This document shows, one piece after another, positions 1 through 64,000 of a stretch of DNA of 64,000 bases. Every line of letters starts with the position of its first letter. Position 1 is the stretch's first letter. The notes under the pieces are model-generated. The model ran no database searches, had not been told where the DNA came from, and saw only the letters and a list, made by a program, of their open reading frames with translations. The stretch lies in the IMG/VR virus record IMGVR_UViG_3300027983_002388. The stretch is one strand, 5' to 3'. Source of the DNA: a virus (lineage: Duplodnaviria; Caudoviricetes). The translations under genes and the position numbers were made by a program.

Positions 1-1070
1 TCAGAAGAAAATCTCATTAAAGTCCCAGACGCCATTCTATCGAGAATAGATTGATGACCAATTCCATTGCGGTCAGTTCTGGATACGTCGATATTAGTGA
101 CAGCGGCTACTGTGGAATTATTGAATCGAATTTCACCTGTTGCCGATGACATCGCTGTGTTAGTGTTAAAGGTGTATGGCAAGCCAAAACCCAATCCAGA
201 TATACCTTGGTTGCCCTGATTTCCGGTTAACCCTTGATTGCCTTGGAATCCTTGATTGCCTTGTAATCCTTGACTGCCTTGATTCCCCTGGTTGCCTTGT
301 AACCCTTGATTTCCGGTCAACCCTTGGTTTCCTTGATTTCCTTGATTGCCTTGGTTTCCTTGATTTCCTTGATTGCCTTGATTGCCTTGAAAACCCTGTG
401 AACCAGTTACACCAGCCGTGCCTTGATTGCCTTGTGAACCTTGATTTCCTTGGTTTCCTTGATTTCCTTGATTGCCTTGGTTTCCTTGATTTCCTTGATT
501 GCCTTGATTACCCTGAAAGCCAACTGTTCCTGACGCTCCTTGATTTCCCTGAAAGCCTTGATTGCCCTGATTTCCTTGCGTTCCTTGATTTCCCTGATTT
601 CCTTGTAAACCTTGTAAACCTTGATTACCCTGAAAGCCAACTGTTCCTGACGCTCCCTGAAAGCCTTGATTGCCCTGATCTCCTTGCGTTCCTTGATTTT
701 TTCCTTGTAAACCTTGTGCGCCAATGCTGGTATCGACCCAAGCTAATTGACTGACGCCTTGATAACCAATGGCTTGTCCTGCGGTGCCTACAGTTGTAGG
801 AAATTGATACTGGCTCTGTACGCCAATTGATGCTGCTTGAACATTGCCCAAAGAAATCATCGCACCAGTGCGCATCAACATATGCACTTCGGTAGTGGTT
901 AGTTCAAGGCTGTCTTTAGCCATCACTAAGTCACTGAGAGCTTGTATAAAGCCATCAGCGTCTACTGAATCAATCTCTATGTTCTGGGGGTGAGTCGAAA
1001 CGACGGTGCCATTCTCGTCAACCACCAAGTAGGTTGCTGTTAGCACTGGTTTAGTTATTACAATTGGCAT
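1..1070 (-). CDS. Collagen-like (Gly-X-Gln) fibre protein, 3' partial (runs off left edge)
   Basis: Not in the ORF track. Manual translation from ATG at 1070 (SD GGAG upstream): MPIVITKPVLTATYLVV...GAQGLQGKNQGTQGDQGNQGFQG...GNQGISGLGFGLPYTFN...; open to base 1. Confidence 0.85.
   Translation of the reverse strand, partial: MPIVITKPVLTATYLVVDENGTVVSTHPQNIEIDSVDADGFIQALSDLVMAKDSLELTTTEVHMLMRTGAMISLGNVQAASIGVQSQYQFPTTVGTAGQAIGYQGVSQLAWVDTSIGAQGLQGKNQGTQGDQGNQGFQGASGTVGFQGNQGLQGLQGNQGNQGTQGNQGNQGFQGNQGASGTVGFQGNQGNQGNQGNQGNQGNQGNQGNQGSQGNQGTAGVTGSQGFQGNQGNQGNQGNQGNQGNQGNQGLTGNQGLQGNQGNQGSQGLQGNQGFQGNQGLTGNQGNQGISGLGFGLPYTFNTNTAMSSATGEIRFNNSTVAAVTNIDVSRTDRNGIGHQSILDRMASGTLMRFSS
205..722 (-). repeat. 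Collagen triplet repeat region (9-nt units such as ccttgattt/ccttgattg) with an internal imperfect duplication (~505-615 vs ~620-715)
   Basis: Visible 9-nt periodicity encoding GNQ/GLQ/GFQ/GTQ. Confidence 0.9.
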
Positions 1071-1115
1071 TCTATGATTTCTCCACTCTCTTAAAGCAGC
1101 GTCAAGCAGTCGTTT

Positions 1116-1121
1116 TATATA
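1116..1121. promoter_or_regulatory. Palindromic TATATA box between divergent genes (candidate late promoter)
   Basis: Same motif recurs in intergenic gaps at 12846, 16942, 45984, 49456 and 57993. Confidence 0.4.
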
Positions 1122-1137
1122 GTGGAGTTCGGAAAAA

Positions 1138-2034
1138 ATGATGCCAAATTACGATCCTGAACATTTATGGTGGGAACCATACAAGCAGCACCCGAAAAAA
1201 AGCAGGATAATCCCGAAAATTATTCATCAGATGTGGATTGGAGAAAATCCACCAATGAATCTTATAAACACCTGGAAAGAGCAAAATCCTGAGTGGCGGC
1301 ACATATTGTGGACGGACAAAACACTCAAAGAGTGGAAATTTCGTAATCAAGACAAACTTGACCATATGTCCGAACCTAACGGCAAATGTGATATTATGCG
1401 ATATGAAATACTTTATCGCATGGGTGGTTTTTTCGTGGACGCCGACACAATTTGTATTAGGCCGTTAGAGGAAAAGCTGTTCGAGTACGATTGTGTGTCG
1501 GTATATGAAGGCGAAAAACAACGTGGTGGCTTGATCGCTTGCGGTTTCATGGCTTGTCAGCCTCGATGCGAACTAATGAAACTCTGCATTGAAGGAATCG
1601 AAAAAGTCGCAAGTCCGGCGTGGTGGCATGTGGGTCCAGCTTATTTCACCCACATTGTAAAAATCCACAAATATCCAATCAGAATCTATCCATCTCATTA
1701 TTTCATACCAAAACACTACGCTGGTCCAATGTACAAAGGCCCTGGACCTGTTTTTTGCGATCACCTTTGGGGAGTAACCTATGAAGGAGGATATGAGCGA
1801 TTTGTTGGTCTTATGCCAAAGAATCGGACAATCCAAGTTCAGCAGCCAAAAGTTCAGCAGCGTCAGCCAAGGCTTCAAATGGCTGGTATTTGCCGTCGTA
1901 TGGGTATTTTATGTCAATCCCGATACATGATACAGGATCATACATCAAATCAATCTCTTGAGCATGATGGTCAACCGTGTAGCCGAGTGCCAAACTCTGC
2001 AACTCAGGTAATGAAGGTGCGATCCCCTTCTTAG
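1138..2034 (+). CDS. Glycosyltransferase family 32 (OCH1-like, DXD)
   Basis: IPKIIHQMWIG, DIMRYEILYRMGGFFVDADT; last ~75 aa overlap the convergent gene. Confidence 0.85.
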   Translation: MMPNYDPEHLWWEPYKQHPKKSRIIPKIIHQMWIGENPPMNLINTWKEQNPEWRHILWTDKTLKEWKFRNQDKLDHMSEPNGKCDIMRYEILYRMGGFFVDADTICIRPLEEKLFEYDCVSVYEGEKQRGGLIACGFMACQPRCELMKLCIEGIEKVASPAWWHVGPAYFTHIVKIHKYPIRIYPSHYFIPKHYAGPMYKGPGPVFCDHLWGVTYEGGYERFVGLMPKNRTIQVQQPKVQQRQPRLQMAGICRRMGILCQSRYMIQDHTSNQSLEHDGQPCSRVPNSATQVMKVRSPS

Positions 2035-2728
2035 CACGATCAAAGAACATTTTCCAATGCGACCAATCTGGTCGTAGCCCTCTATTTGCTGGATTGGCTA
2101 ATTTTGCTGTCCATCCAACGAGGGCTTTTTTCATGAATTGGTCTGCTGACCGAATGGGAAAATGAGCCAGATGCAGATGTGGTGAAATCACCATTCGCAA
2201 TACGCCGTCTCCCAAATAAACCTCGTGACACCCCTCTCGCATATGTGTATTCATGTCCAATATTGGACCTGGAATCATTGTTTTGTGCTGATTAGGATTG
2301 ATGTGTTTATTGCGATAGCAGATGTCCCTCAAAATATGAAAATTATCCTCTTTGGTCGGAGCATAGTTCCACCACAATGCCGAAAGAGTGCATGGATAGT
2401 TTTTTGGCAAATCATGAGCAGCCTGTCGAATGTCTCCCACAACGAACTCATCAGCGTCTATTGCCATCAACACAGAAGGCTTGTGTTTCTCTCGAACCTC
2501 TTTAAGAAGACTTGTCATGGCCTCGCCCTGAGCGTGGTAAAAAGAAGTTGACTGAGTCACCGTCAGTGGCAGTCCCTCTTTAACCAAGGCGGCAAGGATG
2601 TCTGAAGTGCCGTCTTTGCTTAGATGGTCGATGATAAACACATGATCGAAAATTATAGCATGATACCTGACAAACAATTCAATGATGTCAGCTTCGTTGC
2701 GAACAATACTTATAACAGCACTTTTCAT
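1811..2728 (-). CDS. Glycosyltransferase family 2-like (GT-A)
   Basis: ISIVRNEADIIELFVRYH, IDHLSKDGT, AIDADEF, HLAHFPIRS. Confidence 0.85.
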   Translation of the reverse strand: MKSAVISIVRNEADIIELFVRYHAIIFDHVFIIDHLSKDGTSDILAALVKEGLPLTVTQSTSFYHAQGEAMTSLLKEVREKHKPSVLMAIDADEFVVGDIRQAAHDLPKNYPCTLSALWWNYAPTKEDNFHILRDICYRNKHINPNQHKTMIPGPILDMNTHMREGCHEVYLGDGVLRMVISPHLHLAHFPIRSADQFMKKALVGWTAKLANPANRGLRPDWSHWKMFFDRAKKGIAPSLPELQSLALGYTVDHHAQEIDLMYDPVSCIGIDIKYPYDGKYQPFEALADAAELLAAELGLSDSLA

Positions 2729-3738
2729 GGTAGCTTAATGCCCTTCTTTTTCAACAATGATTGTTGAATGAAATGACCCCAATGCTGGGACATAAACTTA
2801 TCATGCCACGGCAATATTTCTTTGCTAATTCCCCGTGACATATTAAAAAGAATCTCTGGATTATCTTTTAAGAAAAGAATCTTCTCTGCACAGGCTTCGG
2901 CATTGCGATCAATGATGAATAAATTTTTGAAGTAATCGCAATAACCAACCTTAGTCATAATAGGAACACACCCACATGCGGCAGCTTCGTGTAGAGTGCA
3001 TGGACCACCTTCAGAAATAGACAAGCAAACGAACACCTGACATTCATTGTACAATGAATTCATTTCTTCTGGAGTCCGCTTGTTGTTGAATGAATCGGTA
3101 AGAATCTCAACAAATTCAATGTCGGTTCGATGGGCGAGTAATTCTTTAACCCGTTGCCAGATCGGATAACCCTTGTGATCCAATCGAACAATGCTCGACG
3201 AAAAGAAAACCTTGAACTTTCTTTTCTGAATTGGCATGTCAGGACCAAATACATGCAAATCTACACCATCAAATGTTGTGTAGATATTGCTGAATCCTGC
3301 TTTGGAAAAATTTTCGTATGCCCAAGGATTGTTGACAGACAAGGCATTGAATACAGCATATCTTCTCAGATCGTTTTGAATCAACTCCAAAGGAGTAACC
3401 TCGTTCTGAGTCAGAATAAACTGCGTGCCTTTTTTGTTTTGGTCGGCAACAAAAGCAAACCAACGATCATAACCAGGGACGTTATAGCCGTGAAGATGCC
3501 AAATCACATCGTACTTTTTTTGTCTCATCATATCTTCCCAATAACCAAATTCAGGGGCGAGATCACAACGAGCGTAGCCGATGTCTATTTCAAATTGTGG
3601 CAGATACTTTCTGTATTGATGTCCTTTAATGTCGAAGCTCCAGTTGGGAACATCAGCAACATAAAGCACTTTTGGCTTAATGGAATATTCAAATAAATGA
3701 GGCGGATTTAGATTGAATAAAGTGGTTTCTTGACTCAT
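2725..3738 (-). CDS. Glycosyltransferase family 4 (GT-B)
   Basis: VFVCLSISEGGPCTLHEAAACGCVPIMTKVG (EX7E motif); start moved to MSQETT. Confidence 0.8.
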   Translation of the reverse strand: MSQETTLFNLNPPHLFEYSIKPKVLYVADVPNWSFDIKGHQYRKYLPQFEIDIGYARCDLAPEFGYWEDMMRQKKYDVIWHLHGYNVPGYDRWFAFVADQNKKGTQFILTQNEVTPLELIQNDLRRYAVFNALSVNNPWAYENFSKAGFSNIYTTFDGVDLHVFGPDMPIQKRKFKVFFSSSIVRLDHKGYPIWQRVKELLAHRTDIEFVEILTDSFNNKRTPEEMNSLYNECQVFVCLSISEGGPCTLHEAAACGCVPIMTKVGYCDYFKNLFIIDRNAEACAEKILFLKDNPEILFNMSRGISKEILPWHDKFMSQHWGHFIQQSLLKKKGIKLP

Positions 3739-4444
3739 TAGGTTCAAAGCCCTTTTTCTTTGGCGCAGAAGCCAGTGCTGGCGGTAATTCAAACGGATAT
3801 TCTACATCCGGCATGTGATTGTACCCCTTCATGTCTTTCAAGAAGGAATCAACTTGCTGGTCTGTGTAACCGAGTAGTTCTCCAATTCTTTTGTGAATTG
3901 GTTTACAATTCATACCGCCATAGCCTCGTTTACAAAACACATCGCACCTACCATGCAGCATTTGATTGACACGGCCTATGATTTCTGGAGCGACATTGCC
4001 GTGATCGGCAGAAGTGAGGAAATCCAAATAATATTGACATTGATAGACCTTCCACAATTCTTCGGCGGCTGCACGTCCTCCAACTATGATATTTGTTCTT
4101 GAATATCCTGGCAAATTCATGTGAATAATATGAAAATCAGGCCGCACTTTAATGCCATGCGTCAATAATTCTGCCTGAATGCGACCAAGGTTGCCAAAAT
4201 CCTTCTTGATCGCATCAGCGACAACGGATGAGGCGGGACTTTCGGGATGATAGTCATAACGCACAATAGCGGCTGGTTTAAGCCCCAATATGGCAGCGAT
4301 TAGATGATCGCCAGAATGCGGCCCAGGCTTGTAGGTTGCCTGAGTATGGTAAATGCGTGCCTGAGCCTCTGGAGAAAGTTCCAGGGCTTCTGCAAAGGTT
4401 ACGACATGACCCTGATCGAGTCTGAAGACCTCGCTGACAACCAA
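3689..4444 (-). CDS. Hypothetical protein; likely true ATG at 4469 is one base out of frame
   Basis: 251-aa ORF with TTG start; removing one T from the T5 run gives N-terminus MGLRFSKWLVVSE. Confidence 0.65.
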   Translation of the reverse strand: MVVSEVFRLDQGHVVTFAEALELSPEAQARIYHTQATYKPGPHSGDHLIAAILGLKPAAIVRYDYHPESPASSVVADAIKKDFGNLGRIQAELLTHGIKVRPDFHIIHMNLPGYSRTNIIVGGRAAAEELWKVYQCQYYLDFLTSADHGNVAPEIIGRVNQMLHGRCDVFCKRGYGGMNCKPIHKRIGELLGYTDQQVDSFLKDMKGYNHMPDVEYPFELPPALASAPKKKGFEPNESRNHFIQSKSASFI

Positions 4445-4454
4445 CCATTTAGAA

Positions 4455-4500
4455 AAATCTTAATCCCATGCGGTATTTAAGCCGCATGGGATTAAGATTT
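4455..4500. promoter_or_regulatory. Perfect 19-bp inverted repeat, 8-nt loop; on - strand TAAATA in the loop, ATG in the 3' arm, T-tract after
   Basis: aaatcttaatcccatgcgg-tatttaag-ccgcatgggattaagattt. Confidence 0.75.
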
Positions 4501-4714
4501 ATATAACTTCAAGCACGGTTTCGATTTGAGCAAATTCTTCAATTTTGAACGCTGGAATGGAGATGAGAGCCGTCAATCCACCATCATACTTGAGTTCGCC
4601 ACCCAATTCATTCAATTTTTGAATATCTTCAGGCGAAAGAGAAGTCGTCAAAAACAGCTTGAAATGAGTCGGCTCCAAGCTATTAGGGTCAAAAGTCGCC
4701 TTTATTTTGCTCAT
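4499..4714 (-). CDS. Hypothetical protein (71 aa)
   Basis: ORF coupled to the upstream gene by ATGA overlap. Confidence 0.65.
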   Translation of the reverse strand: MSKIKATFDPNSLEPTHFKLFLTTSLSPEDIQKLNELGGELKYDGGLTALISIPAFKIEEFAQIETVLEVI

Positions 4715-5298
4715 GACTCATCCTTTGGCATCCCGGCATTACGGGCATAAATAGTTGCCAATTGCTCAACGGTGACGTTGTAGTGATACCGAAACAACAT
4801 CTTCTTGATGCTTTCCAAAGGAACCTTGTGGGACAATTGATTCTTCTCCCACAGGGACTTGCACATCTTTTCCAAATGTTTCCGGTTCTTTTCCTTATCG
4901 TCCAAATATGGAGCAATATCGTTGACCCACCAAGGCGAAGTTGCCTCTTCGATCTGAACTCGATATTGATACTGAAATGCCATCTCAAAGTATGGCATCA
5001 ACTCCCGGACCATCGTGTTGGTGTTGTCCACAATCGCCAAAGGAAGCTGCCGCTGCATTCGCATACGAATATTCTTATGGCACTGCTTGTGAGCCATGCC
5101 CAGCTTTTCGATGGACCAGTTGGCGACATACTCTTCAGGGGTATTGCCAAAGAAGTGGTCGGCAGAGTGAATCACAGAAGGATCATCACCAGCCAATTCC
5201 ATCGCACGATAGCTCTTGCCTGATGAGGGAACCCCTCGCATCAAGATCAATACCTTATCGTTGTTCGGATCGAACATCCACTGGAATGCGCTGTTCAT
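4711..5298 (-). CDS. P-loop kinase, AAA_33/N4BP2-like
   Basis: LILMRGVPSSGKSYRA, IHSADHFF, IVDNTNT. Confidence 0.8.
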   Translation of the reverse strand: MNSAFQWMFDPNNDKVLILMRGVPSSGKSYRAMELAGDDPSVIHSADHFFGNTPEEYVANWSIEKLGMAHKQCHKNIRMRMQRQLPLAIVDNTNTMVRELMPYFEMAFQYQYRVQIEEATSPWWVNDIAPYLDDKEKNRKHLEKMCKSLWEKNQLSHKVPLESIKKMLFRYHYNVTVEQLATIYARNAGMPKDES

Positions 5299-5442
5299 TT
5301 TCTGCTTTCTTTATCGCCTCGTTAAAAGCCCCGCCTGCGATACCAGCACAAGCTATTGCCGCAATTATCAGGAATGTAACAAAATCCTCTTCACGATACT
5401 TTATCGCAAGAATTACAAAAAGCAATACGCCCAGGGTGCAAA

Positions 5443-5598
5443 CTAGCGACCCACGGATTCATCCTTGACGGAAGACAAAACAATATCCGCTGCTTGCCCT
5501 GTAGCGAACGATCCATCTTCGTGTCGAATTTCAAACGGAGAATTACATTCAATGGTCCAGCCGTTTGATTCCAATATTTTTTCATCTTGCGTTTTCAT
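5443..5598 (-). CDS. Small hypothetical protein (MKTQDEKILESNGW...)
   Basis: ATGA coupling with the upstream gene's stop. Confidence 0.55.
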   Translation of the reverse strand: MKTQDEKILESNGWTIECNSPFEIRHEDGSFATGQAADIVLSSVKDESVGR

Positions 5599-6542
5599 CG
5601 GAAAAACTCCGTGTGATCCACGAATTTGAAGCCGCAACGGGCGGCAAAGGTCTTGTCGGTCGTCATGTCACCGACGTAAGTGCATTTACGAGGATCGAGC
5701 TTGTATTTGTAGATCAACTCCACGCCCATTCCAGGACCGGGCTTCCGACAATAACAAGTAATCGGAGGAACCTTGTGAGGACAATACAAGATTTCCTTGA
5801 ATTCCACGCCCAACTGCTTTGTGGTTTCTGCAAAACAGGCTTCGGCATCTGCCGCTGTGAGTTTTCCTTTGGCGATGCCTGACTGATTGCTGGCCCCCAG
5901 GATTAAGACTCCCTGAAGACCTACGATTCGTTTGAGTCGAACAGACCGCTGTTTAATGGCTCGAACTTGATCCGGCGAAACCGGATATTTCTCTTCACCA
6001 ACATGGGTTCGGAGTGTGCCATCAAAATCAAAAATGGCAGCTTCATTGACCCAATCAGCGGGATAAATCCGCACGAACTTTTCAGATTTTACCGAAGCGA
6101 ATCCCTCTGCAACCGTGGGCTTTTCAAAGTCTTTGCGATATTTGTAGAGAACGGCGACAGGGAAAAGATTCGGGTCGTCTTTGTACGGAGCCAACTTGTG
6201 GTCGTCGGGATGAAGAATCTTTCCGCAGCGTTCCATCATGCGACAACAAGCGTTGAATTGAGCGTCTTCAAGCGACGTATCCATCAGCACAAAATGGACA
6301 TCAACTCCAACGTCTTTTGCGGCTTTGAGAACTTCGGCCCGGCTCGTTTTGGTCGCATATAGATTGTCCATGACGACATTCTTGCCTGCCCGAAGTGCGG
6401 CCAGCATGGGCGAAATGAGGTCATTCACCTTGCCGCCCAAAGTATCCCGATTCAATCGGGTGTATCCCTGGTCAACAAAACGCTTTGTGACCGTTGTTTT
6501 CCCACCCGCAGGCATTCCGCCAACCAAAACGACTTCTGCCAT
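5595..6542 (-). CDS. Polynucleotide kinase/phosphatase-like fusion: AAA_33 kinase + HAD-IIIA phosphatase
   Basis: GGMPAGGKTT, RLNRD, VMDNLY; DFDGT, SNQSG, CPH...CYCRKP, YVGDM; SD AAGGAG before ATG 6542. Confidence 0.85.
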   Translation of the reverse strand: MAEVVLVGGMPAGGKTTVTKRFVDQGYTRLNRDTLGGKVNDLISPMLAALRAGKNVVMDNLYATKTSRAEVLKAAKDVGVDVHFVLMDTSLEDAQFNACCRMMERCGKILHPDDHKLAPYKDDPNLFPVAVLYKYRKDFEKPTVAEGFASVKSEKFVRIYPADWVNEAAIFDFDGTLRTHVGEEKYPVSPDQVRAIKQRSVRLKRIVGLQGVLILGASNQSGIAKGKLTAADAEACFAETTKQLGVEFKEILYCPHKVPPITCYCRKPGPGMGVELIYKYKLDPRKCTYVGDMTTDKTFAARCGFKFVDHTEFFR

Positions 6543-6611
6543 GAGTTGCTCCTTTTGAAGTTGTAAAGACCAGAAACTATACCACAGAAGACTTCTTGTG
6601 TAAAGCAACAA

Positions 6612-6715
6612 CAAAAAGGCTTCAAAGTATCTCTTTTACAGCGACAGAATATGAGGAAAAGACCAAAAAGGCTTCAAAGTATCTCTTTTACAGCGACAGA
6701 ATATGAGGAAAAGAC
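6612..6715 (+). repeat. Perfect tandem duplication, 2 x 52 bp, covering the leader and SD of the GT2 gene
   Basis: caaaaaggcttcaaagtatctcttttacagcgacagaatatgaggaaaagac at 6612-6663 and 6664-6715. Confidence 0.95.
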
Positions 6716-6719
6716 CAAT

Positions 6720-7778
6720 ATGACCCCAAAAGTAAGCATCGTAGTTCCCGTATGGAACGAAGAAAAATACCTAGAAAAATCCTTAGACACAATACGCTGC
6801 CAGACCTTTGAAGATTTCGAGGTCATTATCGTTGATGACTGTTCCACTGATCGAACCCCTAAAATCATCAAATATTTTGAAACACTCGATCCTCGCTTCA
6901 GAAGCATAAGGCTGTCAAAGAACTCCGGAACTGGCACGGCTTTGAATGCGGGATTCAAAGAAGCAGTTGGAAAATATCAAACATGGTTAAGTGGTGACAG
7001 TTGGGTCATGGATGATGCTATTGAAAAACTTACGACGGCTTTGGATAAAACGGGACCAGAAATTGTTCTGGTGTACGCTGATTGGCTGCAAGTTGACGAT
7101 GTGTTTGGCGTTGTAGAAGAACGTAAAAACCCAGAATACAACAAAAAAGCACTGCAAGACTTTTGCTACCTGGGACCAAGTTGGCTTTGGCGGAAAGAAG
7201 CCAAGGACAAGGCAGGCGAATATTGTGCAGAAATCTGTGAGGACTATTACATGCACTTGCTTTTGTCTGAGCAGGGCGATTTTCAACACGTCCCGAAGAC
7301 ATTAGGGATTTGGCGAAATCACGCAGAAAACTTAACCAATAAAGTTAACAATCCAGAGGGATGGACTCAATCGGTCGTGGCACGAGCGATGGCTCGCTGG
7401 ACATTCTGCAAATACAGAGCGGCGTACATCTCCCAAACTTATACTTCAGAAGGATGGAAGTTCGTCGATATGATGAACAAAATTACTGACGACTTTTCTT
7501 ATAGGCACATTACCTATGAACAAAGGCATGACTTCACCATCGGTGAACATGATGAAAAGATAGAAGAAATCCTCAAGGAATGTGATGTGGTGATTCTCTG
7601 GGGTGTAATGCCAGATTGCCTAAAAGATAAAATACATTGTCCAATTGTCGGTGACAAATGGACCAATGACCAAAACTTAGTTCCAGAATACGAACAACGA
7701 TATAAGGATGCAATCAATGGAACCATACGCAAGCAACAAAGCAAGCCTACACTTAAACCAACTGGTTCAACTGCGTGA
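6720..7778 (+). CDS. Glycosyltransferase family 2 with C-terminal extension
   Basis: VSIVVPVWNEEKYL, IVDDCSTD, ALNAGF, CEDYYMHL; start after GAGG of repeat copy 2. Confidence 0.9.
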   Translation: MTPKVSIVVPVWNEEKYLEKSLDTIRCQTFEDFEVIIVDDCSTDRTPKIIKYFETLDPRFRSIRLSKNSGTGTALNAGFKEAVGKYQTWLSGDSWVMDDAIEKLTTALDKTGPEIVLVYADWLQVDDVFGVVEERKNPEYNKKALQDFCYLGPSWLWRKEAKDKAGEYCAEICEDYYMHLLLSEQGDFQHVPKTLGIWRNHAENLTNKVNNPEGWTQSVVARAMARWTFCKYRAAYISQTYTSEGWKFVDMMNKITDDFSYRHITYEQRHDFTIGEHDEKIEEILKECDVVILWGVMPDCLKDKIHCPIVGDKWTNDQNLVPEYEQRYKDAINGTIRKQQSKPTLKPTGSTA

Positions 7779-8802
7779 CAGCAAGCAACCCTATCCTATT
7801 CACGTTCAATTGATTGTTTCTGATTACTGTAATCAGGATTGCAGCTTTTGCGCATACCGAACAAGTGGGTATAGCAGTAATGAACTATTCAAAATCATCG
7901 ACGACAATGGTGGCGTAAACAATAATCCCCGTCGTATGATTCCTTGGGAGAAATTACAAGAGGTAGTGGAAGACTGCCACAAGATGGGTGTGAGAGCCAT
8001 TCAAATTACAGGTGGCGGTGAACCGACGCTGCACCCAAACTTCAATGAACTGTGCGAGATGATTCTCTCAAAAAACATTGACTTGGCTCTTGTCAGCAAT
8101 GGATTGCTGTTAAACAAAAAACGTGCTGAAATCATTGCCAGAGCAACATGGGCCAGGATTTCAATTGATGCGGGAACTCCAGAAACTTATTCAGGAATCA
8201 GAAATGTTCCCAAGCAAGAGTTGGGAATTGTAGAAAAAAACATTCGTTATCTCACTTCAATCCCTGATCGTAAAGCCACGGTCGGCATCGGCTTTGTTGT
8301 GACAAAAGAAAACTACAAAGAGATAGCAATTGGTTGCAGACAATTCAAAGAATGGGGTGCAGATAACGTAAGATTATCGGCTGTATTCCAGAATGATGAA
8401 GAAAGGTTCTATGATGGAATCCATGATGAAATCATGGAACAAATTGAAACCATTTCTTATTTGAACGATAAGAAGTTCAGAATATTCAACAACTACAACT
8501 CTCGATACGCAGACCTAGAACAAGGCAAACCGGATTACGAGAAATGCGGTTACATGAACTTCACAACTTACATTGGTGGCGACCAACACGTCTACACCTG
8601 CTGTGTGAATGCTTATAACCAAAAAGGTCAAATCGGCAGCATCAAAGAAATGAGTTTCAAAGACCTCTGGGACAGCAAACACAAACAAGAATTCTTTGGC
8701 GAATTTGATGCTCGCAACTGCACTCGTTGCATGTTCAACGACAAAAACAGAGCAATCAATCAGTTGCTTGTTGAGCCTCAATCACACGATAATTTCGTTT
8801 AG
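7717..8802 (+). CDS. Radical SAM / SPASM-domain protein
   Basis: CNQDCSFC, ITGGGEPTLHP, RISIDAG, C-terminal VYTCC...CTRC. Confidence 0.9.
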   Translation: MEPYASNKASLHLNQLVQLRDSKQPYPIHVQLIVSDYCNQDCSFCAYRTSGYSSNELFKIIDDNGGVNNNPRRMIPWEKLQEVVEDCHKMGVRAIQITGGGEPTLHPNFNELCEMILSKNIDLALVSNGLLLNKKRAEIIARATWARISIDAGTPETYSGIRNVPKQELGIVEKNIRYLTSIPDRKATVGIGFVVTKENYKEIAIGCRQFKEWGADNVRLSAVFQNDEERFYDGIHDEIMEQIETISYLNDKKFRIFNNYNSRYADLEQGKPDYEKCGYMNFTTYIGGDQHVYTCCVNAYNQKGQIGSIKEMSFKDLWDSKHKQEFFGEFDARNCTRCMFNDKNRAINQLLVEPQSHDNFV

Positions 8803-11140
8803 CATTAGACTGCCCGTGGTACAAGTGGATGACATCTACATCTATTTGTACCATGTGAGCGGCTGATTGGTCTAAACCTCTTCGATAAGCCAAAACATAA
8901 GGCTTATCGAAACAATCAAAATTATCACGAAAGACAAAAATTTGCTTGTCTTTTTTTACATAATTCAATGAACCAAAGTTATCGTTCAATTCTTTTAACA
9001 AAACTCCGTCAATGTCGTCAACAACATGAGTCGTTGCAACCGCAGTGGGATCGTATTGAACTGACTTTATCAAGCGGTCCAAAATATCACGTTGAGGCAT
9101 GAATATATCTGCTCCGATAACCACAATGGTTTGTCCTACTGCTTGATTAAGCCCTTTTTCCAACGCCTGATTTGCTCCCTGGTGTATGAGCTTGCGAGCT
9201 AAAATGCCGTTGTTTCTCTGACCAGAGAATAGATGCCTAATATTCAGTCGCTTGTTATACAAACTACAAATGTTTTGTGTTTCGTCATATTCAAATCCAT
9301 CGTTGATTACAATAACTTCAAAATCAAAATCAGTTTGTTGATTAGCCAAAGAAAACAAATTCCATCTTAGTTGTTCAGTACGCTTAAAAGATGGAATTAA
9401 AACTGATACTGGTTTAGATTCTCTTTTAACATCAATATACTTCATGATGGTGTTGGACAACGTGCTGTTGCCGTAAGCCACGTTGTTTGGCGTGATTCTT
9501 TGATTGAATTGTTGAGCAATCAGATCGCCTGCGTACCAGTGGATACCAATCGTGTCTTGCTCCAGAGGAACATTATTGATGAAAATATCTTTGGTGCGAC
9601 TCCAATCCAAAGCATACACAGTGTCTTTCGAGATCAACCCCACGTTGATTGGGAACTTCATGAGATTCATCTCAGGAAGAAAAAACAGATCAGCCCCAAT
9701 GGATTGATATTTCTTGAGATTCAATCGTTGTTTCGCTAATACTTCTAGTTTGGCATAAACAGGGTTGCCAGCACAGCTAAACAAGAATCCAATAGGGACC
9801 AGACCATCTTCAAAGATGCAGATACCTGTGTCTACATTGCCATTCTCTCTCTTGTTGATAGAAACAGAATTCATGGGACGAAAATACAAAATATCAAAAT
9901 CAGACCATACGCCGCCTTCTGTGGAAAGCAACAAATAGCGAAGATAGTCAGATTTGTATGTTTCAGGAATGTTGTTCTTGAAACCGTATTTTTCAAAGTC
10001 GTGACCTACAAACTCCACATAATATTCTTCTAGTTTTTCTATGTAAGCGTATTCGCCAGCAGTAGCTAAACCCTTTTCAGAATGCGGCAAATCTCCCCAG
10101 GTAATATCGCCATCATAAGGAAAAAGCGGACGGTGAATTTTTATTTTCCAATCAGGGTTGTGCTGCCTGAATGAAACAACAGTAAGGTATCTCAGGTAAG
10201 AAAGATTCTGACCGCCCCAATAAAGATGCAACACCTTGGGTATCTTGGTTAGATGCCATTGAGGCAAATGAGTCACTGAATAATCAATTCCTAAATTCAA
10301 AGCCTTAACAATAATCTTGCACAACGTATTGTCGAATATGAATACATTTTCAACAGTGATGCGTGAGTCAAAATCTTGAGAAATAGGAGTTCCAGCAAAC
10401 CAATGAATGCCTACGGCATCATCTGGATATGACACTTCACTAATGAATACATCTGAAAGACGCTTCCACTCAAAATAGTAAATTGAATTCTTATCAATCT
10501 TACACAACTTAATGGGCAATTGATCGATTTGCATGTCTGGCAATGCGAATAAATCAGCACCAATAGACTGATAACTTGTAAGGTCAAGTTTCTCTTTAGC
10601 TAGAGCCTCTAGCTTGATGTACATAGGATTGTTTGCACTGCTGAACAGAAACGATATGTGAGGCAACCCATCTTCGATGTACAATCCTGTATCTGCTTCG
10701 CTGTTTTCTGCGTTGTTAAATGCAGTCATAGTCATTGGGCGAAAATACAAAATATCAAAATCAGACCACACACCACCTTCTGTGGAAAGTAGTCTGTATC
10801 GCAGGTAGTCAGCTTTGAATGTTTCAGGGATATCGCTGCGAAACCCGTACGATTCAAAGTCATGTTCTACAAATTCTACATCGTAGTTTTTCAATTCATC
10901 CTGGTATCGCCCAGCCATTTTGAAGCTGCGAGAATATTCCGGGGAGTCCCAAGTCGGCTTGCCTTTGTAGGCATTCTTAGGGATATGCACTTTAATTTGC
11001 CAATCAGGGTTGTATTGGCGAAAAGAGACGGCGGTGAGATGTCTTAAAAAAGACATATTCTCACCGCCCCAATAAAGGTGCAATACCTTTGGGACTTTAT
11101 GAAGATGCCACAAGCCGATGGGTCGTTGAGAAAACAACAT
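8756..11140 (-). CDS. Multi-domain glycosyltransferase: two GT32-like DXD domains + C-terminal GT2-like domain
   Basis: PKVLHLYWGG...KADYLRY...EGGVWSDFDILYFRP occurs twice; then VSVLIPSF...VINDG; TAATG coupling at 11140. Confidence 0.85.
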   Translation of the reverse strand: MLFSQRPIGLWHLHKVPKVLHLYWGGENMSFLRHLTAVSFRQYNPDWQIKVHIPKNAYKGKPTWDSPEYSRSFKMAGRYQDELKNYDVEFVEHDFESYGFRSDIPETFKADYLRYRLLSTEGGVWSDFDILYFRPMTMTAFNNAENSEADTGLYIEDGLPHISFLFSSANNPMYIKLEALAKEKLDLTSYQSIGADLFALPDMQIDQLPIKLCKIDKNSIYYFEWKRLSDVFISEVSYPDDAVGIHWFAGTPISQDFDSRITVENVFIFDNTLCKIIVKALNLGIDYSVTHLPQWHLTKIPKVLHLYWGGQNLSYLRYLTVVSFRQHNPDWKIKIHRPLFPYDGDITWGDLPHSEKGLATAGEYAYIEKLEEYYVEFVGHDFEKYGFKNNIPETYKSDYLRYLLLSTEGGVWSDFDILYFRPMNSVSINKRENGNVDTGICIFEDGLVPIGFLFSCAGNPVYAKLEVLAKQRLNLKKYQSIGADLFFLPEMNLMKFPINVGLISKDTVYALDWSRTKDIFINNVPLEQDTIGIHWYAGDLIAQQFNQRITPNNVAYGNSTLSNTIMKYIDVKRESKPVSVLIPSFKRTEQLRWNLFSLANQQTDFDFEVIVINDGFEYDETQNICSLYNKRLNIRHLFSGQRNNGILARKLIHQGANQALEKGLNQAVGQTIVVIGADIFMPQRDILDRLIKSVQYDPTAVATTHVVDDIDGVLLKELNDNFGSLNYVKKDKQIFVFRDNFDCFDKPYVLAYRRGLDQSAAHMVQIDVDVIHLYHGQSNAKRNYRVIEAQQATD

Positions 11141-11712
11141 TACTCTTCGTACACTACCTTCCCGAACCAAATGCCTTCTCCATTACGGACATAGCTGAGA
11201 GAGCAGTTTTTTACAAAGTTAATTGTATCTGCGCCGCCGTTTAATCCAACAGCAAATTCGTACATCGTATTAACTGGCGTGCCATGTGAGATAACCACGA
11301 GCTTTTCGTGTTTCAAACTGTCATGGAATGCCTTCATTCGAGCAACAAATTGCTTGTCAGATTCTTGAGTGAAGAACAAGTCGTCGCTGTGATTCCAAAT
11401 AAATTCTGGAAATTTCTCTTGGTGATTTTTGACTTCCGCCGCCTGATATTTCATCATGATTTCCCGTGGTCCGGGATTCACAGTGAACTCTAAACCAGTT
11501 TCTTCTCGTATTATCCGAGAAGTTTGCAAACATCGCATGTATGGCGACGTAATGCCAACAAAGTTGTTGATGTGACCAAATTGTTCCTTGAGGAATTTAC
11601 CTGTCGTGCGAGCTTGTTCAATGCCTTTAGGAGTAAGCTCGCTATCCAGATGATCCGTCAAATAAGCGTTGTATTGGCTTTCCCCGTGACGAACTAAAAT
11701 CAATTCTTTCAT
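11140..11712 (-). CDS. Histidine phosphatase (phosphoglycerate mutase family)
   Basis: LILVRHGESQYN, SPYMRCLQT, VISHG. Confidence 0.9.
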   Translation of the reverse strand: MKELILVRHGESQYNAYLTDHLDSELTPKGIEQARTTGKFLKEQFGHINNFVGITSPYMRCLQTSRIIREETGLEFTVNPGPREIMMKYQAAEVKNHQEKFPEFIWNHSDDLFFTQESDKQFVARMKAFHDSLKHEKLVVISHGTPVNTMYEFAVGLNGGADTINFVKNCSLSYVRNGEGIWFGKVVYEE

Positions 11713-12521
11713 TCCAACCTCAAAGTTAAGCATTTACAGGCACCACCCGCTTTGATGAATTCGCTCATATCAGTATCGAATACCTCAAAACCCGCACTCA
11801 CCAAAAGAGCTTTTGTCGCCTCGCATCCGGCTGGAATGACAACTAGATTGCCAATAGCAACAGCATTGCAGGCGAACTTGCGAGCATCCTCTTCTGGTAC
11901 TCTGAGTAATTCTAGTCCGGCTTCCAGTGAAGAAACCGTATCTTTGTCAAAAGCTCCAGTCCAAATCAAAGCATAATCATCTTTGAGAGGACAAAAACAG
12001 GTATCCAAGTGGTAAAAATATGGATCAATCAATTTTAGATATTGAGCGTTTTCTGTCCTGAAAATTCCCCAATGTGAATTGGTGTCATAATCGCTACGAA
12101 ATCCATAGCCTAAATAAAGTTTTTTTTCAAAATCACTAGATTCTTCTTTGAATAAAGCATCGCCAGCACCCTCGAAATTAAACTCAGACGAAAATTGCAT
12201 AGTCTCAAAGCCGTTGGCCTCGAACCACATTTGATAATGTTTCTTTTCTGCCTGTCGTTCGGGATGTTTGAAATTAGAGAGCATGACTAGATTTTGATCT
12301 CGAAACACAAGTCCCGCATTTGCGGTAAATACCATGTCTGGAAGTCCAGGTTGTCCTGGCATGGTCATGATAGTAGCACCTAATTGATTTAATATATCAA
12401 TTAGGTCGTGCCATTGGCGAATAGCCAATTCTCGATCCGCTTGATTTTGGATACTCATCCAAGGATTGATTTCATATTCAATTCCATAATACGTTGGGTC
12501 GCAAACAAGTATTTTGTTCAT
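11709..12521 (-). CDS. Amidinotransferase/pentein superfamily (DDAH / arginine dihydrolase-like)
   Basis: ILVCDPTYYGIEYEINPWM, DMVFTANAG, FEGAGDA, YHLDTCF, KAGGACKCLTL. Confidence 0.85.
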   Translation of the reverse strand: MNKILVCDPTYYGIEYEINPWMSIQNQADRELAIRQWHDLIDILNQLGATIMTMPGQPGLPDMVFTANAGLVFRDQNLVMLSNFKHPERQAEKKHYQMWFEANGFETMQFSSEFNFEGAGDALFKEESSDFEKKLYLGYGFRSDYDTNSHWGIFRTENAQYLKLIDPYFYHLDTCFCPLKDDYALIWTGAFDKDTVSSLEAGLELLRVPEEDARKFACNAVAIGNLVVIPAGCEATKALLVSAGFEVFDTDMSEFIKAGGACKCLTLRLE

Positions 12522-12802
12522 CCATTGGTGCCTAAAGTTGGTGATGAAGACATGATACGGATGAGATCGCCAAGCGTACCCATCCGGCTTCTAATTTGTC
12601 CAACAACTTGATCTTGGACTTGTTGCCGCAATCCTTTGAACTCGCCGAGTCCATTAAGAATATTGATTAACTGCTCTGGTTCCCATGTGTCAATTCCTTG
12701 GGATAGACCGTGGGTTCGATCAAGGTTCAGTTTGCCAAGAAGGATATTCTTGTAAAAGTCATAACCTTTATCTTCCATTTCGGCAAGCCAAACCTTGAAC
12801 AT
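12518..12802 (-). CDS. Small protein with capsid-targeting-like N-terminus (MFKVWLAE)
   Basis: 94 aa; SD AGGTGG; N-terminal F-x-x-W-L-x-E. Confidence 0.7.
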   Translation of the reverse strand: MFKVWLAEMEDKGYDFYKNILLGKLNLDRTHGLSQGIDTWEPEQLINILNGLGEFKGLRQQVQDQVVGQIRSRMGTLGDLIRIMSSSPTLGTNG

Positions 12803-12857
12803 TATTTACCACCTATATTTATTCTAAAGGAGTTGAGTCTATTCCATATATAAAGTC

Positions 12858-13667
12858 ATGAACCGATTACTTTTCAAACAATGGATGTTATCCGAAATGG
12901 CCGATTTCGGATTTGACCAGGACCAACAAGGCCAGCCAAAAGGCGGCACGGAGGAAATGGAAGGAGACAGTCCGTTCAAAAATTTAGACGGTAGCAAAAT
13001 CATTACAGAACTGGCTAGTTTTCCAGCTTTAGGCCCAAATCAACCGCTTCGACGCTGGAACGATGTGGTCGAGTGGGGGAGTGGCCCAGGGGCAATTCAA
13101 GTTGGCGTGACTCCATTGGGATCAATGAGAGTCGTAATTCGCAGAATGACCAAAGACCTTTGCGGAGAGAATACCTGGATATGCACCAAGGTCATTCCTC
13201 TGAGTGACAATGCCGCCGAGAGCAAAGAAACATCTATAGCTCATGATGTGTACGACATGATAACGGAATCATCCAATGAAATGATTCCTGGTCCCGCTAA
13301 AGAGTTCGACGAACTAGAACGATTGTCTTGGAAGCTGTGGGCGGCAACAAAGCGAGATCATCCTTCATATTGCATGTTCCCTATCGGGATGCGTCAGCAA
13401 AATGAGAACTACTACAAGCTCGTGTTCGAGTTTCGTGGACACGGAGTTCAAAAAATCGGTAGTGGTGCCCGTGCCGAACAATTCAATATCGACATGGTAT
13501 GGGAACCAAAACGTGGTTTGATTCGTTGCTTGGGATATGATATTGATTCAAGTCTAGGACAACACTCCTGGAAAGTTCAGCCATCTGAATTCAACGAATA
13601 TTTTTCGCCCCAACAAAAACATGAAACTATCATTGCCAGCATAGTTCAGACTTTCTTGCAGTATTGA
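12858..13667 (+). CDS. Hypothetical protein with capsid-targeting-like N-terminus (MNRLLFKQWMLSE)
   Basis: 269 aa; ATATATAAA immediately upstream of ATG. Confidence 0.75.
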   Translation: MNRLLFKQWMLSEMADFGFDQDQQGQPKGGTEEMEGDSPFKNLDGSKIITELASFPALGPNQPLRRWNDVVEWGSGPGAIQVGVTPLGSMRVVIRRMTKDLCGENTWICTKVIPLSDNAAESKETSIAHDVYDMITESSNEMIPGPAKEFDELERLSWKLWAATKRDHPSYCMFPIGMRQQNENYYKLVFEFRGHGVQKIGSGARAEQFNIDMVWEPKRGLIRCLGYDIDSSLGQHSWKVQPSEFNEYFSPQQKHETIIASIVQTFLQY

Positions 13668-13721
13668 CCAACCTATAATAAAACGATAGTTGATCTAATC
13701 ATTTACTTTACAGAGGATATT

Positions 13722-14279
13722 ATGGACGCAAAAAAAGTCTTGGTTGCTGTGTTACTTCTCGTTGGAGCCGGTGCCTTGTATGTCAAATTCGGCAAACACA
13801 TTGTTGCGCCAGTCAAACCACCAGTAGAGATGAATGATCCCATCATTACTCCACCAGTTGCGCCGCCTGTAGTGCCAGACGTGGCGAAGCCACCTATTAT
13901 ACCTGAAATACCTGAAATATCTGAAATACTGGCCAGCTTCAGCAATTATCAAGAAGCCATAGCAGCAGCAAAAAAGCACAACCGACCATTGTTCTTGTAT
14001 TTTGGTGCCGAGTGGTGTGGCTGGTGCAAGAAGATGAAAGAAACACTTTCCAGTCCAGAAGTCAAAGACAAGCTAGGCAAGGAATATGTCACTTGCCTCA
14101 TTGACACCGACAAAGATCGTGCAACCGCCAGAAAATACAAAGTCTCAGGCATCCCGGCCTATATGGTCGTAGATGGCTCTGAGACTGTTGTGATTCGAGA
14201 TTCTGGGTTTAAGAGCAAAGACGACATGCTGGTTTGGTTGCGACCAAAGAATGTATCTTTGCTTGAGCTTAAAGACTAA
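13722..14279 (+). CDS. Membrane-anchored thioredoxin-fold protein
   Basis: N-terminal hydrophobic helix, Pro-rich linker, FGAEWCGWC, GIPAYMVV. Confidence 0.85.
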   Translation: MDAKKVLVAVLLLVGAGALYVKFGKHIVAPVKPPVEMNDPIITPPVAPPVVPDVAKPPIIPEIPEISEILASFSNYQEAIAAAKKHNRPLFLYFGAEWCGWCKKMKETLSSPEVKDKLGKEYVTCLIDTDKDRATARKYKVSGIPAYMVVDGSETVVIRDSGFKSKDDMLVWLRPKNVSLLELKD

Positions 14280-14617
14280 GCTGCTTTATTTTCTTGTAGT
14301 TTTTCGTACAACACTTCCTCGGTGGCCTCTAAAAGATCATCGAGACGATTTCGTGTATAGAACTTGCCTTTAATGCCACGAGTGTTGTAGACCTTATATC
14401 CAAGTTCAGTCAATGTGCCGAACACCTTCTCATGGGAGGGGTCCGGCATTTTTTCATTCAACCCCAAGGCGATTGCCAAGGGACAAAACTTGCCGTCTTC
14501 GTAGTTGTAAGTATCCAGGACCATTGGATCGGGATGCAGAAACACTCGCAGCAATTCCTCTACGTTCAATTGACGCAGGCCATTCTTGAGTCCAGTCTTG
14601 CGAGCATCTTCACACAT
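14276..14617 (-). CDS. Hypothetical protein (113 aa)
   Basis: ORF within a - strand run, SD-like AAGGA upstream. Confidence 0.7.
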   Translation of the reverse strand: MCEDARKTGLKNGLRQLNVEELLRVFLHPDPMVLDTYNYEDGKFCPLAIALGLNEKMPDPSHEKVFGTLTELGYKVYNTRGIKGKFYTRNRLDDLLEATEEVLYEKLQENKAA

Positions 14618-14626
14618 TTCATTTCC

Positions 14627-15196
14627 TTACTGGAGATAACTAAGGTCAATTTCAGGAGTGGGCTTTGGCTTGATTAAAATCCATTTATCATGCAATTCAA
14701 AAAAATAACCTTGACCAACACATGGATCAAAAAAAGGTTCTTTTTCCCCATTTCTGTTTCTAGGTCGGCATATTATTATCCTAGATTTCAAAACAATCGC
14801 ACGCTTGATGATAAAGGCTCTTTTGAAATCACCACCAATCATCATATGATGAGTAACCATTTCCCTAGTGGCAGAGCCTCTTTTGCGATATGGGAAGTGG
14901 GCCGTTGAATAAGGAAAAGGGAACGCTTTTTCAAGCCATCCCATTTTTTGGTTTGGATGATCTTCAAACCAAACGGTTCCCCAATCTTCCTTGACTTCTA
15001 CTTCAACGATTATCCTTTTTCCATCTTTCCACGCTTCTAAATCAAATATGTTAACAAACCCATTTAGCCATTCTTTGTTTTCTTTAATGTTAGTATAACC
15101 CATTCGCTCCAACAATTGAATGGCAGCTAGTTTACCGGGTCTATCATATTTATCGTTTACTATTTGTTCAAACGGCTTGTCGTTAGCTTGTGTCAT
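14627..15196 (-). CDS. Putative PD-(D/E)XK nuclease-like protein
   Basis: IFDLEAWKDGKRIIVEVEVK resembles D...ExK. Confidence 0.45.
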   Translation of the reverse strand: MTQANDKPFEQIVNDKYDRPGKLAAIQLLERMGYTNIKENKEWLNGFVNIFDLEAWKDGKRIIVEVEVKEDWGTVWFEDHPNQKMGWLEKAFPFPYSTAHFPYRKRGSATREMVTHHMMIGGDFKRAFIIKRAIVLKSRIIICRPRNRNGEKEPFFDPCVGQGYFFELHDKWILIKPKPTPEIDLSYLQ

Positions 15197-15200
15197 TCGA

Positions 15201-15968
15201 TCACCCCATCAAAATGGATTTTGCAGAAAGCAGTCTTGGAGTAGTGCAATATGTTCTTGGAGTATTTGTAACTCCAAAAGCCGCCAATGTTTCTTGATGT
15301 TCATCCCAAGGTGTTTTGCCGTTTGAAAAAACACTAGAAATAGAAACACACGGTCTGGTGTGTTCAACGCTCAGTGAGTTGATGACGCCCACATTGGACT
15401 TCTTGCTATTACTAACGATCATTGGCCAAACGAAATCTAAGCCCCATGCAGAATAAGACAAAGAAAATGTCCATAGACATGACATCATTGCTTTACGAGA
15501 AAATATTGGACACATTGGCTCAATCAAATTCATGTGTCTAATCAATATGTTTCTATTTTCAATCGGAGCTAAAGACGGATGGTTGAGATGGCCGGTAATG
15601 GAAGGTTGACATAAATCCAAATCATATAACTTGGCCATAGCAAACAACTTGTTGATGTCTTCCACTCTGATCTTCAAGTCGGGATCAGGACACATCACAT
15701 AGTTATATTTGCCAATAACTTTGAATTGTTCGCTGTAGAGCTTCACCAATGTGCGAAACTTATGTTCTTTGATTTGAAAGTAAAACTCTGGATTCCTATC
15801 TTGGAAGAATCCAGAGTCGCCCCAATTGTTCACCAGGATGTCGTAATTTCTGCCCTCGCCGAACCAAAGATCGGCGAGGTCACAATTGGTTCTGCTAAGA
15901 GGCAAGTAGACCAAACAATTATTCAAAGTCAGCCTCTTGAATTTGAATAATGATTTCCATGACATCAT
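15201..15968 (-). CDS. DUF707-like glycosyltransferase-fold protein
   Basis: YVMCPDPDL, IEPMCPIFSR, AWGLDFVW, VEHTRP. Confidence 0.7.
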   Translation of the reverse strand: MMSWKSLFKFKRLTLNNCLVYLPLSRTNCDLADLWFGEGRNYDILVNNWGDSGFFQDRNPEFYFQIKEHKFRTLVKLYSEQFKVIGKYNYVMCPDPDLKIRVEDINKLFAMAKLYDLDLCQPSITGHLNHPSLAPIENRNILIRHMNLIEPMCPIFSRKAMMSCLWTFSLSYSAWGLDFVWPMIVSNSKKSNVGVINSLSVEHTRPCVSISSVFSNGKTPWDEHQETLAAFGVTNTPRTYCTTPRLLSAKSILMG

Positions 15969-16173
15969 TCATCTCATCAGGGGTCATCTCAATTCCACTC
16001 TCGGCGGCATGAAGTCTTAAATCAAACTTTTCCTTATTTGACATAAGACCAACGGGCTTGCGATTGAGATTTCTCTTCAAACTGCGTAGTCTTTTAAGAA
16101 TGCCGAGAGCCTGCTTGGGCGTATATTCTTTGCCCAATTCAGCCAACCTATTGCGAAGTTCATTCTCGTTCAT
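15919..16173 (-). CDS. Hypothetical protein (84 aa)
   Basis: ATGA-coupled to the upstream ORF. Confidence 0.65.
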   Translation of the reverse strand: MNENELRNRLAELGKEYTPKQALGILKRLRSLKRNLNRKPVGLMSNKEKFDLRLHAAESGIEMTPDEMNDVMEIIIQIQEADFE

Positions 16174-16910
16174 TGGACTTCCTCGAACTCGTGTGGGAAC
16201 ATATCTCTAAATGTACGGACAACTAAGTCCGTAATGCACGGTTTATAGAGATCAGGATCGAAATTCATTCTTTTATAATCTTCCGGCTTCAGAATTGCCG
16301 CAATATGCGGCGACATCGCAATATAGTACGGACTGATTTTGCCGAAATTAACCCAGCGAAAGATGTTGTTGTTGATGTAGGACTCCCGGTACTTTTCAAG
16401 ACTTGGACTGGCACCAAAAGTTTTGGCAAAGAACTCTTTGGTTCGCTCAAGTCCTTCGATGGCTTTGATAACGCCGGGACCAATAGGCTGGGATATTTCG
16501 GACGGTTTCGCAGAGATGGCATCATATTTTCTTTTCCATAGTTTCCACCGCTTCCAGGCTTTTTCTCCCACCAAACAATTGGTATCGATGAGAGGATGAC
16601 CTTTGCCGGTATTGATGTGTCGGAGAACATCAAGCTGCGCCCGGACATAAAAGGGATATTCTTTTTCTTCGAGTACGCCCTGTGTTTCACGAGCCAGCTT
16701 GTAGCAGACTTTGAATATCAGGGACTTCCGAGGATCGCCCTGCTTCATGGTCGTATGCTGATATTCAGGGAATACTTTACGACTTCTATCGAGCCAGAGC
16801 AAGCACAATTTATATGCTTTCGCCTCAAGTTCATCCATTTCGTAGTCAACAATTGCATCGAGACGCATATCTTTGATCTCCGGGAGTTCTTCTTTTTTGT
16901 TTTCAGTCAT
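16170..16910 (-). CDS. Hypothetical protein (246 aa)
   Basis: Long ORF, SD GAGGT. Confidence 0.8.
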   Translation of the reverse strand: MTENKKEELPEIKDMRLDAIVDYEMDELEAKAYKLCLLWLDRSRKVFPEYQHTTMKQGDPRKSLIFKVCYKLARETQGVLEEKEYPFYVRAQLDVLRHINTGKGHPLIDTNCLVGEKAWKRWKLWKRKYDAISAKPSEISQPIGPGVIKAIEGLERTKEFFAKTFGASPSLEKYRESYINNNIFRWVNFGKISPYYIAMSPHIAAILKPEDYKRMNFDPDLYKPCITDLVVRTFRDMFPHEFEEVQ

Positions 16911-16961
16911 TTTACCTCACATCTAAATGGTAGCCAAGCCCAATATATAAATCCATGAACT

Positions 16962-17924
16962 TCAGAGAATGGCTCTCACAATAGCAGAATAATCAGTTTG
17001 ATCCTGACCTTCTGTGCCATTCCAAGTTTCATTGATTTTTCTATCACCCTTTGCATTCTGCGACACATTTTTGTCGATCCAATATTTGCTCTCAACTGCC
17101 GAGAGATGCTTAATATTCATGCCCATTTGCGGAGCAAAATCAGCAGGCAACTCTGGCGTGAAACAAATCGTAGACCACAATGAAGGAGGAATTGCCAATA
17201 CGACAATATCAGCTTCGTGGATCGAACCATGAGCATCAACAACAACGACGGATGGCTCGGTGATGATGTGAACTACGGGGCAATTCAAGATCAATCGAGT
17301 GCCTAATTTTTGAGCAAACTTCAAAGCGAATTGCTGATTGCCGCCCTTTGTGCGATAGCTCTCTGTATCGGCCCAAAATTTATCGAAACCACCGCCTCTG
17401 ACGAGTACGATATTGCCCAACAAACTTTGTTTATCGGTAGAGACGCCGTTGTCACTTGACACTTGAATATCAAACAAATATTTGGCAATAGACGAAGCAT
17501 CTTGAGTGTGAATCCACTCTCGCATGGATATATTGTCCAAATATTCAGCTTGTGGCGACAGCCAAGGTTGATTTACGTCTATGTTTTCAGCCAATACCGA
17601 TAATGCAATTTGCATTTTGAATATTTCTGATTTGATATTTTCGTATTCACCTTGCGTCAACTTTTGATTTTGCAAAATGATCGGCGTTTCCGCTTCACTA
17701 TCTTCGGCAAGGAGAAACTCCAAACCAAATTCACGAGCGTATTCGATCAAGCAATGGTGATGAGAGCCAATAAGCTCTCCACCGAATTCGACGTTCATGC
17801 CAGAGATGAAATCGTCTCGACTGTATACTCGGCCACCAACTCGATTACGAGCTTCCAAGATTTCGACAGTGTGACCAGCGGTCATAAGCTCGTATGCACA
17901 AGCAAGACCGGAGAATCCTTCCAT
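16962..17924 (-). pseudogene. Flavin monoamine oxidase fragment, truncated at both ends
   Basis: GFSGLACAYEL...EARNRVGGRV...EFGGELIG; first Rossmann strand disrupted upstream; C-terminal FAGEH/GxMEGA region absent. Confidence 0.7.
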
Positions 17925-17989
17925 AGTAAAAAAATAACACTACCGTATTTATGCGCAACAACCAAACTATAACAAAAAACAACGATGCG

Positions 17990-18555
17990 AATGAATGGAA
18001 GCGGTAAAAATACACGAAATCAGGCTTGATCTGCATGAGCTTCAGGTCTAGGATATTCACGTTCGGTGAAATAAGCGTGTCCAAATAACCGAACATAAAA
18101 CCTAAAAAGGCATACAGGTAATCGCTGTCGAGGGTAAAACTTCTTCAGATTTCGGAAAGCCTTAGACACTACAGCCCCAATACCCCAGATTGGTTCGAGG
18201 GCCTGATTTACTGGATAGGGTTTCTTCCTCAACAGAGGTCTTAGGTGGCAATGGGCCGACGTGTAGCGGCTAATCGGAGAGCAATCTCCGAGGATTGAAA
18301 AGAGCTAGGATTCAACACCCACCAACGGCGTGCCTCGTCGCTCAGATAAATCGAGGCTGGGATAAATCACAAAGAAACCGATATAATCCGCTGAACCTAT
18401 ATTACGCCTACCCGGAAGGGTGAGTGTAAATCAGAAAGAGCTTAGAGCTAACTTATTGTTGGGATTACAGCCGACTTTTCGGCTATTGTATAAGTGACTA
18501 ATTTCAGTTACTTCTACAATAGATAATCCCAATAATAAGAAGGCTCTTTTTGTAT
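17990..18555 (+). ncRNA. Candidate large structured non-coding RNA (family unknown; strand inferred from GNRA loops)
   Basis: No credible ORF in ~780-nt gap; hairpins 18275-18290 (GCAA loop), 18410-18421 (GGAA loop), 18469-18484, and a 16-bp helix 18452-18467/18524-18539 with a G-U pair. Confidence 0.55.
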
Positions 18556-18710
18556 TATAAACTAATTTACAAGAAGCGCTTGTTGTACAACAAACAAAGA
18601 GGCAACGTGACAGAACAGTCTTGCAATCAAAGGGTTTGCGTCTTATACTTAAAATGAAATGTGCCTCCCGTTGGCACGCACGCACGCACTAAACCGCATG
18701 ATTGAGGCAC

Positions 18711-20021
18711 ATGGATCACTCTCAACTGGCAAAGGCTCTATCAGATTCGATGGGGCCAAATGTGTATATCTGTTGTAAGCCGGAAGTTCTTGACTTCACG
18801 GATCGGGTAGTTGTTCCTGAACTGCAAATATTCAGCCAGAGTGGGCTAGTCACGATTATGCTCACGGATGAAATATTGCCGATGCTTTTGCCTATGCTTC
18901 GATTGAGCGTATTTGGCAAGGGCAACAAGATTGTCACTTGGAATTGGAAGAACTTTGTAAGTTTCGTTCTGGCCAAGACTGGCAAGTCGTATTCCATTGA
19001 TGGGGCTATTATCGACTTGAAGATAATCGAAACTTATTGTGGGCGCAAGTTCAAAGCTCCCAAAACACTGATCGAGGCCATGAACAGGTTGAAAGATTTA
19101 ATCACCACAGGTATGTGGAAAGAGGTTGAGTCTGTATATCGCAAGGTTCATATTCCCCTCATCACCACGGTTATCCCGCATCTTGAAACCACAGGTATTC
19201 TCAACACTCAGTTGGGCAATAAGGTTTATGCCTATTACGAGATCAATGGCCAGGAGAATGGCCGTCTGAAGTGTTCTGGCGAGTATCAGCAGGGCTATGT
19301 GCCGCACGCCATGAAGCCAGAAACGAGGCAAATTCTAAAGCCTCGCACAGCCGATGAGTTGTTCATGGTCTTTGACTACAAGGGCATGGAAGTCTTCATG
19401 TTGGCTTGGATGAGCCAAGACCCGCTCTTGATGGAGCTTTGTCGTGAACCGGATGTTTATTTTGCCTTGTTCGAGAAGATTACCGGCAAAAAGTGCGAAG
19501 GAAAAAATGATCGTGAAATGGCGAAAAAATTCTTTCTGCCGGTTATATATGGACAGTCGGCTTATTCATTAAGTCAACGCTGCGGTGTCGCTTTAGATCT
19601 CGCAGAGATTATTACAGAACGCATTGACGCTTTGTTTCCGGCTGCTTTGGCCTTCATCGAGGGTTATCAGAAGCAGCTTCAAGAACTCGGATATGCCAAA
19701 GACATATTTGGCAAACGCCGCTCTAGCTTCGAGGAAGGCAAAGAATATTCTGTCAGAAATTTTGCAGTTCAGTCACCAGCATCCGTTGTGTGCCTGGAAA
19801 AGTTAGCCCACCTATATTTCGCCCTCAAAGATAAAACCGATCTCGCCTACACCGTCCATGACGGTTACGCTGTGTATGCAACGAAGGAGAACTGGAAGAC
19901 CATATACAAAATTGGTCGTGATGTTCTTACTGGCGATTCCGATTTTTGTCCCGGTTTACGACTTAGAGTAACTTGTCGTGCCGGTCGCAATCTTGATGAC
20001 CTGAAGTTACTCCGCACCTAG
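18711..20021 (+). CDS. Family A DNA polymerase, compact, thumb subdomain missing
   Basis: ENGRLKCS (TGRLSS-like), motif A VFDYKGME, motif B REMAKKFFLPVIYG, NFAVQSPAS, motif C VHDG. Confidence 0.85.
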   Translation: MDHSQLAKALSDSMGPNVYICCKPEVLDFTDRVVVPELQIFSQSGLVTIMLTDEILPMLLPMLRLSVFGKGNKIVTWNWKNFVSFVLAKTGKSYSIDGAIIDLKIIETYCGRKFKAPKTLIEAMNRLKDLITTGMWKEVESVYRKVHIPLITTVIPHLETTGILNTQLGNKVYAYYEINGQENGRLKCSGEYQQGYVPHAMKPETRQILKPRTADELFMVFDYKGMEVFMLAWMSQDPLLMELCREPDVYFALFEKITGKKCEGKNDREMAKKFFLPVIYGQSAYSLSQRCGVALDLAEIITERIDALFPAALAFIEGYQKQLQELGYAKDIFGKRRSSFEEGKEYSVRNFAVQSPASVVCLEKLAHLYFALKDKTDLAYTVHDGYAVYATKENWKTIYKIGRDVLTGDSDFCPGLRLRVTCRAGRNLDDLKLLRT

Positions 20022-20028
20022 AGGACCA

Positions 20029-20586
20029 ATGTTAGACATTTGCATAAATTACAGTATCAACGAAGAAGAGTACCTAGAGCTTGAACATCGTTTCGGTCGT
20101 CTCTGTTGGCACGCCGCTCACGAACTCAAGAAAAAGAACTCTCGCAACAACTACACCGATGATCCCGAAGATATTAAGCAAGAACTCCAGATGTCTATGC
20201 TTCGGGCCGGTAGCTATTACAAGCGACAGATATACATTGAAAAATGTCTTGCCGTTACAAAAAAATATGCTACTGACCCTCTCATGCAACATATCATAGA
20301 AGAGTTAGAGAGCTTATGGGCGAACCGAACTCGACATGGCGCAAATCGCCAAAAGTTTGGGACGTTTCAAGAGCAGCTACTCCAAAAAATCGTTCGGGAG
20401 ATTGTCCCGAAGGATGAGCGGCCCAATAAGAAAGAAAACTTGAAGATCGACGCCAAGTTTGCTACTTATTGCAAAGCTATTGTTTGGAATGGCCAGAAAA
20501 GCATGGGCAAAAAGATAACCAGAGAGAAAGCAATCCGATCTGGCCAAGTAAGCCTTTCCGAATTCGATTACTTGGGTACGGTTTGA
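20029..20586 (+). CDS. Sigma-70 region-2-like protein (candidate gp55-type late sigma factor)
   Basis: EDIKQELQMSMLRA...KFATYCKAIVWN resembles sigma region 2; no region 4. Confidence 0.4.
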   Translation: MLDICINYSINEEEYLELEHRFGRLCWHAAHELKKKNSRNNYTDDPEDIKQELQMSMLRAGSYYKRQIYIEKCLAVTKKYATDPLMQHIIEELESLWANRTRHGANRQKFGTFQEQLLQKIVREIVPKDERPNKKENLKIDAKFATYCKAIVWNGQKSMGKKITREKAIRSGQVSLSEFDYLGTV

Positions 20587-20600
20587 TCGGTTTCTAATAT

Positions 20601-20719
20601 GAAATAGGGAACGGTGTAGTCTGTCGCCGAAGGCATACAACTTGATAGTTATAGATAGATAGATTTTGTTTTTTGATAAAAAACATGCTTTAGTAATGCG
20701 ACACGCTGTTTCCTATTTC
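20601..20719. repeat. Long-range imperfect inverted repeat enclosing ~85 nt
   Basis: gaaatagggaacggtgt ... acacgctgtttcctatttc. Confidence 0.6.
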
Positions 20720-20738
20720 TTTTTTATAAAGTGTTCCG

Positions 20739-21308
20739 ATGGAGTTGAATTCAGTAAGAGCCAAAATAACAACTGGATACGGCGATGATGGATGGACTCA
20801 TGCTGGAATCCATAAACAATGTTCAAAAGACGATCTTGTTATTGATACCGTGGGTGACCTGGATGAACTTAATTGTTGGTTGGGTCGCACTAGAGAGTTA
20901 CATCCACAATTCGATGAGGAATTGAAGACGATCCAAGGCAAGATTTTTGAGCTTGGTGTATTTGTCATTCAATATCGACTTTCATTATCTCTTGAAGATG
21001 TCCGTTGGTTGGAAATCAAGTCTTTAGAACTCGAAAAACACCTGCCTGACCTCAAGAACTTCATTCTTCCTCATTATCCATCCGAAGTTCACATTGCACG
21101 AGCGGTATGTCGTCGTGTAGAACGTAAGCTCTGCTCTTTCATGCGTAAGGATGGTGCGCAGAACGATTTTATCGTGCAGAACGATTTCATCGTGCCTTAC
21201 ATCAATCGCTTGAGCGATTATTTGTTCATTATGGCTCGCCATATCTGTCATACGGCAGGTAAGTCAGAGACTATTTGGCAAGGCGAAAAACCGGAGGCAA
21301 GTAAGTGA
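20739..21308 (+). CDS. pduO: ATP:cob(I)alamin adenosyltransferase (PduO type)
   Basis: KITTGYGDDGWT, GDLDELNCWLG, HIARAVCRRVER, YINRLSDYLFIMAR. Confidence 0.85.
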   Translation: MELNSVRAKITTGYGDDGWTHAGIHKQCSKDDLVIDTVGDLDELNCWLGRTRELHPQFDEELKTIQGKIFELGVFVIQYRLSLSLEDVRWLEIKSLELEKHLPDLKNFILPHYPSEVHIARAVCRRVERKLCSFMRKDGAQNDFIVQNDFIVPYINRLSDYLFIMARHICHTAGKSETIWQGEKPEASK

Positions 21309-21805
21309 AAAATTATGTCATCGTTCATGCTCGACATCCTGATGGGAAAATTTTGTTGGTCCTCAAGGACCGTCCCGAATGGCAAAAGGGTCGATTGAAT
21401 CTTGTCGGTGGCAAAATTGAAAAAGGCGAGACGCCGGGTCATGCCGCCATGCGAGAGTTGCAAGAAGAAGCCGGACTAATTGGAATCTCACCAGAATACG
21501 GCACTCCAATTATTCCCAAGTTGTGCGGCGCAATCAAGGGAGTCGATTGTGTTGTTTATTGTTTTTCTGTGGATGTAAATGAAAAAATAATCAAGCCACG
21601 AGAAGGCGAGACTGAAAAAGTTGATTGGTATTCTCTGGATGTGCTTGACGATTCAAGGCTTATGCCTAATTTAAGGCTTGTAGTTCCACTGTTGCAAATG
21701 GGCGTCACGGATTGGGTTATTACCGATCACAAGTCGTCTTTGGGTGTACCAACTCATGAGGTTATGGTATCCTTGGGGATAGATAAACCTTTTGTAAATG
21801 GATGA
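21305..21805 (+). CDS. NUDIX hydrolase
   Basis: GGKIEKGETPGHAAMRELQEEAG Nudix box. Confidence 0.9.
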   Translation: MKNYVIVHARHPDGKILLVLKDRPEWQKGRLNLVGGKIEKGETPGHAAMRELQEEAGLIGISPEYGTPIIPKLCGAIKGVDCVVYCFSVDVNEKIIKPREGETEKVDWYSLDVLDDSRLMPNLRLVVPLLQMGVTDWVITDHKSSLGVPTHEVMVSLGIDKPFVNG

Positions 21806-21811
21806 CATTAC

Positions 21812-23359
21812 ATGCGTGATCTGACCCCAGAGGAGCAAGCGAAACTTGAAGCGATTTCCGACCCACAGGCTAATGCCAAAGTAAAATTTGCCTGGGACGA
21901 CACCTTTCAGCGAAAGCTGATGGGAATGTTGTTGACCGACCAATATATGCTCATCCAAGCAATGGATAAGCTAGAGTCGGGATACTTCAGCAACGAAGCA
22001 CACGTTTTGATTTGTGATATATTGTTGAAGCATTTTGCCGTTCATAAGGCAATCCCTGAAAAATGGATCATTGAAAATGATCTCAAAGAAAAACTTAAAG
22101 ACCGTGACGCCAGTGTTCAATTGCACTTCTTGGCAGAACTCCATTCTGTTTATGACTACTATGTTCCCGGTTTAGAAACACGGGAATATTTGATTGATAA
22201 AATCACGTTTTTTGCAAAAGTACAAGCTGTAAAAAAGGCATTTGGTACGTCTCTCGAACTGATGGCAGAAGCCCCTGAGTCTGAAAAAACCTGGGCTGCT
22301 GTTTATGAAGAAATGCGAAAAGCAATGCTTATCGACCGGAGTTATGAGCCGGGCGTTGAATACTTCATGAACTTGGATGAGATGTTTTTAAGAATGGATC
22401 AAGTCTTTGAAGGCAAAGATAGATTCACTTCTGGTTTCGCTCCCATTGATGAAGCACTCACTGGTGGCGGGCTATTCAACGGACAGATCGCTTCGTGGAT
22501 TGGATTGCCCGGAACAGGTAAATCACTTGCGCTTGTGCGTGGGGCCGTTCAGAATGTCATTCTGGGGCATAAGGTTCTCTATCTCACGATGGAAATGGAT
22601 GAGCTTGGCATCATGCAGCGATTCACATCGCAGTTCGCCAAGTTGGACATCAATAATCTGCGTGGCGTCAAAGACGAAGTATATCGCACAGTAGAGGAAT
22701 TTAAGAAGGGTTGGGACGATCCCAACTTACTTCACGTCAAGCAGTTCCCTGGTGGCGAAATGGATGTGAACGGCATCCGTGCATATATCGCTCAACTCGA
22801 ACTACGAAAATTCAAACCCAACTTGGTCATTATTGACTATGTTGGCGAAATGAAAGACGACCCGAATGTCAAAAAATATGAATCGGCATATAAAATCCTT
22901 CGTGATTTGCGTGGTTTTGGTGTCAGCCGTGGGCATTGCACTATGACTTGCGTACAACCGAACGCTTCAGCGGCAAAACTTGAAGTAGGCCAATATATCG
23001 ACGAGTCTAACATCGGCACTTCGTTTGACCAGTTCAAGCCTTTGGATGCTTTCTGGAGCATCAACCAGCAGGTTATCGAGAAGGATGCTGAAGTCGGTCG
23101 AGTGTTCGTCATCAAACATCGTAATGGTCGCTCAAGATTTCCATTTAAGATCGGCTTTGACTATAAGCTGGGAACGCTGGATATGTTCTCTATCTCGAAG
23201 GAGAGTTATCGAGAACGCATGAATCTGGTTCAGGAAAAGAAGGCTGATGAAGTCACGATGGACAACATTGATACTGGTGCGCCGCAGCCTGGGAAAAAAC
23301 AAAGAAGCAAAAGAGGATTCAAAGGTGACGATCCGATGGAAGATACTTACGAGGCTTAA
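21812..23359 (+). CDS. dnaB: Replicative DNA helicase, DnaB/T4 gp41-like
   Basis: GLPGTGKS, LTMEM, VIIDYVGEM, VIKHRNGR. Confidence 0.9.
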   Translation: MRDLTPEEQAKLEAISDPQANAKVKFAWDDTFQRKLMGMLLTDQYMLIQAMDKLESGYFSNEAHVLICDILLKHFAVHKAIPEKWIIENDLKEKLKDRDASVQLHFLAELHSVYDYYVPGLETREYLIDKITFFAKVQAVKKAFGTSLELMAEAPESEKTWAAVYEEMRKAMLIDRSYEPGVEYFMNLDEMFLRMDQVFEGKDRFTSGFAPIDEALTGGGLFNGQIASWIGLPGTGKSLALVRGAVQNVILGHKVLYLTMEMDELGIMQRFTSQFAKLDINNLRGVKDEVYRTVEEFKKGWDDPNLLHVKQFPGGEMDVNGIRAYIAQLELRKFKPNLVIIDYVGEMKDDPNVKKYESAYKILRDLRGFGVSRGHCTMTCVQPNASAAKLEVGQYIDESNIGTSFDQFKPLDAFWSINQQVIEKDAEVGRVFVIKHRNGRSRFPFKIGFDYKLGTLDMFSISKESYRERMNLVQEKKADEVTMDNIDTGAPQPGKKQRSKRGFKGDDPMEDTYEA

Positions 23360-23450
23360 CTCCAACCGAACTCCAATTGTTTATTTCGTAAACAAAGGTA
23401 GACTTCAATCTTTGGCAATCTAAAACAACGCAATCGAAGGATGAAATGAA

Positions 23451-24071
23451 ATGGACGACTCAAACGATTTGAAATTTGAAAATATGAATTTTGATGATAG
23501 AGGTAGCAATGCTTGGAGCCGCAAGGATCGTTGTGCTTTTCATTTGAAAGTTGAAAAATTTATATTTCAGAGGCTTAGTCAAGAGTTGCCCGGAAAACTT
23601 GAACGAGCATCTGAAATTGTTGATAAATATGAAAAAGTTGATTGGTTTTGGAATGATGCTTTGTGTGCCATCAAAACTCGTCAAATGAATAGTGGACCTG
23701 ATTTATTGATAGATGTTTACGAGCCATTTAGTGGTTTTTTGTCTGATGAAAATGTCTTGGCAAGAGATATGCAAAAGGCATATGCGGCGATAGCTCATTT
23801 GGAAAACACAAAAACAACTCTGAGTGTTGTGTGCGGACTTGAAGTTCACAGTATCATTAAAAACATAATACAAGAAAACGAAGAGAAAATTTCAGATGGA
23901 GAAATCTCTAATTCTCATGAACCCAAAAGAGTATTTTCATCGGATATACATTCGGATTGTCATTTTAAGGTTGTTATTGATGCCTACTCGAATAAGAAAA
24001 AATTAGTTGCAATTCTTCCTATTTCTTATTTGACCATAATCAAACAAATACCACTAAATCCTAATACATAG
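23451..24071 (+). CDS. Hypothetical protein (AT-rich, 206 aa)
   Basis: Long ORF only. Confidence 0.65.
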   Translation: MDDSNDLKFENMNFDDRGSNAWSRKDRCAFHLKVEKFIFQRLSQELPGKLERASEIVDKYEKVDWFWNDALCAIKTRQMNSGPDLLIDVYEPFSGFLSDENVLARDMQKAYAAIAHLENTKTTLSVVCGLEVHSIIKNIIQENEEKISDGEISNSHEPKRVFSSDIHSDCHFKVVIDAYSNKKKLVAILPISYLTIIKQIPLNPNT

Positions 24072-24317
24072 GGCATGTTTCAATATTAAACGGCCATTAA
24101 AAGCCGACCGATATTGGGAGTTTTCCGGCAGGCTGCTCGCCAAGGTGCGAGTGGACGACCCACAAGTTGGAAAAATGGATAGTCATATTCCCTGATGGGG
24201 AGACGTTCAACTGAGCAGCAACATAACGCTCAAGCGATTCATCCTTGGTTTATGACAGGTCAAGTCCGCAACCGAGCAATTTGTGTCGAAAATGGAATCT
24301 ACTTTGAGGAATCTAAA

Positions 24318-24494
24318 ATGAAATATCGTATTTGCGAAATGACGCTCAATGAGTATGTCAATCATCCCACTGAAGTTAAAATTGATGAAGTCGAGGCCAA
24401 CTCGATGGAAGAAGCTCGTAAGGTTGCCGCCATGCGGTGGCCAAATAGAGAAATTAAAGTGATCGCAGAGAATAACTCTGTTGATTGCAACTGA
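24318..24494 (+). CDS. Small hypothetical protein (MKYRICEMTL..., 58 aa)
   Basis: SD GAGGA before ATG 24318. Confidence 0.55.
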   Translation: MKYRICEMTLNEYVNHPTEVKIDEVEANSMEEARKVAAMRWPNREIKVIAENNSVDCN

Positions 24495-24542
24495 GAGAAA
24501 TGTTAAAGTAATCTCCAAAGGTCAACTATCACTACCCTAAAG

Positions 24543-24572
24543 AAGTTTGGGTCGGAGTACCGACCCAAACTT
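24543..24572. terminator. 13-bp hairpin, probable intrinsic terminator
   Basis: aagtttgggtcgg-agta-ccgacccaaactt. Confidence 0.7.
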
Positions 24573-24603
24573 TCTACGCCTGCTCGCTCTTAGGTGAAAA
24601 ACT

Positions 24604-25092
24604 ATGTCACAAGATGCACCCGTTGAAATTGTCAAGGTTATTGTTCAAGGTCGAGAGATCGAACTCAACCCTAAGAACATGAAGTACAACGAAAACACCT
24701 TGGGCGAATACATGGGCAAGGAGTATGGGTGGGTCGATTATCTCGGCAAGCAGCTTGAGTACGCTCAAAAAGAAGTTTTGTTTGCCGACATAGAAGTTGA
24801 TCGCCTTTTTAGTCTCCGTTACATAGAGGCGAAAGAAAAAGGAGAATCAGAAGGCTATTCAAAGGCTTTCGCCCTTTCTCGTGACGACGTGGTTGCAGCT
24901 AAGAAATATTTAGCTGAACGTAAGGAAGCTGTTGGACATATCAAGGCACACCTGAAAGCCTTTGATAAGAACCACGAGAATGCTCAGAATCGAGGACATA
25001 CGCTTCGTAAAGAATTGGACAAGCTCAATCGAGACATCTATGTATCGCCGGATGATGCCACTTGTACCTTTGAAGATGTGTTGAAGGAGTAG
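24604..25092 (+). CDS. uvsY: Probable UvsY-like recombination mediator
   Basis: Helical 162-aa protein ending ...IKAHLKAFDKNHENAQNRGHTLRKE, UvsY-like; T4-like context. Confidence 0.5.
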   Translation: MSQDAPVEIVKVIVQGREIELNPKNMKYNENTLGEYMGKEYGWVDYLGKQLEYAQKEVLFADIEVDRLFSLRYIEAKEKGESEGYSKAFALSRDDVVAAKKYLAERKEAVGHIKAHLKAFDKNHENAQNRGHTLRKELDKLNRDIYVSPDDATCTFEDVLKE

Positions 25093-25095
25093 TAT

Positions 25096-25686
25096 GTGGT
25101 CGATCCTACCAAGATTACCAATTATCATCTCACGCACGCACAGACAGAGGAAGTTCTTCTGTTTTGGGTTTGTGCAGCAGGCAAAAATGGCGTCACCGCC
25201 GCCAGATGCTTAGAGAGACTTCTCTCAACTTGGCGGGAGAGGGCGTCCAAACTCAAAGCAAATCCATCGCCGTTTGATATTGTTCAATACATTTCTGACA
25301 TTGGCGATCTTGCTGATGAAATGAAAAATCATGGCATTGGTTGTTACAACGCCAAGGCAAAAACTTTTTTGGCACTTGCTCTAAGTGCTATGAATTTCAA
25401 AAAATGTTCAGTTGAAGATTTGGAATCTTTTCCTGGCATCGGTCCCAAGACTGCCCGGTGTTTTTTAATTCATAGCCGTCCTAATCAGCAATATGCTGGT
25501 CTTGATACGCACGTTCTCAAGTTTCTTCGTGACAAAGGACATGAAGTTCCTAAAACAACTCCCACTGGCAAAAAATATCGTGATTTGGAAGCGGTGTTTT
25601 TGAAATATGTGGCCGAGTCCGGCATGAACGTGGCGGACTTTGATTTGATGATTTGGAACGACTATAGGAACAGGAAAGCGGCATGA
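25096..25686 (+). CDS. HhH-GPD superfamily DNA glycosylase/lyase
   Basis: LESFPGIGPKTARCFL, AGLDTHVLKFL. Confidence 0.8.
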   Translation: MVDPTKITNYHLTHAQTEEVLLFWVCAAGKNGVTAARCLERLLSTWRERASKLKANPSPFDIVQYISDIGDLADEMKNHGIGCYNAKAKTFLALALSAMNFKKCSVEDLESFPGIGPKTARCFLIHSRPNQQYAGLDTHVLKFLRDKGHEVPKTTPTGKKYRDLEAVFLKYVAESGMNVADFDLMIWNDYRNRKAA

Positions 25687-25778
25687 GTAATTTCAAATCT
25701 CTGGTTGGTTTGAAAATTGGAAAACTTTTAATTCTTGAAGAGTTCAAAGATACAAGATGGAAGGTTCATTGTGGATGA
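25683..25778 (+). pseudogene. N-terminal remnant of a phage HNH/AP2-type homing endonuclease (31 aa)
   Basis: MSNFKSLVGLKIGKLLILEE...RWKVHCG* matches the L.G.+FG+L.VI...W.C.C.CG pattern. Confidence 0.5.
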
Positions 25779-26211
25779 AAAATGGGATAAGAGGTTTATT
25801 GATCTTGCAAAACATTTTGCCAAATGGAGCAAAGACCCAAGCACTCAAGTCGGTGCAGTTATCTTTGATAAAGATAATCGAATTATTTCTGTAGGCTACA
25901 ATGGGCTACCGGCAGGTGTTTCTGATGTTGGTTTAGAAGATAGAGATAGAAAGTATAAAACAATAATACACGCCGAGATGAATGCTATTATATTTGCAAA
26001 TAGAAGTTTGGATGGTTGCCAAATTGCAACGTGGCCTTTCATGCCTTGCTCTAATTGTTCATCTGCAATTATTCAATCGGGGATTGTTAGGTGTGTTTAC
26101 CCCAAAGCAACTGGTGAAAGAGCGATTAGATGGCAGGAATCTTTTAATTTGTCTAAGAGTCAATTTGATGAGGCTGGAGTTGTAACTAAAGAATATGACG
26201 AAATTGATTGA
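25771..26211 (+). CDS. dCMP deaminase
   Basis: WSKDPSTQVGAVI, GYNG, HAEMNAI, PCSNC; likely GTG start 25771. Confidence 0.92.
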   Translation: MDEKWDKRFIDLAKHFAKWSKDPSTQVGAVIFDKDNRIISVGYNGLPAGVSDVGLEDRDRKYKTIIHAEMNAIIFANRSLDGCQIATWPFMPCSNCSSAIIQSGIVRCVYPKATGERAIRWQESFNLSKSQFDEAGVVTKEYDEID

Positions 26212-26247
26212 AGCTAAGTTGGTTCTTTTGCATGGCTGATTGGGCAA

Positions 26248-27105
26248 ATGAAATTATCGTTCACTTTAGGTGGTGGTCTTGGGGATTATATCCTCAATTA
26301 TTTAGGCGATCCGGGCAATCGGCTTGCCTACATAATGATGGCTGTCCAGGATATTGAGTTCAGAGTTTCTGCTCAGTGTCCGGCTGGTATTGATCTTGTG
26401 AAGAATTCGCCATATTTCAAATTCCAGCATGTCTATCAAGAAAAGAAGTTCGCTCAGAATAGACTTAAAGATGACATTTCTAACATCGGTAATCTTGCCG
26501 AATATCTAAAAGTTATTCCTCCTCTTTGGCTTTCTTCAGAAGAAGAGGATATTTTGGTCAATGTGGTGCGACCATATGCTGTCTTCCATCCATTTGCCTC
26601 TCACGGGCCTCGCAACCTTACTGCGGCGTTCAATACGACCAACATGGTGCAATGGATCGCAGATGCGTCTGGGATTAACGTAGTCGTTTTGGGGCAAGAG
26701 GATTTTGGATATGAATCTGCTAACGTGAGACACATCAAGGGTAGTCCTCGGTTGGCAACAAAATTGGTGGAGCATTCATCCTTTTTTGTCGGTAGTCATA
26801 GTTCAATGCAGTGTGCTGCGTGGGTTCATGACATACCATCATTCTGCATAGGTCCAAGCCATTTGTTGTTTCACAATTTGTATTCACCGAGCAACAACGA
26901 CTTGTATTTGAAACCCTTATTTAAGGGCAAGAACATATTCATGATGTATGACCAAGCAGATCGGTTCTCTTATTTCTTAGACTATTTTTTAAGGACGGCC
27001 ACTTCTCTACAGCCTCAGCGAACCCCCGAAGAATGTCGGAGGAGGATAGCTCTGTCAGGCATGGCTTCTGAGCTTCTTTTGACTTCGGACAAGCAATCAT
27101 GTTGA
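26248..27105 (+). CDS. GT9-like (heptosyltransferase-like) protein
   Basis: GGGLGDYI, VFHPFAS, FFVGSHSSMQCAAW. Confidence 0.6.
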   Translation: MKLSFTLGGGLGDYILNYLGDPGNRLAYIMMAVQDIEFRVSAQCPAGIDLVKNSPYFKFQHVYQEKKFAQNRLKDDISNIGNLAEYLKVIPPLWLSSEEEDILVNVVRPYAVFHPFASHGPRNLTAAFNTTNMVQWIADASGINVVVLGQEDFGYESANVRHIKGSPRLATKLVEHSSFFVGSHSSMQCAAWVHDIPSFCIGPSHLLFHNLYSPSNNDLYLKPLFKGKNIFMMYDQADRFSYFLDYFLRTATSLQPQRTPEECRRRIALSGMASELLLTSDKQSC

Positions 27106-27952
27106 AACAAGGTCCGCAGTCCCAATCCCCATTGTCTCGATGCTTTTGAACCAGAACAAAATCGTAGTATTTGCCATACAATTTGCCATTGGTGAAAGAG
27201 AATATCCCGATTAAGGGCTTTTTAAGTCCTGCTGCAATATGAAATGTTCCGGTGTCCACCGAGATGACAGCATCGGCCAATTCAACCATAGCGATCCAGG
27301 CTTGTTGGTGAATACTGAATATTTGGTCTACGCCCAAGTTGTCATAGACCACTTGTTTGTCGCTGTGGATGGTAAACACATAGCACCCTATATCTCGCAG
27401 TGCTTTGACGACATCGCTTATTTGATTGTATGTGAGGCTTTTAGCTATTCCACATTGATCGTCACTGGAAGCGGAAGCTACTAATATAGCTGGTTTGCCT
27501 TCTTTGTTGTATCGCTTAAATGCTTCTCGGCATTGGTCTAGTACATTGGCATCTGGTTTCAGCATCATGTTGTGATTGGTCAATGTCACTCCGCAGTGCG
27601 CCGCCCAAATATCGCTGCGATTATCTTTGTTGTCGATTCCTTGGCGGTTTTCATGGACCCGGCAGGCTGTTGAAAGATCGTAAACTACGCCATATTCATC
27701 TTCGTTTACAGACCCCAGATCAATTGCTGTGGCGAATGGGTGGTTTTTGGCCATTTCGACGTATTGTGCAGGACAGGCGAATGTGATCTCGGCTCCAGGA
27801 AAAGCCTGGGAGAAGTCTTCAAACAGCATTCTTTGCACAAGGATGTCACCGTAGCCGCCGCTGCGTCTTTTGATGAGAATCTTGTTGCGTCTTTCTTGGT
27901 GGTCTTTCAACGAAACAGGCTTCTTTACCTTCTTTTTCACCAACTTGAGCAT
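26939..27952 (-). CDS. Glycosyltransferase family 9 (ADP-heptose heptosyltransferase-like)
   Basis: RSGGYGDIL, ISVDTGTFHIAAGLKKPLIGIF, CGPC...C...C. Confidence 0.85.
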   Translation of the reverse strand: MLKLVKKKVKKPVSLKDHQERRNKILIKRRSGGYGDILVQRMLFEDFSQAFPGAEITFACPAQYVEMAKNHPFATAIDLGSVNEDEYGVVYDLSTACRVHENRQGIDNKDNRSDIWAAHCGVTLTNHNMMLKPDANVLDQCREAFKRYNKEGKPAILVASASSDDQCGIAKSLTYNQISDVVKALRDIGCYVFTIHSDKQVVYDNLGVDQIFSIHQQAWIAMVELADAVISVDTGTFHIAAGLKKPLIGIFSFTNGKLYGKYYDFVLVQKHRDNGDWDCGPCFNMIACPKSKEAQKPCLTELSSSDILRGFAEAVEKWPSLKNSLRNKRTDLLGHTS

Positions 27953-28007
27953 ATATTTTTCTCGTGTTCTTTCATAACAACCAGATATACAGTTTCTATC
28001 TTCTTCA

Positions 28008-28724
28008 TTATTCCTCCAAGCTCGTGTCTCTTGGCCGGACATATCTGGTGTCATCGGAAAGCAATATTGGCTTAATGGTACGACCACCAGAAGTCGCTAC
28101 GGCAAATTCGTAAATGCTTCGCTTTGGACCGCATACATGCTTTGTTCCAATTGCGTTAAGTTCGATGAGAGCCGTGATTTTTGTCGCAGCTTCACTGGCC
28201 GTTAGTCTGGTAGAGAACTGGTCTTGGTAGGCTTGTTCATGTGGAAATATGTCTGGGAAGAACGACAAGCGGATTATCAGGTGGTCTTTTACACTCTTTG
28301 CAACGTATTCCCCAGCCAATTTGGTTTCGGCATAGTAGTTCATTGGACCCACTTCGTCGCCAACTTTGTAGTTTCCTCGATCTCCTCGAAACACATAATC
28401 CGTGCTGATATAGACCATTTTTGCACCAATGTCATGGCAGAAAGTAGACACATTTGCGGTGCCTACGACATTTGTGAGCATTCCTTCGATTGGCCCGCTG
28501 GTACAGGGTTCCATTTTGAGAGCGGCACAGTGGATGACTGTCGATATGGGGTTTGGGTTTATTTGCTTTATGTATAGAGAGTCTTTTAGTGGTTGACGAA
28601 TATCCATTTCGTGATGTCTTGGCCGGTGTGCATTCGGAAAAAGCCGATGCAGGGCTTCTCCCAATAATCCATGACCGCCAGTGATTAAAACAGCAGAGGT
28701 TGATAATGATTTCGTATTGTCCAT
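28008..28724 (-). CDS. rmlD: dTDP-4-dehydrorhamnose reductase-like (extended SDR)
   Basis: ITGGHGLLG, VIHCAA, YISTDYVFRG, YAETKLAGE; SD AGGAG before 28724. Confidence 0.85.
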   Translation of the reverse strand: MDNTKSLSTSAVLITGGHGLLGEALHRLFPNAHRPRHHEMDIRQPLKDSLYIKQINPNPISTVIHCAALKMEPCTSGPIEGMLTNVVGTANVSTFCHDIGAKMVYISTDYVFRGDRGNYKVGDEVGPMNYYAETKLAGEYVAKSVKDHLIIRLSFFPDIFPHEQAYQDQFSTRLTASEAATKITALIELNAIGTKHVCGPKRSIYEFAVATSGGRTIKPILLSDDTRYVRPRDTSLEE

Positions 28725-28764
28725 TCGTCTACTCCTGGTACTCTTCTGATAGAGTGATGCTATT

Positions 28765-28935
28765 TTATTTATTGTCAATGCCATATCGACTCTCGTGGAC
28801 CCGGCAGGCTGTTGAAAGATCGTAAACTACGCCATATTCATCGCTACGTCTTTTGATGAGAATCTTGTTGCGTCGTTCTTGGTGGTCTTTCAACGAAACA
28901 GGCTTCTTTACCTTCTTTTTCACCAACTTGAGCAT
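28765..28935 (-). pseudogene. 56-aa internally deleted mini-paralog of the GT9 gene at 26939-27952
   Basis: 28843-28937 matches 27860-27954 (2 mismatches); 28796-28842 is identical to 27654-27700; in-frame 159-nt deletion between the blocks. Confidence 0.9.
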
Positions 28936-28982
28936 ATTTTTCCTCGTGTTCTAAAATTTCTTCCTCAGTATTATAGATACTG

Positions 28983-29150
28983 TGTCCTTGACTGACTCCC
29001 TAACTTCAGTCCGTGACGCTAACGTAGTTCCGACTGTCTGCATGGAAGTTTGATCTATGGTTGCGAGTGGGAATAGCCAATGCAGGATCAGGATGCTTTA
29101 AGGCACTGATTAGGCGAAAACCAATAGAGGCAAAACCTCGACCAAGGATA
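28983..29150 (+). ncRNA. Candidate ~170-nt structured RNA or leader
   Basis: 5' tgtccttg pairs with 3' caaggata; internal hairpins actga/tcagt and gagg-caaaa-cctc; terminator follows. Confidence 0.45.
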
Positions 29151-29189
29151 AGGGAACCATTACTCGTATAGTATTGGTTCCCTTTTTTT
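29151..29189 (+). terminator. Intrinsic terminator
   Basis: agggaacca...tggttccct followed by T-run. Confidence 0.8.
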
Positions 29190-29211
29190 ATGCGATTACA
29201 GAGGATAAATT

Positions 29212-30375
29212 ATGGATCATCAAAAATTGATTTTGTTGCTAGAGCAAGCCATTGAAATTATAAAAGAGGCAGCAGTAGCAATTGAACCGGCAGTAGCAAT
29301 TGAACCGGCAGTAGCAATTGAACCGGCAGTAGCAATTGAACCGGCAGTAGCAATTGAACCGGCAGTAGCAATTGAACCGGCAGTAGCAATTGAACCGGCA
29401 GTAGCAATTGAACCGGCAGTAGCAATTGAACCGGCAGTAGCAATTGAACCGGCAGTAGCAATTGAACCGGCAGTAGCAATTGAACCGGCAGTAGCAATTG
29501 AAACGGCAGTAGCAATTGAACCGGCAGTAGCAATTGAACCGGCAGTAGCAATTGAACTGGCAGTAGCAATTGAACTGGCAGTAGCAATTGAACCGGCAGT
29601 AGCAATTGAACTGGCACTAGCAATTGAACTATTAAAAAGTGAAGAGTGGCCTGAAGCTGTTCCAGATTTTTTGATTTGTGAAGACACAGAATTAGATAAA
29701 ATGGAAAGAGGCGAAGGAATTCTGAGTTACATCAGTGAAAATTTGGAGAATAAAACATTTTTAGATTTCGGATGTGGCGAAGGGCATGTTTCGCACCTAG
29801 CATCCAGCATGACATCTAAAAGTGTAGGATACGATTTATCTCAGTTGGGTTCATTGGGTTGGGAAAAGGAAACGGAATCAAAATTTTTATTGACTACAGA
29901 TTTCAATAAAGTTCTAAACTATGCGCCCTATGATTTAATTCTTTTATATGACGTTTTAGATCATTGTCAAGATGTTTTAATTTTGCTTAACCAACTCAAA
30001 TCTATATGTGGACCAAAAACTAAGGTTTACGTGCGATGCCATAGCTGGATGAGTCGTCACGGCACTCACTTGTACAGAAAATTAAATAAGGCTTGGGTAC
30101 ATTTGTTCTTCACAGATGAAGAACTTAGTGCAATGGGATTGAAACCAGAATATACTAGGAAGTATTTTTTTCCAATAAATACTCAAAAAAAATGGTTTTC
30201 TGATTCTGGGTTTGAAATAATTCATTCAAGCATAGTTAAAACTGAAGTCGAGTCGTTTTTTTCCAAACCGGAGTTAATTTCAAGACTTCCAATTGAGTTC
30301 AAAGATTGTACATACTTACCACCAGAATTTCAAATGAGTCAAGTTTTTAATGATTATGTATTAAAGGTAATTTAA
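29212..30375 (+). CDS. Class I SAM-dependent methyltransferase with N-terminal (AVAIEP)n repeat
   Basis: FLDFGCGEG, VGYDL, YDLILLYDVLDH. Confidence 0.85.
   Translation: MDHQKLILLLEQAIEIIKEAAVAIEPAVAIEPAVAIEPAVAIEPAVAIEPAVAIEPAVAIEPAVAIEPAVAIEPAVAIEPAVAIEPAVAIEPAVAIETAVAIEPAVAIEPAVAIELAVAIELAVAIEPAVAIELALAIELLKSEEWPEAVPDFLICEDTELDKMERGEGILSYISENLENKTFLDFGCGEGHVSHLASSMTSKSVGYDLSQLGSLGWEKETESKFLLTTDFNKVLNYAPYDLILLYDVLDHCQDVLILLNQLKSICGPKTKVYVRCHSWMSRHGTHLYRKLNKAWVHLFFTDEELSAMGLKPEYTRKYFFPINTQKKWFSDSGFEIIHSSIVKTEVESFFSKPELISRLPIEFKDCTYLPPEFQMSQVFNDYVLKVI
29272..29631 (+). repeat. Coding VNTR: 20 x 18 nt (GCAGTAGCAATTGAACCG)
   Basis: Units 1-12 perfect; variants in units 13, 16, 17, 19, 20. Confidence 0.97.
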
Positions 30376-31274
30376 TGAAATTGATATATGGTATGACGTG
30401 GGATCATCATTATAGTGGCTGGGCAGGTTGCTTGAATTCTCTTCAACAACATTTTGAATGCCTTCCAAATATAGATTTGGTTGGATGTTTAGACCATGCA
30501 ATGGCTCACAATAATTATTTTATTAGTCCGTGGGTTGGTTTTTTACACAATGTTCCAAAGCACCCTCTGCACATGAAAGATATTTATGGAATTTTCGATT
30601 TAGATTTAGAAAGAATGGTTGAGTCTGATTCTTGGAAAGAAAGCATAATTCATTGTAAAAAAATATTCGTATTGTCTCAGTATTCTAAGAATTTTTTAAT
30701 TGATAAAACAAATGTTCCAATTTGCGTTTTGAAACATCCTACTTTTTTCCCCGATGTGAAATTTGATATTGATGGATTTACAAATAGTGACGAAAAGTGT
30801 TTGATTTTAGTAGGGCAATGGCTGAGGGATTTTCAGGCAATTTTCGATATAGAAACTCCATACAAGAAAAAAATTCTTGTTGCAGAGTCATTTCTAAATG
30901 AAGCTATTCATAGAGTTTTCAGAGTTAATGACGATGTCGAGTTTGTAAATTGGTTGCCGAAGGAAGAGTACGATAGACTACTTTCTTCTAATTTGGTTTT
31001 TTGTCCTTTGTTTGACTGTAGTGCTTGCAATACACTCGTCGAGTGTATTGCAAGGAATACTCCAATTGTGTTGCCAAGATTGCCAGCAGCAGAAGAATAT
31101 CTAGGTTCAGACTATCCCTTGTTTTATGATTCTCTTCAAGATGCTTCTGCGTTGATAGAAAATCATGAAAACGTAGTAAAGGCACATTTGTATTTGGTCG
31201 CTATGAATAAACAGGATTTAACATTTGATTATTTTTCTAATTCTTTTTTGAAAAAATTCGTACGCTTCATTTAG
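30375..31274 (+). CDS. GT-B glycosyltransferase-like protein
   Basis: WVGFLHN, LVGQWLR, SACNTLVECIARNTP, EEYLGSDYPLFY. Confidence 0.65.
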   Translation: MKLIYGMTWDHHYSGWAGCLNSLQQHFECLPNIDLVGCLDHAMAHNNYFISPWVGFLHNVPKHPLHMKDIYGIFDLDLERMVESDSWKESIIHCKKIFVLSQYSKNFLIDKTNVPICVLKHPTFFPDVKFDIDGFTNSDEKCLILVGQWLRDFQAIFDIETPYKKKILVAESFLNEAIHRVFRVNDDVEFVNWLPKEEYDRLLSSNLVFCPLFDCSACNTLVECIARNTPIVLPRLPAAEEYLGSDYPLFYDSLQDASALIENHENVVKAHLYLVAMNKQDLTFDYFSNSFLKKFVRFI

Positions 31275-31280
31275 GTTTTT

Positions 31281-32003
31281 ATGTTGCACAATTTCAATCC
31301 TTACAAACTAAATCCTAGTTGGATTCTATGCACTCCAAGAACGGGATCGACTTATCTTTGTAGTCTGCTCAATAACTTAAATGTTTTTCCTTCTTATGAA
31401 ATTCTTCATCCTTCTATGCGAGAAATTCAAATTGAGCATATGGGCATCATGAGTAAAAATCATACATTTGGAGAATGGTTGCGGTTTTATACTTCTGAAC
31501 AAATAGTGGAATCTCCACCACGTTTTACCAAAGCTCTTTTTTATCAATTTTCAAACATTGCTCCCAAGCACTTTAGCTTTCAGACTGTATTGCCTAATAT
31601 TAGGCTTATCGTACTTAAACGATCGAATTTGTTAGATCATACTTCATCTTTGTATTTGGCAAAAAAACTTCAAAGATGGCATTTGCGAAATGAAGAAGAT
31701 TTACGAAATTACGTGAATACAAAAGTTGAAGTTGATGAATCAGAACTTATAAAAACTTATGAAGAAACTATTTCACATTTTAATGTTTGGGATAGTCATC
31801 TAAAAAATGTTACTTATTTAGAAGTGTACTATGAAGACCTATTATCTGATCCGTTCGGTTTCATGAAAAAAATATTGATATTTTTAGAAGTATATGCTTC
31901 TACTAAATTGATTGAAGAAAGTATATTAAATACAAATTTGGAGTTGGTTCCAACCAATCATCCCGCCAAGTACAAAATTATTTCATTTCTTGAAAATCTA
32001 TGA
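31281..32003 (+). CDS. Sulfotransferase (Stf0-like)
   Basis: PAPS loop TPRTGSTYL, LKRSNLL, VYYEDL. Confidence 0.8.
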   Translation: MLHNFNPYKLNPSWILCTPRTGSTYLCSLLNNLNVFPSYEILHPSMREIQIEHMGIMSKNHTFGEWLRFYTSEQIVESPPRFTKALFYQFSNIAPKHFSFQTVLPNIRLIVLKRSNLLDHTSSLYLAKKLQRWHLRNEEDLRNYVNTKVEVDESELIKTYEETISHFNVWDSHLKNVTYLEVYYEDLLSDPFGFMKKILIFLEVYASTKLIEESILNTNLELVPTNHPAKYKIISFLENL

Positions 32004-32728
32004 TTAGAAATAAAAAATTCAACACAAGTCCAATGATAGTACACGCCCCAGGCGATATTGACTTCAATTTTCATTGGCACAAAATCAAAGACGCACTCCC
32101 CAAAAAATCATCAGTTGAATGCAACTGCGTACCTCGACTTGAAATTATAACTTGGAATTCCAGTGAAAATTCAACCGTTAAAAAAAATGGATGCTTTGAA
32201 GCATCGCTTCAAATATTTGGGCATTCATGTAATTCTTTAGAATCTCAAACTTGGTCGTCGAATAGAGAAAAAATCAGATTAAGTGTTGATTTCTTAAATC
32301 ACTCAACTGCTGATTTCATATTGGGAGTTGATTCTTCAGATGCGATTGTCGTTGCTCCATTGAATTCTATTGTTTCGCAGTTTTTAGAAATAGATTGTGA
32401 TTTACTTTTCAATGCTGAAATTAGATTCTCTCCGCCTCGTGGGCTAAATGAAATAAAATCATACGAAAATTCTTTGCCTACTGCTCCGTACTTTTTGAAT
32501 GCTGGAGCATGGATTGGTAAGAAAAATTTTTGTTTACATTTTTTTCAAAAGGCTTTAGATATATCTGAGTCGTATTTTGAATTTTTACATTCAGAGCAAG
32601 TTTGCATCAAGAAAGCGTATAAAAATATGTATCCTAAAGTAAAAATTGATGATAAGTGTCTAATTTTTCAAAACTTAAATTTACAAGAGCCTACCGACAT
32701 AATTATATGCGAAGCAGAGTGGTTTTAA
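32000..32728 (+). CDS. PLOD/lysyl-hydroxylase-type glycosyltransferase domain, apparently circularly permuted
   Basis: GVDSSDAIV, LLFNAE, FLNAGAWIG, SEQ, IDDKCLIFQNL; N...T.P.IVH motif at the N-terminus. Confidence 0.65.
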   Translation: MIRNKKFNTSPMIVHAPGDIDFNFHWHKIKDALPKKSSVECNCVPRLEIITWNSSENSTVKKNGCFEASLQIFGHSCNSLESQTWSSNREKIRLSVDFLNHSTADFILGVDSSDAIVVAPLNSIVSQFLEIDCDLLFNAEIRFSPPRGLNEIKSYENSLPTAPYFLNAGAWIGKKNFCLHFFQKALDISESYFEFLHSEQVCIKKAYKNMYPKVKIDDKCLIFQNLNLQEPTDIIICEAEWF

Positions 32729-33638
32729 TCATGTAATCAACTCGATTTTTTGCCATATGATGCGACTTCATTATTTCCAAACATGCGGTTGCAATCAAAT
32801 TTCTTTCTGCGTCATTATTTAAGAAGGTTATTGCTTTTTCTATAGCCAAACTAATTGATTTTGGCTTGCTTGAATCAAAGCAAAAAAAATGAACACCATC
32901 TTTAGGCTCATTTTTTGTTTTGATAAAAGTAACATCTCTGAAAACCAAAGCGCCAGATGCAAATGCCTCCCAAGTCCTTGAGTCTCCATCATGATTTTGA
33001 GGAAATGCTGTAAAAATGATTTTTGAATCACCTAATATTTGTAAGTAATTTTTGTAGTTTTCGTTATTGTATTTGTTTATTGAGTTTCTACCTTCAGACC
33101 CATATGATGTAGTTTTTCCAATAATTGAATTTTCAAAATTTGAATTTGTTAATTTTTGAACCAGAATTGACCTTCGTCCACCTGCATCTTTTTCAAACAA
33201 ACAAGCTACATCTATACTTCTTTCAGAATTATTATCATTTAAGTATTCTTCGAGAACGCAATAATCTAAATGGAAAACTTTGCTAGAATACTTCATTATT
33301 GATCTGTTTTCTGTCACTAATGATCGTTTGAAATAAGCAATGGACTTAGTCAAGCATTCGTCATCAAGAGTGGCGAGATCGCCATAGTCATACCATATGA
33401 TCTTTTTCCACAAATTCGATTGATTCAAAAAATCTTTGTAAATAGGATTGCCACAAAATATCAAATCATACTGATGTATGTTTCTTAGTAAATCTAAACA
33501 TCTTGGTTTAACTATTATTCCGTTTATTCTGTAGCTTTTATCTACATCAAAGTTATGTTCAAGTTGAACTAATCCTTGATTTATTATCAGAGATGATCTT
33601 GGACCTAAGTGGGACAGGTGCGCAAATTTAATGTTCAT
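32703..33638 (-). CDS. CgeB-like glycosyltransferase (GT-B)
   Basis: YLQILGDSKI, DSRTWEAFASGALVF, ERNLIA...HHMAKNR. Confidence 0.7.
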   Translation of the reverse strand: MNIKFAHLSHLGPRSSLIINQGLVQLEHNFDVDKSYRINGIIVKPRCLDLLRNIHQYDLIFCGNPIYKDFLNQSNLWKKIIWYDYGDLATLDDECLTKSIAYFKRSLVTENRSIMKYSSKVFHLDYCVLEEYLNDNNSERSIDVACLFEKDAGGRRSILVQKLTNSNFENSIIGKTTSYGSEGRNSINKYNNENYKNYLQILGDSKIIFTAFPQNHDGDSRTWEAFASGALVFRDVTFIKTKNEPKDGVHFFCFDSSKPKSISLAIEKAITFLNNDAERNLIATACLEIMKSHHMAKNRVDYMIKTTLLRI

Positions 33639-34404
33639 ATTTTATTTTACTTTCAATCAACAGTGACTTCAAATTATAGACGGTTAAAGTTGGATACATG
33701 CTTTGATAAAAAGTTTTCAAATCTTTTGCAAAACAGTCATTCAAATTGTTTATAAAAACACAACCTTCAACTTTGGTAGTTCCAGCCAAATGCGATAATC
33801 CGCTGTCTATTCCAATAAACTTACGACACTCTGAGAGCAACTCTGCTATCTCTGCTATTGAGCGAAGTTTGAAGTCGTAATCCAAATATGAAATAGTATC
33901 CTTACCGCCCAATCCAAAAACGATACATCCGGGCGTGTTGCGACTAGAAAACTTATCCAAAAGAAATTCCATTATCGCCACGTTGATAATTATTTTGTTT
34001 CCTTTGGTTCTGTTGTCGAATTGAAAGTATTCTACATTGCCTATTGTTGGCGTACATCCTATATCACGACGATATGATTTCAATTTAGGGAGCTTAACTG
34101 TCCCAAAAAAAGATATTTTTCGATTGATTTTAAAATGTTTACCATTCAAAAAAGGAACAGTAGTTAGGGATGGATATAAATCACAAATGCTACAATTGTT
34201 TTGAACTGGTGGTGTCACCGTGCCATCATACAATAATCCTGTGTATTCAAAACAATCAAAGAGTTCTTTGATGTATTTCGGGCCACGAACAGTAAATGCA
34301 CATTTGTTCAAAATTGCTACATTGTACAGACAGTTAAGAATTGCAATTGAGTCGCCCAAATGTCTGTTTGTGTTGATGGATACTTCAAATGTTACTTTAA
34401 GCAT
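33628..34404 (-). CDS. GT9-like glycosyltransferase
   Basis: HLGDSI, FIGIDSGLSHLAG. Confidence 0.65.
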   Translation of the reverse strand: MLKVTFEVSINTNRHLGDSIAILNCLYNVAILNKCAFTVRGPKYIKELFDCFEYTGLLYDGTVTPPVQNNCSICDLYPSLTTVPFLNGKHFKINRKISFFGTVKLPKLKSYRRDIGCTPTIGNVEYFQFDNRTKGNKIIINVAIMEFLLDKFSSRNTPGCIVFGLGGKDTISYLDYDFKLRSIAEIAELLSECRKFIGIDSGLSHLAGTTKVEGCVFINNLNDCFAKDLKTFYQSMYPTLTVYNLKSLLIESKIKYEH

Positions 34405-35066
34405 AGTTTTCTTAAAAGAACCAATGATGGTGGAATTGAATTTTCATTTCCGTAAAAATACTTTGGTTCAAGAACGCTGGGTGAAAATTCTTTTTCCCGA
34501 TCTTCGCTGTTAAATGAAACATATGAAAAGTCTACTTTCATATGTTTTATAAAATAAGCGTCGAATTTTTCTTTTCCTTTACCTGAAACGTCATGTTGAA
34601 AAATTCCTTTTAGTTCATCGATGTTAATTAACTCGTCCATCAATTGAATCCATCCGGTGTTGCCGTATAAATATCCTCCTGGCTTTGGACCATCAATAAC
34701 TGCTAAAATTGAATCGGACTTAAAATCAATCTGTTTAATTACATTTTCGCCCCTGCCATCAACAATGGTTGAATTCGTAAAATGAAACGGGAACAATTGA
34801 CATTCTTCATAATCGAACCGAGCAGAAATTATTCTTCCATAAGGCTTCATGCAAGATGCTAAAATTGCTGTTGACCTGCCAGTTGCGACTCCTGATTCGA
34901 AAAGAATTTTCGGCTTAATTTTCTTGATTTCACAATAGATAAAAAAAAGCTCTACATTTGTGATGGAGCTTTTGGTACTCTTTAGTTTAAACCAATCATA
35001 AGTACCATACAAATCAGACAAAATTTCATCGAATTCTAAATAAGATTCTAATGTATTTAATTTCAT
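34392..35066 (-). CDS. Putative class I methyltransferase-like protein
   Basis: ILFESGVATGRST, AVIDGPK. Confidence 0.45.
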   Translation of the reverse strand: MKLNTLESYLEFDEILSDLYGTYDWFKLKSTKSSITNVELFFIYCEIKKIKPKILFESGVATGRSTAILASCMKPYGRIISARFDYEECQLFPFHFTNSTIVDGRGENVIKQIDFKSDSILAVIDGPKPGGYLYGNTGWIQLMDELINIDELKGIFQHDVSGKGKEKFDAYFIKHMKVDFSYVSFNSEDREKEFSPSVLEPKYFYGNENSIPPSLVLLRKLCLK

Positions 35067-35072
35067 TTAATC

Positions 35073-35771
35073 CTAAGTATTCACAAGGTCCATTAGTATT
35101 TTTGTATTGCAACCAATCGAATCTACATAAGCTGCAAAAGTTTCTATCGTTTCTTGATCCTGTGCATCAATGTCATTGAGGTCTATATTCATTTCCGTCA
35201 ACCATAATTCACGCATTTGATAGAAATCTATGTTGCTCGCATTGCAGATGTTTTTCATTTGTTTTGTGAGCGTCTGCATAACAGTGTTGAATGTGTTTTT
35301 TGTATGCCTGAATAATTCGCACGTCTTGGAGTCGGTCTGTAAATACCGATGATTTGAGCCACCAACACTTGCAAAAAGTTCTACGGCTTCTTTTGTGTCG
35401 CTTGGGATGCCTCCAAAAACAAACATTTTATTTTCACAGCATAAATGCACAATTCTTTGCCCTGTTTGCTGTTTGATCCGATCAACTGTTCCAGGTTCTA
35501 CATTAGATGCAACGATGAACAATCCTGCGTTGTTGCGTTGAATCGCATCTTCGATTAAAGTTGTATCGCAACGCAAATCTTTTATGTTTCGCTTTCGGGT
35601 AAGACTTAGGCTTTTCGTTAGCGGTGATTCACAGATGATGGCGTAATTAAACCATGTGGATTCTTTGTCGTCCACTTCCCAAACACTAAACGTCGATACG
35701 TCATGATTCTTGAAGAAGTGCCACATGCCCTCTCCGCTTAGATTGTCTCCAGCAATTAGAATTTTAGCCAT
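35073..35771 (-). CDS. Degenerate UDP-glucose/GDP-mannose dehydrogenase-like protein
   Basis: IVASNVEPGTVD, CELFRHTKNTF...ICNASNIDFY; lacks GxGxxG and the catalytic GGxC. Confidence 0.5.
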   Translation of the reverse strand: MAKILIAGDNLSGEGMWHFFKNHDVSTFSVWEVDDKESTWFNYAIICESPLTKSLSLTRKRNIKDLRCDTTLIEDAIQRNNAGLFIVASNVEPGTVDRIKQQTGQRIVHLCCENKMFVFGGIPSDTKEAVELFASVGGSNHRYLQTDSKTCELFRHTKNTFNTVMQTLTKQMKNICNASNIDFYQMRELWLTEMNIDLNDIDAQDQETIETFAAYVDSIGCNTKILMDLVNT

Positions 35772-36888
35772 TGATGATTTTCTCCGCTTTGCTCATTGCT
35801 GAGGCAACTGTTTGGTCGATGTCAAGATATTTGTATTCTCCTAATCTGCCGCCAAAAGTTATGTCTATCATATCTTTCTTCAAGTCAAAATATTTAGCAT
35901 ACAGTCGAGAATTAGTCTCATCCCTTATGGGATAATATGGCTCCGGGTGATCTTTGAAAGAAACTGGTAAATCATATGAAACTACAGTTTGTTCGTTTGG
36001 GTCAATCAAAGGCTCATGCTTTGGCCCACGTTTGTAAAAGTGCTTGTGTTCTATCGTTCGTATGTGCGGCACGGACGAGTCAACGTGATTGAAGACTGCG
36101 TTACCCTGAAAGTCGCCCTGATGTAACTTGTGTTCAAATCGCAGAGTGTTGTATTCAAGTTCTCCAAATTCGTAATTGAAGAACTTGTCTATAGGGCCGG
36201 TGTAAACAAGATGGTCGGCGTAATCCCGCCAACGATCCTTCATGCTGAAAAAGTCAACTCCTAAGCGAACGTCAATCCCGGACAGCATGTTCTCGATCAG
36301 CTTGGCGTATCCTTCTTTGGGTATTCCCTGGTATTTCGTGGAGAAGTAATTTTCCTCGTATGTGAAGCGAATAGGAAGTCTTTGAATTATTGAACTAGGA
36401 AGTTCCCGTGGTTCTTTCATCCATTGCTTTTTTGTATATCCATAGATAAAAAGCTCGTAGAGTTCAGTTCCAATTTTGTCCAAAGCCCACTCTTCAAAGT
36501 TTCTGGGTCTGTCGCAGACGACTCTAACTGAATTCAGTTTGCGACGGGCTTGTTCGGGCGTAACCACTCCCCAGAGTTGGTGCATGGTCATCATGTTGAT
36601 CGGAAAAGAATAAACCTTATCGCCAGATAGCACCTTCGGTTTGTTCACGAAGTTTTCTATTTCAGAGAACTGACTGAGGAATGACCAAACTGCATCGCTT
36701 TGGGTGTGAAGAATGTGCGCACCATATTCGGAAACGATGATTCCATTGTCCCATTTTTTGTCGAATGCGGCTCCTGCGATATGCGGCAGTCGGTCAATGA
36801 CAAGGCATGTCTTCCCCAGGTCAGTAGCTCTACGAGCAAATGTAGACCCAAAGAATCCAGCCCCGACAATTAAGAAGTCGTGTTTCAT
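35764..36888 (-). CDS. glf: UDP-galactopyranose mutase
   Basis: IVGAGFFG, YGAHILHT, YQGIPKEGY, EPYYP, GGRLGEYKYLD. Confidence 0.95.
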   Translation of the reverse strand: MKHDFLIVGAGFFGSTFARRATDLGKTCLVIDRLPHIAGAAFDKKWDNGIIVSEYGAHILHTQSDAVWSFLSQFSEIENFVNKPKVLSGDKVYSFPINMMTMHQLWGVVTPEQARRKLNSVRVVCDRPRNFEEWALDKIGTELYELFIYGYTKKQWMKEPRELPSSIIQRLPIRFTYEENYFSTKYQGIPKEGYAKLIENMLSGIDVRLGVDFFSMKDRWRDYADHLVYTGPIDKFFNYEFGELEYNTLRFEHKLHQGDFQGNAVFNHVDSSVPHIRTIEHKHFYKRGPKHEPLIDPNEQTVVSYDLPVSFKDHPEPYYPIRDETNSRLYAKYFDLKKDMIDITFGGRLGEYKYLDIDQTVASAMSKAEKIING

Positions 36889-37694
36889 AGTGATCCTAAA
36901 TAACTAGCAAGTAGTGCATCACAATATTCTTTTTGGGATGACCAGCCATACTTGTAGCAATCACGATTCCCCAAAAAGTTTGTAACCCAAAAGTCGATGT
37001 CGTTTTCCATGCGATAGCCCCATGCTATTGCAGTTTTCTTTCTTGCGGCAATGCCCCATAATCCTGCCCAACTATCACAGGAGACAACCACATTTGCTCT
37101 GTATATTGTAAAAGCTATTGATTCAAGTATGGACCACTTGCCACAATGGTTTTCAATGTAAGGTATGTATTTATCTTTGACGCAGAGATGAATAGGATCA
37201 TCTTCGGCACCAACCATTATGATTTTGTAGCCTTTGTTAATCAGCGTTTTGAGGCATCTATCCCATACTGGAATATAGTCGTCTAGGTGATCCTTCGGCT
37301 TCATTCTCAAACTGATTGGTTGGAACAGTGCTATCTTGTCTCCAGGGACGTTTGGAATCAGATCGCTTAGGTCTACCCATTCACGAATATCGTTGTAGTC
37401 TCGGCCCGTCATTGGATGTTCTATCGGCACATTGTATTTATTGCTGAATTTGAAAGTATTTTCATTTCCATGTTCCACATCCATTGCCACTTCTTTGATG
37501 AAGTTGGTTCTGCGCCATATCTCATGGACAATTGGACTGCTGGGGATGTTAATCCCATTTGCAATCAAAAAGGGCGTAGTGTGAATGATTGCTTTATCAT
37601 GTCCTCCAATGGACAAAGCAATGTGTTGACGACACAAATTCAAGGCTGTGTCACCAATCGCTCCAGATTCAGCGTAAATATGCAGGTTAGACAT
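36885..37694 (-). CDS. GT9-like glycosyltransferase
   Basis: GAIGDT, IIMVGAEDD, VVSCDSWAGLWG. Confidence 0.6.
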   Translation of the reverse strand: MSNLHIYAESGAIGDTALNLCRQHIALSIGGHDKAIIHTTPFLIANGINIPSSPIVHEIWRRTNFIKEVAMDVEHGNENTFKFSNKYNVPIEHPMTGRDYNDIREWVDLSDLIPNVPGDKIALFQPISLRMKPKDHLDDYIPVWDRCLKTLINKGYKIIMVGAEDDPIHLCVKDKYIPYIENHCGKWSILESIAFTIYRANVVVSCDSWAGLWGIAARKKTAIAWGYRMENDIDFWVTNFLGNRDCYKYGWSSQKEYCDALLASYLGSL

Positions 37695-37708
37695 CACTCT
37701 ACTAGAGT

Positions 37709-38338
37709 ATGAAAAAGACCGATCTTCAGTGGCTTGCTGCCATTATGAACTCCGAATTAGATGCTGGCATGATTAGCGGTCGAACTATATTGGATCGTTT
37801 GCGACTGATTGATGAAGATTCACGCAAGACGGCTCCGTATCTCGATCACCGATATGCACCGTTCTATTATCACCTTGGCAAGCATATCGAGCCTCTATCT
37901 GTAATGGAAATAGGCTTCAGTCTCGGCTTGTTGAGTGCCAGTTTCCTTACATCTTGTAAATCAGCCAAGACATTTTTTGGCTACAAAGAAAATAGTCCAG
38001 ATTTCACGCCTACACGAATTGGCAAAGCAAATATCAACCTCAGATTCAAAGGTGAAGCAAAATTTTACATCGGAAGACTTTACGATCAGGAATTTATCGA
38101 CATATTTTCACCAAATCCGTGGGATTTAGTCATACTTAATGATGAGACAGTCTACGACAAACATTTGGAATATTTGGATGCCGTCTGGCCACAAGTCAGC
38201 GAAAACGGTTTTATAGTTGCCGAATATATTGACCGACACATCCCAGCCAAGGACGCCTTTTTTGCTTTCTGCGAAAGTAAGAATCGAAAGCCAGTGGTTT
38301 TTGAAACAAGGTATGGGACTGGCTTACTTCAAAAATGA
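37709..38338 (+). CDS. Class I SAM methyltransferase-like (Methyltransf_24-like)
   Basis: VMEIGFSLG, WDLVILND, VWPQVSENGFIV. Confidence 0.6.
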   Translation: MKKTDLQWLAAIMNSELDAGMISGRTILDRLRLIDEDSRKTAPYLDHRYAPFYYHLGKHIEPLSVMEIGFSLGLLSASFLTSCKSAKTFFGYKENSPDFTPTRIGKANINLRFKGEAKFYIGRLYDQEFIDIFSPNPWDLVILNDETVYDKHLEYLDAVWPQVSENGFIVAEYIDRHIPAKDAFFAFCESKNRKPVVFETRYGTGLLQK

Positions 38339-38349
38339 AAGGTGATTAA

Positions 38350-39513
38350 ATGAAAATGAATAAGGATGAGTTAAGAGAATATTTGAATAAGGACATCGAA
38401 AGTCTTCGTTCCCTGAATTTCAGTGAGCCGTATATCAAGTCGGTTTCTGAAAATACAAGCAAATGGGCCAATACGGGCCTGTTGGGAGGCATTGGCGATC
38501 CACATATTGGTCGCAATGTGGCGACCTTGCTGGAAAACCAGAGGCTGTTTAATGAACAGTGGCCGGGAAATGGGGCAACCCTGATTCCAGAGGGAGCAGA
38601 AACCGATATTCCAATGGAACATTGGGCTTCTCAATGGAAAAGGGTTAGTATCCCTGTAATGAGGCGTGTATTTGGTGAGAATTTCATTGGACACCACATA
38701 GTGTCTGTGCAGGCCATGAAAAGTGGTCAAGAGAATACTTACTTGATTGGCTTTGATGGTCGCACAATGTCTGGAATGACAGATGCCAACACTCGCCGGT
38801 TATCAGTTCAGTGGGATCATCCGATTTGGAAGCAGACTGAAGACGGTGCTAAATACGCTGAATTTAGAGGACAACAATATCACACGGGACTGGACGCAGA
38901 AGCCGAAGCGACCTCAGTATTTTCTGAGGCTATTTGTGCTGATTTCAGTCGAGAGATTATTCGAGATTTATCCATAAACGCTGGCAAGTCGGCTGTTGTT
39001 GAATACAAGGACGAATCTCATCTTTTATCCATGGTTGAAGGAATGAGTGCATATATTGCTGCCAAATGTTACAACAAAGAGGCAACCTGGGTTGTTACGA
39101 GTCCAACGATTGTGAAGCTGTTGGGAGAATATATCGAACCAGCTACAAATCAGTGGGGCAACATCGTAAATATCATTGCCCAAAGAGAAGGCGTCAACAA
39201 GATCGGGGTGTTGAATAAAAAGTGGCAATTGTTCGAGGACTCTACAGCACCAGCGGGGAATATACTGTTGGGGCTTAAAGATCATCGAAATCATTATTTT
39301 TCGGGATATGTGTTTGCCCCGTTCTTGCCAGTGAAGCCGATTCCTTCGTGGAAGACCGACGAACAAGAACAAGCTGGACACGTTTTGGCCCGCTACGGGA
39401 AGCGGCTCACCAATCCTGGCTTTTATGGCACGATAAAGATTGAGAACTTGCCAGAAGCCACTCCCTTAGAGAAATCGGAAGAGGCCGAAAGCGAGGAACA
39501 ACATGGGATATGA
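38350..39513 (+). CDS. T4 gp23/gp24-like capsid protein paralog
   Basis: KWANTGLL, ATLLENQ, IPVMRR, VSVQAM, EIIRDL, WVVTSP, GYVFAPFLP, VLARYG. Confidence 0.8.
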   Translation: MKMNKDELREYLNKDIESLRSLNFSEPYIKSVSENTSKWANTGLLGGIGDPHIGRNVATLLENQRLFNEQWPGNGATLIPEGAETDIPMEHWASQWKRVSIPVMRRVFGENFIGHHIVSVQAMKSGQENTYLIGFDGRTMSGMTDANTRRLSVQWDHPIWKQTEDGAKYAEFRGQQYHTGLDAEAEATSVFSEAICADFSREIIRDLSINAGKSAVVEYKDESHLLSMVEGMSAYIAAKCYNKEATWVVTSPTIVKLLGEYIEPATNQWGNIVNIIAQREGVNKIGVLNKKWQLFEDSTAPAGNILLGLKDHRNHYFSGYVFAPFLPVKPIPSWKTDEQEQAGHVLARYGKRLTNPGFYGTIKIENLPEATPLEKSEEAESEEQHGI

Positions 39514-40264
39514 AGTAAATTACAAATATCACGAACGAATCGAAGGCGATTACAACAAGGAGGAAACCAAGTCCTTCAAGAAGAAAGTCGGCGATCCATT
39601 CGAGGATGTTTCATTAGAGAAGTTGGCTGGTGCTGTTATGGCCCAGCTTGCTCGACGTGACGTTTGGATTGTCGATGTGGAAGTCTTTGAGTTGTCTAAG
39701 AAGCCAGTGAGCTTCAAAGAGGCCAAAGGCGGGATCATCTTGAAAAACAAGAAGTTCAATTTTGATGGTGGCGGTGAAGACGCATCTACCATCATTGTTC
39801 AGGACATGATCCAAGCACCACCGCCAGTTCAATTGCCTCATCAATATGTACAGCTTGCCAATAATGGTCAGCATATGAATATTCAGGGGCAGGCAGCAAA
39901 CCCCTCTAGGGGAGTGATGCCGCACGAACAGGGGCAACCTCGTCGCCCCATAGACTGGATGGTATTCTCGCCGGAGCTTCCTCAGATGGCGGAAGTGAAG
40001 CAGAAGAACCTCCGATTCACTCCCGAAAAAAAATATCCAGTGTTCGAGAAGCGAGAAGGCGTTGGTGGGGAAGTGTTTGTGATGATCGACGATACCGGAC
40101 GGGAACAACTGGTTTCCGACAAATATTTTGTCCCCGGAAACGTCCAGTTGTTGGCCGATAGAGAGCTTGGTTTCTCTCAAAACCAACAAGAGCGAGAAGG
40201 CGGCAAATTATATTGGGGTGGTGCAAACCAAGAACCCAATATGCCAGAAATCAGACGCCGATAA
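39503..40264 (+). CDS. Hypothetical protein (253 aa)
   Basis: Long ORF followed by a terminator. Confidence 0.8.
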   Translation: MGYEVNYKYHERIEGDYNKEETKSFKKKVGDPFEDVSLEKLAGAVMAQLARRDVWIVDVEVFELSKKPVSFKEAKGGIILKNKKFNFDGGGEDASTIIVQDMIQAPPPVQLPHQYVQLANNGQHMNIQGQAANPSRGVMPHEQGQPRRPIDWMVFSPELPQMAEVKQKNLRFTPEKKYPVFEKREGVGGEVFVMIDDTGREQLVSDKYFVPGNVQLLADRELGFSQNQQEREGGKLYWGGANQEPNMPEIRRR

Positions 40265-40272
40265 ACAAAAAT

Positions 40273-40299
40273 AAAAGCCCGGAGCAATCCGGGCTTTTT
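40273..40299 (+). terminator. Intrinsic terminator (GCAA loop, possibly bidirectional)
   Basis: aaaagcccgga-gcaa-tccgggctttt. Confidence 0.85.
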
Positions 40300-40352
40300 C
40301 TATTTATCGAACTCCATTATCCTCGTATACTTCAAATACCTCGGAGGAAAAT

Positions 40353-40862
40353 ATGGCTAATCAAAAGCAAAAAGAAAAGAAGAAGAAGAATCGTGAACGA
40401 ATTGCCAAGGTACGGGTCATGTATCGACGTGAAGTCTTGCGCAAAGAACGTAAGGTCGAAAAAGAAGAACAGCGTAAGTTTGAAGAAGCTCAAACAATTA
40501 TGCACGGCAAACTGATGCCTGTTATCAGCGATCCAGCATTGCTTGCCCAGCGAGAAGCCGCTCATGCTAAAGCCGTTTCAGACAAGCTGAAACAAAATCT
40601 TCAGATATTGGAGGCGCTTGAGCAGGAATACGAGGCTGAACAAGCTACTCGTGCTGCGATGAATGACAAGCTCGAATCCGAAGGGCATAAGACAATGCGT
40701 GAAAAAATGGACGCATTGCACCAGAAGGCTTTGCACATGACTGGCAAGGCCGAAGCATTGGCTCAAGCGGAGGAAGACTATGCTGCACAGCATACTACAT
40801 TAGAAGAATCTGCTGCACATCAAAATATTGAAGAAGAAATTGTTGTAGAGCCGATTATTTAG
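40353..40862 (+). CDS. Hypothetical charged coiled-coil protein
   Basis: SD GGAGG; K/E/R/Q-rich. Confidence 0.8.
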   Translation: MANQKQKEKKKKNRERIAKVRVMYRREVLRKERKVEKEEQRKFEEAQTIMHGKLMPVISDPALLAQREAAHAKAVSDKLKQNLQILEALEQEYEAEQATRAAMNDKLESEGHKTMREKMDALHQKALHMTGKAEALAQAEEDYAAQHTTLEESAAHQNIEEEIVVEPII

Positions 40863-41009
40863 AAATCTTTTCAGCAAACATAAAAAAAAAACTAAAGCTA
40901 TTGAGTCTTCCGCCGATATAGCTTACAACATCACTCAACGAACGACGAAGACTGTTAACTGTAACTTTCCAAGACGTTCACAACTATCAAAACGACTAAG
41001 GAGCTAACT

Positions 41010-42005
41010 GTGGCAACTGAATTTGAAGGACTTGATTTATCGGAGATGCAACACGAGTACGAGCGGGTCAATGCCGAGCCGGGCGCTTTCGGCGGCGATG
41101 ACTTCCTCGAAAAGTTCGTGCGTCTTCCAGAGCGTGACGGATATACGATCATGCGTATTCTGCCCCGTAAAAAGGGTGGCGGTAAGCATTATTGTGCAAC
41201 CCGTGTTCACACGCTTTCTAACCCTACCACCAAGAAGAAGAGAACCTATCACTGCCCGAAGGTTCTTGTGAAAACGGACAAGGGTGATCGTTGGCAGGGC
41301 GAGTGCATCATCTGTAAGTATTACAGTGATCTCTGGCAGAAGTCCGAGAACCTGAGCGGCAAGGCTCAAGAAGACTTGCAGAATCAGGCACGGGCCATCA
41401 AGCCGGTCGAACGATACTACTACAACGTGATCGTTCGTTCTGATAAAGACTTCAAGACTGGTGAAGTCAAGAAGAATGTCGGACCCAAGATTTACTCTTG
41501 CGGTAAGACAGTTCACGCCAAGATCATGCGGGCTATTGTTGGCGATAAGACCGCTGGCGAAGCAGGTCTTGGTGACATCACTCATCCGATGACTGGTCGT
41601 GACTTCCGAGTTGTGAAAAAGGTCGTCAAGGGTGGTGGCGGTGCTGAATATCCAAACTACGATAACTCGAAGTTTGAAGACGTGGCTCCCGCTGGTTCGC
41701 TGGATGAATTGTCAACTTGGATTGAAAACCTTCATGACGTTCACGCACTTCGGGCGTTGAAGAGTGAAGACGAATTGAAGCACGCTCTCCGTGTCCACTT
41801 GGGCATGGTTAAAGAGGGCGAGTCTCAAGACGACGACTTGAACGAGTTCCGTAACGCTGGTCACACGGCATCTGCCCCTTCGACCGCATCGGAGTCTGTT
41901 CGTGAAGAATTGACCGTTAGCAGCAGCCCCGCCGCTTCTGAAAGCAAGGGTGGAGAAGAAATTCTCGCTGACGACGATTTCATGAAAGAACTCGAAGGTA
42001 TGTAA
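41010..42005 (+). CDS. T4 gp32-like single-stranded DNA-binding protein
   Basis: MRILP, CPK...CIICKY, YYYNVIVR, GRDFRVVK, YPNYDNSKF, acidic tail; SD AAGGAG with GTG start. Confidence 0.85.
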   Translation: MATEFEGLDLSEMQHEYERVNAEPGAFGGDDFLEKFVRLPERDGYTIMRILPRKKGGGKHYCATRVHTLSNPTTKKKRTYHCPKVLVKTDKGDRWQGECIICKYYSDLWQKSENLSGKAQEDLQNQARAIKPVERYYYNVIVRSDKDFKTGEVKKNVGPKIYSCGKTVHAKIMRAIVGDKTAGEAGLGDITHPMTGRDFRVVKKVVKGGGGAEYPNYDNSKFEDVAPAGSLDELSTWIENLHDVHALRALKSEDELKHALRVHLGMVKEGESQDDDLNEFRNAGHTASAPSTASESVREELTVSSSPAASESKGGEEILADDDFMKELEGM

Positions 42006-42021
42006 CCTTCCGTTCCACTGG

Positions 42022-42056
42022 ACCATCCAGGGCGTAAAAACCCTGGATGGTTTTTT
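42022..42056 (+). terminator. Intrinsic terminator
   Basis: accatccaggg-loop-ccctggatggt + T-run. Confidence 0.85.
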
Positions 42057-42107
42057 CTTGAGTTTTCAATTTTAAGAATAGTGCCTTCCACTGGCACAGA
42101 GGTTCAA

Positions 42108-43349
42108 ATGGCAAAGAAGAAAGCTGCTGCGAGCGGTGGTGGTGTTGACGATGATTTTTTCGAGACACTAGCCGAAGAAACAGGCGGTGATGTTCTCGAT
42201 ACAATCGACAGTGTGAAATATTTTGTCGATACCGGCTCACTCGCTATCAATTATATTTGTTCTGGTCAGTTCATTACAGGAGGCATCCCTGGTGGCAAAC
42301 TGACAGAAATTTACGGTCCCAATTCATCTTCCAAGTCATTGCTTGGTGCGAACATATTGTTTGGCACACAACGAGCGAAGGGCATTGCGGTTTTGATGGA
42401 CTGTGAGAACTCTGCAAATAAAGAGTTCATTCAACAAGCCTCTCACTGTAACCTCAAGCGTATTGTGCGTCATACTCCACAATCGTTAGAACAGGTTTTC
42501 ACCAAAATGTACAAGGTGATTGAGAAGGCTCGTGAAAAGATTCCGATGGAAGTTCCCATCGTGATTGTTTACGATTCAATTGGTGTGTCGCCCTCTGAGC
42601 GTGAGTTGAGGGAAGTGGCATTGCCAGAAGAGTATACTGCTGCTGACTTCAAGCGAATTGTTGGTGGGCATGAACAGCCGGGCGAACGTGCTAAGATTTG
42701 TTCTCGTGAGTTCCGCAAACTGAACACCGTGATGGAGAAGAACAACGCTACGGTTGTCATCCTGAACCAGACTCGTGCCAAGATCGGCGGCTATGCCCCT
42801 ATGGGACAGCAGGCGTTAACCACGGCTGGTGGCGGCAACGCACTTCCTTTCTATGCTTCCTGTCGTCTTGAAACGAAGACGCAGATGAAGATCGAAAAGA
42901 AGATCACAGCCAAGAAGAAAAAGATTCTCGGCATCAATGTGAAGCTGAAGAATGTCAAGAACAAGACTCACCGGCCCTTTGTCGAGTCGGAGAACATTCA
43001 GTTGTTGTTCGACAAAGGCATCAACCCCCTCAGCGGTCTGCTAAGTTGTTTGCTGGATGCAGAACGAATTGAGATCAAAGGCGCTGGAAACTTTGTAGTC
43101 AAAGAGCCTTGGGCCGGTGGGTCTGAAATCAAGTTTAAGGCCAGCCTGGAACGCAATGACCTTCCTGCTGAAATCTTGATGCAATGTCCAGGTTTGATCG
43201 ACGCCATTTCAGCGGAACAGATCAAGGATTACCTGGAGCCATTTCAAGAGTCTATCAATTTCCGACCTGAAGACAACGCCGACATTGAATTGAACGATGT
43301 ATTGAGCGATGATGACGACGAGGATATTGATGGGGAACTGGAAGGTTAA
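42108..43349 (+). CDS. recA: RecA/UvsX recombinase
   Basis: DTGSLAIN, GGIPGGKLTEIYGPNSSSKS, VYDSI, ILNQTR, GGGNALPFYAS. Confidence 0.92.
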   Translation: MAKKKAAASGGGVDDDFFETLAEETGGDVLDTIDSVKYFVDTGSLAINYICSGQFITGGIPGGKLTEIYGPNSSSKSLLGANILFGTQRAKGIAVLMDCENSANKEFIQQASHCNLKRIVRHTPQSLEQVFTKMYKVIEKAREKIPMEVPIVIVYDSIGVSPSERELREVALPEEYTAADFKRIVGGHEQPGERAKICSREFRKLNTVMEKNNATVVILNQTRAKIGGYAPMGQQALTTAGGGNALPFYASCRLETKTQMKIEKKITAKKKKILGINVKLKNVKNKTHRPFVESENIQLLFDKGINPLSGLLSCLLDAERIEIKGAGNFVVKEPWAGGSEIKFKASLERNDLPAEILMQCPGLIDAISAEQIKDYLEPFQESINFRPEDNADIELNDVLSDDDDEDIDGELEG

Positions 43350-44398
43350 GATTCGATAAGAGCCGCCGTAAACGGGCCGGTTTTAAGCTGGTGATGTCGG
43401 TGATTGTAGATTGTGACATCATTTGATCCACTGGTAGCTTCAAAAACTATCAGTGGATAATTTTGCGCCATGTCTTCCAAATAAAAAGTCAATTTGCCAT
43501 CACTGGTCGCAGACCATAGGCCGATTGACTTTTTATGATTGTTGTGAATGAATATTTCTTCAATGATATTATTTGGACTAAGAGTTATCCACTTTTTATG
43601 GTCTGGACAAGACCAAATTAGAGACATATCTTTGTAAGTTGATTCTTGTTCTGGAGTCATAGACTCCAGCCAGTTCATTACGCAAGGGTTTTTATCTCTA
43701 GCGACCCAATGGATGTGATTGAAGTGTCCGTGAAGTTCTGAAAATTTAGTAAGCTCTGGACGCACAGTAAGAAACTTGACAGTTGTTGGATGGATTTTTT
43801 CCATGCGAGCGCAGAAGCACAATCCGTGATCCCCATATCCTTCAGGTATTTGTTTTCTTAATTTGAAATACTGTTTAGCTTTTTCATTGTTTAGAATTCG
43901 TTTCATTGCCGCATTGCTTGTCACGGACATCTCGTATTCGTGTGGCGGTGTGTCTTCAGGAAAACGATACCAATGATTAAACCCTAATTTTTCCAGCATA
44001 TGTCTTTCGACAGGTTGGACATCCCAATTTAATTCGCCAGTAAGATGATATTCTCTTTCGTGGTCAAAGAACAACTCAAGGTTTTTCATTAGTCCACTAA
44101 TGTCATTCATGCTGTCTTCATCGACCCGATAGTACCATTTAGCTGTATCAGGCTTTGCTATTGCGTCGTAGTAATGGTGGATTCTTTGGGCGACGTGTTT
44201 GTAAGGTGTGAGGACAATTTCTACATCGACTCCATCTGGCCAACCACCTTCAAACACTTTTACGTCATTATTATGGGCAGCAGCCAAAACGAGTTTGACT
44301 TTGTAATTGCCAATATTTCTGATTCCCCATTTCTTGAAATCCACAAATCGTTGAACCAATTCGCTTTCAGCAGGAACGAGCATTTCGATATCGTACAT
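43346..44398 (-). CDS. Putative GT-A glycosyltransferase (fringe/GT31-like)
   Basis: KWYYRVDEDS (DxD-like), GYGDHGLCFC. Confidence 0.45.
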   Translation of the reverse strand: MYDIEMLVPAESELVQRFVDFKKWGIRNIGNYKVKLVLAAAHNNDVKVFEGGWPDGVDVEIVLTPYKHVAQRIHHYYDAIAKPDTAKWYYRVDEDSMNDISGLMKNLELFFDHEREYHLTGELNWDVQPVERHMLEKLGFNHWYRFPEDTPPHEYEMSVTSNAAMKRILNNEKAKQYFKLRKQIPEGYGDHGLCFCARMEKIHPTTVKFLTVRPELTKFSELHGHFNHIHWVARDKNPCVMNWLESMTPEQESTYKDMSLIWSCPDHKKWITLSPNNIIEEIFIHNNHKKSIGLWSATSDGKLTFYLEDMAQNYPLIVFEATSGSNDVTIYNHRHHQLKTGPFTAALIES

Positions 44399-44860
44399 TT
44401 AATTTACCTTATATTGTCCTGCGCCTAATTTCAAGAATTTGAACCCTTCTTTTTCGAGTTCAGATTTCACACGACGCACATGATTACAGAGTGCAGCGTC
44501 GGTCAATTTATATCGTTTGAATTTCTTTTTCAATTCTTTGAGCGACACGGTGTTCCGATTTTGGAATTGCTCATTAACGTACTTCTTTACCTTGTCGGCA
44601 ACACGCAGTATTTCAGCACGAGATCGTCCTTCTGTGGACATTTTCGTTTCGATTATTTCGTATTGTACGTTTGATTTTTTGTAGCCCGGATCGCAGATCG
44701 CCGGGGCAAGTTCTTCAAGCTCTAAAACAGAGCCTTCTTCCAATTTGACTATTGAGATTTCGGCACTGAATGCTTTGGAAAACTCAATGAGTTGAATGAA
44801 ATTCTTTTCGTGGGTGAAGAACTTTCGTTTGTCCTTCGTTTCGATGAGTAGGCACTTCAT
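44399..44860 (-). CDS. Hypothetical protein, possible C-terminal winged HTH
   Basis: Basic C-terminus VSLKELKKKF...ALCNHVRRVKSEL. Confidence 0.6.
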   Translation of the reverse strand: MKCLLIETKDKRKFFTHEKNFIQLIEFSKAFSAEISIVKLEEGSVLELEELAPAICDPGYKKSNVQYEIIETKMSTEGRSRAEILRVADKVKKYVNEQFQNRNTVSLKELKKKFKRYKLTDAALCNHVRRVKSELEKEGFKFLKLGAGQYKVN

Positions 44861-44949
44861 AAAAAACTCCTTGTAGTTAAATTATATCTCCGACTCAGCA
44901 ATCCTGGTGTTTGGATAATATAATTATCGTATAATTGAGGATAAAGCGC

Positions 44950-45981
44950 ATGAACTCACCCAAAGAAACATTGAATTTGAACTACTTTCGCAGGTTCGGC
45001 GTCGAGATTGAGATTAACTCTTTCGATGGCCGCAACCGACCCATTGGTCACGAGGACGGTATTCTGCCAGAAGGCATTCAATACATAGGAAACCTTGTTC
45101 AGAAGCTCTCTGAAGAGAAGGTTTTAATCCGCAAGTGGGGTAACGACCACCATAATGATGTGTGGATAGTTAAGCCAGATGGAAGTTGTGGTATAGAGGT
45201 CTGTACGCCCGTAATGAAGGGATGGAATGGGGTGGTGCGTACTTGCAAGGTCATTGATGGCTTTAGCAAAGACCTAAAAATAGTATCAGATACCCGTTGT
45301 TCATTTCATATCCACGTTGATGTTTCGGACCTAACAGAACCTCAGTTGGCCAGTGTCATTTCCTGGTGGATCAAATGCGAACCCGTTTTTTTAGACTCGG
45401 TTCCTGCCCGCAGAAAGAAAAATCAATATTGCCAGTTCCTTGGTGAAATGGATATATTTGATGATATTGAAGATGGTCTGATGCCTGCCGAACTTTTGCT
45501 GAAAAAGGTGGGGCATTGCAAGTATTACACCATCAACACTTTCCACTATCAGAACAAAAAGAGAAAGACCATTGAATTCCGCATCATGGACAATGCGTGT
45601 TGTTTGGACCCGTGGATGGCAAAGAATTGGATCAGGATGGTTTTGCACTTTGTTGAGCGGGCTGCGTCACGAGGGTTGCCAGCCCCATTTGAGATGGGCA
45701 ATAAATGGTCAGGCTATTGTTGGCTCGATCCTTTTGATGTGTTTGATTTTCTGGGATTCACACCCGGTCAATATGAAATATCTCCAGGTTTGCGACAAGT
45801 TCGATCCTGGTTTGTTTCCAGATTACATTCTCAATCAAAAAACACGGGGTTGAGGGGAGTGATGAGCGATAAAGGTCGCAGAGTATCTCATGGTCAAATT
45901 GACCAATTGTATGCTCTTTTTGCTCCACAAGAATCGGCTGTTTCGGAAGATGAGATATACAGTGAGAACTTTCGTATTTAG
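44950..45981 (+). CDS. Putative amidoligase (COOH-NH2 ligase, Amidoligase_2-like)
   Basis: FGVEIEI, KPDGSC, IEVCTP, CSFHIHVD, TIEFR. Confidence 0.8.
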   Translation: MNSPKETLNLNYFRRFGVEIEINSFDGRNRPIGHEDGILPEGIQYIGNLVQKLSEEKVLIRKWGNDHHNDVWIVKPDGSCGIEVCTPVMKGWNGVVRTCKVIDGFSKDLKIVSDTRCSFHIHVDVSDLTEPQLASVISWWIKCEPVFLDSVPARRKKNQYCQFLGEMDIFDDIEDGLMPAELLLKKVGHCKYYTINTFHYQNKKRKTIEFRIMDNACCLDPWMAKNWIRMVLHFVERAASRGLPAPFEMGNKWSGYCWLDPFDVFDFLGFTPGQYEISPGLRQVRSWFVSRLHSQSKNTGLRGVMSDKGRRVSHGQIDQLYALFAPQESAVSEDEIYSENFRI

Positions 45982-46024
45982 CGAATATATAAGGCAGGGA
46001 ATTCCCTGAACGAAGGTTTGCTAT

Positions 46025-46489
46025 ATGTTCTACAAGGAATCAAAACTCGAAGATATTATCGAAGGCATGAGGGCCTTGGGCGATATGTTAATTCCATATA
46101 ACTTCCCGAAAGCACCGCCGCCCACAATGGAGGATGATTTGGCCATTTTCAAACAACGAGAAGCCATTATTGACGGTTATCCCATCATGCTTCACTATCA
46201 AAAAGCTGATTACGATAAACATCTAATGGAAACTCTCCAGATTTACGGCAAGAGCAGTCCCTTTTTACCCTTCAACTTGATCTGCAATTTGGCGAAGAGG
46301 TTTTTGGGTCCGCATCATTTATCGTTGGTGGAGATATTCAAGGACAATCGAAAAATATATATTTGGTCTGCATGTGTTGATCGTCGAGGTCGTCCGATTC
46401 CTACTCCATTTGAAATGGAAACTGAGGAGTGTGAATTTGAAGGCTTGGATTATTTGTATATGCAACCTAGTCAGGTGAACTTTTACTAA
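46025..46489 (+). CDS. Hypothetical protein (154 aa)
   Basis: ORF downstream of an AATATATAA box. Confidence 0.75.
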   Translation: MFYKESKLEDIIEGMRALGDMLIPYNFPKAPPPTMEDDLAIFKQREAIIDGYPIMLHYQKADYDKHLMETLQIYGKSSPFLPFNLICNLAKRFLGPHHLSLVEIFKDNRKIYIWSACVDRRGRPIPTPFEMETEECEFEGLDYLYMQPSQVNFY

Positions 46490-47395
46490 ATGTATAAACT
46501 ATTGCTGATCGGTTGTTTCACCCCTTGGCGAACATACACGAGTTGCGAATTTTTTAGTAAAGAATTGTCCGATAGATTTTCTAAATTGCCCCATGTGCAG
46601 TTTTTCACTCAGCATTTTACTGAGACGACTTGTCCAGAAGTAGATGTTGTTTTAGTTCATTCTTACACTGGTTTTCCGCCAGTGGCAAACATCCCTCACT
46701 TCAAGAAAAATGCCAAGAAGGTTGTTTACTTCATGGAGCAAGGGATCGAAGCTCCAGGCTTCGATCATTACTACTATTACGACCGATATTTTAAGACTAA
46801 GAATAAGGCTCCAGGAACCTTCATTAAGATTCCATTGGTCAAGAAATACTATGGTGATAGTTTTTTACCAAAAGAGCCAGGGTCAATTCTTTTAGATCAT
46901 GACTACCAGCAATTTAGAGACTACAAACATCCGGGTTGGGATTGGAATGAAAGGTTGTGGGATTTTTTCTTGAAGCATCAAGATCGCTACGGTCAAATAT
47001 ATCAACTGGAGCGTGGCGACGTGGTTCGACCTAGCTTCATTAAAACAATTCCCATGAAGGATGCTCAAGAATATTTGGATTCAACAGCTAAGTTTGAAAC
47101 TTTCATCTCAACTCATGCGGGAAGTTACAATCACACATTGGTTGATATGGCAGTCAGAGGTTCCCGCATCATTGTCCCTTGGAGTCCACTCACACATCAA
47201 AAATATTTCGTTCCAGAATGTTTAATTTCTGATTTAGATATGACTGTCATTCGTGACGTGGATGAATTAACTACAGCGTTAAACGTCAAGTCGGTCTGCG
47301 AGTCTAAATTGGATAGAGCCACTGACTTAGATGAAGTGGTCACTCTCATGGATAGGGACTTCAAATCGTGGACCAAGAGAATCATCTTGTCTTAA
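46490..47395 (+). CDS. Putative GT-B glycosyltransferase-like protein
   Basis: THAGSYNHTLVDMAVRGSRIIVP resembles the GT-B donor-binding segment. Confidence 0.5.
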   Translation: MYKLLLIGCFTPWRTYTSCEFFSKELSDRFSKLPHVQFFTQHFTETTCPEVDVVLVHSYTGFPPVANIPHFKKNAKKVVYFMEQGIEAPGFDHYYYYDRYFKTKNKAPGTFIKIPLVKKYYGDSFLPKEPGSILLDHDYQQFRDYKHPGWDWNERLWDFFLKHQDRYGQIYQLERGDVVRPSFIKTIPMKDAQEYLDSTAKFETFISTHAGSYNHTLVDMAVRGSRIIVPWSPLTHQKYFVPECLISDLDMTVIRDVDELTTALNVKSVCESKLDRATDLDEVVTLMDRDFKSWTKRIILS

Positions 47396-47799
47396 ATGGT
47401 TTTGGTGTTTCCCAAAGTAATGTGGAATACTTTTTGGTAGGAATTCGGGGGCCTCGTATATTCGCTTGACACTGGCAGACCTAGTTCAACTCTGATTTCT
47501 TCCAGGCGAGTGCTGAAGGCGTTGATCCACCAATACACCCGACCATTATGGATGTAATTGTTGTATTCAAACTCGACCTGTTCACCCTCGTATTTGCCCC
47601 AATGTTCCATCTTGATTGAATGCTCGTAACGCACAACAGAGATGTGCGGAGCATATCGTTGGGGATTGAGAATGATGTACTTTGGGATCATCTCACGACA
47701 AAAAGAGGCGATGCCAGGATCAACCTCAAGGATGAGCTTGAATCCAACATCGCCTGCATGACTGTATCGAAGTGTTCCGTTACTCTTGTGTAGCAGCAT
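47392..47799 (-). CDS. 2H phosphoesterase (2'-5' RNA ligase-like)
   Basis: Two HxS/T motifs: PHISVV and FHITLG. Confidence 0.75.
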   Translation of the reverse strand: MLLHKSNGTLRYSHAGDVGFKLILEVDPGIASFCREMIPKYIILNPQRYAPHISVVRYEHSIKMEHWGKYEGEQVEFEYNNYIHNGRVYWWINAFSTRLEEIRVELGLPVSSEYTRPPNSYQKVFHITLGNTKTI

Positions 47800-48118
47800 C
47801 CCAAAACTCTTCGGCTTTTGACAACGATCTCATCATGTTTTTTGCGCCCACAGGATTCTTAGAATGCACTGCCCAAGTCAGTCGTGGCAGCGTTCCATGA
47901 AACGCTTGTTCTTCAATCCAATTGGCAACATCCATGCCTGTGCCAGCGCTTGGCGGTCCAAGATCATGATCCAGAGAGATAAACGTAACTCGACCCTGCT
48001 TCAGATGGTAAATTGCCACATCAGCGGTTTTTACCCACGTTTCGTCACCCTCGGACCCAAAAAGGCTTTGAATTTTTGGGTCACGAGGATCACGTTCATC
48101 GTCCAGCCACAACTTCAT
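47780..48118 (-). CDS. Cyclic-phosphate-processing receiver-domain protein
   Basis: KLWLDDERDP, ISLDHDLG, GMDVANWI, VHSKNPVG. Confidence 0.8.
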   Translation of the reverse strand: MKLWLDDERDPRDPKIQSLFGSEGDETWVKTADVAIYHLKQGRVTFISLDHDLGPPSAGTGMDVANWIEEQAFHGTLPRLTWAVHSKNPVGAKNMMRSLSKAEEFWDAATQE

Positions 48119-49388
48119 CACTAGACCTCCGATAAGCATCAGCTTCAGCCCCACTCATGGCGTCACTGATGGCTTTTCCTTTCAGGTGCATGAAGTCTTG
48201 CGACTTCACAGTTGGTTGGTAGTTCAAGAATCGTTGAAGCTCTGCTTCCTTGCCAGAAATTCTAGCGAAATCCAACACGTCTGTCGTTAGAACTTTTTGT
48301 CCTGCCGCCTGAAGTTCTGGATTCTCCAATTGCTTGTACAAGTCTCGATGTTTCAATAGCTGTGCTACCTGAGCCACGTCAAATCGGTACAACCTGACAA
48401 GGAAAGAAGTAGCGTCAGAAACATCATTGGCGTACTTGAGGCGATTGAGTTGAATTCGGACGGCTTTAGGGTCGTCTTGCTTCAATAGCCAAGCAAGCAC
48501 AGCTTTGATGTTCTTGACGTTTCCAATGCGATCTACATCGTGCATATCGACTTGAAGTCCTGGAAATACTGCGGGCAGCAATCCGGTGGCTTCGTAATTC
48601 TTCAGGTAGTTGACTGGACTAGCCGCCTTCTGAAGACCGCCAGTGAATTCGGCGGCGATACGTTCTGGTGAAACTCCAGCTAAGTCTTTGAATTCTTCAA
48701 TGGCCGATAGGGTTTCTTTATCCAGATGTTGCATGATGTATCCAGGATTGAAGCGTGAGAAGAACCGAACAAGTCGGGGGATTCTCAGCTTGTCTTCTCG
48801 GAAGCGATCACGAGCGTTTCCAACAGGACGGGCAACAAGATTCTTAATGTCGTGCAGCCCTTGTCCTTCTCCTTCATCGTTTAGGTTGTAGTCTCTGACT
48901 TCCTTCTTGTGAATGTCATAGAACAAAGCGTTGTAAGTTAGGTCACGACGTTGAGCATCTTTGGCTGGAGTGCTGAAGCTCACAGAGTCAGGACGCCTCC
49001 CATCGGTGTATTGTCCATCTTCCCGGAATGTTGCGATCTCGTATTCCTCTCCATCGACAACAGCGGAAATGACACCGAATGCTTCGCCTTTTGGAAAGGT
49101 TTTGATGCCTTGTGATTGAGCAGCCGGACTGCTCAAGATCGCCATCACCTTGTCGGGCGGCGCTTCGGTTGCAAGGTCTACGTCTTTTGGAGAAAATTTC
49201 CCGCCGTGGTGTTGGGAATATAGAAAATCCCGAATTACCCCACCTACGGCAAACAACGAGGCTCCCTGGCGGGCAAAAAGCTCGCTGAGGGTATACACCG
49301 CTGCGGGAAGCGGAATATCTGCCTTGATGCTGTGAAATTTTTCTTCCACGGTTTCTAAAAACCCCCGGAATTTAAGTTGTGCGACCAT
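48096..49388 (-). CDS. cca: CCA-adding enzyme / class II tRNA nucleotidyltransferase
   Basis: AVGGVIRD, KDVDLAT, EIATFR, DAQRRDLTYNAL, RFREDKLRIPR; no HD domain. Confidence 0.88.
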   Translation of the reverse strand: MVAQLKFRGFLETVEEKFHSIKADIPLPAAVYTLSELFARQGASLFAVGGVIRDFLYSQHHGGKFSPKDVDLATEAPPDKVMAILSSPAAQSQGIKTFPKGEAFGVISAVVDGEEYEIATFREDGQYTDGRRPDSVSFSTPAKDAQRRDLTYNALFYDIHKKEVRDYNLNDEGEGQGLHDIKNLVARPVGNARDRFREDKLRIPRLVRFFSRFNPGYIMQHLDKETLSAIEEFKDLAGVSPERIAAEFTGGLQKAASPVNYLKNYEATGLLPAVFPGLQVDMHDVDRIGNVKNIKAVLAWLLKQDDPKAVRIQLNRLKYANDVSDATSFLVRLYRFDVAQVAQLLKHRDLYKQLENPELQAAGQKVLTTDVLDFARISGKEAELQRFLNYQPTVKSQDFMHLKGKAISDAMSGAEADAYRRSSDEVVAGR

Positions 49389-49517
49389 GTTTTCTCCCAG
49401 AGTATACCATATTTTGATGTTCTTGTAAAGCGTTGGATATTCCTTTCGTCATGGGAATATATACCTTCGTAGCGTTGGTCTATTCGACGCAATCACCTTT
49501 CAAACGAGGGTCCACAT

Positions 49518-49817
49518 ATGACAAAGAACAAAATTCAGTCGCTTATTGTCGAGCATCTTCTCAAGCACGGTCAGATCGAGCTTGTTCTCCCGGACGGCGT
49601 AACACTCGAAATCGGACTTACCCAGGAAAACCAGGACGGTAAATTGACAATTCAGGATGATTATTGCTGGGTTATTGCATCCCAAGGTGGACGAGCCACC
49701 AGTATCGACTCATACAATATGGGCCTTCGTTTCACAGACAAAGAAAATATCTTGGTATTTGAAGATAAATTCGTTGACCAAGACGGAGAGCAAGTTCGTC
49801 GGCTAGATGTTGTTTAA
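49518..49817 (+). CDS. Hypothetical protein (99 aa)
   Basis: ORF with SD GAGG. Confidence 0.7.
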   Translation: MTKNKIQSLIVEHLLKHGQIELVLPDGVTLEIGLTQENQDGKLTIQDDYCWVIASQGGRATSIDSYNMGLRFTDKENILVFEDKFVDQDGEQVRRLDVV

Positions 49818-49839
49818 GATAATCAAAAAATATTTCGCC

Positions 49840-50193
49840 TTAAACACAATGGAGATTGCCCAGCGTATTGATGTGCGTTATACTTCCATTGTTGGATAGG
49901 TGAAGCTCCATAGTTCCTTCGGCCATTTTATTCGTGGCCATAGGAACATTGAACTCAACCCACAGGGTAAAACCTGTGGGAGTCCAGTAACATCGGGAGA
50001 GCGTAATTGATACGCCTTTGGGTTTTATTTCGCTCGATGATATAATTGCAAGGCGGTTGATATTTGCCTTTACGGTCTGTAATACGAAGGCCAACAGCCT
50101 TGAACTATCCAAGAAGTGTGTCCAGTTTGCGACCAGGAGTTCTTCCAGTTTGTCTTCTCTGAAGATGTTCTTCAGCACACTTACCAATTCCAT
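49840..50193 (-). CDS. Hypothetical protein (117 aa)
   Basis: ORF only. Confidence 0.6.
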   Translation of the reverse strand: MELVSVLKNIFREDKLEELLVANWTHFLDSSRLLAFVLQTVKANINRLAIISSSEIKPKGVSITLSRCYWTPTGFTLWVEFNVPMATNKMAEGTMELHLSNNGSITHINTLGNLHCV

Positions 50194-50207
50194 GTTTGGA
50201 GTTTCCC

Positions 50208-50465
50208 GTGAAAAAGCCAGATTTTTATTTAAAAGAGTATTGCCAGCGTCTTTCGGACGACAACCTCAAGTTCCTTACCGGACGGTTGAACCAAAGATTG
50301 GGTGGCGATGTGGCAGAAGTTCTTGATTTCTTGAGCAATGTGCGAGAGATTGACCGATGGCTTGCATCGGCAGAAACCAGTAACGATCTTTACGATATGA
50401 TCGACCTTGTGAAAGCATCAACGGTGAAAGAATATGATCGACGTTGCAACGGCCACGCAGCCTGA
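50208..50465 (+). CDS. Hypothetical protein
   Basis: SD GGAG before GTG 50208. Confidence 0.65.
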   Translation: MKKPDFYLKEYCQRLSDDNLKFLTGRLNQRLGGDVAEVLDFLSNVREIDRWLASAETSNDLYDMIDLVKASTVKEYDRRCNGHAA

Positions 50466-50661
50466 GCCTCGGCTCAAATACTGCGAACAAATTCCCCCAA
50501 AAAAATCTCGATTCTGGTTAGGGTTCCTATTTGGAGTCCCGTTGTATCCATTGGTTATTCCGTGGGTGCTATTCGGTCTACCGGATAAGTACGCTGAAGC
50601 GTATCTTCGGTTGTATGCGGAATACATCAGATTCGTGATGCACACTTTAGGTGTTTCATGA
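50434..50661 (+). CDS. Small membrane protein
   Basis: Hydrophobic FWLGFLFGVPLYPLVIPWVLFG; ATGA-coupled to the next gene. Confidence 0.6.
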   Translation: MIDVATATQPEPRLKYCEQIPPKKSRFWLGFLFGVPLYPLVIPWVLFGLPDKYAEAYLRLYAEYIRFVMHTLGVS

Positions 50662-51206
50662 AAAAATTGTTTATGGCAATTACGATATTGTTGATTTCGG
50701 CAATAGCGGTCATTGCCGCTGATATTCCCAAAGATTGTCGAGTTGCAAATATTCCACCAGGATATTGTTGCTGGGCAAGTCTTGAAACTTTGGGAAAAGT
50801 CCACAAAATTTCCAGCTTAGATGGACTGCTGGACGCCAGGACCAGAGAGGACGATACGATCATTATCGTTCAAGGTTCCGGCGTTTCATTTCGACAAGTT
50901 GAGCCGAAAAATTACGGCTACGATCACGCTATTCGCAAAAAGCTCACTGATCTCAAGGTGAAGTTTTGGATGAATACCACTGGTAATGCCGACCGCTCTC
51001 TGTTAAAGTATGCGAACTCGCATGGATGCTTGGTGGGACTCAAGGCAGGCGCTAGAGGTCAACTTGGCCACGGCATTGTTTTGACTCATTACGATGATAA
51101 GATCATTCGGTTTTATGACTCCAACCAACCGGATGATACTTGGGAAGGATCGAGAGAGTGGTTCGATTTTTGGTGGAGTGGCCTAATCGTTGTAGTTGAG
51201 AAATGA
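50658..51206 (+). CDS. Secreted papain-like (C39-like) peptidase
   Basis: Signal peptide; GYCCWAS (Cys), GHGIVL (His), YDSN (Asp). Confidence 0.55.
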   Translation: MKKLFMAITILLISAIAVIAADIPKDCRVANIPPGYCCWASLETLGKVHKISSLDGLLDARTREDDTIIIVQGSGVSFRQVEPKNYGYDHAIRKKLTDLKVKFWMNTTGNADRSLLKYANSHGCLVGLKAGARGQLGHGIVLTHYDDKIIRFYDSNQPDDTWEGSREWFDFWWSGLIVVVEK

Positions 51207-51595
51207 AATTTCACATCAAGAAGAATGCCCACTTTGAGGCTCGTATATACATTGGCAATCGTGTCAAGTATAACGGGCCTCAATTTTCTTTTGCCGAGCT
51301 TAGAGAAGCCATTGGATATTTCCAATCAAACAATGGAATTGAGGCGTCCAATCCCGTTCGTATAACCCCCACAACATTTGTTTGGGAAAAGTACGATGAA
51401 GAGGGATGGGAAATCGCTGTAATTGATTACCCAAGGGTCAGCAAGCCGCATAGTGTTTTGCGTGAGTTTGCATACAACTTGGCAGTTCATTTGTTTGAGA
51501 GGTTTGAACAGAACCGAATGTCTATTGTTTTTCCCGACGAGATAGTTATGCTGGAGGCCGATGACGCAGAAGAAAACAAGTACAACCAAAAGTAA
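51203..51595 (+). CDS. Hypothetical protein (130 aa)
   Basis: ATGA-coupled ORF. Confidence 0.75.
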   Translation: MKFHIKKNAHFEARIYIGNRVKYNGPQFSFAELREAIGYFQSNNGIEASNPVRITPTTFVWEKYDEEGWEIAVIDYPRVSKPHSVLREFAYNLAVHLFERFEQNRMSIVFPDEIVMLEADDAEENKYNQK

Positions 51596-51611
51596 TCGCA
51601 AGGAGAAAAAA

Positions 51612-54600
51612 GTGCCTGTAGTAATCAAAGCTGAGGATCAGCCTGTTGTTGTAGCTACATCTGATTATCCTTACGCCAAATGGAAGTTTGAGACGTTCAA
51701 TCCGGTTCAAAGTCGGATTATGGATTTTTATGACAAGGATGTAAACGGTCTTATCGCCGCTATGACTTCAGCAGGCAAGACAGTCGTAGCTGAAATGTTT
51801 CTTGCGCAAGAAATTCGTAAACGTGGTGGCAAGGGCATGTTCCTTGCTCCTTTGCGTGCATTGGCTCGTGAGAAAATCACCGATTGGAAAAACGAGAATT
51901 ATCACTTCGCCGACCAGAAAATTTCTATCTGCACAGGTGATTATAGGCTCACAAAAGAGCGTGCCAAAGAATTGAATGATGCCAATCTCATCATCATGAC
52001 TTCGGAAATGTTAAATCACCGCAGTCGCAATCATAAGGCCGAACAAAATAATTGGCTTCTTGATGTTGGCACGTTAATTATTGATGAATGTTTGTCTCCA
52101 AATGCAATAATTGAAACAGATCAAGGTCCAATTTCTATTGGAGACATCATTGACAAAAATCTGGATGTTAAAGTTGCATCCATGAATCACTCAACCAAAC
52201 AAATTGTATTCAAAAAAATAGTTGCTCGTCAGAAAAAGTTGTTAAAAAGAAGATGGCACACCATATATTATGACGGTGGGCATATTTCTGCGACATCAAA
52301 TCATTTGGTGTGGTGTGAAAATCGTGGTTATATTCCCTCTAAAGACATTCAAGAGGGAGATGTTATTTATGTACGAGGAATTAACGAAGAGAGAAAAACA
52401 AGTAATATTGGGAACTTTACTGGGAGACGGTTCGATAGCTCGACTTCCGCACGGAAAGTCAGCAAGATTGAGGGTTCAACAGTGTTCGGCTCAAAAGGCT
52501 TTAGTCGAATGGAAGTACAACGAGTTGAAGCGATTGGTTGGCACCCCTCCACAAATCAAACCGAACCAAGGGTACGGAAAGGAAGTGTGCAGATTCAACA
52601 CATTGTCAAGCAAAATGTTGTTGGCAATACATTCGATGTGTTATCCACGAGGGAAGAAAATAGTAAATTCTCAGTGGTTGGACGAGATCACCGATCCGGT
52701 GGCATTGGCGGTGTGGTACATGGACGACGGAAGCCAGGGTCCAAGTATGATGGCAATTCACACCGAGGGCTTTCCCAAATCAGAAGTGGAATTGTTAGCG
52801 CATTGGTTGGAAACGAAATGGTCGGTGGCTTGCGAAGCCTATCCGACAAAACAATATTGGCAACTCAGATTTCCAGCGAAGGGTCGGGATCGTTTTCAAG
52901 AACTGGTTCGTCACGAAATAATTTCAGACATGAATTACAAGGTGCTGCCAAAAATGGAGCAGATATTTTGTTCGATGTGTGGTCAGAAATTCATCGCAGA
53001 TCGCCGCAGTCTTCATCAAGTCAGGAAGGTCATGCTTTGTGGGGCCAAGGAGTGTCGGTTGAATTGGGACAGGATGTACAGCCGGACGGAGACATGGATT
53101 CAGAGGAATCTTGGTGTTGCGACTTAGAAGTTGAATCTGATTGTTTTGAAGATTGCAATTTTTTTGCAGATGGAGTTCTTGTCCATAATAGTCACTTGTT
53201 GACTGTTCCAGGTCGTGGAGATCACCTGGAAGTTGGACTCATGAAGTTCACAGAGATCAATCCCAAGGCTCGTCTCGTGTTGCTTTCAGCAACGATGCCT
53301 AATGTAGAAGAGATTGCCGACTGGATTAGTTATTCTTTGACCAAGCGTGAAACTTTCATGTTGCGGTCCAAGTATCGACCAGTGCCTTTGACTCTTCACT
53401 ATGAGTCTTATTACGACGTAGGCAGATACGATCAAGTCGAAGAAGAGAAGGTCAATAAAGCCCTTGAAATTATTGAATGGTATCCAGACGACAAGTTCCT
53501 TGTCTTCGCCCATACAAAGCGTACTGGCGAATTGATGAAGCAAAATTTGCGATCATTGGGCATTGAAGCTCAATTTCACAATGCTGATTTGCAAGCTGAT
53601 GAGCGTGCTAAGGTGGAAGATCGTTTCAAAACTGATCCTAAGCTACGGGTCATTGTGGCTACATCGACTTTGGCATGGGGCTTAAACCTTCCTGCTCGAC
53701 GTGTGATTATTTTGGGCGTCAATCGAGGAATTGGCGAGGTTGAAACTCACGATATTCTTCAGATGGTCGGTCGATCTGGTCGGCTGGGAATTGATCCGAT
53801 GGGTGATGCGTACATCCTCGTTCCTGAAAGTGAAGAGGCAAAATATCGTCAGAAATTCAGCAAGCCGAATCGTATTGAATCCCAGCTTTTAGAAAAAGTT
53901 GGTGACAAATACAAGGTGTTAGCTTTCCATCTTGTTAGTGAAATTCATCACGGCACTGTGTCAACAACCGATGATGTTCATGCTTGGTATAAGCGGTCGT
54001 TGGCTTATTTCCAAAACAAGGCTCTGGATGAAACTGTTGTAGACCAGACTTTAGACTTACTGCGGAAATGCAGTGCGGTTTGGAAAGAAGATGCTGTTGA
54101 AGGTGAGACGGATGAAAAATGGATTTGCCGACCTATTGGGAAAGTTTCCAGCATGTTTTACTTCAGTCCATTTGATGTCTCGGACTTGTATTTTAACTTC
54201 AAGAATTTATTCCAAGACAATAAAGAGGACGACGATTACTTCGTGTCAACGGCTCTGGGAAATATTGATGGTCAGAGAATGAATATAGTTTCTCGTATTG
54301 AGAAAGAAGAGATGAGTCTTTATGCCGCAAAGGTGCGGACCTTGATGCCAGGGAAGTTCTTCAATGATGCCTCTTTGAAGGCTAGTTTTTGCTACTTCAA
54401 TTTGTTAAATGGCGTGAACAGCCAAGCCTGTGCCACAACGCAAAGGAATCTTCAGTTCGATTTCAATCGGCTGTCACAGGTTCTTCAGTCGCTCGATACA
54501 TTTGGCGGCAATTGGCAACGTGAAAGTTACTTCAAGATTCTTGAGGGGCGTATTACCAATGGGGTTCCAGTTCACTTAGTTGATCTTTGTCGTTTGGCAA

Positions 54601-54776
54601 ACATTGGCAAAGCACGAGCTACGAAGCTCTATGAAGCTGGATTTAAGACTGTTGAATCGGTTGCTGATATGGACTTTGAGAACTTCAAGAAGATTGTCAA
54701 CAGTACGGGTAAATCCATGAAGGTAGACGCAGCTAAGGAAGTGTTTGAATCTGCCAAGGTGTTCGCTTTGCTTTAA
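51612..54776 (+). CDS. Ski2/Hel308-like SF2 helicase interrupted by an intein
   Basis: FNPVQ, MTSAGKT, IIDE|intein|SH, LSATMPN, ATSTLAWGLNLPA, QMVGRSGR, C-terminal HhH; SD AGGAG before GTG 51612. Confidence 0.92.
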   Translation: MPVVIKAEDQPVVVATSDYPYAKWKFETFNPVQSRIMDFYDKDVNGLIAAMTSAGKTVVAEMFLAQEIRKRGGKGMFLAPLRALAREKITDWKNENYHFADQKISICTGDYRLTKERAKELNDANLIIMTSEMLNHRSRNHKAEQNNWLLDVGTLIIDECLSPNAIIETDQGPISIGDIIDKNLDVKVASMNHSTKQIVFKKIVARQKKLLKRRWHTIYYDGGHISATSNHLVWCENRGYIPSKDIQEGDVIYVRGINEERKTSNIGNFTGRRFDSSTSARKVSKIEGSTVFGSKGFSRMEVQRVEAIGWHPSTNQTEPRVRKGSVQIQHIVKQNVVGNTFDVLSTREENSKFSVVGRDHRSGGIGGVVHGRRKPGSKYDGNSHRGLSQIRSGIVSALVGNEMVGGLRSLSDKTILATQISSEGSGSFSRTGSSRNNFRHELQGAAKNGADILFDVWSEIHRRSPQSSSSQEGHALWGQGVSVELGQDVQPDGDMDSEESWCCDLEVESDCFEDCNFFADGVLVHNSHLLTVPGRGDHLEVGLMKFTEINPKARLVLLSATMPNVEEIADWISYSLTKRETFMLRSKYRPVPLTLHYESYYDVGRYDQVEEEKVNKALEIIEWYPDDKFLVFAHTKRTGELMKQNLRSLGIEAQFHNADLQADERAKVEDRFKTDPKLRVIVATSTLAWGLNLPARRVIILGVNRGIGEVETHDILQMVGRSGRLGIDPMGDAYILVPESEEAKYRQKFSKPNRIESQLLEKVGDKYKVLAFHLVSEIHHGTVSTTDDVHAWYKRSLAYFQNKALDETVVDQTLDLLRKCSAVWKEDAVEGETDEKWICRPIGKVSSMFYFSPFDVSDLYFNFKNLFQDNKEDDDYFVSTALGNIDGQRMNIVSRIEKEEMSLYAAKVRTLMPGKFFNDASLKASFCYFNLLNGVNSQACATTQRNLQFDFNRLSQVLQSLDTFGGNWQRESYFKILEGRITNGVPVHLVDLCRLANIGKARATKLYEAGFKTVESVADMDFENFKKIVNSTGKSMKVDAAKEVFESAKVFALL
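52089..53189 (+). mobile_element. Intein (367 codons) inserted in the DExH Walker B motif
   Basis: Starts CLSPNAIIET, block B SATSNH, ends CCDLEVE...NFFADGVLVHN followed by Ser+1. Confidence 0.95.
52369..53127 (+). CDS. LAGLIDADG homing endonuclease (252 aa) in the +1 frame inside the intein
   Basis: ILGTLLGDGSI and LAVWYMDDGS motifs; C-terminal CSMC...CGAKEC; SD GAGGGAG 9 nt upstream of ATG 52369. Confidence 0.9.
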   Translation: MYEELTKREKQVILGTLLGDGSIARLPHGKSARLRVQQCSAQKALVEWKYNELKRLVGTPPQIKPNQGYGKEVCRFNTLSSKMLLAIHSMCYPRGKKIVNSQWLDEITDPVALAVWYMDDGSQGPSMMAIHTEGFPKSEVELLAHWLETKWSVACEAYPTKQYWQLRFPAKGRDRFQELVRHEIISDMNYKVLPKMEQIFCSMCGQKFIADRRSLHQVRKVMLCGAKECRLNWDRMYSRTETWIQRNLGVAT

Positions 54777-55483
54777 CGGCGAATTTTGCGAGTCTTGGTG
54801 ATTCTTTCTAATAGCTTCTGTTTGCTGATGTAGGTTTTCTGGACGCCAGTTCTCACTGAGCGTTGCTTGAACGCAGCAAATGAAGCCGAGCCACTGCACT
54901 CACCTAATAGACTTCCAGTGCTGCTCACCAAACAGCATGAGCAGCAATGCGCAGATGGCGGTGTAATAGACACTCCTACGCCACCACAATCTCCCACAGA
55001 TACGCTGGTTCCTCCTCCGTTTATGGAGCAACCGAAGGGAGCGCCGCAAGCATCGCTGCATCCTGACAGTGACACTGTTCCAGCACCAATTGCCGTAAAA
55101 GAAAATCCTGATCCATACAGACAGCAGCCTGATGTTGACAGGGTGATAGTAATAGTTGAGCATGGAATAGAGCAAGTCGGGACTGAAGTGTCTGGCACTG
55201 ATCCAGTGGTTGCTTGCGCATAAACATATCCATCACTGTCTTCTATATCAAACAGATATGCTTGATAATCAAAGTCTGGAAAATCAACATCTAATTCAGG
55301 CGCACGAAGGGGAGCAGGCACAGCAATAGGCGCACAATCACATCCGGGCGGATAAACACTTGAGCTTGTTCCACACAAATACACATAGGTCCAGCTTGTG
55401 TAGCATGGACATGGTGGGCAACACTTGCAGTTGCAGCCGCAATAGCTGCCAGTTCCCAAGCAATATGGAGGATTACATGCCAT
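54773..55483 (-). CDS. Cysteine-rich protein (25 Cys) with basic C-terminus
   Basis: CGCNCKCCPPCPC..., Ser/Thr/Gly-rich middle; starts directly after the upstream stop. Confidence 0.7.
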   Translation of the reverse strand: MACNPPYCLGTGSYCGCNCKCCPPCPCYTSWTYVYLCGTSSSVYPPGCDCAPIAVPAPLRAPELDVDFPDFDYQAYLFDIEDSDGYVYAQATTGSVPDTSVPTCSIPCSTITITLSTSGCCLYGSGFSFTAIGAGTVSLSGCSDACGAPFGCSINGGGTSVSVGDCGGVGVSITPPSAHCCSCCLVSSTGSLLGECSGSASFAAFKQRSVRTGVQKTYISKQKLLERITKTRKIRR

Positions 55484-55753
55484 TTATTCTTTGCCAAAAA
55501 ATCCCGTAGGATATTCCATTTTTACAGTGCCATTGCCTTTTGTTGGTTTGCCATCGTCATCCTCGACCCACCAACGCACCTGTTCGACAGGTATGTTGAG
55601 TTCATCCATGTGGCACTTATCTTTTGGAAACACTGGCATGTGATATTCCGTGCCTTCTACTAGAATCGCTACTTTACATTCGCCTTTTTGGTTATTGTAT
55701 AGCATACAATTTCTGCATATCGGTTCCACTTGTTTTTTCTTTGCCATTTTCAT
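55484..55753 (-). CDS. Hypothetical protein (CxxC...C...C)
   Basis: SD AAGGA; 89 aa. Confidence 0.7.
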   Translation of the reverse strand: MKMAKKKQVEPICRNCMLYNNQKGECKVAILVEGTEYHMPVFPKDKCHMDELNIPVEQVRWWVEDDDGKPTKGNGTVKMEYPTGFFGKE

Positions 55754-55830
55754 ATTCCTTGATGAAGGGCCTTGAGATATAATTCGGCTTACCTTATTAC
55801 AGTAACAACTGCTCTAAATGGAGGCCGACT

Positions 55831-56520
55831 ATGCAGGTATTAGGTGTCGCTGCTCAACTTGCCAACGGCAAAGACGTTCTTTGTGACTATTTGGTGAAGG
55901 TTCTCAATAGATCATATGCCGAGAATGATCCCAATCGTTGGCATCGTAGTGCATTTGCAAATGCCGTTAAGGATGTCTTTGAAAGTAGTTTCGGCGTTGA
56001 TCGGGATTTCACTGAAAAATGGAAGAGAAACCCTGAATCTCCTCCAGACATGCTACAGAGCGTGAGAAAAAGTCTCCAATTTATTGGAGATGGATTTCGC
56101 AAGATTAGAGACGGCATCTGGATTGAAATTGCCCTACGAGACGAGAGTAAGAAACTGGTTATTTCCGACAGCCGGTACATAAATGAAGCTAAGGCTGTAA
56201 AAACCAAAGACGGATTTATGGTTGTTTTGTATCGTCCTGGCTTCTTGAATGATGATCCTAATCCTTCTGAGGCTCAGATTAAACCTATCGTAGAGTTCTG
56301 TGCCAATCACTTGGAAGAAGGCCCCATTCCATCCTATCAAACTCTGGTTCTTGCTTTCGGAGAAAAGGCAGTTCCCGAAGGAATGAAGTATTACGATTAC
56401 TATCTTATCAATGACGGGGCTTTGGAAGATTTGTATTCCAAAGTGGACCGATTACTGGTTCCAATCATTGAGAGAAAATATGAACAGAGTCACAAGTCCG
56501 GGCGACCGGGTGAATGTTAA
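55831..56520 (+). CDS. Deoxynucleoside monophosphate kinase (T4 gp1-like)
   Basis: LGVAAQLANGKD, AFANAVKD, RKSLQFIG, VISDSRYINE. Confidence 0.75.
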   Translation: MQVLGVAAQLANGKDVLCDYLVKVLNRSYAENDPNRWHRSAFANAVKDVFESSFGVDRDFTEKWKRNPESPPDMLQSVRKSLQFIGDGFRKIRDGIWIEIALRDESKKLVISDSRYINEAKAVKTKDGFMVVLYRPGFLNDDPNPSEAQIKPIVEFCANHLEEGPIPSYQTLVLAFGEKAVPEGMKYYDYYLINDGALEDLYSKVDRLLVPIIERKYEQSHKSGRPGEC

Positions 56521-56848
56521 AAAAGGTTGGGGTTCCGAAGATTGGATTTGGAACGATGACAATTATTGTGGGAAAATTCTAGCCTTTGAAAAAGGCAAGA
56601 AATGTTCTTACCACTATCACAAAATTAAGGATGAAGTCCTTTTTTTATATAGTGGTAAGATCATTATGAAGTATGGCGATGACGATGATTTTGATGCTGC
56701 AACGGTCCTGGTTATGGAACCAGGAATGGCATTCCACGTCACACCTGGGCTTCGCCATCAGATGATTGCTGAAGAGGATTCTCTAATGTATGAGTTCTCG
56801 ACTCATCATGAGGATTCGGATTCATACAGGATCGTGGTCGGCGACTAG
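56480..56848 (+). CDS. Cupin (sugar isomerase-like)
   Basis: KGWGSE, CSYHYHKIKDE, FHVTPGLRHQM, EFSTHH. Confidence 0.8.
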   Translation: MNRVTSPGDRVNVKKGWGSEDWIWNDDNYCGKILAFEKGKKCSYHYHKIKDEVLFLYSGKIIMKYGDDDDFDAATVLVMEPGMAFHVTPGLRHQMIAEEDSLMYEFSTHHEDSDSYRIVVGD

Positions 56849-56853
56849 GACTT

Positions 56854-57543
56854 CTATTCGCTCAAGGGTTTTTGGTTTTGGTTCTTGATCTTTTGTTTGA
56901 GTTTGCCCATTCCCACTTCTGTTAACACCATAAACGTGTATCCCCTCGATTGGCAGTGTTGGTTGCAGGCTGTCCATTTTGCAGTATTCCTCGGCAAATG
57001 AGTTTGATTTGCAGGCTTGATTTCCCATATTTCGATATGTCCATCATCGAAAAGAATACTCAAGTCCGGGTTGTAATCGTGAACGTCGCCTTCAAAGCTA
57101 TATTGAACTTTGAATGGTTCTACGGCGTATGAAATAACTTCGGGCATGGCTTCAAGGTATTCGTACACATCGCATTCCATGCCGCTGCGATAGTGCATTT
57201 CTTTTCCACCATTCTTAGTGGAAATCAGATAGCCTTCTCTGAATTTAGGCTTTCTTTGCTTTAGCTTGCCGTCTTTCTTATTGCTTTGATCTTTCCAGAT
57301 CATTGCTTTCATTTGGCCAACCTTGGGTATTTGTGCTTCAGATGGGTGTTTGGCCTTAAAGTGGCTTCTCAAATCCCTAACAGGCGCACCGCAACGACCA
57401 AGAGGGCAAATTACAAACTCACGACCTTCTTCGTGCGACTCTATAATGTGCTTCTTGTATTCTTCAAAGTCGGTATAGCCTTTGCCACACACGAAACATT
57501 GAAATTTTCTCTTATGATCGTCTTTTGGAAACGGCAGTGGCAT
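56854..57543 (-). CDS. C2H2 zinc fingers fused to a TnsA/T4 gp4-like endonuclease domain
   Basis: CFVC...HIIESH, CPLGRC...HFKAKH; YRSGME, EPFKVQY, YNPDL, EIWEIKP. Confidence 0.75.
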   Translation of the reverse strand: MPLPFPKDDHKRKFQCFVCGKGYTDFEEYKKHIIESHEEGREFVICPLGRCGAPVRDLRSHFKAKHPSEAQIPKVGQMKAMIWKDQSNKKDGKLKQRKPKFREGYLISTKNGGKEMHYRSGMECDVYEYLEAMPEVISYAVEPFKVQYSFEGDVHDYNPDLSILFDDGHIEIWEIKPANQTHLPRNTAKWTACNQHCQSRGYTFMVLTEVGMGKLKQKIKNQNQKPLSE

Positions 57544-57976
57544 TTTTTTCCTTTTTCTTCGGCTGCTTAGGATTATGGTGCATGATTATTTTTACTACGT
57601 CGTCTCTGTCGCACACATGAATATTGGGAATATCCGCATTGCCAAACATATTTTCAACTGAGTCTTCGGGGGAACCGAACATGGATTTCAATAGATTGAT
57701 GCCGATAAATTTGGCCTCATCCCGAAATCCAGGCATCATTGGATCATCATCTTCGGGTTCGTCGTTTTTGAGCTTGGCGAAAACCAAGCGACTTTCTTCT
57801 GGTGCGCCGAATAAATCGTCGCCTTTTTTGAAGAATAGAATCATTCCGTGGCGATCCATTAGATCATGAATTGATTTCTCAGCTTCTTGTAAAACTAAGT
57901 TTTTGTCCCATAAATCCATAAGCTCCCGGAATTGTGAAAAGCCCGGTGATGGAGTATTGAAATAGTTATTGCTCAT
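57512..57976 (-). CDS. Hypothetical protein (154 aa)
   Basis: ORF downstream of TATATA box. Confidence 0.75.
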   Translation of the reverse strand: MSNNYFNTPSPGFSQFRELMDLWDKNLVLQEAEKSIHDLMDRHGMILFFKKGDDLFGAPEESRLVFAKLKNDEPEDDDPMMPGFRDEAKFIGINLLKSMFGSPEDSVENMFGNADIPNIHVCDRDDVVKIIMHHNPKQPKKKEKNATAVSKRRS

Positions 57977-58004
57977 TTAGTTCCCCCGGTTGATATATAC
58001 GAAT

Positions 58005-58526
58005 ATGACACGCACTTTACACGGCTTCCGAAAGTTTGTACTTGAAGACATGGACCCAACTCCAGATAAGTCTCGTAGTGTTGCTATGGGTTCAGGGGAT
58101 GAAGATAAAGGAACTGAAGATTATTTCGGTGCCTTGGGCGACGAACAGGGAATTGAATGGAAAGACCTGACAAGGATATTCGAGGACGAACCTTGGGTTT
58201 CATCCCACTTTGGATTGGGAACTCCCAATAAAGAAGTTCTGTACAAGCTGTCGGCATGGGAAATAGTCAAGGGATCGCTCACGCCAAGAGGAGCAGACAT
58301 ACGATTGAAACCCCAGAAGGGAAATCGTAGTTATCTCTCAGGGAATAAGTTGAATAAATCTAAATACGAAGACACCAACCGTTATCACCTGGGTCGTCAA
58401 GAACTCATTAAGTTTCTGACCACAGGTTGGACGCCAGCAGCCCAAGGAGCGGGCGGTGGCATGGGAGCCGACCCAATGGGCGGCATGGGTGGTGGAATGC
58501 CAGGAGCAGCACCAGCCCCAATGTAA
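58005..58526 (+). CDS. Hypothetical protein with capsid-targeting-like N-terminus (MTRTLHGFRKFVLE) and Gly/Met-rich tail
   Basis: ATATATA 5 nt upstream of ATG. Confidence 0.75.
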   Translation: MTRTLHGFRKFVLEDMDPTPDKSRSVAMGSGDEDKGTEDYFGALGDEQGIEWKDLTRIFEDEPWVSSHFGLGTPNKEVLYKLSAWEIVKGSLTPRGADIRLKPQKGNRSYLSGNKLNKSKYEDTNRYHLGRQELIKFLTTGWTPAAQGAGGGMGADPMGGMGGGMPGAAPAPM

Positions 58527-58537
58527 AAAGGAGAAAT

Positions 58538-58726
58538 ATGAAATTCAGAGATTGGTTGCAATTACAAGAAGTCGGGACTGGCAGTAACGCCGTCGCCGTA
58601 TTTTCCCGCCCTGTTGGTATTGGCATGGTTCAAAGAGAACCAGTAGATATGATCGGCTTCCGTGACGAAGATCACAAGAAAAAACACAAGAAACACAAAA
58701 AACAGGACGATCTTGACCACAAATAA
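58538..58726 (+). CDS. Small protein with capsid-targeting-like N-terminus (MKFRDWLQLQE)
   Basis: SD AAGGAG; K/H-rich tail. Confidence 0.7.
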   Translation: MKFRDWLQLQEVGTGSNAVAVFSRPVGIGMVQREPVDMIGFRDEDHKKKHKKHKKQDDLDHK

Positions 58727-58925
58727 TGGTCTAGGTATGATGCTGTCTCGATTCGATATTATGCAGAGCAGAAATCGGCGATTCAGTGATCTAACTTGGT
58801 GACACACCACCAGCGGCCCCTGGAACGCCGAATGAAGTCTACACAGTAAGTCGATGGCTTCGAGGAGATTACCAGAAAAACACCACAGCTTCCTTTCTAG
58901 GGGCTGTTTTCATTTGGAGATGAGT

Positions 58926-59537
58926 ATGAAGTTCGCAGTGGTCACAGCTTGCGACGAAGGCTATGCCGACCTCCAGGAGCTTACCAGTCCTACCATCACT
59001 GCTTATTGTGACTTACACGGCTATGATTGTTATGTCCATCGAATTGTTGAAAAAGAACGACCAGCAGCTTGGTATAAGATCAAAGAAGTTTTGAAGGCAT
59101 TTGAAACCGGCGTGGAATTCGTACTTTGGATTGACACCGACGCCATAGTTGTCAATAATAAATTCAGGCTAGAAGACATTGCGGAAGATGGGAAGGACTT
59201 CTATTTCGCCTGCAATTGGGCCGCAATGAACAGTGGCGTATTCATGATGCGAAACACGCAATTGAATAAGGATTTCCTCAACCTCGTTTGGCAGCACGAT
59301 CAATTCATCAATGATGGTTGGTGGGAGCAACGAGCCATCATTCACTTGCTGGAACTGCAAGTTTATCCCGAAGAAAAGATCAAAGAAATTCCTGCTGTCG
59401 ATTTTAATTCGGAAGAATATTTCAGCTTTTCTTTCATTCATCACCTGCCGCAAGTCTCTAAAGTTGAACGCATGAAGATATTTCGCAAAATACTATCAAA
59501 GGGCATAAATGGCAAAATCAAACAAGACAAAACATGA
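58926..59537 (+). CDS. Glycosyltransferase family 34 (GMA12/MNN10-like)
   Basis: PAAWYKI, VLWIDTDA, MNSGVFMMRN, WWEQRAI. Confidence 0.85.
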   Translation: MKFAVVTACDEGYADLQELTSPTITAYCDLHGYDCYVHRIVEKERPAAWYKIKEVLKAFETGVEFVLWIDTDAIVVNNKFRLEDIAEDGKDFYFACNWAAMNSGVFMMRNTQLNKDFLNLVWQHDQFINDGWWEQRAIIHLLELQVYPEEKIKEIPAVDFNSEEYFSFSFIHHLPQVSKVERMKIFRKILSKGINGKIKQDKT

Positions 59538-59634
59538 AGACATAGTTTTGGCAAATTTAGATTTGTTGAAGACGCTGCCTAATTTAGATTTTTATGGATT
59601 TTCACTGGTCAATACTACTTGAAAGATAATACAG

Positions 59635-60546
59635 ATGTATGATGTGATGAACAATATTCCTGACCGAATGATTAAGTGTCTGGATAAAGGTTTTGTTGAA
59701 CTTGTGGATGTAATGCCCCGTCTAGTTCCAGAAGAAACTAAAACGGCAGATTTTGCCATTGTTCAGGCGGCAAGAGTCTCCTATGGAAACGGCACAAAAA
59801 CCGTCAATGAAGATCGTGGGCTTATTAGATATTTACTTCGCCACTCTCACACGACGCCAATAGAAATGGTGGAATTCAAGTTCCATGCAAAGATGCCAAT
59901 TTTTGTTGCCAGACAGTGGATTCGACATCGGATGAGTTCAACCAACGAATATAGTGGTAGATATTCGGTCATGAAGGATGAATTTTACATTCCTGATATA
60001 GACAATATCCGGCAGCAGTCCAAGACGAATAAGCAGGGCGGCGATCAGCAAATGTCTACGATGGATGCCCAGGGTTTCCTGGATGTTCTTAATGAAACGT
60101 GTGACAATGCCTATGCTACTTATCAGGAGTACATCGAAAAAGGCGTGGCTCGTGAGGAAGCAAGAATGATTTTGCCAGTTAACAACTATACCGAGTGGTA
60201 TTGGAAAATTGACCTTCACAATCTGTTTCATTTCCTTGCTTTGCGATGCGATAAGCACGCTCAGATGGAAATTCGAGTATTCGCTGATGCAATGCTCGAA
60301 TTGATCGAGCCAATAGTTCCTGTTACGGTAGAAGCCTGGAATGACTATCACGATCATCGTGGTGCGATTAAGCTCACCAGATTAGAAATCGAAGCATTGA
60401 AAAAATCACTTTCTGTTCAACCTGCGGAAGTTGCTGCTGAAGGATGTGTTCAATTTTTTCAAATTGACTCAGATAACAAACGTGAACAAGCAGAATGGAT
60501 GGATAAGGCAATTAAATTGGGATTTATTGAAGTCTTGAAACCTTGA
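59635..60546 (+). CDS. thyX: FAD-dependent thymidylate synthase
   Basis: QAARVSY, HTTPIE, RQWIRHR, NEYSGRYS, AREEARMILP, HAQMEIR. Confidence 0.96.
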   Translation: MYDVMNNIPDRMIKCLDKGFVELVDVMPRLVPEETKTADFAIVQAARVSYGNGTKTVNEDRGLIRYLLRHSHTTPIEMVEFKFHAKMPIFVARQWIRHRMSSTNEYSGRYSVMKDEFYIPDIDNIRQQSKTNKQGGDQQMSTMDAQGFLDVLNETCDNAYATYQEYIEKGVAREEARMILPVNNYTEWYWKIDLHNLFHFLALRCDKHAQMEIRVFADAMLELIEPIVPVTVEAWNDYHDHRGAIKLTRLEIEALKKSLSVQPAEVAAEGCVQFFQIDSDNKREQAEWMDKAIKLGFIEVLKP

Positions 60547-60561
60547 TTTTTTGAAGCCTTG

Positions 60562-60592
60562 AAAGCCCACAACAAAGTTGTGGGCTTTTTTT
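60562..60592 (+). terminator. Intrinsic terminator
   Basis: aaagcccacaac-aaa-gttgtgggcttt + T-run. Confidence 0.85.
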
Positions 60593-60613
60593 GTTGACAT
60601 ACTTACTTATGTT

Positions 60614-62041
60614 ATGAGCATATTAGAAAAATTCTTGAAGTTAGAAGCGATTAGTCCAGCAGTGAAAGTTGGCGTTATTGGGGACGCCATGATCGATGAG
60701 TATTTCAATGTACGAGTCAAAAAGATTTCCCCGGAATTTCCCATTCCCGTCATGCACTCCAACACGGATAAATCCCAGGACTTTCCAGGTGGTGCAGCAA
60801 ACGTCGTTTATCAATTCAAAAACTTTAATGCCAATGTCAATTTGATTTCCTTTACTGATGAGTCGGCAGATACAGCTTTGAGGATAAAAGGAATCAATAC
60901 TGCCATGTGCGTGAATATACTCACTCGTATTCCTCGAAAACGTAGATTTTATAGTGATGATTTTCCCACCTATAGGTGGGACGTAGAGGAGCCACACTAT
61001 GGGTTGGGGTCTGATTTAGATAAGAAATGCTTTGAGCTTTACGAGAAGGCGCAACAGACAGCGGATCATTTTGATGTTCTAATATTTTCAGATTATGACA
61101 AAGGTGTATTTTCTAAATATACAGATTTATTGATTCCTGAGTGTCCAATCACCATTGTTGATCCTAAATCTGGAGATTTGGATCGTTGGCGAGGTTGTAC
61201 TATTTTCAAGCCAAATAAAGAAGAAGCACTTTCATTGTCCGGTTGCAGCAACGTCAATGAGGCTGGAGCCTATTTATTGAATAGGCTTAATTGTAAGGCT
61301 GTAATAATCACTCAAGCAGGACAGGGCGTTACTGTATTTGATGATCTTGGCACCTACGAGATTCGTCCAACTCAAGCACTCCTACCAGCCGAATCGGTAA
61401 TTGGTGCTGGCGATTGCTTTACTGCATTTTTGGCCATGTCATTAGGCTACAAGATAAAAATTCGAGAAGCTGCGGAGATTGCTTGGCGTGCAGGATCGTT
61501 GTACGTTAAGAATAGACACAACAAGCCATTATATCGAAGCGATATTTTGCATATATTTGACCCGACCGCAGGTAAAATTATTGACACACATCCAGAATTG
61601 GTATTTCAAAATAGAAAATACAAACTGGTATTCACGAATGGCTGTTTCGATATTCTTCATGCGGGTCATTTGGAAACGCTTCGATATGCACGAAGTCTGG
61701 GCGATAAGTTGGTTGTTGCTGTGAACACAGATGAAAGTGTCGCCAAGTTCAAGCCAGGACGCCCATTTGTTTCTCTCGATGATCGTATGCGACTTTTAGC
61801 TGGATTGGAATTTGTAGATTTTGTCATCCCATTTGGTGAACCAACGCCTTTGGAAATTATCAAGCGAATTAAGCCAGATGTATTGGTAAAAGGCGGTGAA
61901 TATAAAAAAGAAGATATTGTTGGTTACGGAATAGTGAACGAAGTAGTGACTGTTCCAATGATTGCTGGCCTATCCACAACCAATCTATTTAAAAAAATAA
62001 AGACCCAGATTGAATCTGAGTCTTTAACAAAAGATGATTAG
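60614..62041 (+). CDS. hldE: Bifunctional heptose-7-phosphate kinase / heptose-1-phosphate adenylyltransferase
   Basis: GDAMID, ISPEFPIPV, GGAANV, SDYDKG, VIGAGD; FTNGCFDILHAGH, VNTDESV, KGGEY, GLSTT. Confidence 0.93.
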   Translation: MSILEKFLKLEAISPAVKVGVIGDAMIDEYFNVRVKKISPEFPIPVMHSNTDKSQDFPGGAANVVYQFKNFNANVNLISFTDESADTALRIKGINTAMCVNILTRIPRKRRFYSDDFPTYRWDVEEPHYGLGSDLDKKCFELYEKAQQTADHFDVLIFSDYDKGVFSKYTDLLIPECPITIVDPKSGDLDRWRGCTIFKPNKEEALSLSGCSNVNEAGAYLLNRLNCKAVIITQAGQGVTVFDDLGTYEIRPTQALLPAESVIGAGDCFTAFLAMSLGYKIKIREAAEIAWRAGSLYVKNRHNKPLYRSDILHIFDPTAGKIIDTHPELVFQNRKYKLVFTNGCFDILHAGHLETLRYARSLGDKLVVAVNTDESVAKFKPGRPFVSLDDRMRLLAGLEFVDFVIPFGEPTPLEIIKRIKPDVLVKGGEYKKEDIVGYGIVNEVVTVPMIAGLSTTNLFKKIKTQIESESLTKDD

Positions 62042-62057
62042 CCGAGTAAGTGCAAAG

Positions 62058-62375
62058 TTACTTATCACATTTTGCACAGGTGCGGGCATCGCAGCACTTT
62101 TTATCGGGACCACAGTTGCATTCAAGACAATTGCAACCTTCGGCTCCGCAGGCACATCTGACGCCGCACTTGCATTTATCACAGCACTTGCCATCACATT
62201 TGCAGCAGCAGTCCTTGCAACAAAGACACCCGCAATCACAAGATGTGCAGGCACGCCCGCAATCACAAGACTTGCATTCGTGCTTTTTACAAGGGAAACC
62301 AAGACCAAGACAGATCAAGCCAGCGGCTAATATACCAGCCAGCGATCCAAGAAACGCTCCAATAAAACACTTCAT
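62058..62375 (-). CDS. Membrane-anchored metallothionein-like protein (30 Cys / 105 aa)
   Basis: SD AGGAG; hydrophobic N-terminus then CxC/CC/CCC clusters. Confidence 0.75.
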   Translation of the reverse strand: MKCFIGAFLGSLAGILAAGLICLGLGFPCKKHECKSCDCGRACTSCDCGCLCCKDCCCKCDGKCCDKCKCGVRCACGAEGCNCLECNCGPDKKCCDARTCAKCDK

Positions 62376-62433
62376 GGGTAATACTCCTAAGTTGATGTTT
62401 ATCCTTCAGTAGATATGATTCTATGGAGGAAAT

Positions 62434-62712
62434 ATGGCACGGCGAAAACTGACGATAAACAAGATTGCAAAGAAACATTGCGACGGCAAGTGTTACTTTT
62501 GTCCGTGTGATACTTACGACCTCTTAGACGTTCACCGTATCATCGAAGGATCGCAGGGCGGAAAGTATACGGACTTTAATACGATCACCGTATGTAGCTT
62601 GTGTCATCGTAAAATCCATGCTGGTTTGATTCGCATTGATCGTAAGTATTTTTCTACCGCTGGCAGGTGGATGCTTCATCATTGGATTGGCGATGAAGAA
62701 AAATGGTCTTAA
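62434..62712 (+). CDS. Small HNH endonuclease
   Basis: CYFC...VHRI...GGKY...N...CSLCHRKIH. Confidence 0.8.
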   Translation: MARRKLTINKIAKKHCDGKCYFCPCDTYDLLDVHRIIEGSQGGKYTDFNTITVCSLCHRKIHAGLIRIDRKYFSTAGRWMLHHWIGDEEKWS

Positions 62713-62981
62713 CGTGCGCCAAGTTGTTTTGCGGCATCTGGACCACCGAGGTAAGCACCTACAGCGCCAGCAGCAGTTGGGTCTTTCTGGACCAGTTTTT
62801 CTACATTGGCATCTTGTGTTAGGGCTTGCTTAATCACTGGCACTGGAGTCAATCCAGGAAGAACTTTAGGGTTCTTTTTTGCAACCATATTCCCAACATC
62901 GGCTATTTTGTTGCTGATTGAGGGCGATGATTCATCAAACGCTCTATCTCGTTCTGCTGCGAATTCTTTGAATGTCTTCAT
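62709..62981 (-). CDS. Small protein with capsid-targeting-like N-terminus (MKTFKEFAAE)
   Basis: Very close to T4 CTS MKTYQEFIAE; TAAATA upstream. Confidence 0.75.
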   Translation of the reverse strand: MKTFKEFAAERDRAFDESSPSISNKIADVGNMVAKKNPKVLPGLTPVPVIKQALTQDANVEKLVQKDPTAAGAVGAYLGGPDAAKQLGAR

Positions 62982-63036
62982 ATTTCTATTTACTCCTCAG
63001 CAATCAATTTTGGCTGAACATCATACATAGTGTAGT

Positions 63037-63231
63037 ATGATGACATTCCTTCAATATTTGAACGAGCAAGAGAAGCGTGTAAAGCTCTACGGCATGGGTA
63101 CGGGACATTCTCCCGGCAAGATGTTTAGTGTTGTGAATCCAGCTAAACCAGCCAAGCCGATTTTTACGGGCCTAAATGTCAATACCATCCATCCAGTCCC
63201 AAGAAATGGAAAACCAGTTAAGGGATTGTGA
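63037..63231 (+). CDS. Small protein with capsid-targeting-like N-terminus (MMTFLQYLNE)
   Basis: 64 aa; N-terminal F-x-x-Y-L-x-E. Confidence 0.65.
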   Translation: MMTFLQYLNEQEKRVKLYGMGTGHSPGKMFSVVNPAKPAKPIFTGLNVNTIHPVPRNGKPVKGL

Positions 63232-63263
63232 TGAAGCGTGCGAGTCGTTAACTCTATTATGGC

Positions 63264-63845
63264 ATGACAATATCATCGACCGGAGACGGTCTGAATATTT
63301 TGATCGCTTGCGATTATCTGCCGCACCATAATTGGATGTCTTTTTTGTGTTGGTATTCACTAACCAAAAATCTACCCGATGCGAAGGTTTTCGTTGCATC
63401 TCACCGCAGGTTGATGAAGCACGATCTATTTATTTGGACCCGCAAATGTAAAATTCCCTTTATCCTTCACAAAGAATCTGACGAAGCGGGCCAAATTCAA
63501 GCCGCACTCGATTACGGTGTATCCAAACCACTGTTGGTCGTATCACCAGATTCTCTTTGTGTGAGAGATTTTGATGAGGCGGGATTTTCACCAGAATCAC
63601 TCTCTGAAATAGGGAAGCTAGATGCGGAGCTATCTTGTGATTGCAAAGAGGCTCGTTCGTGTCCTTTCGTGACATATTCAAATGGCTGGGGTAAGTTTGT
63701 TACATCCTCATGGATAAATAAGATGAGTAGCCCCTTTTTGTTTGGTGTTAAGTATAGCCAAGGCGATTTAACGGCTAACGAACTGAGGATTGGGCGGCTT
63801 TGGAGCGCAGCAACTCCCTTATTTTTAACCGTATCAAGAGGATAA
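63264..63845 (+). CDS. Hypothetical protein (193 aa)
   Basis: Long ORF. Confidence 0.75.
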   Translation: MTISSTGDGLNILIACDYLPHHNWMSFLCWYSLTKNLPDAKVFVASHRRLMKHDLFIWTRKCKIPFILHKESDEAGQIQAALDYGVSKPLLVVSPDSLCVRDFDEAGFSPESLSEIGKLDAELSCDCKEARSCPFVTYSNGWGKFVTSSWINKMSSPFLFGVKYSQGDLTANELRIGRLWSAATPLFLTVSRG

Positions 63846-63846
63846 T

Positions 63847-64000
63847 ATGAGAAGGTTCAATTACGACGACAACGAAGAATATCGTGAGGACGTAGACAAA
63901 TTCTTTAGTGAAGAAGGCGAAGGCGACCTCAGCGATGAGCAATACAAAGCCATCATGGAAGAAGAAAGGGCAATTCAACAATTGCAAATTCGGTTTGTCC
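63847..64000 (+). CDS. Acidic hypothetical protein, 3' partial
   Basis: SD GAGGA; MRRFNYDDNEEYREDVDKFF... open to the window end. Confidence 0.65.
   Translation, partial: MRRFNYDDNEEYREDVDKFFSEEGEGDLSDEQYKAIMEEERAIQQLQIRFV

Follow-up and report, generated by a model that had tools for sequence, protein, structure and literature searches.

Candidate T4-type capsid targeting sequences at the N-termini of unrelated proteins in a huge freshwater phage

Introduction

What is the role of a short N-terminal peptide that recurs on otherwise unrelated proteins of a huge, uncultured, freshwater T4-like phage? The question arose from a 64,000-nt stretch of its DNA (the window), in which the first-pass annotation had recognized a T4-like capsid-targeting tag and proposed a dispersed set of packaged, injected effectors. 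[quoted passage not shown] It is carried by IPI, IPII and IPIII, and related propeptides are found in Alt and gp24 (PMC9026906, PMC3012670). In IPIII, residues 4 and 7 (Y4 and F7) act in targeting and residues 8 and 10 in processing, and gp21 cleaves after L/I-x-E (PMC9026906). In the T4 genome (AF158101), IPII and IPIII start with MKTYQEFIAE, and IPI with MKTFKEF.

The window was compared with a syntenic relative, G005 (protein identity 76-91%), and with LR756511.1, a distant, unannotated metagenomic record that is the only relative in GenBank. Two further relatives, L047 and L048, were compared at the loci of broken tag copies. A megablast search of GenBank phages with 12 kb of the window gave no match.

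Results

A motif concentrated at protein N-termini

We scrutinized the seven N-termini reported as intact tags, and all of them translated as described:

12518..12802, minus strand: 94-aa protein, tag MFKVWLAE, divergent from the 269-aa gene
12858..13667, plus strand: 269-aa conserved core protein, tag MNRLLFKQWMLSE (translation; homologue alignment)
48096..49388, minus strand: 430-aa class II tRNA nucleotidyltransferase (CCA-adding enzyme), tag MVAQLKFRGFLE (Pfam PF01743, PF12627)
58005..58526, plus strand: 173-aa conserved core protein, tag MTRTLHGFRKFVLE (translation; homologue alignment)
58538..58726, plus strand: 62-aa basic protein, tag MKFRDWLQLQE, with an AAGGAG Shine-Dalgarno sequence, directly 3' of the 173-aa gene
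62709..62981, minus strand: 90-aa small basic protein, mature pI ~9.5, tag MKTFKEFAAE, size like T4 internal proteins
63037..63231, plus strand: 64-aa very basic protein, mature pI 10.8, tag MMTFLQYLNE, TACATA 7 nt upstream

All seven tags begin at Met and end at residues 8-14, with an aromatic residue near position 4, a second aromatic at +3, then an aliphatic residue, and then Glu. When tightened to F[KRLS].[FWY][LAVMI].{0,3}E, the motif matched the six-frame translation of the window 14 times, and 7 of the 14 were these ORF starts. The regular expression of the first-pass annotation, applied to a crude gene set of the window, gave six N-terminal matches; the seventh tag was missed because that gene set mis-starts the gene at 58538. 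Shuffled N-termini yielded 0.2-0.3 matches (maximum 3 in 1000 shuffles), and the frequency of the motif at ORF starts was about 25 times chance. Internal matches in the window numbered 4 against 5.1 expected. With the expression unchanged, 16 N-terminal matches were found in G005 (0.7 expected) and 26 in LR756511.1 (3.0 expected), an excess of 9- to 25-fold over shuffled controls across the three sequence sets, in all of which the motif stayed at chance inside proteins. The motif is thus commoner at N-termini than within proteins, and the refuting condition set by the first-pass annotation, equal frequency at both, did not hold. Tagged genes make up about 5-7% of ORFs in this lineage. N-terminal matches to a looser expression, such as MKLWLDDE at 48121 (minus strand) and MSILEKFLKLE at 60614, were mostly domain-intrinsic starts and were not counted as tags.

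Composition was examined over 48 tags. The first F was most often residue 4 (19 of the 48). The aromatic residue (W, F or Y) at +3 and the following L, V, M or A are both imposed by the expression; the second aromatic was W in 28 of the 48. A variable spacer of 0-3 residues precedes the Glu. At P3, L was the commonest residue (16 of the 48), with W, E, V and A also found, and the seven tags of the window had L in four and A, V and F in one each. That P3 is not always L or I, and that E10 varies in the family of the 90-aa protein, counts against a CTS of T4 type.

Conserved tags on unrelated cargo

The bodies behind the tags are unrelated, as had been claimed: their mature parts gave no BLASTP match below E = 0.1. 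Judged from these sequences, the tag is portable between unrelated proteins. Within each family it is kept in 77-102 orthologues, down to 35% identity. Across the 77 aligned homologues of the 269-aa family, conservation of F6 and E13 reaches 90% or more; in the 173-aa family, with 83 aligned, F8 never varies, and F11 and E14 likewise stay at or above 90%. Exchanges among these homologues are K/R, F/W/Y and L/I/V/M, a pattern indicating that the tag is under protein-level selection. The residues just past the Glu, MADYGF in the 269-aa and MDP in the 173-aa protein, are as conserved as the tag, so the tag may belong to a longer functional N-terminal segment, a further point against the assignment to a CTS.

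The 269-aa protein and the 173-aa protein have 84 and 102 homologue clusters, respectively, and both are core to the whole clade. The divergent 94-aa/269-aa pair is kept in both G005 and LR756511.1; the 94-aa orthologues start with MFKVWLTE (G005) and MKNFRVWLEE (LR756511.1), and the 269-aa orthologue in LR756511.1 starts with MKSFASWFNE. Three cargoes, of 90, 64 and 62 aa, are small and basic and resemble T4 internal proteins. The first seven residues of the 90-aa protein are those of T4 IPI, and beyond the tag no similarity to IPI was found. MKTF[KR]E[FY] hardly varies among 24 homologues of this protein; some orthologues have G, D, A or K in place of E10, and the family has a second h-x-E at about residues 15-17. 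In the CCA-adding enzyme the tag precedes the catalytic domain. Of the 150 best cluster representatives among its homologues, about 21 carry a similar tag and the rest begin at the domain; in some homologues the tag stands ahead of a different first domain. The homologue in LR756511.1 starts with MRTTFLEFMGLKE.

In the AF2 model of the 269-aa protein, the tag is predicted as a helix (residues 6-12), followed by a disordered stretch (13-44) and a domain (45-269, mostly pLDDT 84-98). In the 173-aa model, residues 8-14 of the tag are likewise predicted as helical; the linker that follows is of low confidence up to about residue 40, and residues 40-145 make up the folded domain. A Foldseek search of the PDB with both models returned nothing at E <= 0.001. 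VIA-align against 48,161 chains found generic alpha+beta folds only; in the 269-aa model Z reached 8.7, over residues 147-269, a value in the range that the tool itself rates as common. Structure prediction of the cargo domains, a route suggested at the outset, gave a short tag helix, a flexible linker and a confident domain, an architecture in favour of capsid targeting; the searches gave no function.

Broken copies and gene turnover

Two broken copies of the tag had been proposed, and both are genuine remnants; relatives carry the intact tagged genes. The features at these loci are:

3689..4469, minus strand: frameshifted tagged gene, MGLRF, a +1 shift, SKWLVVSE and a 251-aa body (comparison with L047)
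4455..4500, minus strand: perfect 19-bp hairpin with TAAATA (4474-4479) in its loop and the ATG (4469) in its 3' arm (folding)
16944..16984, plus strand: TATATA box, 5 nt, and a nine-codon stub, MNFREWLSQ-stop (ATG 16955) (comparison with L048)

The 251-aa ORF (3689-4444, minus strand) lost its start through a 1-nt insertion; in L047 the gene is intact, with MGLSFSKWLVVSE in a single frame. The hairpin folds at -30.3 kcal/mol (z -9.4). The stub at 16955 is the remnant of a tagged gene of about 92 aa after a deletion of about 0.57 kb. The intact gene of about 92 aa in L048 starts with MNFREWLLNE and is convergent with a full-length amine oxidase of 428 aa, which is shortened to 320 aa in the window. 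Rescue of the stub by reading TAG as sense was rejected, since TAA and TGA stops follow. Gain, loss or breakage of tagged genes amounted to three events in 28 kb, relative to a phage about 80% identical in DNA.

The term effectors was too broad: the 269-aa and 173-aa proteins, both core to the clade, could just as well be prohead-core or assembly components like T4 gp67 and gp68. One could go further and suppose that the tag does target the prohead core, with most of its bearers being assembly or core proteins consumed or degraded in maturation, as T4 gp67, gp68 and gp22 are, and not injected effectors. The clade-wide distribution of the 269-aa and 173-aa proteins is in line with this, as is the synteny of the 269-aa/94-aa pair out to LR756511.1, and in T4, too, h-x-E peptides are found at the start of core proteins and of the protease itself (AF158101). 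However, the three small basic bearers look like T4 internal proteins, the CCA-adding enzyme has no obvious assembly role, and the gain and loss of tagged genes between close relatives fits accessory cargo. We consider this explanation unlikely.

Promoter-like boxes close to the start codon

TATATA or TAAATA boxes had been noted ahead of several tagged genes. Their spacing to the ATG is exactly 5 nt at 12858, 58005, 62981 (minus strand) and 16955; at 4469 (minus strand) it is 4 nt. At intact genes, the boxes found by sequence match are:

12847..12852, plus strand: TATATA box, 5 nt upstream of ATG 12858
57994..57999, plus strand: TATATA box, 5 nt upstream of ATG 58005
62987..62992, minus strand: TAAATA box, 5 nt upstream of ATG 62981

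When boxes (TA[ACT]ATA) were counted at 3-7 nt before the ATG, they preceded 4/6 tagged genes against 0/87 untagged ORFs in the window (P = 5e-6), 11/16 against 12/312 in G005 (P = 5e-11), and 11/26 against 56/1070 in LR756511.1 (P = 7e-8). The box resembles the T4 late promoter, by consensus match only. Its position suggests that tagged genes are made as leaderless late mRNAs, a class of late genes not known in T4. The tagged genes at 58538, 49388 and 12802 are led by Shine-Dalgarno sequences and have no box.

Since the box in most tagged genes would start transcription at the AUG, the conserved stretch might be read at the RNA level, as a downstream element for translating leaderless late mRNAs. 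Yet the Shine-Dalgarno-led, box-free genes are tagged as well, and the substitutions are conservative for amino acids. Among IMG/VR matches to MKTFKEF, 119/124 stand at the beginning of an ORF 40 aa or longer, and only 1/119 has a near-ATG box. An RNA element is therefore highly improbable as the cause of the conservation.

Head machinery of the lineage

A CTS would call for a prohead protease. None was found in the window: neighbours of the capsid gene had no match in Pfam or PHROGs, and tblastn with the proteases of T4 and LR756511.1 as queries gave none across the whole window or related loci. None was found in short IMG/VR relatives either. A gp21-type protease (Peptidase_S77) was detected in G005 (91.7 bits) and LR756511.1 (95.9 bits), with T4 as the positive control (372 bits). 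Its neighbours in both relatives are a scaffold-like coiled-coil protein and the gp23-like capsid protein. These capsid proteins start with MNANSRFLNE (G005) and MSANAKFLNE (LR756511.1), sharing with the tags an ending of an aromatic residue followed by L-x-E. The G005 capsid protein (478 aa) is 29% identical to T4 gp23 over 432 aa. A paralogue lies in the window:

38350..39513, plus strand: 387-aa gp23-family capsid paralogue, starting with MKMNKDELREYLNKDIE (Pfam PF07068, phrog_138)

It is 29-31% identical to the main capsid protein of G005 and probably the vertex protein, and it marks the head as T4-type.

The same protease family is present in RaK2 and XacN1, cultured phages with virion proteomes, where the tag was not enriched (2 matches each, against 0.9 and 0.6 expected), so the protease alone does not predict tags. 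In XacN1 the two tag-like starts belong to ORFs 314 and 352, whose annotation says no more than predicted ORF, and the XacN1 proteome was limited to excised gel bands. That the protease of this lineage is known from relatives only, and that RaK2 and XacN1 have it without tag enrichment, counts against capsid targeting.

A partner outside the capsid was also weighed: the tag could be recognized by a modifying enzyme or a chaperone, act as a signal for degradation or timing, or anchor proteins in a membrane. The window encodes a radical-SAM/SPASM protein (7708-8802), and the tag is modelled as a short amphipathic helix. That gene, however, is surrounded by glycosyltransferases, and LR756511.1 has at least 26 tags without a homologue of the enzyme, which T4 lacks as well; on this absence it was rejected as the tag partner. 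The tag, moreover, matches the T4 targeting sequence residue by residue, and its ending is like that of the capsid protein N-terminus. A non-capsid partner thus appears quite unlikely.

Discussion

The tags described here are probably T4-type capsid targeting sequences, that is, N-terminal propeptides; the predicted packaging of the tagged proteins in the head is well supported by analogy. The proposed likeness to T4 held, at the sequence level, at the residues experimentally shown to matter there. In both systems a peptide of 8-14 residues directly follows the Met of unrelated cargo, with an aromatic near residue 4, another at +3, an aliphatic residue and Glu. Relatives within the lineage encode a gp21-family protease together with a scaffold-like protein and a gp23-type capsid protein, a late-promoter-like box is associated with tagged genes, and one tag shares MKTFKEF with IPI.

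The differences concern scale, sequence and control. In T4, 4/271 ORFs carry the tag (IPI, IPII, IPIII and gp61.1), compared with the larger share in this lineage; here the first aromatic is F, not Y, the second is mostly W, and the spacer before Glu varies. Here a CCA-adding enzyme and conserved core proteins are among the cargo, and the box lies 5 nt from the ATG, whereas T4 IP genes have Shine-Dalgarno leaders. The T4 CTS is experimentally defined, while the phage tags are known from sequence. A share of 5-6% of genes, a tRNA enzyme included, far exceeds the proven short-tag packaged repertoires and counts against the assignment. In a literature search of incomplete coverage, neither an expansion of short CTS-type tags in huge phages nor the packaging of a CCA-adding enzyme was found described.

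Two other systems invite comparison. Encapsulin cargo-loading peptides are short conserved terminal peptides that bring unrelated cargo into an HK97-fold shell, and in this they resemble the tags. They differ in the end of the protein used, in cleavage, in binding partner and in genome handling: encapsulin peptides are usually C-terminal and uncleaved and bind the shell protein, and no genome is packaged or ejected. In the giant phages phiKZ, 201phi2-1 and SPN3US, head and ejection proteins carry propeptides cut at S/A-x-E by the gp21-like gp175 and gp245, and these are thought to target proteins into the prohead (PMC5694885, PMC9026906). As proposed here, many head-internal proteins are each processed after Glu by a gp21 homologue. 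Those propeptides, however, are mostly 80 to >160 residues long, with no short consensus and a small P3 residue (S/A) (PMC5694885), whereas the present tags share a consensus within 8-14 residues and have mostly L or another bulky residue at P3. By length and P3 they fall outside the phiKZ-like class, a lineage that also differs in its virion RNA polymerase and in the phage nucleus that some of its members have.

If the tags act as capsid targeting sequences, the tagged proteins would be made late, and their first 8-14 residues, a short helix with two aromatics three apart, would dock them onto the scaffolding core during prohead assembly. The gp21-type protease would then cut after the Glu that ends the tag, leaving the mature protein in the head with the DNA. 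As IPI-III and Alt do in T4, part of the cargo may leave the head together with the DNA when a cell is infected.

More speculatively, box, start codon and tag might together form a single cassette of about 45 bp for making a protein late and loading it, which could be placed before any gene; it would yield a leaderless transcript starting at the AUG and, next to it, an address of 8-14 residues. Such a cassette would draw at least 5% of the proteome into the head, the CCA-adding enzyme included. Enzymes would then enter the host along with the DNA as a kit made beforehand, for instance for repairing tRNA 3' ends against tRNA-directed defences of the host; cargo would turn over fast at the cassettes. 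We regard this extension as possible, and rather doubtful.

Should the tag act as it does in T4, the genome of an uncultured huge phage would reveal which proteins it packages, a set normally reached only by virion proteomics of cultured phages, and part of that set may be injected too. The T4 loading mechanism would then scale from about four proteins to dozens. Translation enzymes such as the CCA-adding enzyme could be cargo, which would suggest that countermeasures are made in advance and travel with the DNA. The tags are also short, natural and portable candidate loading peptides for the established T4 packaging system.

Unrelated genes share an N-terminal tag

The first-pass annotation had proposed that unrelated proteins of the window share an N-terminal tag, F-x-x-[FWY]-[LAVM]-x(0-3)-E, like the capsid targeting sequence (CTS) of T4. 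Translation reproduced all seven N-termini as worded, at these genes:

12802 (-), 94-aa protein
12858 (+), 269-aa protein
49388 (-), CCA-adding enzyme
58005 (+), 173-aa protein
58538 (+), 62-aa protein
62981 (-), 90-aa protein
63037 (+), 64-aa protein

Tags of the lineage include MKTFKEFAAE, MNRLLFKQWMLSE and MVAQLKFRGFLE, and the mature parts of the bearers are indeed without similarity to one another. In the window the motif matched 6 N-termini, compared with 0.2-0.3 when N-termini were shuffled; the seventh went uncounted because our crude gene caller mis-starts the 58538 gene. Inside the proteins there were 4 matches against 5.1 expected, so that the claimed enrichment at N-termini held, with internal matches at chance level. 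A tightened motif, F[KRLS].[FWY][LAVMI].{0,3}E, matched 14 times in the six-frame translation, 7 of them at these ORF starts.

The motif was then applied unchanged to two independent genomes that had not been used in defining it, G005 (the 223-kb IMG/VR contig IMGVR_UViG_3300020172_006270) and LR756511.1 (an unannotated 595-kb metagenomic phage). N-terminal matches numbered 16 in G005 (0.7 expected) and 26 in LR756511.1 (3.0 expected), and internal matches were at chance in both. T4 gave 1 match against 0.8 expected, because its internal proteins start the motif with Y; a relaxed motif recovers IPII, IPIII and gp61.1. No enrichment was found in RaK2 or XacN1, two cultured jumbo phages whose protease belongs to the same family, and the tag expansion is therefore specific to the lineage of the window. 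Two XacN1 ORFs (AP018399), 314 (190362-191417 (-)) and 352 (238329-239063 (+)), annotated as predicted ORFs only, start with MRFVQYLIE and MRFTSYLIE, which have the look of CTS-type tags.

The phage and its relatives

The window derives from a large uncultured phage and encodes the following:

38350-39513 (+), gp23-family protein, 387 aa
family A DNA polymerase, DnaB-like helicase and RecA/UvsX-like recombinase
gp32-like single-strand-binding protein
~29-37 kb, low-GC island (GC 34-38%) of sugar-modifying genes (glycosyltransferase, UDP-galactopyranose mutase and related)

The first gene of the island (29212-30375 (+)) encodes a methyltransferase-domain protein that starts with tandem AVAIEP repeats. 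A DEAD/Helicase_C protein of 1071 aa (51561-54776 (+)) has a weak intein-splicing-domain match at residues 188-543, so that an intein seems to interrupt the helicase.

No close relative of the window was found among GenBank phages. In GenBank, only LR756511.1 matches the 269-aa and capsid proteins, at ~30% identity; both are also encoded by metagenomic contigs, the longest of 462 and 602 kb. G005 is syntenic with the window over 0-28 kb, with 76-91% protein identity.

Likeness to the T4 capsid targeting sequence

In T4 (AF158101), IPII and IPIII start with MKTYQEFIAE, as the first-pass annotation had stated for T4 internal proteins. IPI starts with MKTFKEFTST, and the 62981 (-) tag is identical to it over MKTFKEF, with no similarity beyond. 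Other T4 starts are MELITELFDE (Alt), MAKINELLRE (gp24), MNEPQLLIE (gp21) and MLKEQLIAE (gp22). The 54-aa hypothetical protein gp61.1 (18966-19130 (-), locus L073) starts with MKTFKEFIKE, a CTS-like N-terminus beyond the three named internal proteins.

In IPIII the first 10 residues are enough for packaging; targeting acts mainly through residues 4 and 7 and processing through residues 8 and 10, and gp21 cleaves after L/I-x-E (PMC9026906). Among 48 tags pooled from the window, G005 and LR756511.1, residue 4 is the commonest place of the first F. Within classes set by the motif, the residue three positions later is W in 28 tags, F in 14 and Y in 6, followed by L in 26, V in 11, M in 7 and A in 4; L is also the commonest P3 residue. 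Judged from sequence, the targeting and processing positions of IPIII are those conserved in the tag family. That the tag serves instead as the site of a radical-SAM partner is unlikely, since LR756511.1 and T4 have no homologue of the radical-SAM enzyme encoded in the window.

Conservation was also examined within families. For the 269-aa protein there are 84 homologue clusters, reaching down to 35% identity, with F6 and E13 at least 90% conserved (77 aligned sequences); cleavage after its predicted Glu would leave a peptide beginning MADFGFD. The 173-aa protein has 102 clusters, with F8 invariant and F11 and E14 at least 90% conserved (83 aligned sequences). The 90-aa family keeps MKTF[KR]E[FY] almost unchanged; its E10 is variable, and a second hydrophobic-x-E lies at about residues 15-17. 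The latter recalls T4 IPI, which is cut after residue 19. The IPI N-terminus reads MKTFKEFTSTTTPVSTITE (AF158101). Of the 150 best cluster representatives for the CCA-adding enzyme, about 21 have the tag in front of the catalytic domain (MRTTFLEFMGLKE in LR756511.1); other homologues begin directly at the catalytic domain, and in some larger ones the tag precedes a different first domain.

AF2 modelled the tag of the 269-aa and of the 173-aa protein as a short helix (at residues 6-12 and 8-14, respectively), followed by a low-confidence linker of ~25-30 residues and a confident domain; comparison with solved structures found no convincing relative of either domain. These two are conserved core proteins and may act in assembly instead of as effectors. 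Three of the cargo proteins resemble T4 internal proteins in being small and basic (mature pI 9.5-10.8).

Head machinery

No prohead protease was found in the window. The head module of G005 contains a Peptidase_S77 protein (91.7 bits, E = 4.8e-27) and consists of:

634-aa protein
227-aa protease (G005 187673-188356)
298-aa scaffold-like protein, Lys- and Glu-rich
478-aa capsid protein, 29% identical to T4 gp23 over 432 residues

This cluster of protease (95.9 bits), scaffold and capsid genes recurs in LR756511.1. The initial ten-residue peptide of both capsid proteins ends in F-L-N-E, corresponding to the ending of tags such as MMTFLQYLNE. This is the best internal sign, and a hint, that the Glu of the tag may mark the protease site.

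The 387-aa protein of the window, 29-31% identical to the main capsid protein, is its paralogue and probably the vertex protein. Its gene is isolated and adjoins the sugar-gene island; the main capsid gene of G005 belongs to the head module, ~150 kb distant.

A promoter-like box at the start codon

The late-like boxes reported in front of several tagged genes were confirmed. They lie exactly 5 nt 5' of the ATG at four sites, and 4 nt from it at 4469 (-):

12847-12857, TATATA or TAAATA box and 5-nt spacer, before 12858 (+)
57994-58004, same, before 58005 (+)
62982-62992, same, before 62981 (-)
16944-16954, same, before the 16955 (+) stub

No Shine-Dalgarno sequence was seen at 12858, 58005 or 16955. 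Boxes preceded 4/6 tagged and 0/87 untagged ORFs in the window (P = 5e-6), 11/16 and 12/312 in G005 (P = 5e-11), and 11/26 and 56/1070 in LR756511.1 (P = 7e-8).

In T4 the late promoter, TATAAATA, has its centre at -10. With a box 5 nt from the ATG, transcription would start from the A of the ATG, and the box-led tagged genes of this T4-like phage would give leaderless late mRNAs. Ordinary Shine-Dalgarno sites precede the tags at 58538, 49388 and 12802, so the tag is no device for leaderless translation. Substitutions in the tags are K/R, F/W/Y and L/I/V/M exchanges, a pattern that speaks for selection acting on the protein and not on the RNA. That the tag is a signal at the RNA level is accordingly unlikely, both from these exchanges and from its occurrence behind Shine-Dalgarno sites.

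Broken copies and gene turnover

Two broken tagged copies had been suspected, and both are real. At 4469 (-), the related locus L047 reads MGLSFSKWLVVSE in one frame, and one additional base shifts the frame in the window. At 16955, the related locus L048 keeps an intact ~92-aa gene, starting with MNFREWLLNE and convergent with a 428-aa oxidase; in the window a deletion of ~0.57 kb left the box and nine codons, and shortened the oxidase:

16962-17924 (-), amine-oxidase gene, 320 aa (428 aa in relatives), truncated by the deletion that took its tagged neighbour

In G005 a 338-aa tagged gene (MGAFRSWLNMNE; 25877-26893, locus L053) sits between the divergent 269-aa and 94-aa genes; the window lacks it, with only 55 nt between the pair. 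Relatives ~80% identical in DNA thus differ by gains, losses and breaks of tagged genes.

In a perfect 19-bp hairpin (window 4455-4500 (-); -30.3 kcal/mol, z -9.4), the loop carries TAAATA and the 3' arm carries the ATG. On read-through transcripts the hairpin would mask the start codon; on transcripts initiated at the box it would not. T4 genes e, soc and 49 have the same arrangement. Through the frameshifting change the 3' arm is perfectly complementary to the 5' arm, and the L047 stem is shorter; the change looks like a quasipalindrome-templated mutation.

T4-type tags in environmental phages

An IMG/VR search with a degenerate DNA pattern for MKTFKEF returned at least 120 stretches (loci L074-L193). 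Among the matches listed, 119 of 124 begin an ORF of at least 40 aa; Glu stands at residues 9-14 in 107 of these 119, and a near-ATG box precedes 1. The bodies behind MKTFKEF and hydrophobic-x-E are diverse (49-451 aa; at least 119 ORFs on viral contigs). One recurrent family of ~160-170 aa goes on with SSLSRIKSKSDKGG.

The tag set is well supported as one of the T4 CTS type, larger in scale and tied to an unusual promoter arrangement, and its cargoes would be packaged, cleaved and injected. By these matches T4-type tags are common among environmental phages, and the leaderless arrangement appears to be peculiar to the lineage of the window.

Follow-up and report, generated by a model that had tools for sequence, protein, structure and literature searches.

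RNAs that are large and intricately folded but have no known role, such as GOLLD, ROOL, OLE and raiA, are rare and have repeatedly led to new biochemistry. Two of these, GOLLD (RF01183) and ROOL (RF03087), are orphan structured RNAs which often occur in phages and prophages. The RNA described here is located upstream of a DNA polymerase gene in a 64-kb stretch of phage DNA (hereafter the window, meaning the whole stretch analysed). It resembles GOLLD and ROOL in being hundreds of nucleotides long, in its many covarying helices and its pseudoknots, in being phage-carried and non-coding, and in having a function that is not evident from its context. It differs from them in having no match in Rfam 15, in being tied to a polymerase gene rather than to tRNA clusters, in being present in single copy, and in being confined, as far as searched, to one clade of huge freshwater phages.

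Partial likenesses to other described systems can also be drawn. The core of group I introns (RF00028) shares with this RNA the strand order of two helices, here termed H3a and H8, together with a hairpin and a conserved junction, GNRA loops and variable peripheral domains, but no model match, exons, splice sites or conserved guanosine-site pair are observed here, and the inner domain is closed by a helix of its own (H3b) with no P6. The RNA II of plasmid ColE1 and the transcripts of the T4 origins oriF and oriG are likewise several hundred nucleotides in length and occur beside replication genes at a strand switch and skew minimum, and the folding of RNA II matters for its function. The covarying pseudoknots of the present RNA, however, exceed the needs of a primer, and neither an R-loop nor an RNase H site nor an origin is in evidence here. 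In T4 and RB69, the translational operator of gene 43 is another RNA element preceding the DNA polymerase gene of a phage, but it consists of one hairpin of ~36 nt that overlaps the ribosome-binding site, whereas the present RNA is ten times larger and is followed by a promoter before the start codon.

An initial annotation of the window, made from its sequence, had proposed a structured non-coding RNA upstream of the polymerase gene, and conservation and strong covariation among relatives bear this out. The locus probably encodes a real plus-strand structured RNA of an undescribed family, homologous to a canonical form found in more distant relatives; this estimate concerns the RNA and its kinship and does not extend to its function.

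Locus and synteny

The initial annotation placed the RNA in the largest non-coding gap of the window. The gap is real, with 777 nt (17925-18701) between diverging genes, and its rank was roughly right, as it is the second largest uncovered stretch (729 nt) by a crude measure based on ORFs of at least 100 aa. The features of the locus are collected in Table 1. The polymerase gene is followed by a 185-aa gene and by genes coding for a cobalamin adenosyltransferase, a NUDIX hydrolase and a DnaB-like helicase, and a divergent gene of ~240 aa (246 aa in the window), for which there is a weak gp59-like lead, is located beyond the RNA. No ORF in the RNA region is kept in length or frame among the relatives, and a blastn comparison of the gap with 50,697 phage records gave no match.

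Relatives were collected by polymerase searches of IMG/VR and the JGI metagenomes, yielding loci at 40-89% protein identity. In all 24 distinct relatives with readable upstream DNA across this range, a gap of at least 480 nt is present upstream of the polymerase gene, and in all of the first 19 distinct loci the gap measures ~480-1000 nt and is followed by the divergent gene. The RNA, with seven nested helices, was found in 19 of the 24 distinct relatives. In four loci where the polymerase is 89% identical, the gap is ~86% identical to that of the window. The remaining loci show no sequence similarity to the window gap, yet are alike among themselves, beginning with ACUGAG and sharing several motifs. 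From the 168 polymerase relatives on record, five further loci were fetched, and the type of RNA followed polymerase identity: those at 87% and 85% carry the window type and those at 77%, 76% and 72% the canonical type, as does L034 (78%). The window type is limited to polymerases at least 85% identical (85-89%), with the canonical type at 72-78%, suggesting that the window form is young and derived.

In every lineage examined the RNA is located between the conserved divergent 240-aa gene and the short PolA gene, directly before the latter and in its orientation. Genes have been inserted between the RNA and the divergent 240-aa gene (the amine oxidase gene in the lineage of the window, a 310-aa ORF in L016), and none was observed between the RNA and the polymerase gene in the lineages examined.

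Table 1 Coordinates of features at the RNA locus in the window, with fold z-scores on both strands (200 dinucleotide shuffles)
Feature	Position	Strand	z on +	z on -	Basis and remarks
Amine-oxidase-like gene	16962-17924	-			Left border of gap
Whole element	17976-18555		-3.8	-3.4	
5' part	17976-18170		+0.2	-1.9	
5' region of RNA	17976-18060	+			Alignments; poorly conserved even among close relatives
H2 with 20-nt loop	18061-18094 (strands 18061-18067/18088-18094)	+			Compensatory changes in window-type group; position homologous to H2 of model R2
PK1 5' strand GUGUC	18077-18081	+			In H2 loop; pairs with 18165-18169
A-rich junction AUAAA, then H3a	18095-18119 (ACCU 18100-18103/AGGU 18116-18119)	+			R2 alignment with filters off
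H8 5' strand AAGGC	18107-18111	+			Between H3a strands; manual mapping
H6/H7 hairpin	18124-18148	+			Base CUG/CAG; upper stem varies but stays paired
Junction AUUUCGGA	From 18149, within 18149-18169	+			Family consensus GUUUARGA
H8 3' strand GCCUU	18159-18163	+			Manual mapping
PK1 3' strand GACAC	18165-18169	+			Covaries with H2 loop
Small predicted hairpin GCCC/GGGC	18174-18202	+			RNAalifold consensus only; invariant in five genomes
Central domain	18203-18434	+	-1.8	-1.7	Window-type lineage only; closed by 9-bp helix 18203-18211/18426-18434; holds GCAA and GGAA hairpins
Terminal branched domain	18435-18552	+	-8.7	-8.1	8-bp basal stem, 16-bp helix, two hairpins, then U-run
Sigma-70-like promoter (TTGCAA, 17 nt, TATACT)	18621-18649	+			Promoter scan; between RNA and polymerase gene; conserved in close relatives
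PolA-type DNA polymerase gene (439 aa, short)	18702-20021	+			Pfam DNA_pol_A, PHROG DNA polymerase; constant downstream neighbour of RNA

The canonical fold

A first covariance model (R1) was built from four sequences with a hand-drawn structure; nine sequences were realigned with it and the model was rebuilt as R2, which has 171 positions and 37 pairs and comprises H1, H2 with an inner stem, H3a, H3b, H4 and H5. Searching with R2 gave 17 members with E-values of 1e-33 to 1e-2, and three more were added later. The canonical RNA is ~330-400 nt in length, begins with ACUGAG and has at least seven nested helices and two pseudoknots. In the 17-sequence alignment (A8) 94.3% of the cells at R2 pairs are paired, compared to 69.6% in shuffles, although this alignment, like A5 and A6, was fitted to the model and its pairing percentages are therefore inflated. 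The collection of homologues and the covariation check which the initial annotation had recommended revealed strong covariation, with double-sided changes at 30 of the 37 pairs. Where the partners were slid by one to three columns only 37-50% of the cells were paired, and the covariation score was 0.08-0.13 as opposed to 0.63 when unslid. Earlier RNAalifold analyses of plain MAFFT alignments had already recovered H1, H4, H5, H3a and H3b with compensatory changes, and within the family H3a covaries between ACCU/AGGU and ACUU/AAGU.

The first pseudoknot (PK1) is formed by the loop of H2 and a strand 66-117 nt beyond the end of R2, with five to six Watson-Crick pairs in 16 of the 17 members and about six different sequences (CGUACU, UGUACU, AGUAUC, UAUGCU, GUACCC, CUGUA, GUAUC). 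The helix H8 pairs the strand between the 3' strands of H3b and H3a with a strand following the H6/H7 hairpin and the junction GUUUARGA; at least five Watson-Crick pairs are present in 13 of 15 members, in about ten variants, and as H8 crosses H3a it constitutes the second pseudoknot (PK2). Among the base pairs of the relatives 39 cells are G.U and five A.C, which argues for selection on an RNA of polymerase sense rather than on DNA hairpins and so upholds the preference for the plus strand over DNA palindromes expressed in the initial annotation.

The family was also recovered independently of the polymerase search. A degenerate DNA pattern derived from the RNA alone and scanned over IMG/VR gave 23 matches, among them three known members and three new ones. 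The new members pass R2 at about 100 bits, and all three are located between a divergent homologue of the 246-aa gene and the polymerase and 185-aa genes. In prokaryote genomes the pattern matched 106 places; none of the 80 loci examined passes R2, and nothing points to a relative encoded by a host. One copy of the RNA is present in each of the three contigs searched (172, 381 and 127 kb). In LR756511 and L041, where the polymerases are 33% and 28% identical respectively, R2 has no match, and in LR756511 a 387-aa ORF of no known family takes the place of the RNA.

The 5' core of the window copy

The window copy is a recently remodelled form, probably of the canonical RNA. It has kept H2 with PK1 and, judged by their order, which is that of the family, apparently also the A-rich junction, H3a and H8, the H6/H7 hairpin and the junction following it, whereas the H3b-H4-H5 domain is missing and a new 3' part is present. 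With default filters R2 has no match in the window gap. With the filters off, its best match is collinear (17976-18125, plus strand; E 0.08 in 821 nt) and its alignment spans H2, the A-rich junction and H3a; as this match scores only 6.3 bits, homology to the canonical family rests on manual mapping and synteny. A family motif string combining the junction, H3a and the second junction has one match in the 64-kb window (18097-18156, plus strand) against 0.07 expected, a comparison which is partly circular as the ambiguity codes were chosen with the window known.

The best-supported part of the window copy is this 5' core (18061-18169), and not the hairpins listed in the initial annotation. One of these, at 18056-18070, is broken in relatives (UUCAC to UUGAC), where compensatory changes keep the competing helix 18061-18067/18088-18094. 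The other listed hairpins, at 18227-18238 (CCUC/GAGG), 18275-18290, 18331-18356 and 18410-18421, and the branched structure at 18435-18552 appear in the MFE and RNAalifold folds. Across the five window-type genomes, PK1 occurs in three fully complementary versions, GUGUC/GACAC, GCAUC/GAUGC and GCGUC/GACGC. Both H2 and the H6/H7 hairpin also covary among these sequences, the upper stems of the latter including GAGGG/UCUUC, GGGAUA/UAUUCC and AUGAAA/UUUCAU. Within the group H3a and H8 are invariant, and the junction reads AUUUAGGA, as in the canonical members. Over the full window structure 12 pairs show double-sided changes, compared to 5.4 in shuffles and one to five in slid controls. Further upstream, the hairpin 18028-18033/18043-18048 has a constant lower part of 3 bp and a varying upper part, with 82.9% of cells paired and no double-sided change.

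The H3b-H4-H5 domain is absent from the window copy, where only 12 nt separate the strands of H3a. This is read as a probable loss of the domain in a derived lineage, and the window-type member L176 carries a GAAA mini-hairpin at precisely the point where the domain would be expected.

The 3' part of the window copy

The 385-nt 3' part (18170-18552) is peculiar to the window type. Its first section, 18170-18400, is 96.5-97.8% identical to the relatives, and in these same relatives the identity of the polymerase gene is 75-76% at third codon positions and 96% at second ones, and that of the 5' core of the RNA 74%. The identity drops to 52% in one hairpin inside this conserved block, where the GGAA loop is constant and the stem has three versions; the stems of the GGAA hairpin 18410-18421 are ACCC/GGGU, CAAC/GUUG and CGAU/GUCG in the relatives. 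A hairpin of 52% identity amid a block of 97% suggests long-term divergence under strong selection rather than recent transfer, and the 3' part as a whole appears to be under very strong sequence constraint. The 9-bp helix closing the central domain shows one compensation, from A-U to G-C in L175, across 220 nt. Variants from four DNA metagenomes fall in predicted loops of the central domain, and the GCAA loop of 18275-18290 becomes GUAA in other metagenomes and is still a GNRA loop. The inner helices of the central domain never vary in the five sequences and are predicted only. The strands GGAUUG and UAAUCC, whose pairing had been likened to that of a group I intron, are within invariant sequence, and the consensus fold gives both of them other partners. 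The terminal domain is 93-94% identical to the relatives, with two compensated pairs in the hairpin 18484-18521, and possibly represents the 3' end of the RNA or a putative terminator, although the scan made no terminator call here.

Transcription signals and folding energy

In the canonical members, 15 of 19 have a sigma-70-like site (at least 9 of 12 positions) in the 150 nt upstream of the RNA, compared to some 10% of control windows. The distance from the end of the -10 element to ACUGAG is 29-58 nt in twelve of these members, often with a small leader hairpin in between. The promoter scan revealed no convincing sigma-70-like site upstream of the RNA in the window lineage. Sites similar to that between the RNA and the polymerase gene of the window occur just before the polymerase start in L036, where the site ends 7 nt before the start codon, and in L020. 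In none of the members scanned did the interval from the RNA to the polymerase gene yield a call for an intrinsic terminator, and read-through into the polymerase gene is therefore possible.

The initial annotation had named folding energy beyond that of dinucleotide-shuffled controls as a check. This holds only for the terminal domain, equally on both strands, the 5' core being no better than shuffles, and the signal of the whole element comes almost wholly from 18435-18552 (Table 1). As the terminal domain is equally exceptional on the plus and minus strands, energy is uninformative about the strand, and the case is carried by conservation and covariation, not by folding energy.

Comparison with known RNA families

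The initial annotation had left the family unassigned, and this stands: Rfam 15 gave no match at the gathering threshold for the whole window, group I introns, GOLLD and ROOL included, and at E up to 10 only chance matches (miRNA, snoRNA and a CRISPR-DR9 fragment) for the gap and ten relatives. A full-text literature search found no description of such an RNA. Several resemblances suggested by short strings were dropped. An RNase P RNA, suggested by GCCUAGAU-like strings, has no Rfam match, and a sarcin-ricin loop, suggested by the ACGAGAGG loop of some members, is replaced by ACAAGA in others. The flanks of a tRNA-like T-arm at GGUUCGAGGGCC do not pair on inspection, and AUGGAAGC, considered as a 5' motif common to the window and the family, is lacking in L175 and L176.

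Possible functions of the RNA

The best guess on function, held tentatively and with slightly less than even confidence, is that of a stand-alone RNA working through its fold. It is prompted by the RNA's own predicted promoter, by its constant location within the module of core replication and late transcription, and by the conserved, doubly knotted core with an exchangeable periphery, a pattern in which catalytic and ribonucleoprotein RNAs evolve. The RNA would be transcribed as its own unit, as the upstream promoter of canonical members and the second promoter before the polymerase gene suggest, and may act by its folded shape in early infection, either as a ribozyme or in partnership with a protein. 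A small probability is given to a bolder form, in which the family would be a new class of catalytic or ribonucleoprotein-forming RNA in the replication machinery of huge phages, either as partner of the short PolA polymerase or as an RNA that starts replication, and in which the window lineage would represent the core surviving a swap of peripheral domains. If the RNA were tied to replication or to the polymerase, it would represent a novel type of component in phage replication. The family is suited to follow-up, given its two covarying pseudoknots, its fixed place beside the DNA polymerase gene and about 170 polymerase relatives for a deep alignment, and the window form serves as a natural domain-swap variant showing which part is the indispensable core.

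It is possible, if doubtful, that the RNA is instead a cis-acting leader of the polymerase operon, with transcripts from the upstream promoter running through the fold into the polymerase and 185-aa genes. The fold would then sense a ligand or bind a protein, for example the polymerase itself as in the T4 gene 43 operator, setting read-through or translation, and the leader would be among the largest known in phages. Its invariable position directly upstream of the polymerase gene and on the same strand in every lineage seen, the restriction of gene insertions to the side of the 240-aa gene and the lack of a called intrinsic terminator before the polymerase gene are all consistent with a leader. 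However, with the conserved promoter between the RNA and the polymerase start, the main polymerase mRNA need not contain the RNA. A fold of 330-560 nt with two pseudoknots far exceeds the known phage operators and most riboswitches, no alternative terminator/antiterminator pairing is seen, and at the 3' end of the window copy a long stem leads into a U-run (18435-18552). The position of the RNA also suits a replication origin, the transcript of which would form an R-loop or a processed primer in the style of ColE1 RNA II or T4 oriF and oriG, with the fold positioning or stabilising the hybrid or recruiting the replisome. The divergent intergenic region coincides with the point near 18 kb where the cumulative GC skew of the window is lowest, and is surrounded by replication genes (the polymerase, the DnaB-like helicase and, on the weak gp59-like lead, the 240-aa gene). 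In L018 five to six 21-nt iteron-like repeats occur just upstream of the RNA and in L020 three TAGAGAAG repeats just downstream, and the terminal domain, being equally stable on both strands, could act as DNA. The skew minimum, however, coincides with a switch in gene orientation and need not reflect replication, such repeats occur in only two of the six regions examined, with none of note in the window, and covarying pseudoknots are not a requirement of the origin transcripts known. The many G.U pairs among the covarying positions further point to selection at the level of RNA rather than of DNA hairpins. A role as origin or primer RNA is considered unlikely.

The strand order of the canonical fold (H3a 5', inner domain, H8 5', H3a 3', hairpin, 8-nt junction, H8 3') matches that of group I introns, which reportedly runs P3, P4-P6, P7, P3', P8, J8/7, P7' (Michel and Westhof in 1990 are said to have set it out), and the GNRA loops on variable stems and the exchange of peripheral domains would also suit a group I-like ribozyme that stands alone or a group I intron that has degenerated and lost its exons. 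This order is, however, simply that of any H-type pseudoknot with inserts, and neither the window nor ten relatives match Intron_gpI at E up to 10. The inner domain has its own closing helix H3b and no separate P6, and on inspection H8 (ACAGAG, GUUGG, GCCGA, CAACU, CAGCA and others) has no G-C pair fixed in position and orientation, as would be expected of P7. Neither an exon nor a conserved start codon precedes the RNA, the gene to its left is encoded on the minus strand, a stop codon immediately precedes the polymerase ORF, and a promoter-like site also intervenes in the window, L020 and L036. The loose group I reading of the initial annotation is consequently very unlikely. Scarcely credible is a conserved regulatory region acting at the DNA level through promoters, operators or cruciforms, with incidental hairpins and no RNA. 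The region is a divergent promoter region, and its strongest energy signal (18435-18552) does not distinguish the strands, but 30 of the 37 pairs and two long-range pseudoknots keep pairing through double changes, G.U outnumber A.C cells by 39 to 5, and DNA-binding sites do not produce covariation across 70-220 nt. Functions other than those of a stand-alone RNA, a cis-acting leader or an origin or primer RNA are together given a slim chance.

Distribution among huge phages

The closest polymerase in the phage collection, at 33% identity, is that of a 595-kb uncultured phage. Related contigs of 172, 223 and 381 kb are estimated by CheckV to be 40, 46 and 79% complete, indicating phages of roughly 430-480 kb, and the RNA adds to the picture of huge phages carrying many RNA genes of their own. 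The DNA runs containing the sequence are mostly from freshwater.

Genes flanking the structured RNA

Next to the RNA, in divergent orientation, there is always a gene coding for a 246-aa protein, which shares 38-46% identity with its counterparts in the relatives. No family could be assigned to this protein in Pfam or PHROG; a weak lead in the Atlas (0.88) is to the T4 gp59 helicase loader (N-terminal domain). In the window-type lineage only, an insertion has placed an amine-oxidase-like gene between the RNA and the 246-aa gene. Of the 443 positions in the Pfam profile, its product in the window matches 1-275 only, while ORFs of 426-428 aa occupy the same place in three loci of relatives (L013, L014 and L176). 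The copy in the window may be truncated.

In LR756511.1, a phage of 595 kb that shares 33% polymerase identity with the window, the position taken by the RNA in the studied clade is occupied by a 387-aa ORF without a Pfam or PHROG family, flanked by homologues of the window's 246-aa and 185-aa genes.

The 185-aa protein, encoded after the polymerase gene, is better conserved than the polymerase itself (63% versus 33% identity to LR756511) and is 74-78% identical to its counterparts in relatives whose polymerases are 51-60% identical. Sequence searches of Pfam, PHROGs and the PDB returned no match to this protein; an Atlas lead points to sigma-70 region 2, and a late sigma factor resembling T4 gp55 would match it in size and position. 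In one relative, the gene following the NUDIX gene codes for an 885-aa product with matches to Hom_end_hint and Hom_end, suggesting that the helicase gene of this relative is interrupted by an intein.

Repeats and short elements around the RNA

A 12-codon ORF directly follows the polymerase promoter in the window, with a GC-rich hairpin inside it and a short run of CACG repeats after it. This stretch, up to the polymerase gene, varies more among close relatives than any other part of the gap, with 68-76% identity and indels.

In the relative L018, the direct repeats ahead of the RNA gene, with a consensus of about TTGAATCTATTTATTTTTAA, look like iterons; nothing comparable was observed at that place in the five other regions examined. 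The repeats of L020, which contain TAGAGAAG, lie between the RNA end and the polymerase promoter and may be an operator or binding sites. In L034, the closest relative with the canonical RNA (polymerase 78% identical), a tandem duplication is found within the 3' region of the RNA.

Coordinates of the features in the window and in the loci of relatives
Feature	Location	Strand
246-aa protein gene	window 16170-16910	-
Amine-oxidase-like gene (320 aa)	window 16962-17924	-
Stretch with 12-codon ORF and CACG repeats	window 18655-18701	
GC-rich hairpin	window 18661-18677	
185-aa protein gene	window 20029-20586	
21-nt direct repeats (five to six copies)	L018:1737-1903	
13-nt repeat (three copies)	L020:2354-2411	
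~45-nt tandem duplication	L034: about 2240-2330	
387-aa ORF (LR756511.1)	L042:1841-3004

Follow-up and report, generated by a model that had tools for sequence, protein, structure and literature searches.

Can the homing endonuclease of an intein be a separate gene, overprinted on the intein in another reading frame? The question is raised by a helicase gene in the window, the 64,000-nucleotide stretch of viral DNA (Caudoviricetes) analysed here. Canonical inteins such as PI-SceI and PI-PfuI are full-length inteins with an in-frame LAGLIDADG domain. The helicase intein resembles them in two ways: DNA coding for an endonuclease interrupts its HINT domain, and it would spread by homing. An earlier note, made from the sequence alone, placed the endonuclease in the +1 frame, as an overlapping gene of its own. 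Our analysis points, with a probability of about 0.8, to a mobile intein at the Walker B site (motif II) of a freshwater phage helicase, with an overprinted homing endonuclease. The features of the locus are listed in Table 1.

Table 1. Features of the intein-containing helicase locus, in window positions.
Feature	Position	Strand	Basis or remark
N-extein, Ski2/Hel308-like SF2 helicase	51561..52088	+	C-terminal end = Walker B / motif II ...LIIDE
Class-1 intein, 367 codons, in helicase frame	52089..53189	+	C1, TSNH, DLEVE, VHN/S
N-terminal splicing (HINT) lobe, blocks A + B	52089..52368	+	dN/dS and identity
SD-like GAGGGAG	52353..52359	+	9 nt 5' of ATG; within CAA-GAG-GGA-GAT (Q-E-G-D)
Homing endonuclease gene, +1 frame, 252 aa	52369..53127	+	PF03161; I-SceI/I-WcaI-type monomeric LAGLIDADG with C-terminal Zn ribbon
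Frame-0 intein linker, ~245 codons	52371..53105	+	Stop-free, otherwise unconstrained
First LAGLIDADG motif, VILGTLLGDGS, catalytic D20	52402..52434	+	G15, L17-D20 (near-)invariant, 52 homologues
Second LAGLIDADG motif, ALAVWYMDDGS, D119/D120	52702..52734	+	W116, D119, D120, G121 invariant, 52 homologues
Endonuclease Zn-ribbon tail, CSMC...LCGAKEC	52969..53055	+	C201, C204, C224, C229 invariant, three diverged homologues
C-terminal splicing lobe, blocks F + G	53106..53189	+	CCDLE.E...NFFA.GVLVHN invariant in homologues
Helicase C-extein	53190..54776	+	Begins S+1 (SHLLTVPG...); carries Helicase_C + HHH_5

The helicase intein and its insertion site

The helicase ORF (51561-54776, + strand) encodes 1071 amino acids with DEAD, Helicase_C and HHH_5 domains, and no stop codon interrupts it across the 367-codon intein. 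The DEAD domain (PF00270) was detected at residues 47-177 with an E value of 5.5e-19. All splicing blocks that had been read as intact (C1; TxNH; DLEV...VHN/S; here and below, a slash marks the junction) were located. C1 and block B T69-S-N-H72 are present in the window and invariant in the related inteins L002 and L004, and the C-terminal end reads CCDLEVE...GVLVHN/S, with HN/C in the homologues. The scores of the intein profiles were marginal. The excised N-lobe (residues 1-100) scored 24.7 bits with TIGR01445, a margin of 0.2 bits over the cut-off of 24.5; PF14890 (24.0 bits, cut-off 35.8) and TIGR01443 (14.7, cut-off 15.6) stayed below their cut-offs. The HINT N-lobe gave dN/dS values of 0.18-0.34 in the helicase frame and shares 70% and 57% amino acid identity with L002 and L004, respectively. 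AF2 assigned pLDDT values of 64-82 to N-lobe residues 1-50.

The boundaries of the intein are fixed by intein-free alleles. The closest relatives (L007-L010), whose exteins are 90-92% identical to those of the window, lack the intein; they read IIDE/SHLL in the protein and GATGA[AG]/AG[TC]CAC in the DNA, with nearly identical flanks and the junction GATGAA/AGTCAC. Relative to these alleles the insert is exactly 52089-53189 and in frame. The natural empty site in L008-L010 reads ...ATTATTGATGAA/AGTCACTTGCTGACT.... The intein-bearing L002 and L004 share just 65% and 46% extein identity with the window. Close relatives thus differ in whether they carry the element, and its insertion boundaries are exact. 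A blastn search against GenBank phages returned a sole match, to a 66%-identical piece of the huge phage LR756511. The nearest virus record (G001), a fragment of 11.5 kb, does not include the helicase.

The endonuclease gene in the +1 frame

A complete two-motif LAGLIDADG endonuclease with a Zn-ribbon tail and its own ATG had been proposed for the +1 frame, and the profile match, the motifs and the cysteines confirm it. PF03161 (LAGLIDADG_2) matched with an E value of 3.8e-32 and 112 bits (cut-off 25), covering profile positions 1-164 of 168. Among 52 homologues, D20 is nearly invariant and both D119 and D120 are invariant. The AF2 model (mean pLDDT 92.9, pTM 0.81) predicts with high confidence a pseudo-dimeric alpha-beta-beta-alpha-beta-beta-alpha fold, and has two short strands followed by a helix in the Zn-ribbon region. 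In Foldseek searches I-WcaI (6x1j; E 2.7e-15, TM 0.70/0.77, rmsd 2.2) and I-SceI (TM 0.70/0.78) were the best structural matches, and the match to the intein-type PI-PfuI was weaker (TM 0.50/0.30). Unlike in canonical inteins, the endonuclease of the window lies outside the intein polypeptide and is of the intron/free-standing I-SceI type (PF03161, TM 0.70-0.78). A decaying endonuclease was considered and rejected.

Both ends of the gene lie in intein codons. The ATG at 52369 spans the frame-0 codons TAT-GTA. The stop, TAG at 53125-53127, lies within GAC-TTA-GAA (D-L-E) of block F, as had been claimed; all three sequences compared have the TAG within GA[CT]-TTA-GAA, and the positions of ATG and TAG are identical across all helicase-clade members. 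The earlier note had further assigned an SD, GAGGGAG, to the intein codons Q-E-G-D. This stretch is present, but the SD sequence itself varies: GGTGAT, GGAGAC or GGGGGAT takes its place in the homologues, and the conserved part is a G-rich GGxGA from the intein G-D codons. The SD-like signal is inseparable from these conserved codons. In the window, an SD-like 4-mer accompanies 32 of 62 long ORFs, compared with 15% of random positions. A promoter scan gave one weak + strand site at 52242-52271; the site count (8, with 4.1 +/- 1.9 expected) provides no evidence for an internal promoter. No RNA runs containing this stretch were found.

Selection on the two frames and competing explanations

A helicase-frame stop arises where certain endonuclease codons follow a codon ending in T. 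The earlier note had counted 53 K/N/D/E codons in the endonuclease, none of them behind a T-ending codon. Our recount agrees (27 AA and 26 GA codons), and 13 AGN codons add further risk junctions, for 66 in all; none of the 66 follows a T-ending codon, though 51 of the 253 codons end in T. Synonymous-codon permutation gave an expectation of 13.95 helicase-frame stops against none observed, and none of 20,000 permutations was stop-free (Poisson ~9e-7), in keeping with the claim that a chance origin is very unlikely. The third frame of the overlap contains 13 stops. L002 and L004 likewise have no stops, with 16.7 and 16.0 expected (0/20,000 permutations each), and the same is true of eight further +1 loci, with 10-20 expected (0/5000 each). 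Pooled over 11 non-redundant loci, T occurs at 1 of 891 risk junctions compared with 30% at other junctions; ten of these loci have no frame-0 stop and the eleventh has one. Frame 0 thus avoids stops to an extreme degree, and it does so across the diverged copies.

Substitutions differ between the two frames. Over the overlap, the endonuclease frame has amino acid identities of 71/56/55% with saturated dS, and the helicase frame has identities of 35/30/33% with dN/dS of 2.1/1.35/1.04. Variable columns track the codon phase of the endonuclease (46/33/72% at positions 1/2/3). The nucleotide alignment runs without gaps over the overlap, and its only indels measure 3 and 12 nt. The endonuclease frame alone is under purifying selection, and the linker frame of the intein is kept just stop-free; near-absent stops together with indels in multiples of three indicate selection for a continuous precursor. 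The conserved +1 layout, the single T among 891 junctions and the frame-specific selection strongly support the earlier view that both frames are selected and that the endonuclease is a separate overlapping gene. The comparison of dN/dS and stop avoidance in related inteins, which the note had proposed as a check, bears out selection in both frames. The linker in the intein's own frame had been described as rich in G/S/R, free of stops and without a recognisable motif; G+S+R amount to 37% in the window (26-30% in homologues), and no Pfam family matched it. AF2 pLDDT is below 50 for intein residues 95-341 (shallow alignment), which does no more than suggest a disordered linker because the whole-intein model is poor (mean pLDDT 36.7, from an alignment of 3 sequences).

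Errors of assembly or sequencing might produce such a locus, as might two compensating frameshifts that struck a canonical in-frame intein very recently, and in-frame members of the same endonuclease family do occur in other inteins at equivalent DE/CH sites (L005, L012 and L026). The earlier note had itself raised assembly indels as a possible source. However, contigs of four runs from four studies (independent metagenomes) cover the region without any indel, one of them at a depth of 363, which rules out an assembly artefact, and the layout is common to independent, diverged assemblies. A recent double frameshift would leave ~14 stops in frame 0, where there are none, and is likewise ruled out; we give this explanation practically no weight. 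A further reading, very improbable in our view, takes the open helicase frame for a relic whose linker need not be translated; the element would act as a split intein or have no function, and the helicase would be rebuilt in trans, as in fractured genes, or be dispensable. One locus, L013, would suit this idea, with a single host-frame TGA, at a TAT/GAA junction near the end of the overlap, and possible restarts before block F. Its stop means either that openness is not absolutely required or that the L013 copy is dead; this locus may be an intermediate toward a fractured gene. Against a relic stand the ~14 stops expected per copy, found in none of the other ten +1 loci, and the overlap indels, which are multiples of three.

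The two frames overlap on one mRNA, so that a programmed +1 ribosomal frameshift could also yield the endonuclease, as an N-extein/IntN/endonuclease fusion, with unshifted ribosomes making the splicing precursor. In the window no stop occurs in the endonuclease frame over the 33 codons before the ATG, from 52270 on, and no obvious SD was seen before the candidate starts of the terminase-clade endonucleases. In L004, L013 and L002, however, endonuclease-frame stops lie 1, 1 and 6 codons before the ATG, leaving hardly any room for a shift site. Moreover, four diverged sequences keep the ATG in one alignment column and have an SD-like, G-rich stretch 8-10 nt before it, and a related endonuclease (L014) is free-standing. 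We consider a frameshift product very improbable.

For a mobile intein with an overprinted endonuclease, the helicase mRNA would be translated in frame 0 straight across the intein. The HINT lobes would be formed by residues 1 to ~95 and ~340 to 367, joined by a spacer of ~245 residues that would be the -1 reading of the endonuclease gene and carry no conserved sequence. The intein would then splice in cis to give a 704-aa helicase. A second initiation at the ATG at 52369 would produce, from the +1 frame, a free 252-aa monomeric LAGLIDADG enzyme of the I-SceI/I-WcaI type with its Zn-ribbon tail. In a mixed infection this endonuclease would cut intein-less alleles at ...GATGAA/AGTCAC..., and repair would copy the intein in. 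We infer splicing from the selection for an open host frame; that translation starts independently at 52369 and that the enzyme cuts the empty site are likewise inferred.

Related loci and known systems

The +1 layout is also found in L002/L003, L004 and nine further loci, with ATG and stop at matching positions. It recurs in diverged helicase homologues, whose endonucleases are 71% and 56% identical to that of the window, and in inteins of phage terminases and ResIII helicases. The frame offset is +1 in the window and its clade and +2 in dnaX (L095) and FoX3 (L001). The annotation of FoX3 gp40 mentions no intein. The endonuclease tree forces at least two changes of frame state, with in-frame and +2 members on long branches; it does not settle whether the +1 state has one origin, and we claim no order of events.

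Overprinted intein endonucleases are a known, rare kind, of which this phage helicase copy is a new member. The statement that homing endonucleases normally lie in frame describes the usual case, but the overprinted arrangement has precedents: intein endonucleases in another frame or on the antisense strand are on record, and the dnaX one is homologous. Gorbalenya (1998), so far as his proposal is relayed in two preprints (bioRxiv 10.64898/2026.09.14.751524, 10.1101/2025.01.02.630785), put forward the out-of-frame endonuclease of the dnaX intein as a non-canonical intein. The out-of-frame LAGLIDADG intein of cyanobacterial dnaX was analysed by Phillips, DeSimone & Gogarten (2026; bioRxiv 10.64898/2026.09.14.751524), who reported low omega in the endonuclease frame and high omega in the host frame and left the origin of the endonuclease untraced.

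The window endonuclease is 39% identical over 145 aa (E 2e-21) to the dnaX-intein endonuclease P0101, which we located out of frame inside Leptolyngbya dnaX (L095). As in the window, the dnaX host frame runs continuously through a low-confidence spacer; a gene for an I-WcaI-like LAGLIDADG enzyme, with an SD-like motif, occupies a second frame of the same strand; the contrast in omega between the two frames, low for the endonuclease and high for the host, runs the same way; and the insertion lies directly behind the Walker B DE (VIDE/CHML in Leptolyngbya L095). The two differ in offset (+2, equal to -1, in dnaX and +1 in the window) and in host, a bacterial clamp-loader subunit in contrast to a phage SF2 helicase. 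In addition, the dnaX enzyme has its Cys clusters at the N-terminus, whereas the Zn-binding module of the window enzyme is C-terminal, and the splicing domains are barely similar.

Non-canonical inteins of actinophages carry an antisense LAGLIDADG, an antisense VSR-like or a frame-3 endonuclease VII-like enzyme, and their authors propose that inteins were invaded by free-standing endonucleases (bioRxiv 10.1101/2025.01.02.630785). Like the window element, they occur in phages, and a second ORF, laid over an in-frame spacer that lacks structure, encodes the endonuclease; many of them sit in the large subunit of the terminase. That survey (bioRxiv 10.1101/2025.01.02.630785) lists no sense-strand out-of-frame LAGLIDADG, in contrast to the sense-strand +1 LAGLIDADG_2 of the window, and the window type, unlike the actinophage set, occurs in helicases and T4-type terminases of environmental phages. 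In fractured genes the intein is split, and a free-standing gene for the endonuclease separates its two halves (Dassa et al. 2009, PMC2677866). They share with the window targets in phage replication genes and an endonuclease expressed apart from the splicing domains, as would be the case here. The host gene of the window, in contrast, is a single uninterrupted ORF of 1071 codons; since selection has kept it so, splicing would be in cis. The ShiLan insert resembles the window in bearing an overprinted endonuclease without giving host-frame stops, but it lacks splicing domains and is retained in the host protein, whereas the window has blocks A, B, F and G.

Tentatively, the element in the window may belong, as one leaf, to a single old lineage of overprinted intein endonucleases. 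Such elements would have moved from one Walker B site to another among unrelated P-loop NTPases (Ski2-like and ResIII helicases, T4-type terminases and bacterial DnaX), keeping the dual coding and interconverting with in-frame, split-intein and free-standing states. If real, this lineage would place the origin of the cyanobacterial dnaX endonuclease in phages. One endonuclease family is seen here in its in-frame, +1, +2, split and free-standing forms together, and the loci support the view that free-standing endonucleases invaded splicing domains that already existed.

The overlap is an unusually clean natural case of dual coding, in which an AT-rich gene is stop-free in a second frame over 245 codons and in many diverged copies. 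The locus is also evidence for intein splicing over a long arbitrary spacer with the endonuclease made separately, both of which are probable readings of the selection pattern, and the spacer indicates how much unrelated sequence an intein scaffold tolerates. Gene callers and databases mishandle such loci, calling the endonuclease and truncating the helicase, and endonuclease homologues carry the label RecA. The enzyme is a candidate new meganuclease of the I-SceI type whose natural target is known.

The helicase intein and its overlapping endonuclease

The earlier note had described a phage helicase intein whose homing endonuclease lies in the +1 frame. This observation was confirmed, and sequence comparison supports its interpretation as a dual-coding intein. 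With Pfam matches to DEAD (residues 47-177), Helicase_C (630-743) and, at the C-terminus, HHH_5, the host ORF is a Ski2/Hel308-like SF2 helicase. The insert starts with Cys, contains T-S-N-H and CCDLEVE, and ends with VHN followed by Ser. Scores against curated intein HMMs were marginal for TIGR01445 (24.7 vs a cut-off of 24.5) and below both cut-offs for PF14890 and TIGR01443; the identification is therefore based on the catalytic residues and on empty alleles. In four intein-free alleles (L007-L010), the helicase is 698-704 aa long and has the sequence IIDE/SHLL (slash, insertion point). Their junction DNA, ATTATTGATGAA/AGTCACTTGCTGACTGTT, is almost the same as the intein flanks in the window, and the intein-less site reconstructed in the earlier note was found there exactly. 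The exteins of these alleles are 90-92% identical to those of the window; the figures for the intein-bearing homologues L002 and L004 are 65% and 46%, slightly below their endonuclease and HINT identities. Judged from the sequences, this patchy distribution is the product expected of a homing element.

Features of the helicase locus in the window
Feature	Position	Strand	Description
Helicase ORF	51561-54776	+	1071 codons
Intein insert	52089-53189	+	367 codons; between ...LIIDE and SHLLTVPG...
SD-like GAGGGAG	52353-52359	+	within Q-E-G-D codons; ATG 9 nt downstream
Endonuclease ORF	52369-53127	+	252 codons, +1 frame; PF03161 LAGLIDADG_2
Endonuclease stop TAG	53125-53127	+	within GAC-TTA-GAA, D-L-E of block F
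Cys-rich protein	54773-55483	-	MACNPPYC.GTGSYCGCNC.CCPP...

The endonuclease matched its Pfam family with an E-value of 3.8e-32 (112 bits, cut-off 25) and also a PHROG of LAGLIDADG homing endonucleases. Its AlphaFold2 model, built with 52 homologues, has a mean pLDDT of 92.9 and a pTM of 0.81. The top PDB matches are I-WcaI (6x1j; E 2.7e-15, TM 0.70/0.77, 27% identity) and I-SceI; matches to enzymes of the intein type, PI-PfuI among them, are much poorer. Among the 52 homologues, the LAGLIDADG acidic residues D119 and D120 are invariant and D20 is present in at least 90%; the four Zn-ribbon cysteines are kept in three close homologues. The whole-intein model, from three sequences only, is poor (mean pLDDT 36.7), with residues 1-50 at 64-82 and residues 95-341 below 50, and is weakly compatible with an ordered HINT core and a disordered spacer. 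Splicing, independent initiation of the endonuclease and DNA cleavage are predicted activities of the element.

The SD-like motif, start codon and stop codon lie where the earlier note had placed them. The ATG is conserved among relatives, with a G-rich stretch (GAGGGAG, GGTGAT, GGAGAC or GGGGGAT) 8-10 nt upstream. This stretch derives from conserved G-D codons, and selection for an SD is therefore inseparable from selection on the intein. An SD-like 4-mer was found for about half of the long ORFs in the window vs 15% of random positions. Endonuclease-frame stops occur 1-6 codons upstream of the ATG in L004, L013 (a GC-richer helicase homologue) and L002, which favours initiation over frameshifting.

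The overlapping layout is no artefact. The stretch is present in metagenome runs of nine studies (freshwater, estuary, soil, aquatic, glacier and microbial mat). Contigs from four runs of four studies aligned to 51900-53400 with few substitutions and zero inserted or deleted letters, which answers the concern over assembly indels. One contig, at depth 363, spans the whole interval and may itself be where the window DNA came from; independent contig pieces run across the start of the endonuclease (52249-52721) and across its end plus the C-junction (52572-53280). In the glacier run X7, contig depth over this interval is 14-17.5 on the extein flanks vs 3-6.5 inside the intein; intein-free and intein-bearing alleles could coexist there, although such depths are crude and no joint contig is among those reported.

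Stop avoidance and frame-specific selection

A helicase-frame stop arises where a T-ending endonuclease codon precedes a codon starting with AA, AG or GA. The earlier note had counted 53 K/N/D/E codons, none after a T-ending codon. The count holds (27 AA and 26 GA), and 13 AG junctions are likewise clear, so that T precedes none of the 66 risk junctions; 51 of the 253 codons end in T, and C is enriched ahead of risk junctions. Shuffling of synonymous codons within the endonuclease, with protein and codon usage retained, gave a mean of 13.95 helicase-frame stops and no stop-free permutation in 20,000 (Poisson estimate about 9e-7), in agreement with the earlier judgement that chance is very unlikely. 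The third frame has 13 stops. L002 and L004 have no host-frame stops vs 16.7 and 16.0 expected, and the listed +1 loci in other contigs have none vs 10-20 expected (stop-free permutations 0/5000 each). Pooled over 11 non-redundant +1 loci, T precedes 1 of 891 risk junctions vs 30% of other junctions, a descriptive figure rather than a probability because the loci are related.

In the overlap, amino acid identities for three pairs are 71, 56 and 55% in the endonuclease frame (dS saturated, dN/dS not computable) and 35, 30 and 33% in the helicase frame (dN/dS 2.1, 1.35 and 1.04). The N-terminal splicing lobe, read in the helicase frame, shows 70, 57 and 63% identity with dN/dS of 0.21, 0.34 and 0.18. 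Variable alignment columns track the endonuclease codon phase (46/33/72% at positions 1/2/3). Together, these patterns point to a spacer selected solely for absence of stops and length in phase. Thus, of the proposal that both frames are selected, the conserved endonuclease frame and the stop-free host frame stand; the spacer sequence appears otherwise unconstrained. The G/S/R content of the linker described earlier is 37% in the window and 26-30% in its relatives, so this richness is a by-product of the overlap.

Related loci and their host genes

The endonucleases of the viral contigs L002/L003 and L004 are 71% and 56% identical to that of the window. Each lies in the +1 frame of a single through-running helicase ORF (1075 or 1037 codons), and, as in the window, its ATG sits in the TAT-GTx (Y-V) codons and its TAG in the D-L-E codons. 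A nucleotide alignment of the three inteins is gap-free over the overlap; the only indels, of 3 nt and 12 nt, lie near or past the endonuclease stop. The Cys-rich convergent neighbour of the helicase is also conserved in L002/L003 (L002:6358-7086, minus strand).

Scanning metagenomes with an alignment of the endonuclease yielded 80 loci. For each, a second frame running across the matched region was sought, and the spanning ORFs were identified by Pfam.

Endonuclease frame and host gene in related loci
Arrangement	Loci	Host
+1, host frame open	L015, L016	related helicases
+1, host frame open	L022	ResIII helicase (ADE/C...SN/CHHV)
+1, host frame open	L017-L020, L025, L028	T4-type terminase large subunit (VV/C...SN/CDE)
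+2, host frame open	L001	Xanthomonas phage FoX3 helicase gp40
+2, host frame open	L095	Leptolyngbya dnaX
In frame	L005, L012, L026	XPD-like helicase, KLEP7 RNA ligase, a terminase
Free-standing	most other loci	various

In the endonuclease tree, the intein-associated rows (+1, +2 and in-frame) form one 23-row group (SH-aLRT 92) separate from 50 free-standing rows; the helicase and terminase +1 clades have SH-aLRT values of 99 and 97. Terminase-clade endonucleases (e.g. in L018:91-2766) are LAGLIDADG_2 proteins of 320-380 codons in fully stop-free host frames. The truncated L016 homologue (L016:3-2720, cut by the contig end) carries a second intein downstream, in the Helicase_C region (...GDGVISHN/CNLPARRV). 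One free-standing endonuclease (L014:1887-3505), 53% identical to that of the window, is nested in the helicase-intein +1 clade (SH-aLRT 99). It directly follows a 259-aa UvrD-like ORF that terminates after ...FDLVFL, immediately ahead of the position expected for the Walker B DE, and no intein lobes were detected.

Loci of out-of-frame intein endonucleases are systematically misannotated. At L013 and L095, for instance, gene prediction picks up the endonuclease and leaves the host gene truncated, and the close endonuclease homologues P0004-P0006 carry the JGI label 'recombination protein RecA'. Gp40 of the cultured phage FoX3 (L001:1896-4262; intein at LWDE/C...VHN/CHHL, endonuclease at 2327-3085) is just 'putative DNA helicase' in GenBank, and the region is called 'head morphogenesis' in the RefSeq copy.

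Known systems and a possible origin of the overlap

The concept of out-of-frame intein endonucleases is not new, and the window element belongs to an already known, rare kind of intein. As described in two preprints (bioRxiv 10.64898/2026.09.14.751524, 10.1101/2025.01.02.630785), alternative-ORF endonucleases in non-canonical inteins go back to Gorbalenya 1998. The former, on cyanobacterial dnaX, reports SD motifs together with an omega pattern that depends on frame in the same way; the latter describes actinophage inteins with antisense LAGLIDADG, antisense VSR-like and frame-3 endonuclease VII-like ORFs. In fractured genes, split inteins flank a free-standing endonuclease gene (Dassa et al., 2009, PMC2677866). 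A homologue of the window endonuclease, P0101, lies out of frame within Leptolyngbya dnaX (site VIDE/CHML; 39% identity over 145 aa, E 2e-21), and the window case thus links the dnaX endonuclease to a phage clade. The offset is +2 in dnaX and +1 in the window, and the hosts here are phage helicases and terminases. Only 3-5 host-frame stops are expected in FoX3 and dnaX, whereas 14-20 are expected in the much more AT-rich context of the present case, making stop avoidance far more demanding here.

Speculatively, a fresh insertion or frameshift in an AT-rich gene would not be stop-free; in GC-richer hosts, with their 3-5 expected stops, permutations without host-frame stops numbered 1/5000 for dnaX and 157/20,000 for FoX3 (0.02-0.8%). 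The overlap might have originated in a GC-rich genome and then spread with continuous purging of stop-creating changes, or it might have passed through a trans-splicing split stage. L002, L004 and the listed +1 loci are free of stops in the intein frame; L013, with the same intein and +1 endonuclease, has a single TGA (2253-2255) near the overlap end, which separates ORFs 714-2255 and 2274-2897. Possible restart codons lie between this TGA and block F. L013 may represent recent inactivation of this copy or an intermediate on the way to a split intein, or the TGA may be a sequencing error. The TGA comes from a TAT/GAA junction, and one endonuclease-synonymous change might, we speculate, move one state towards the other.
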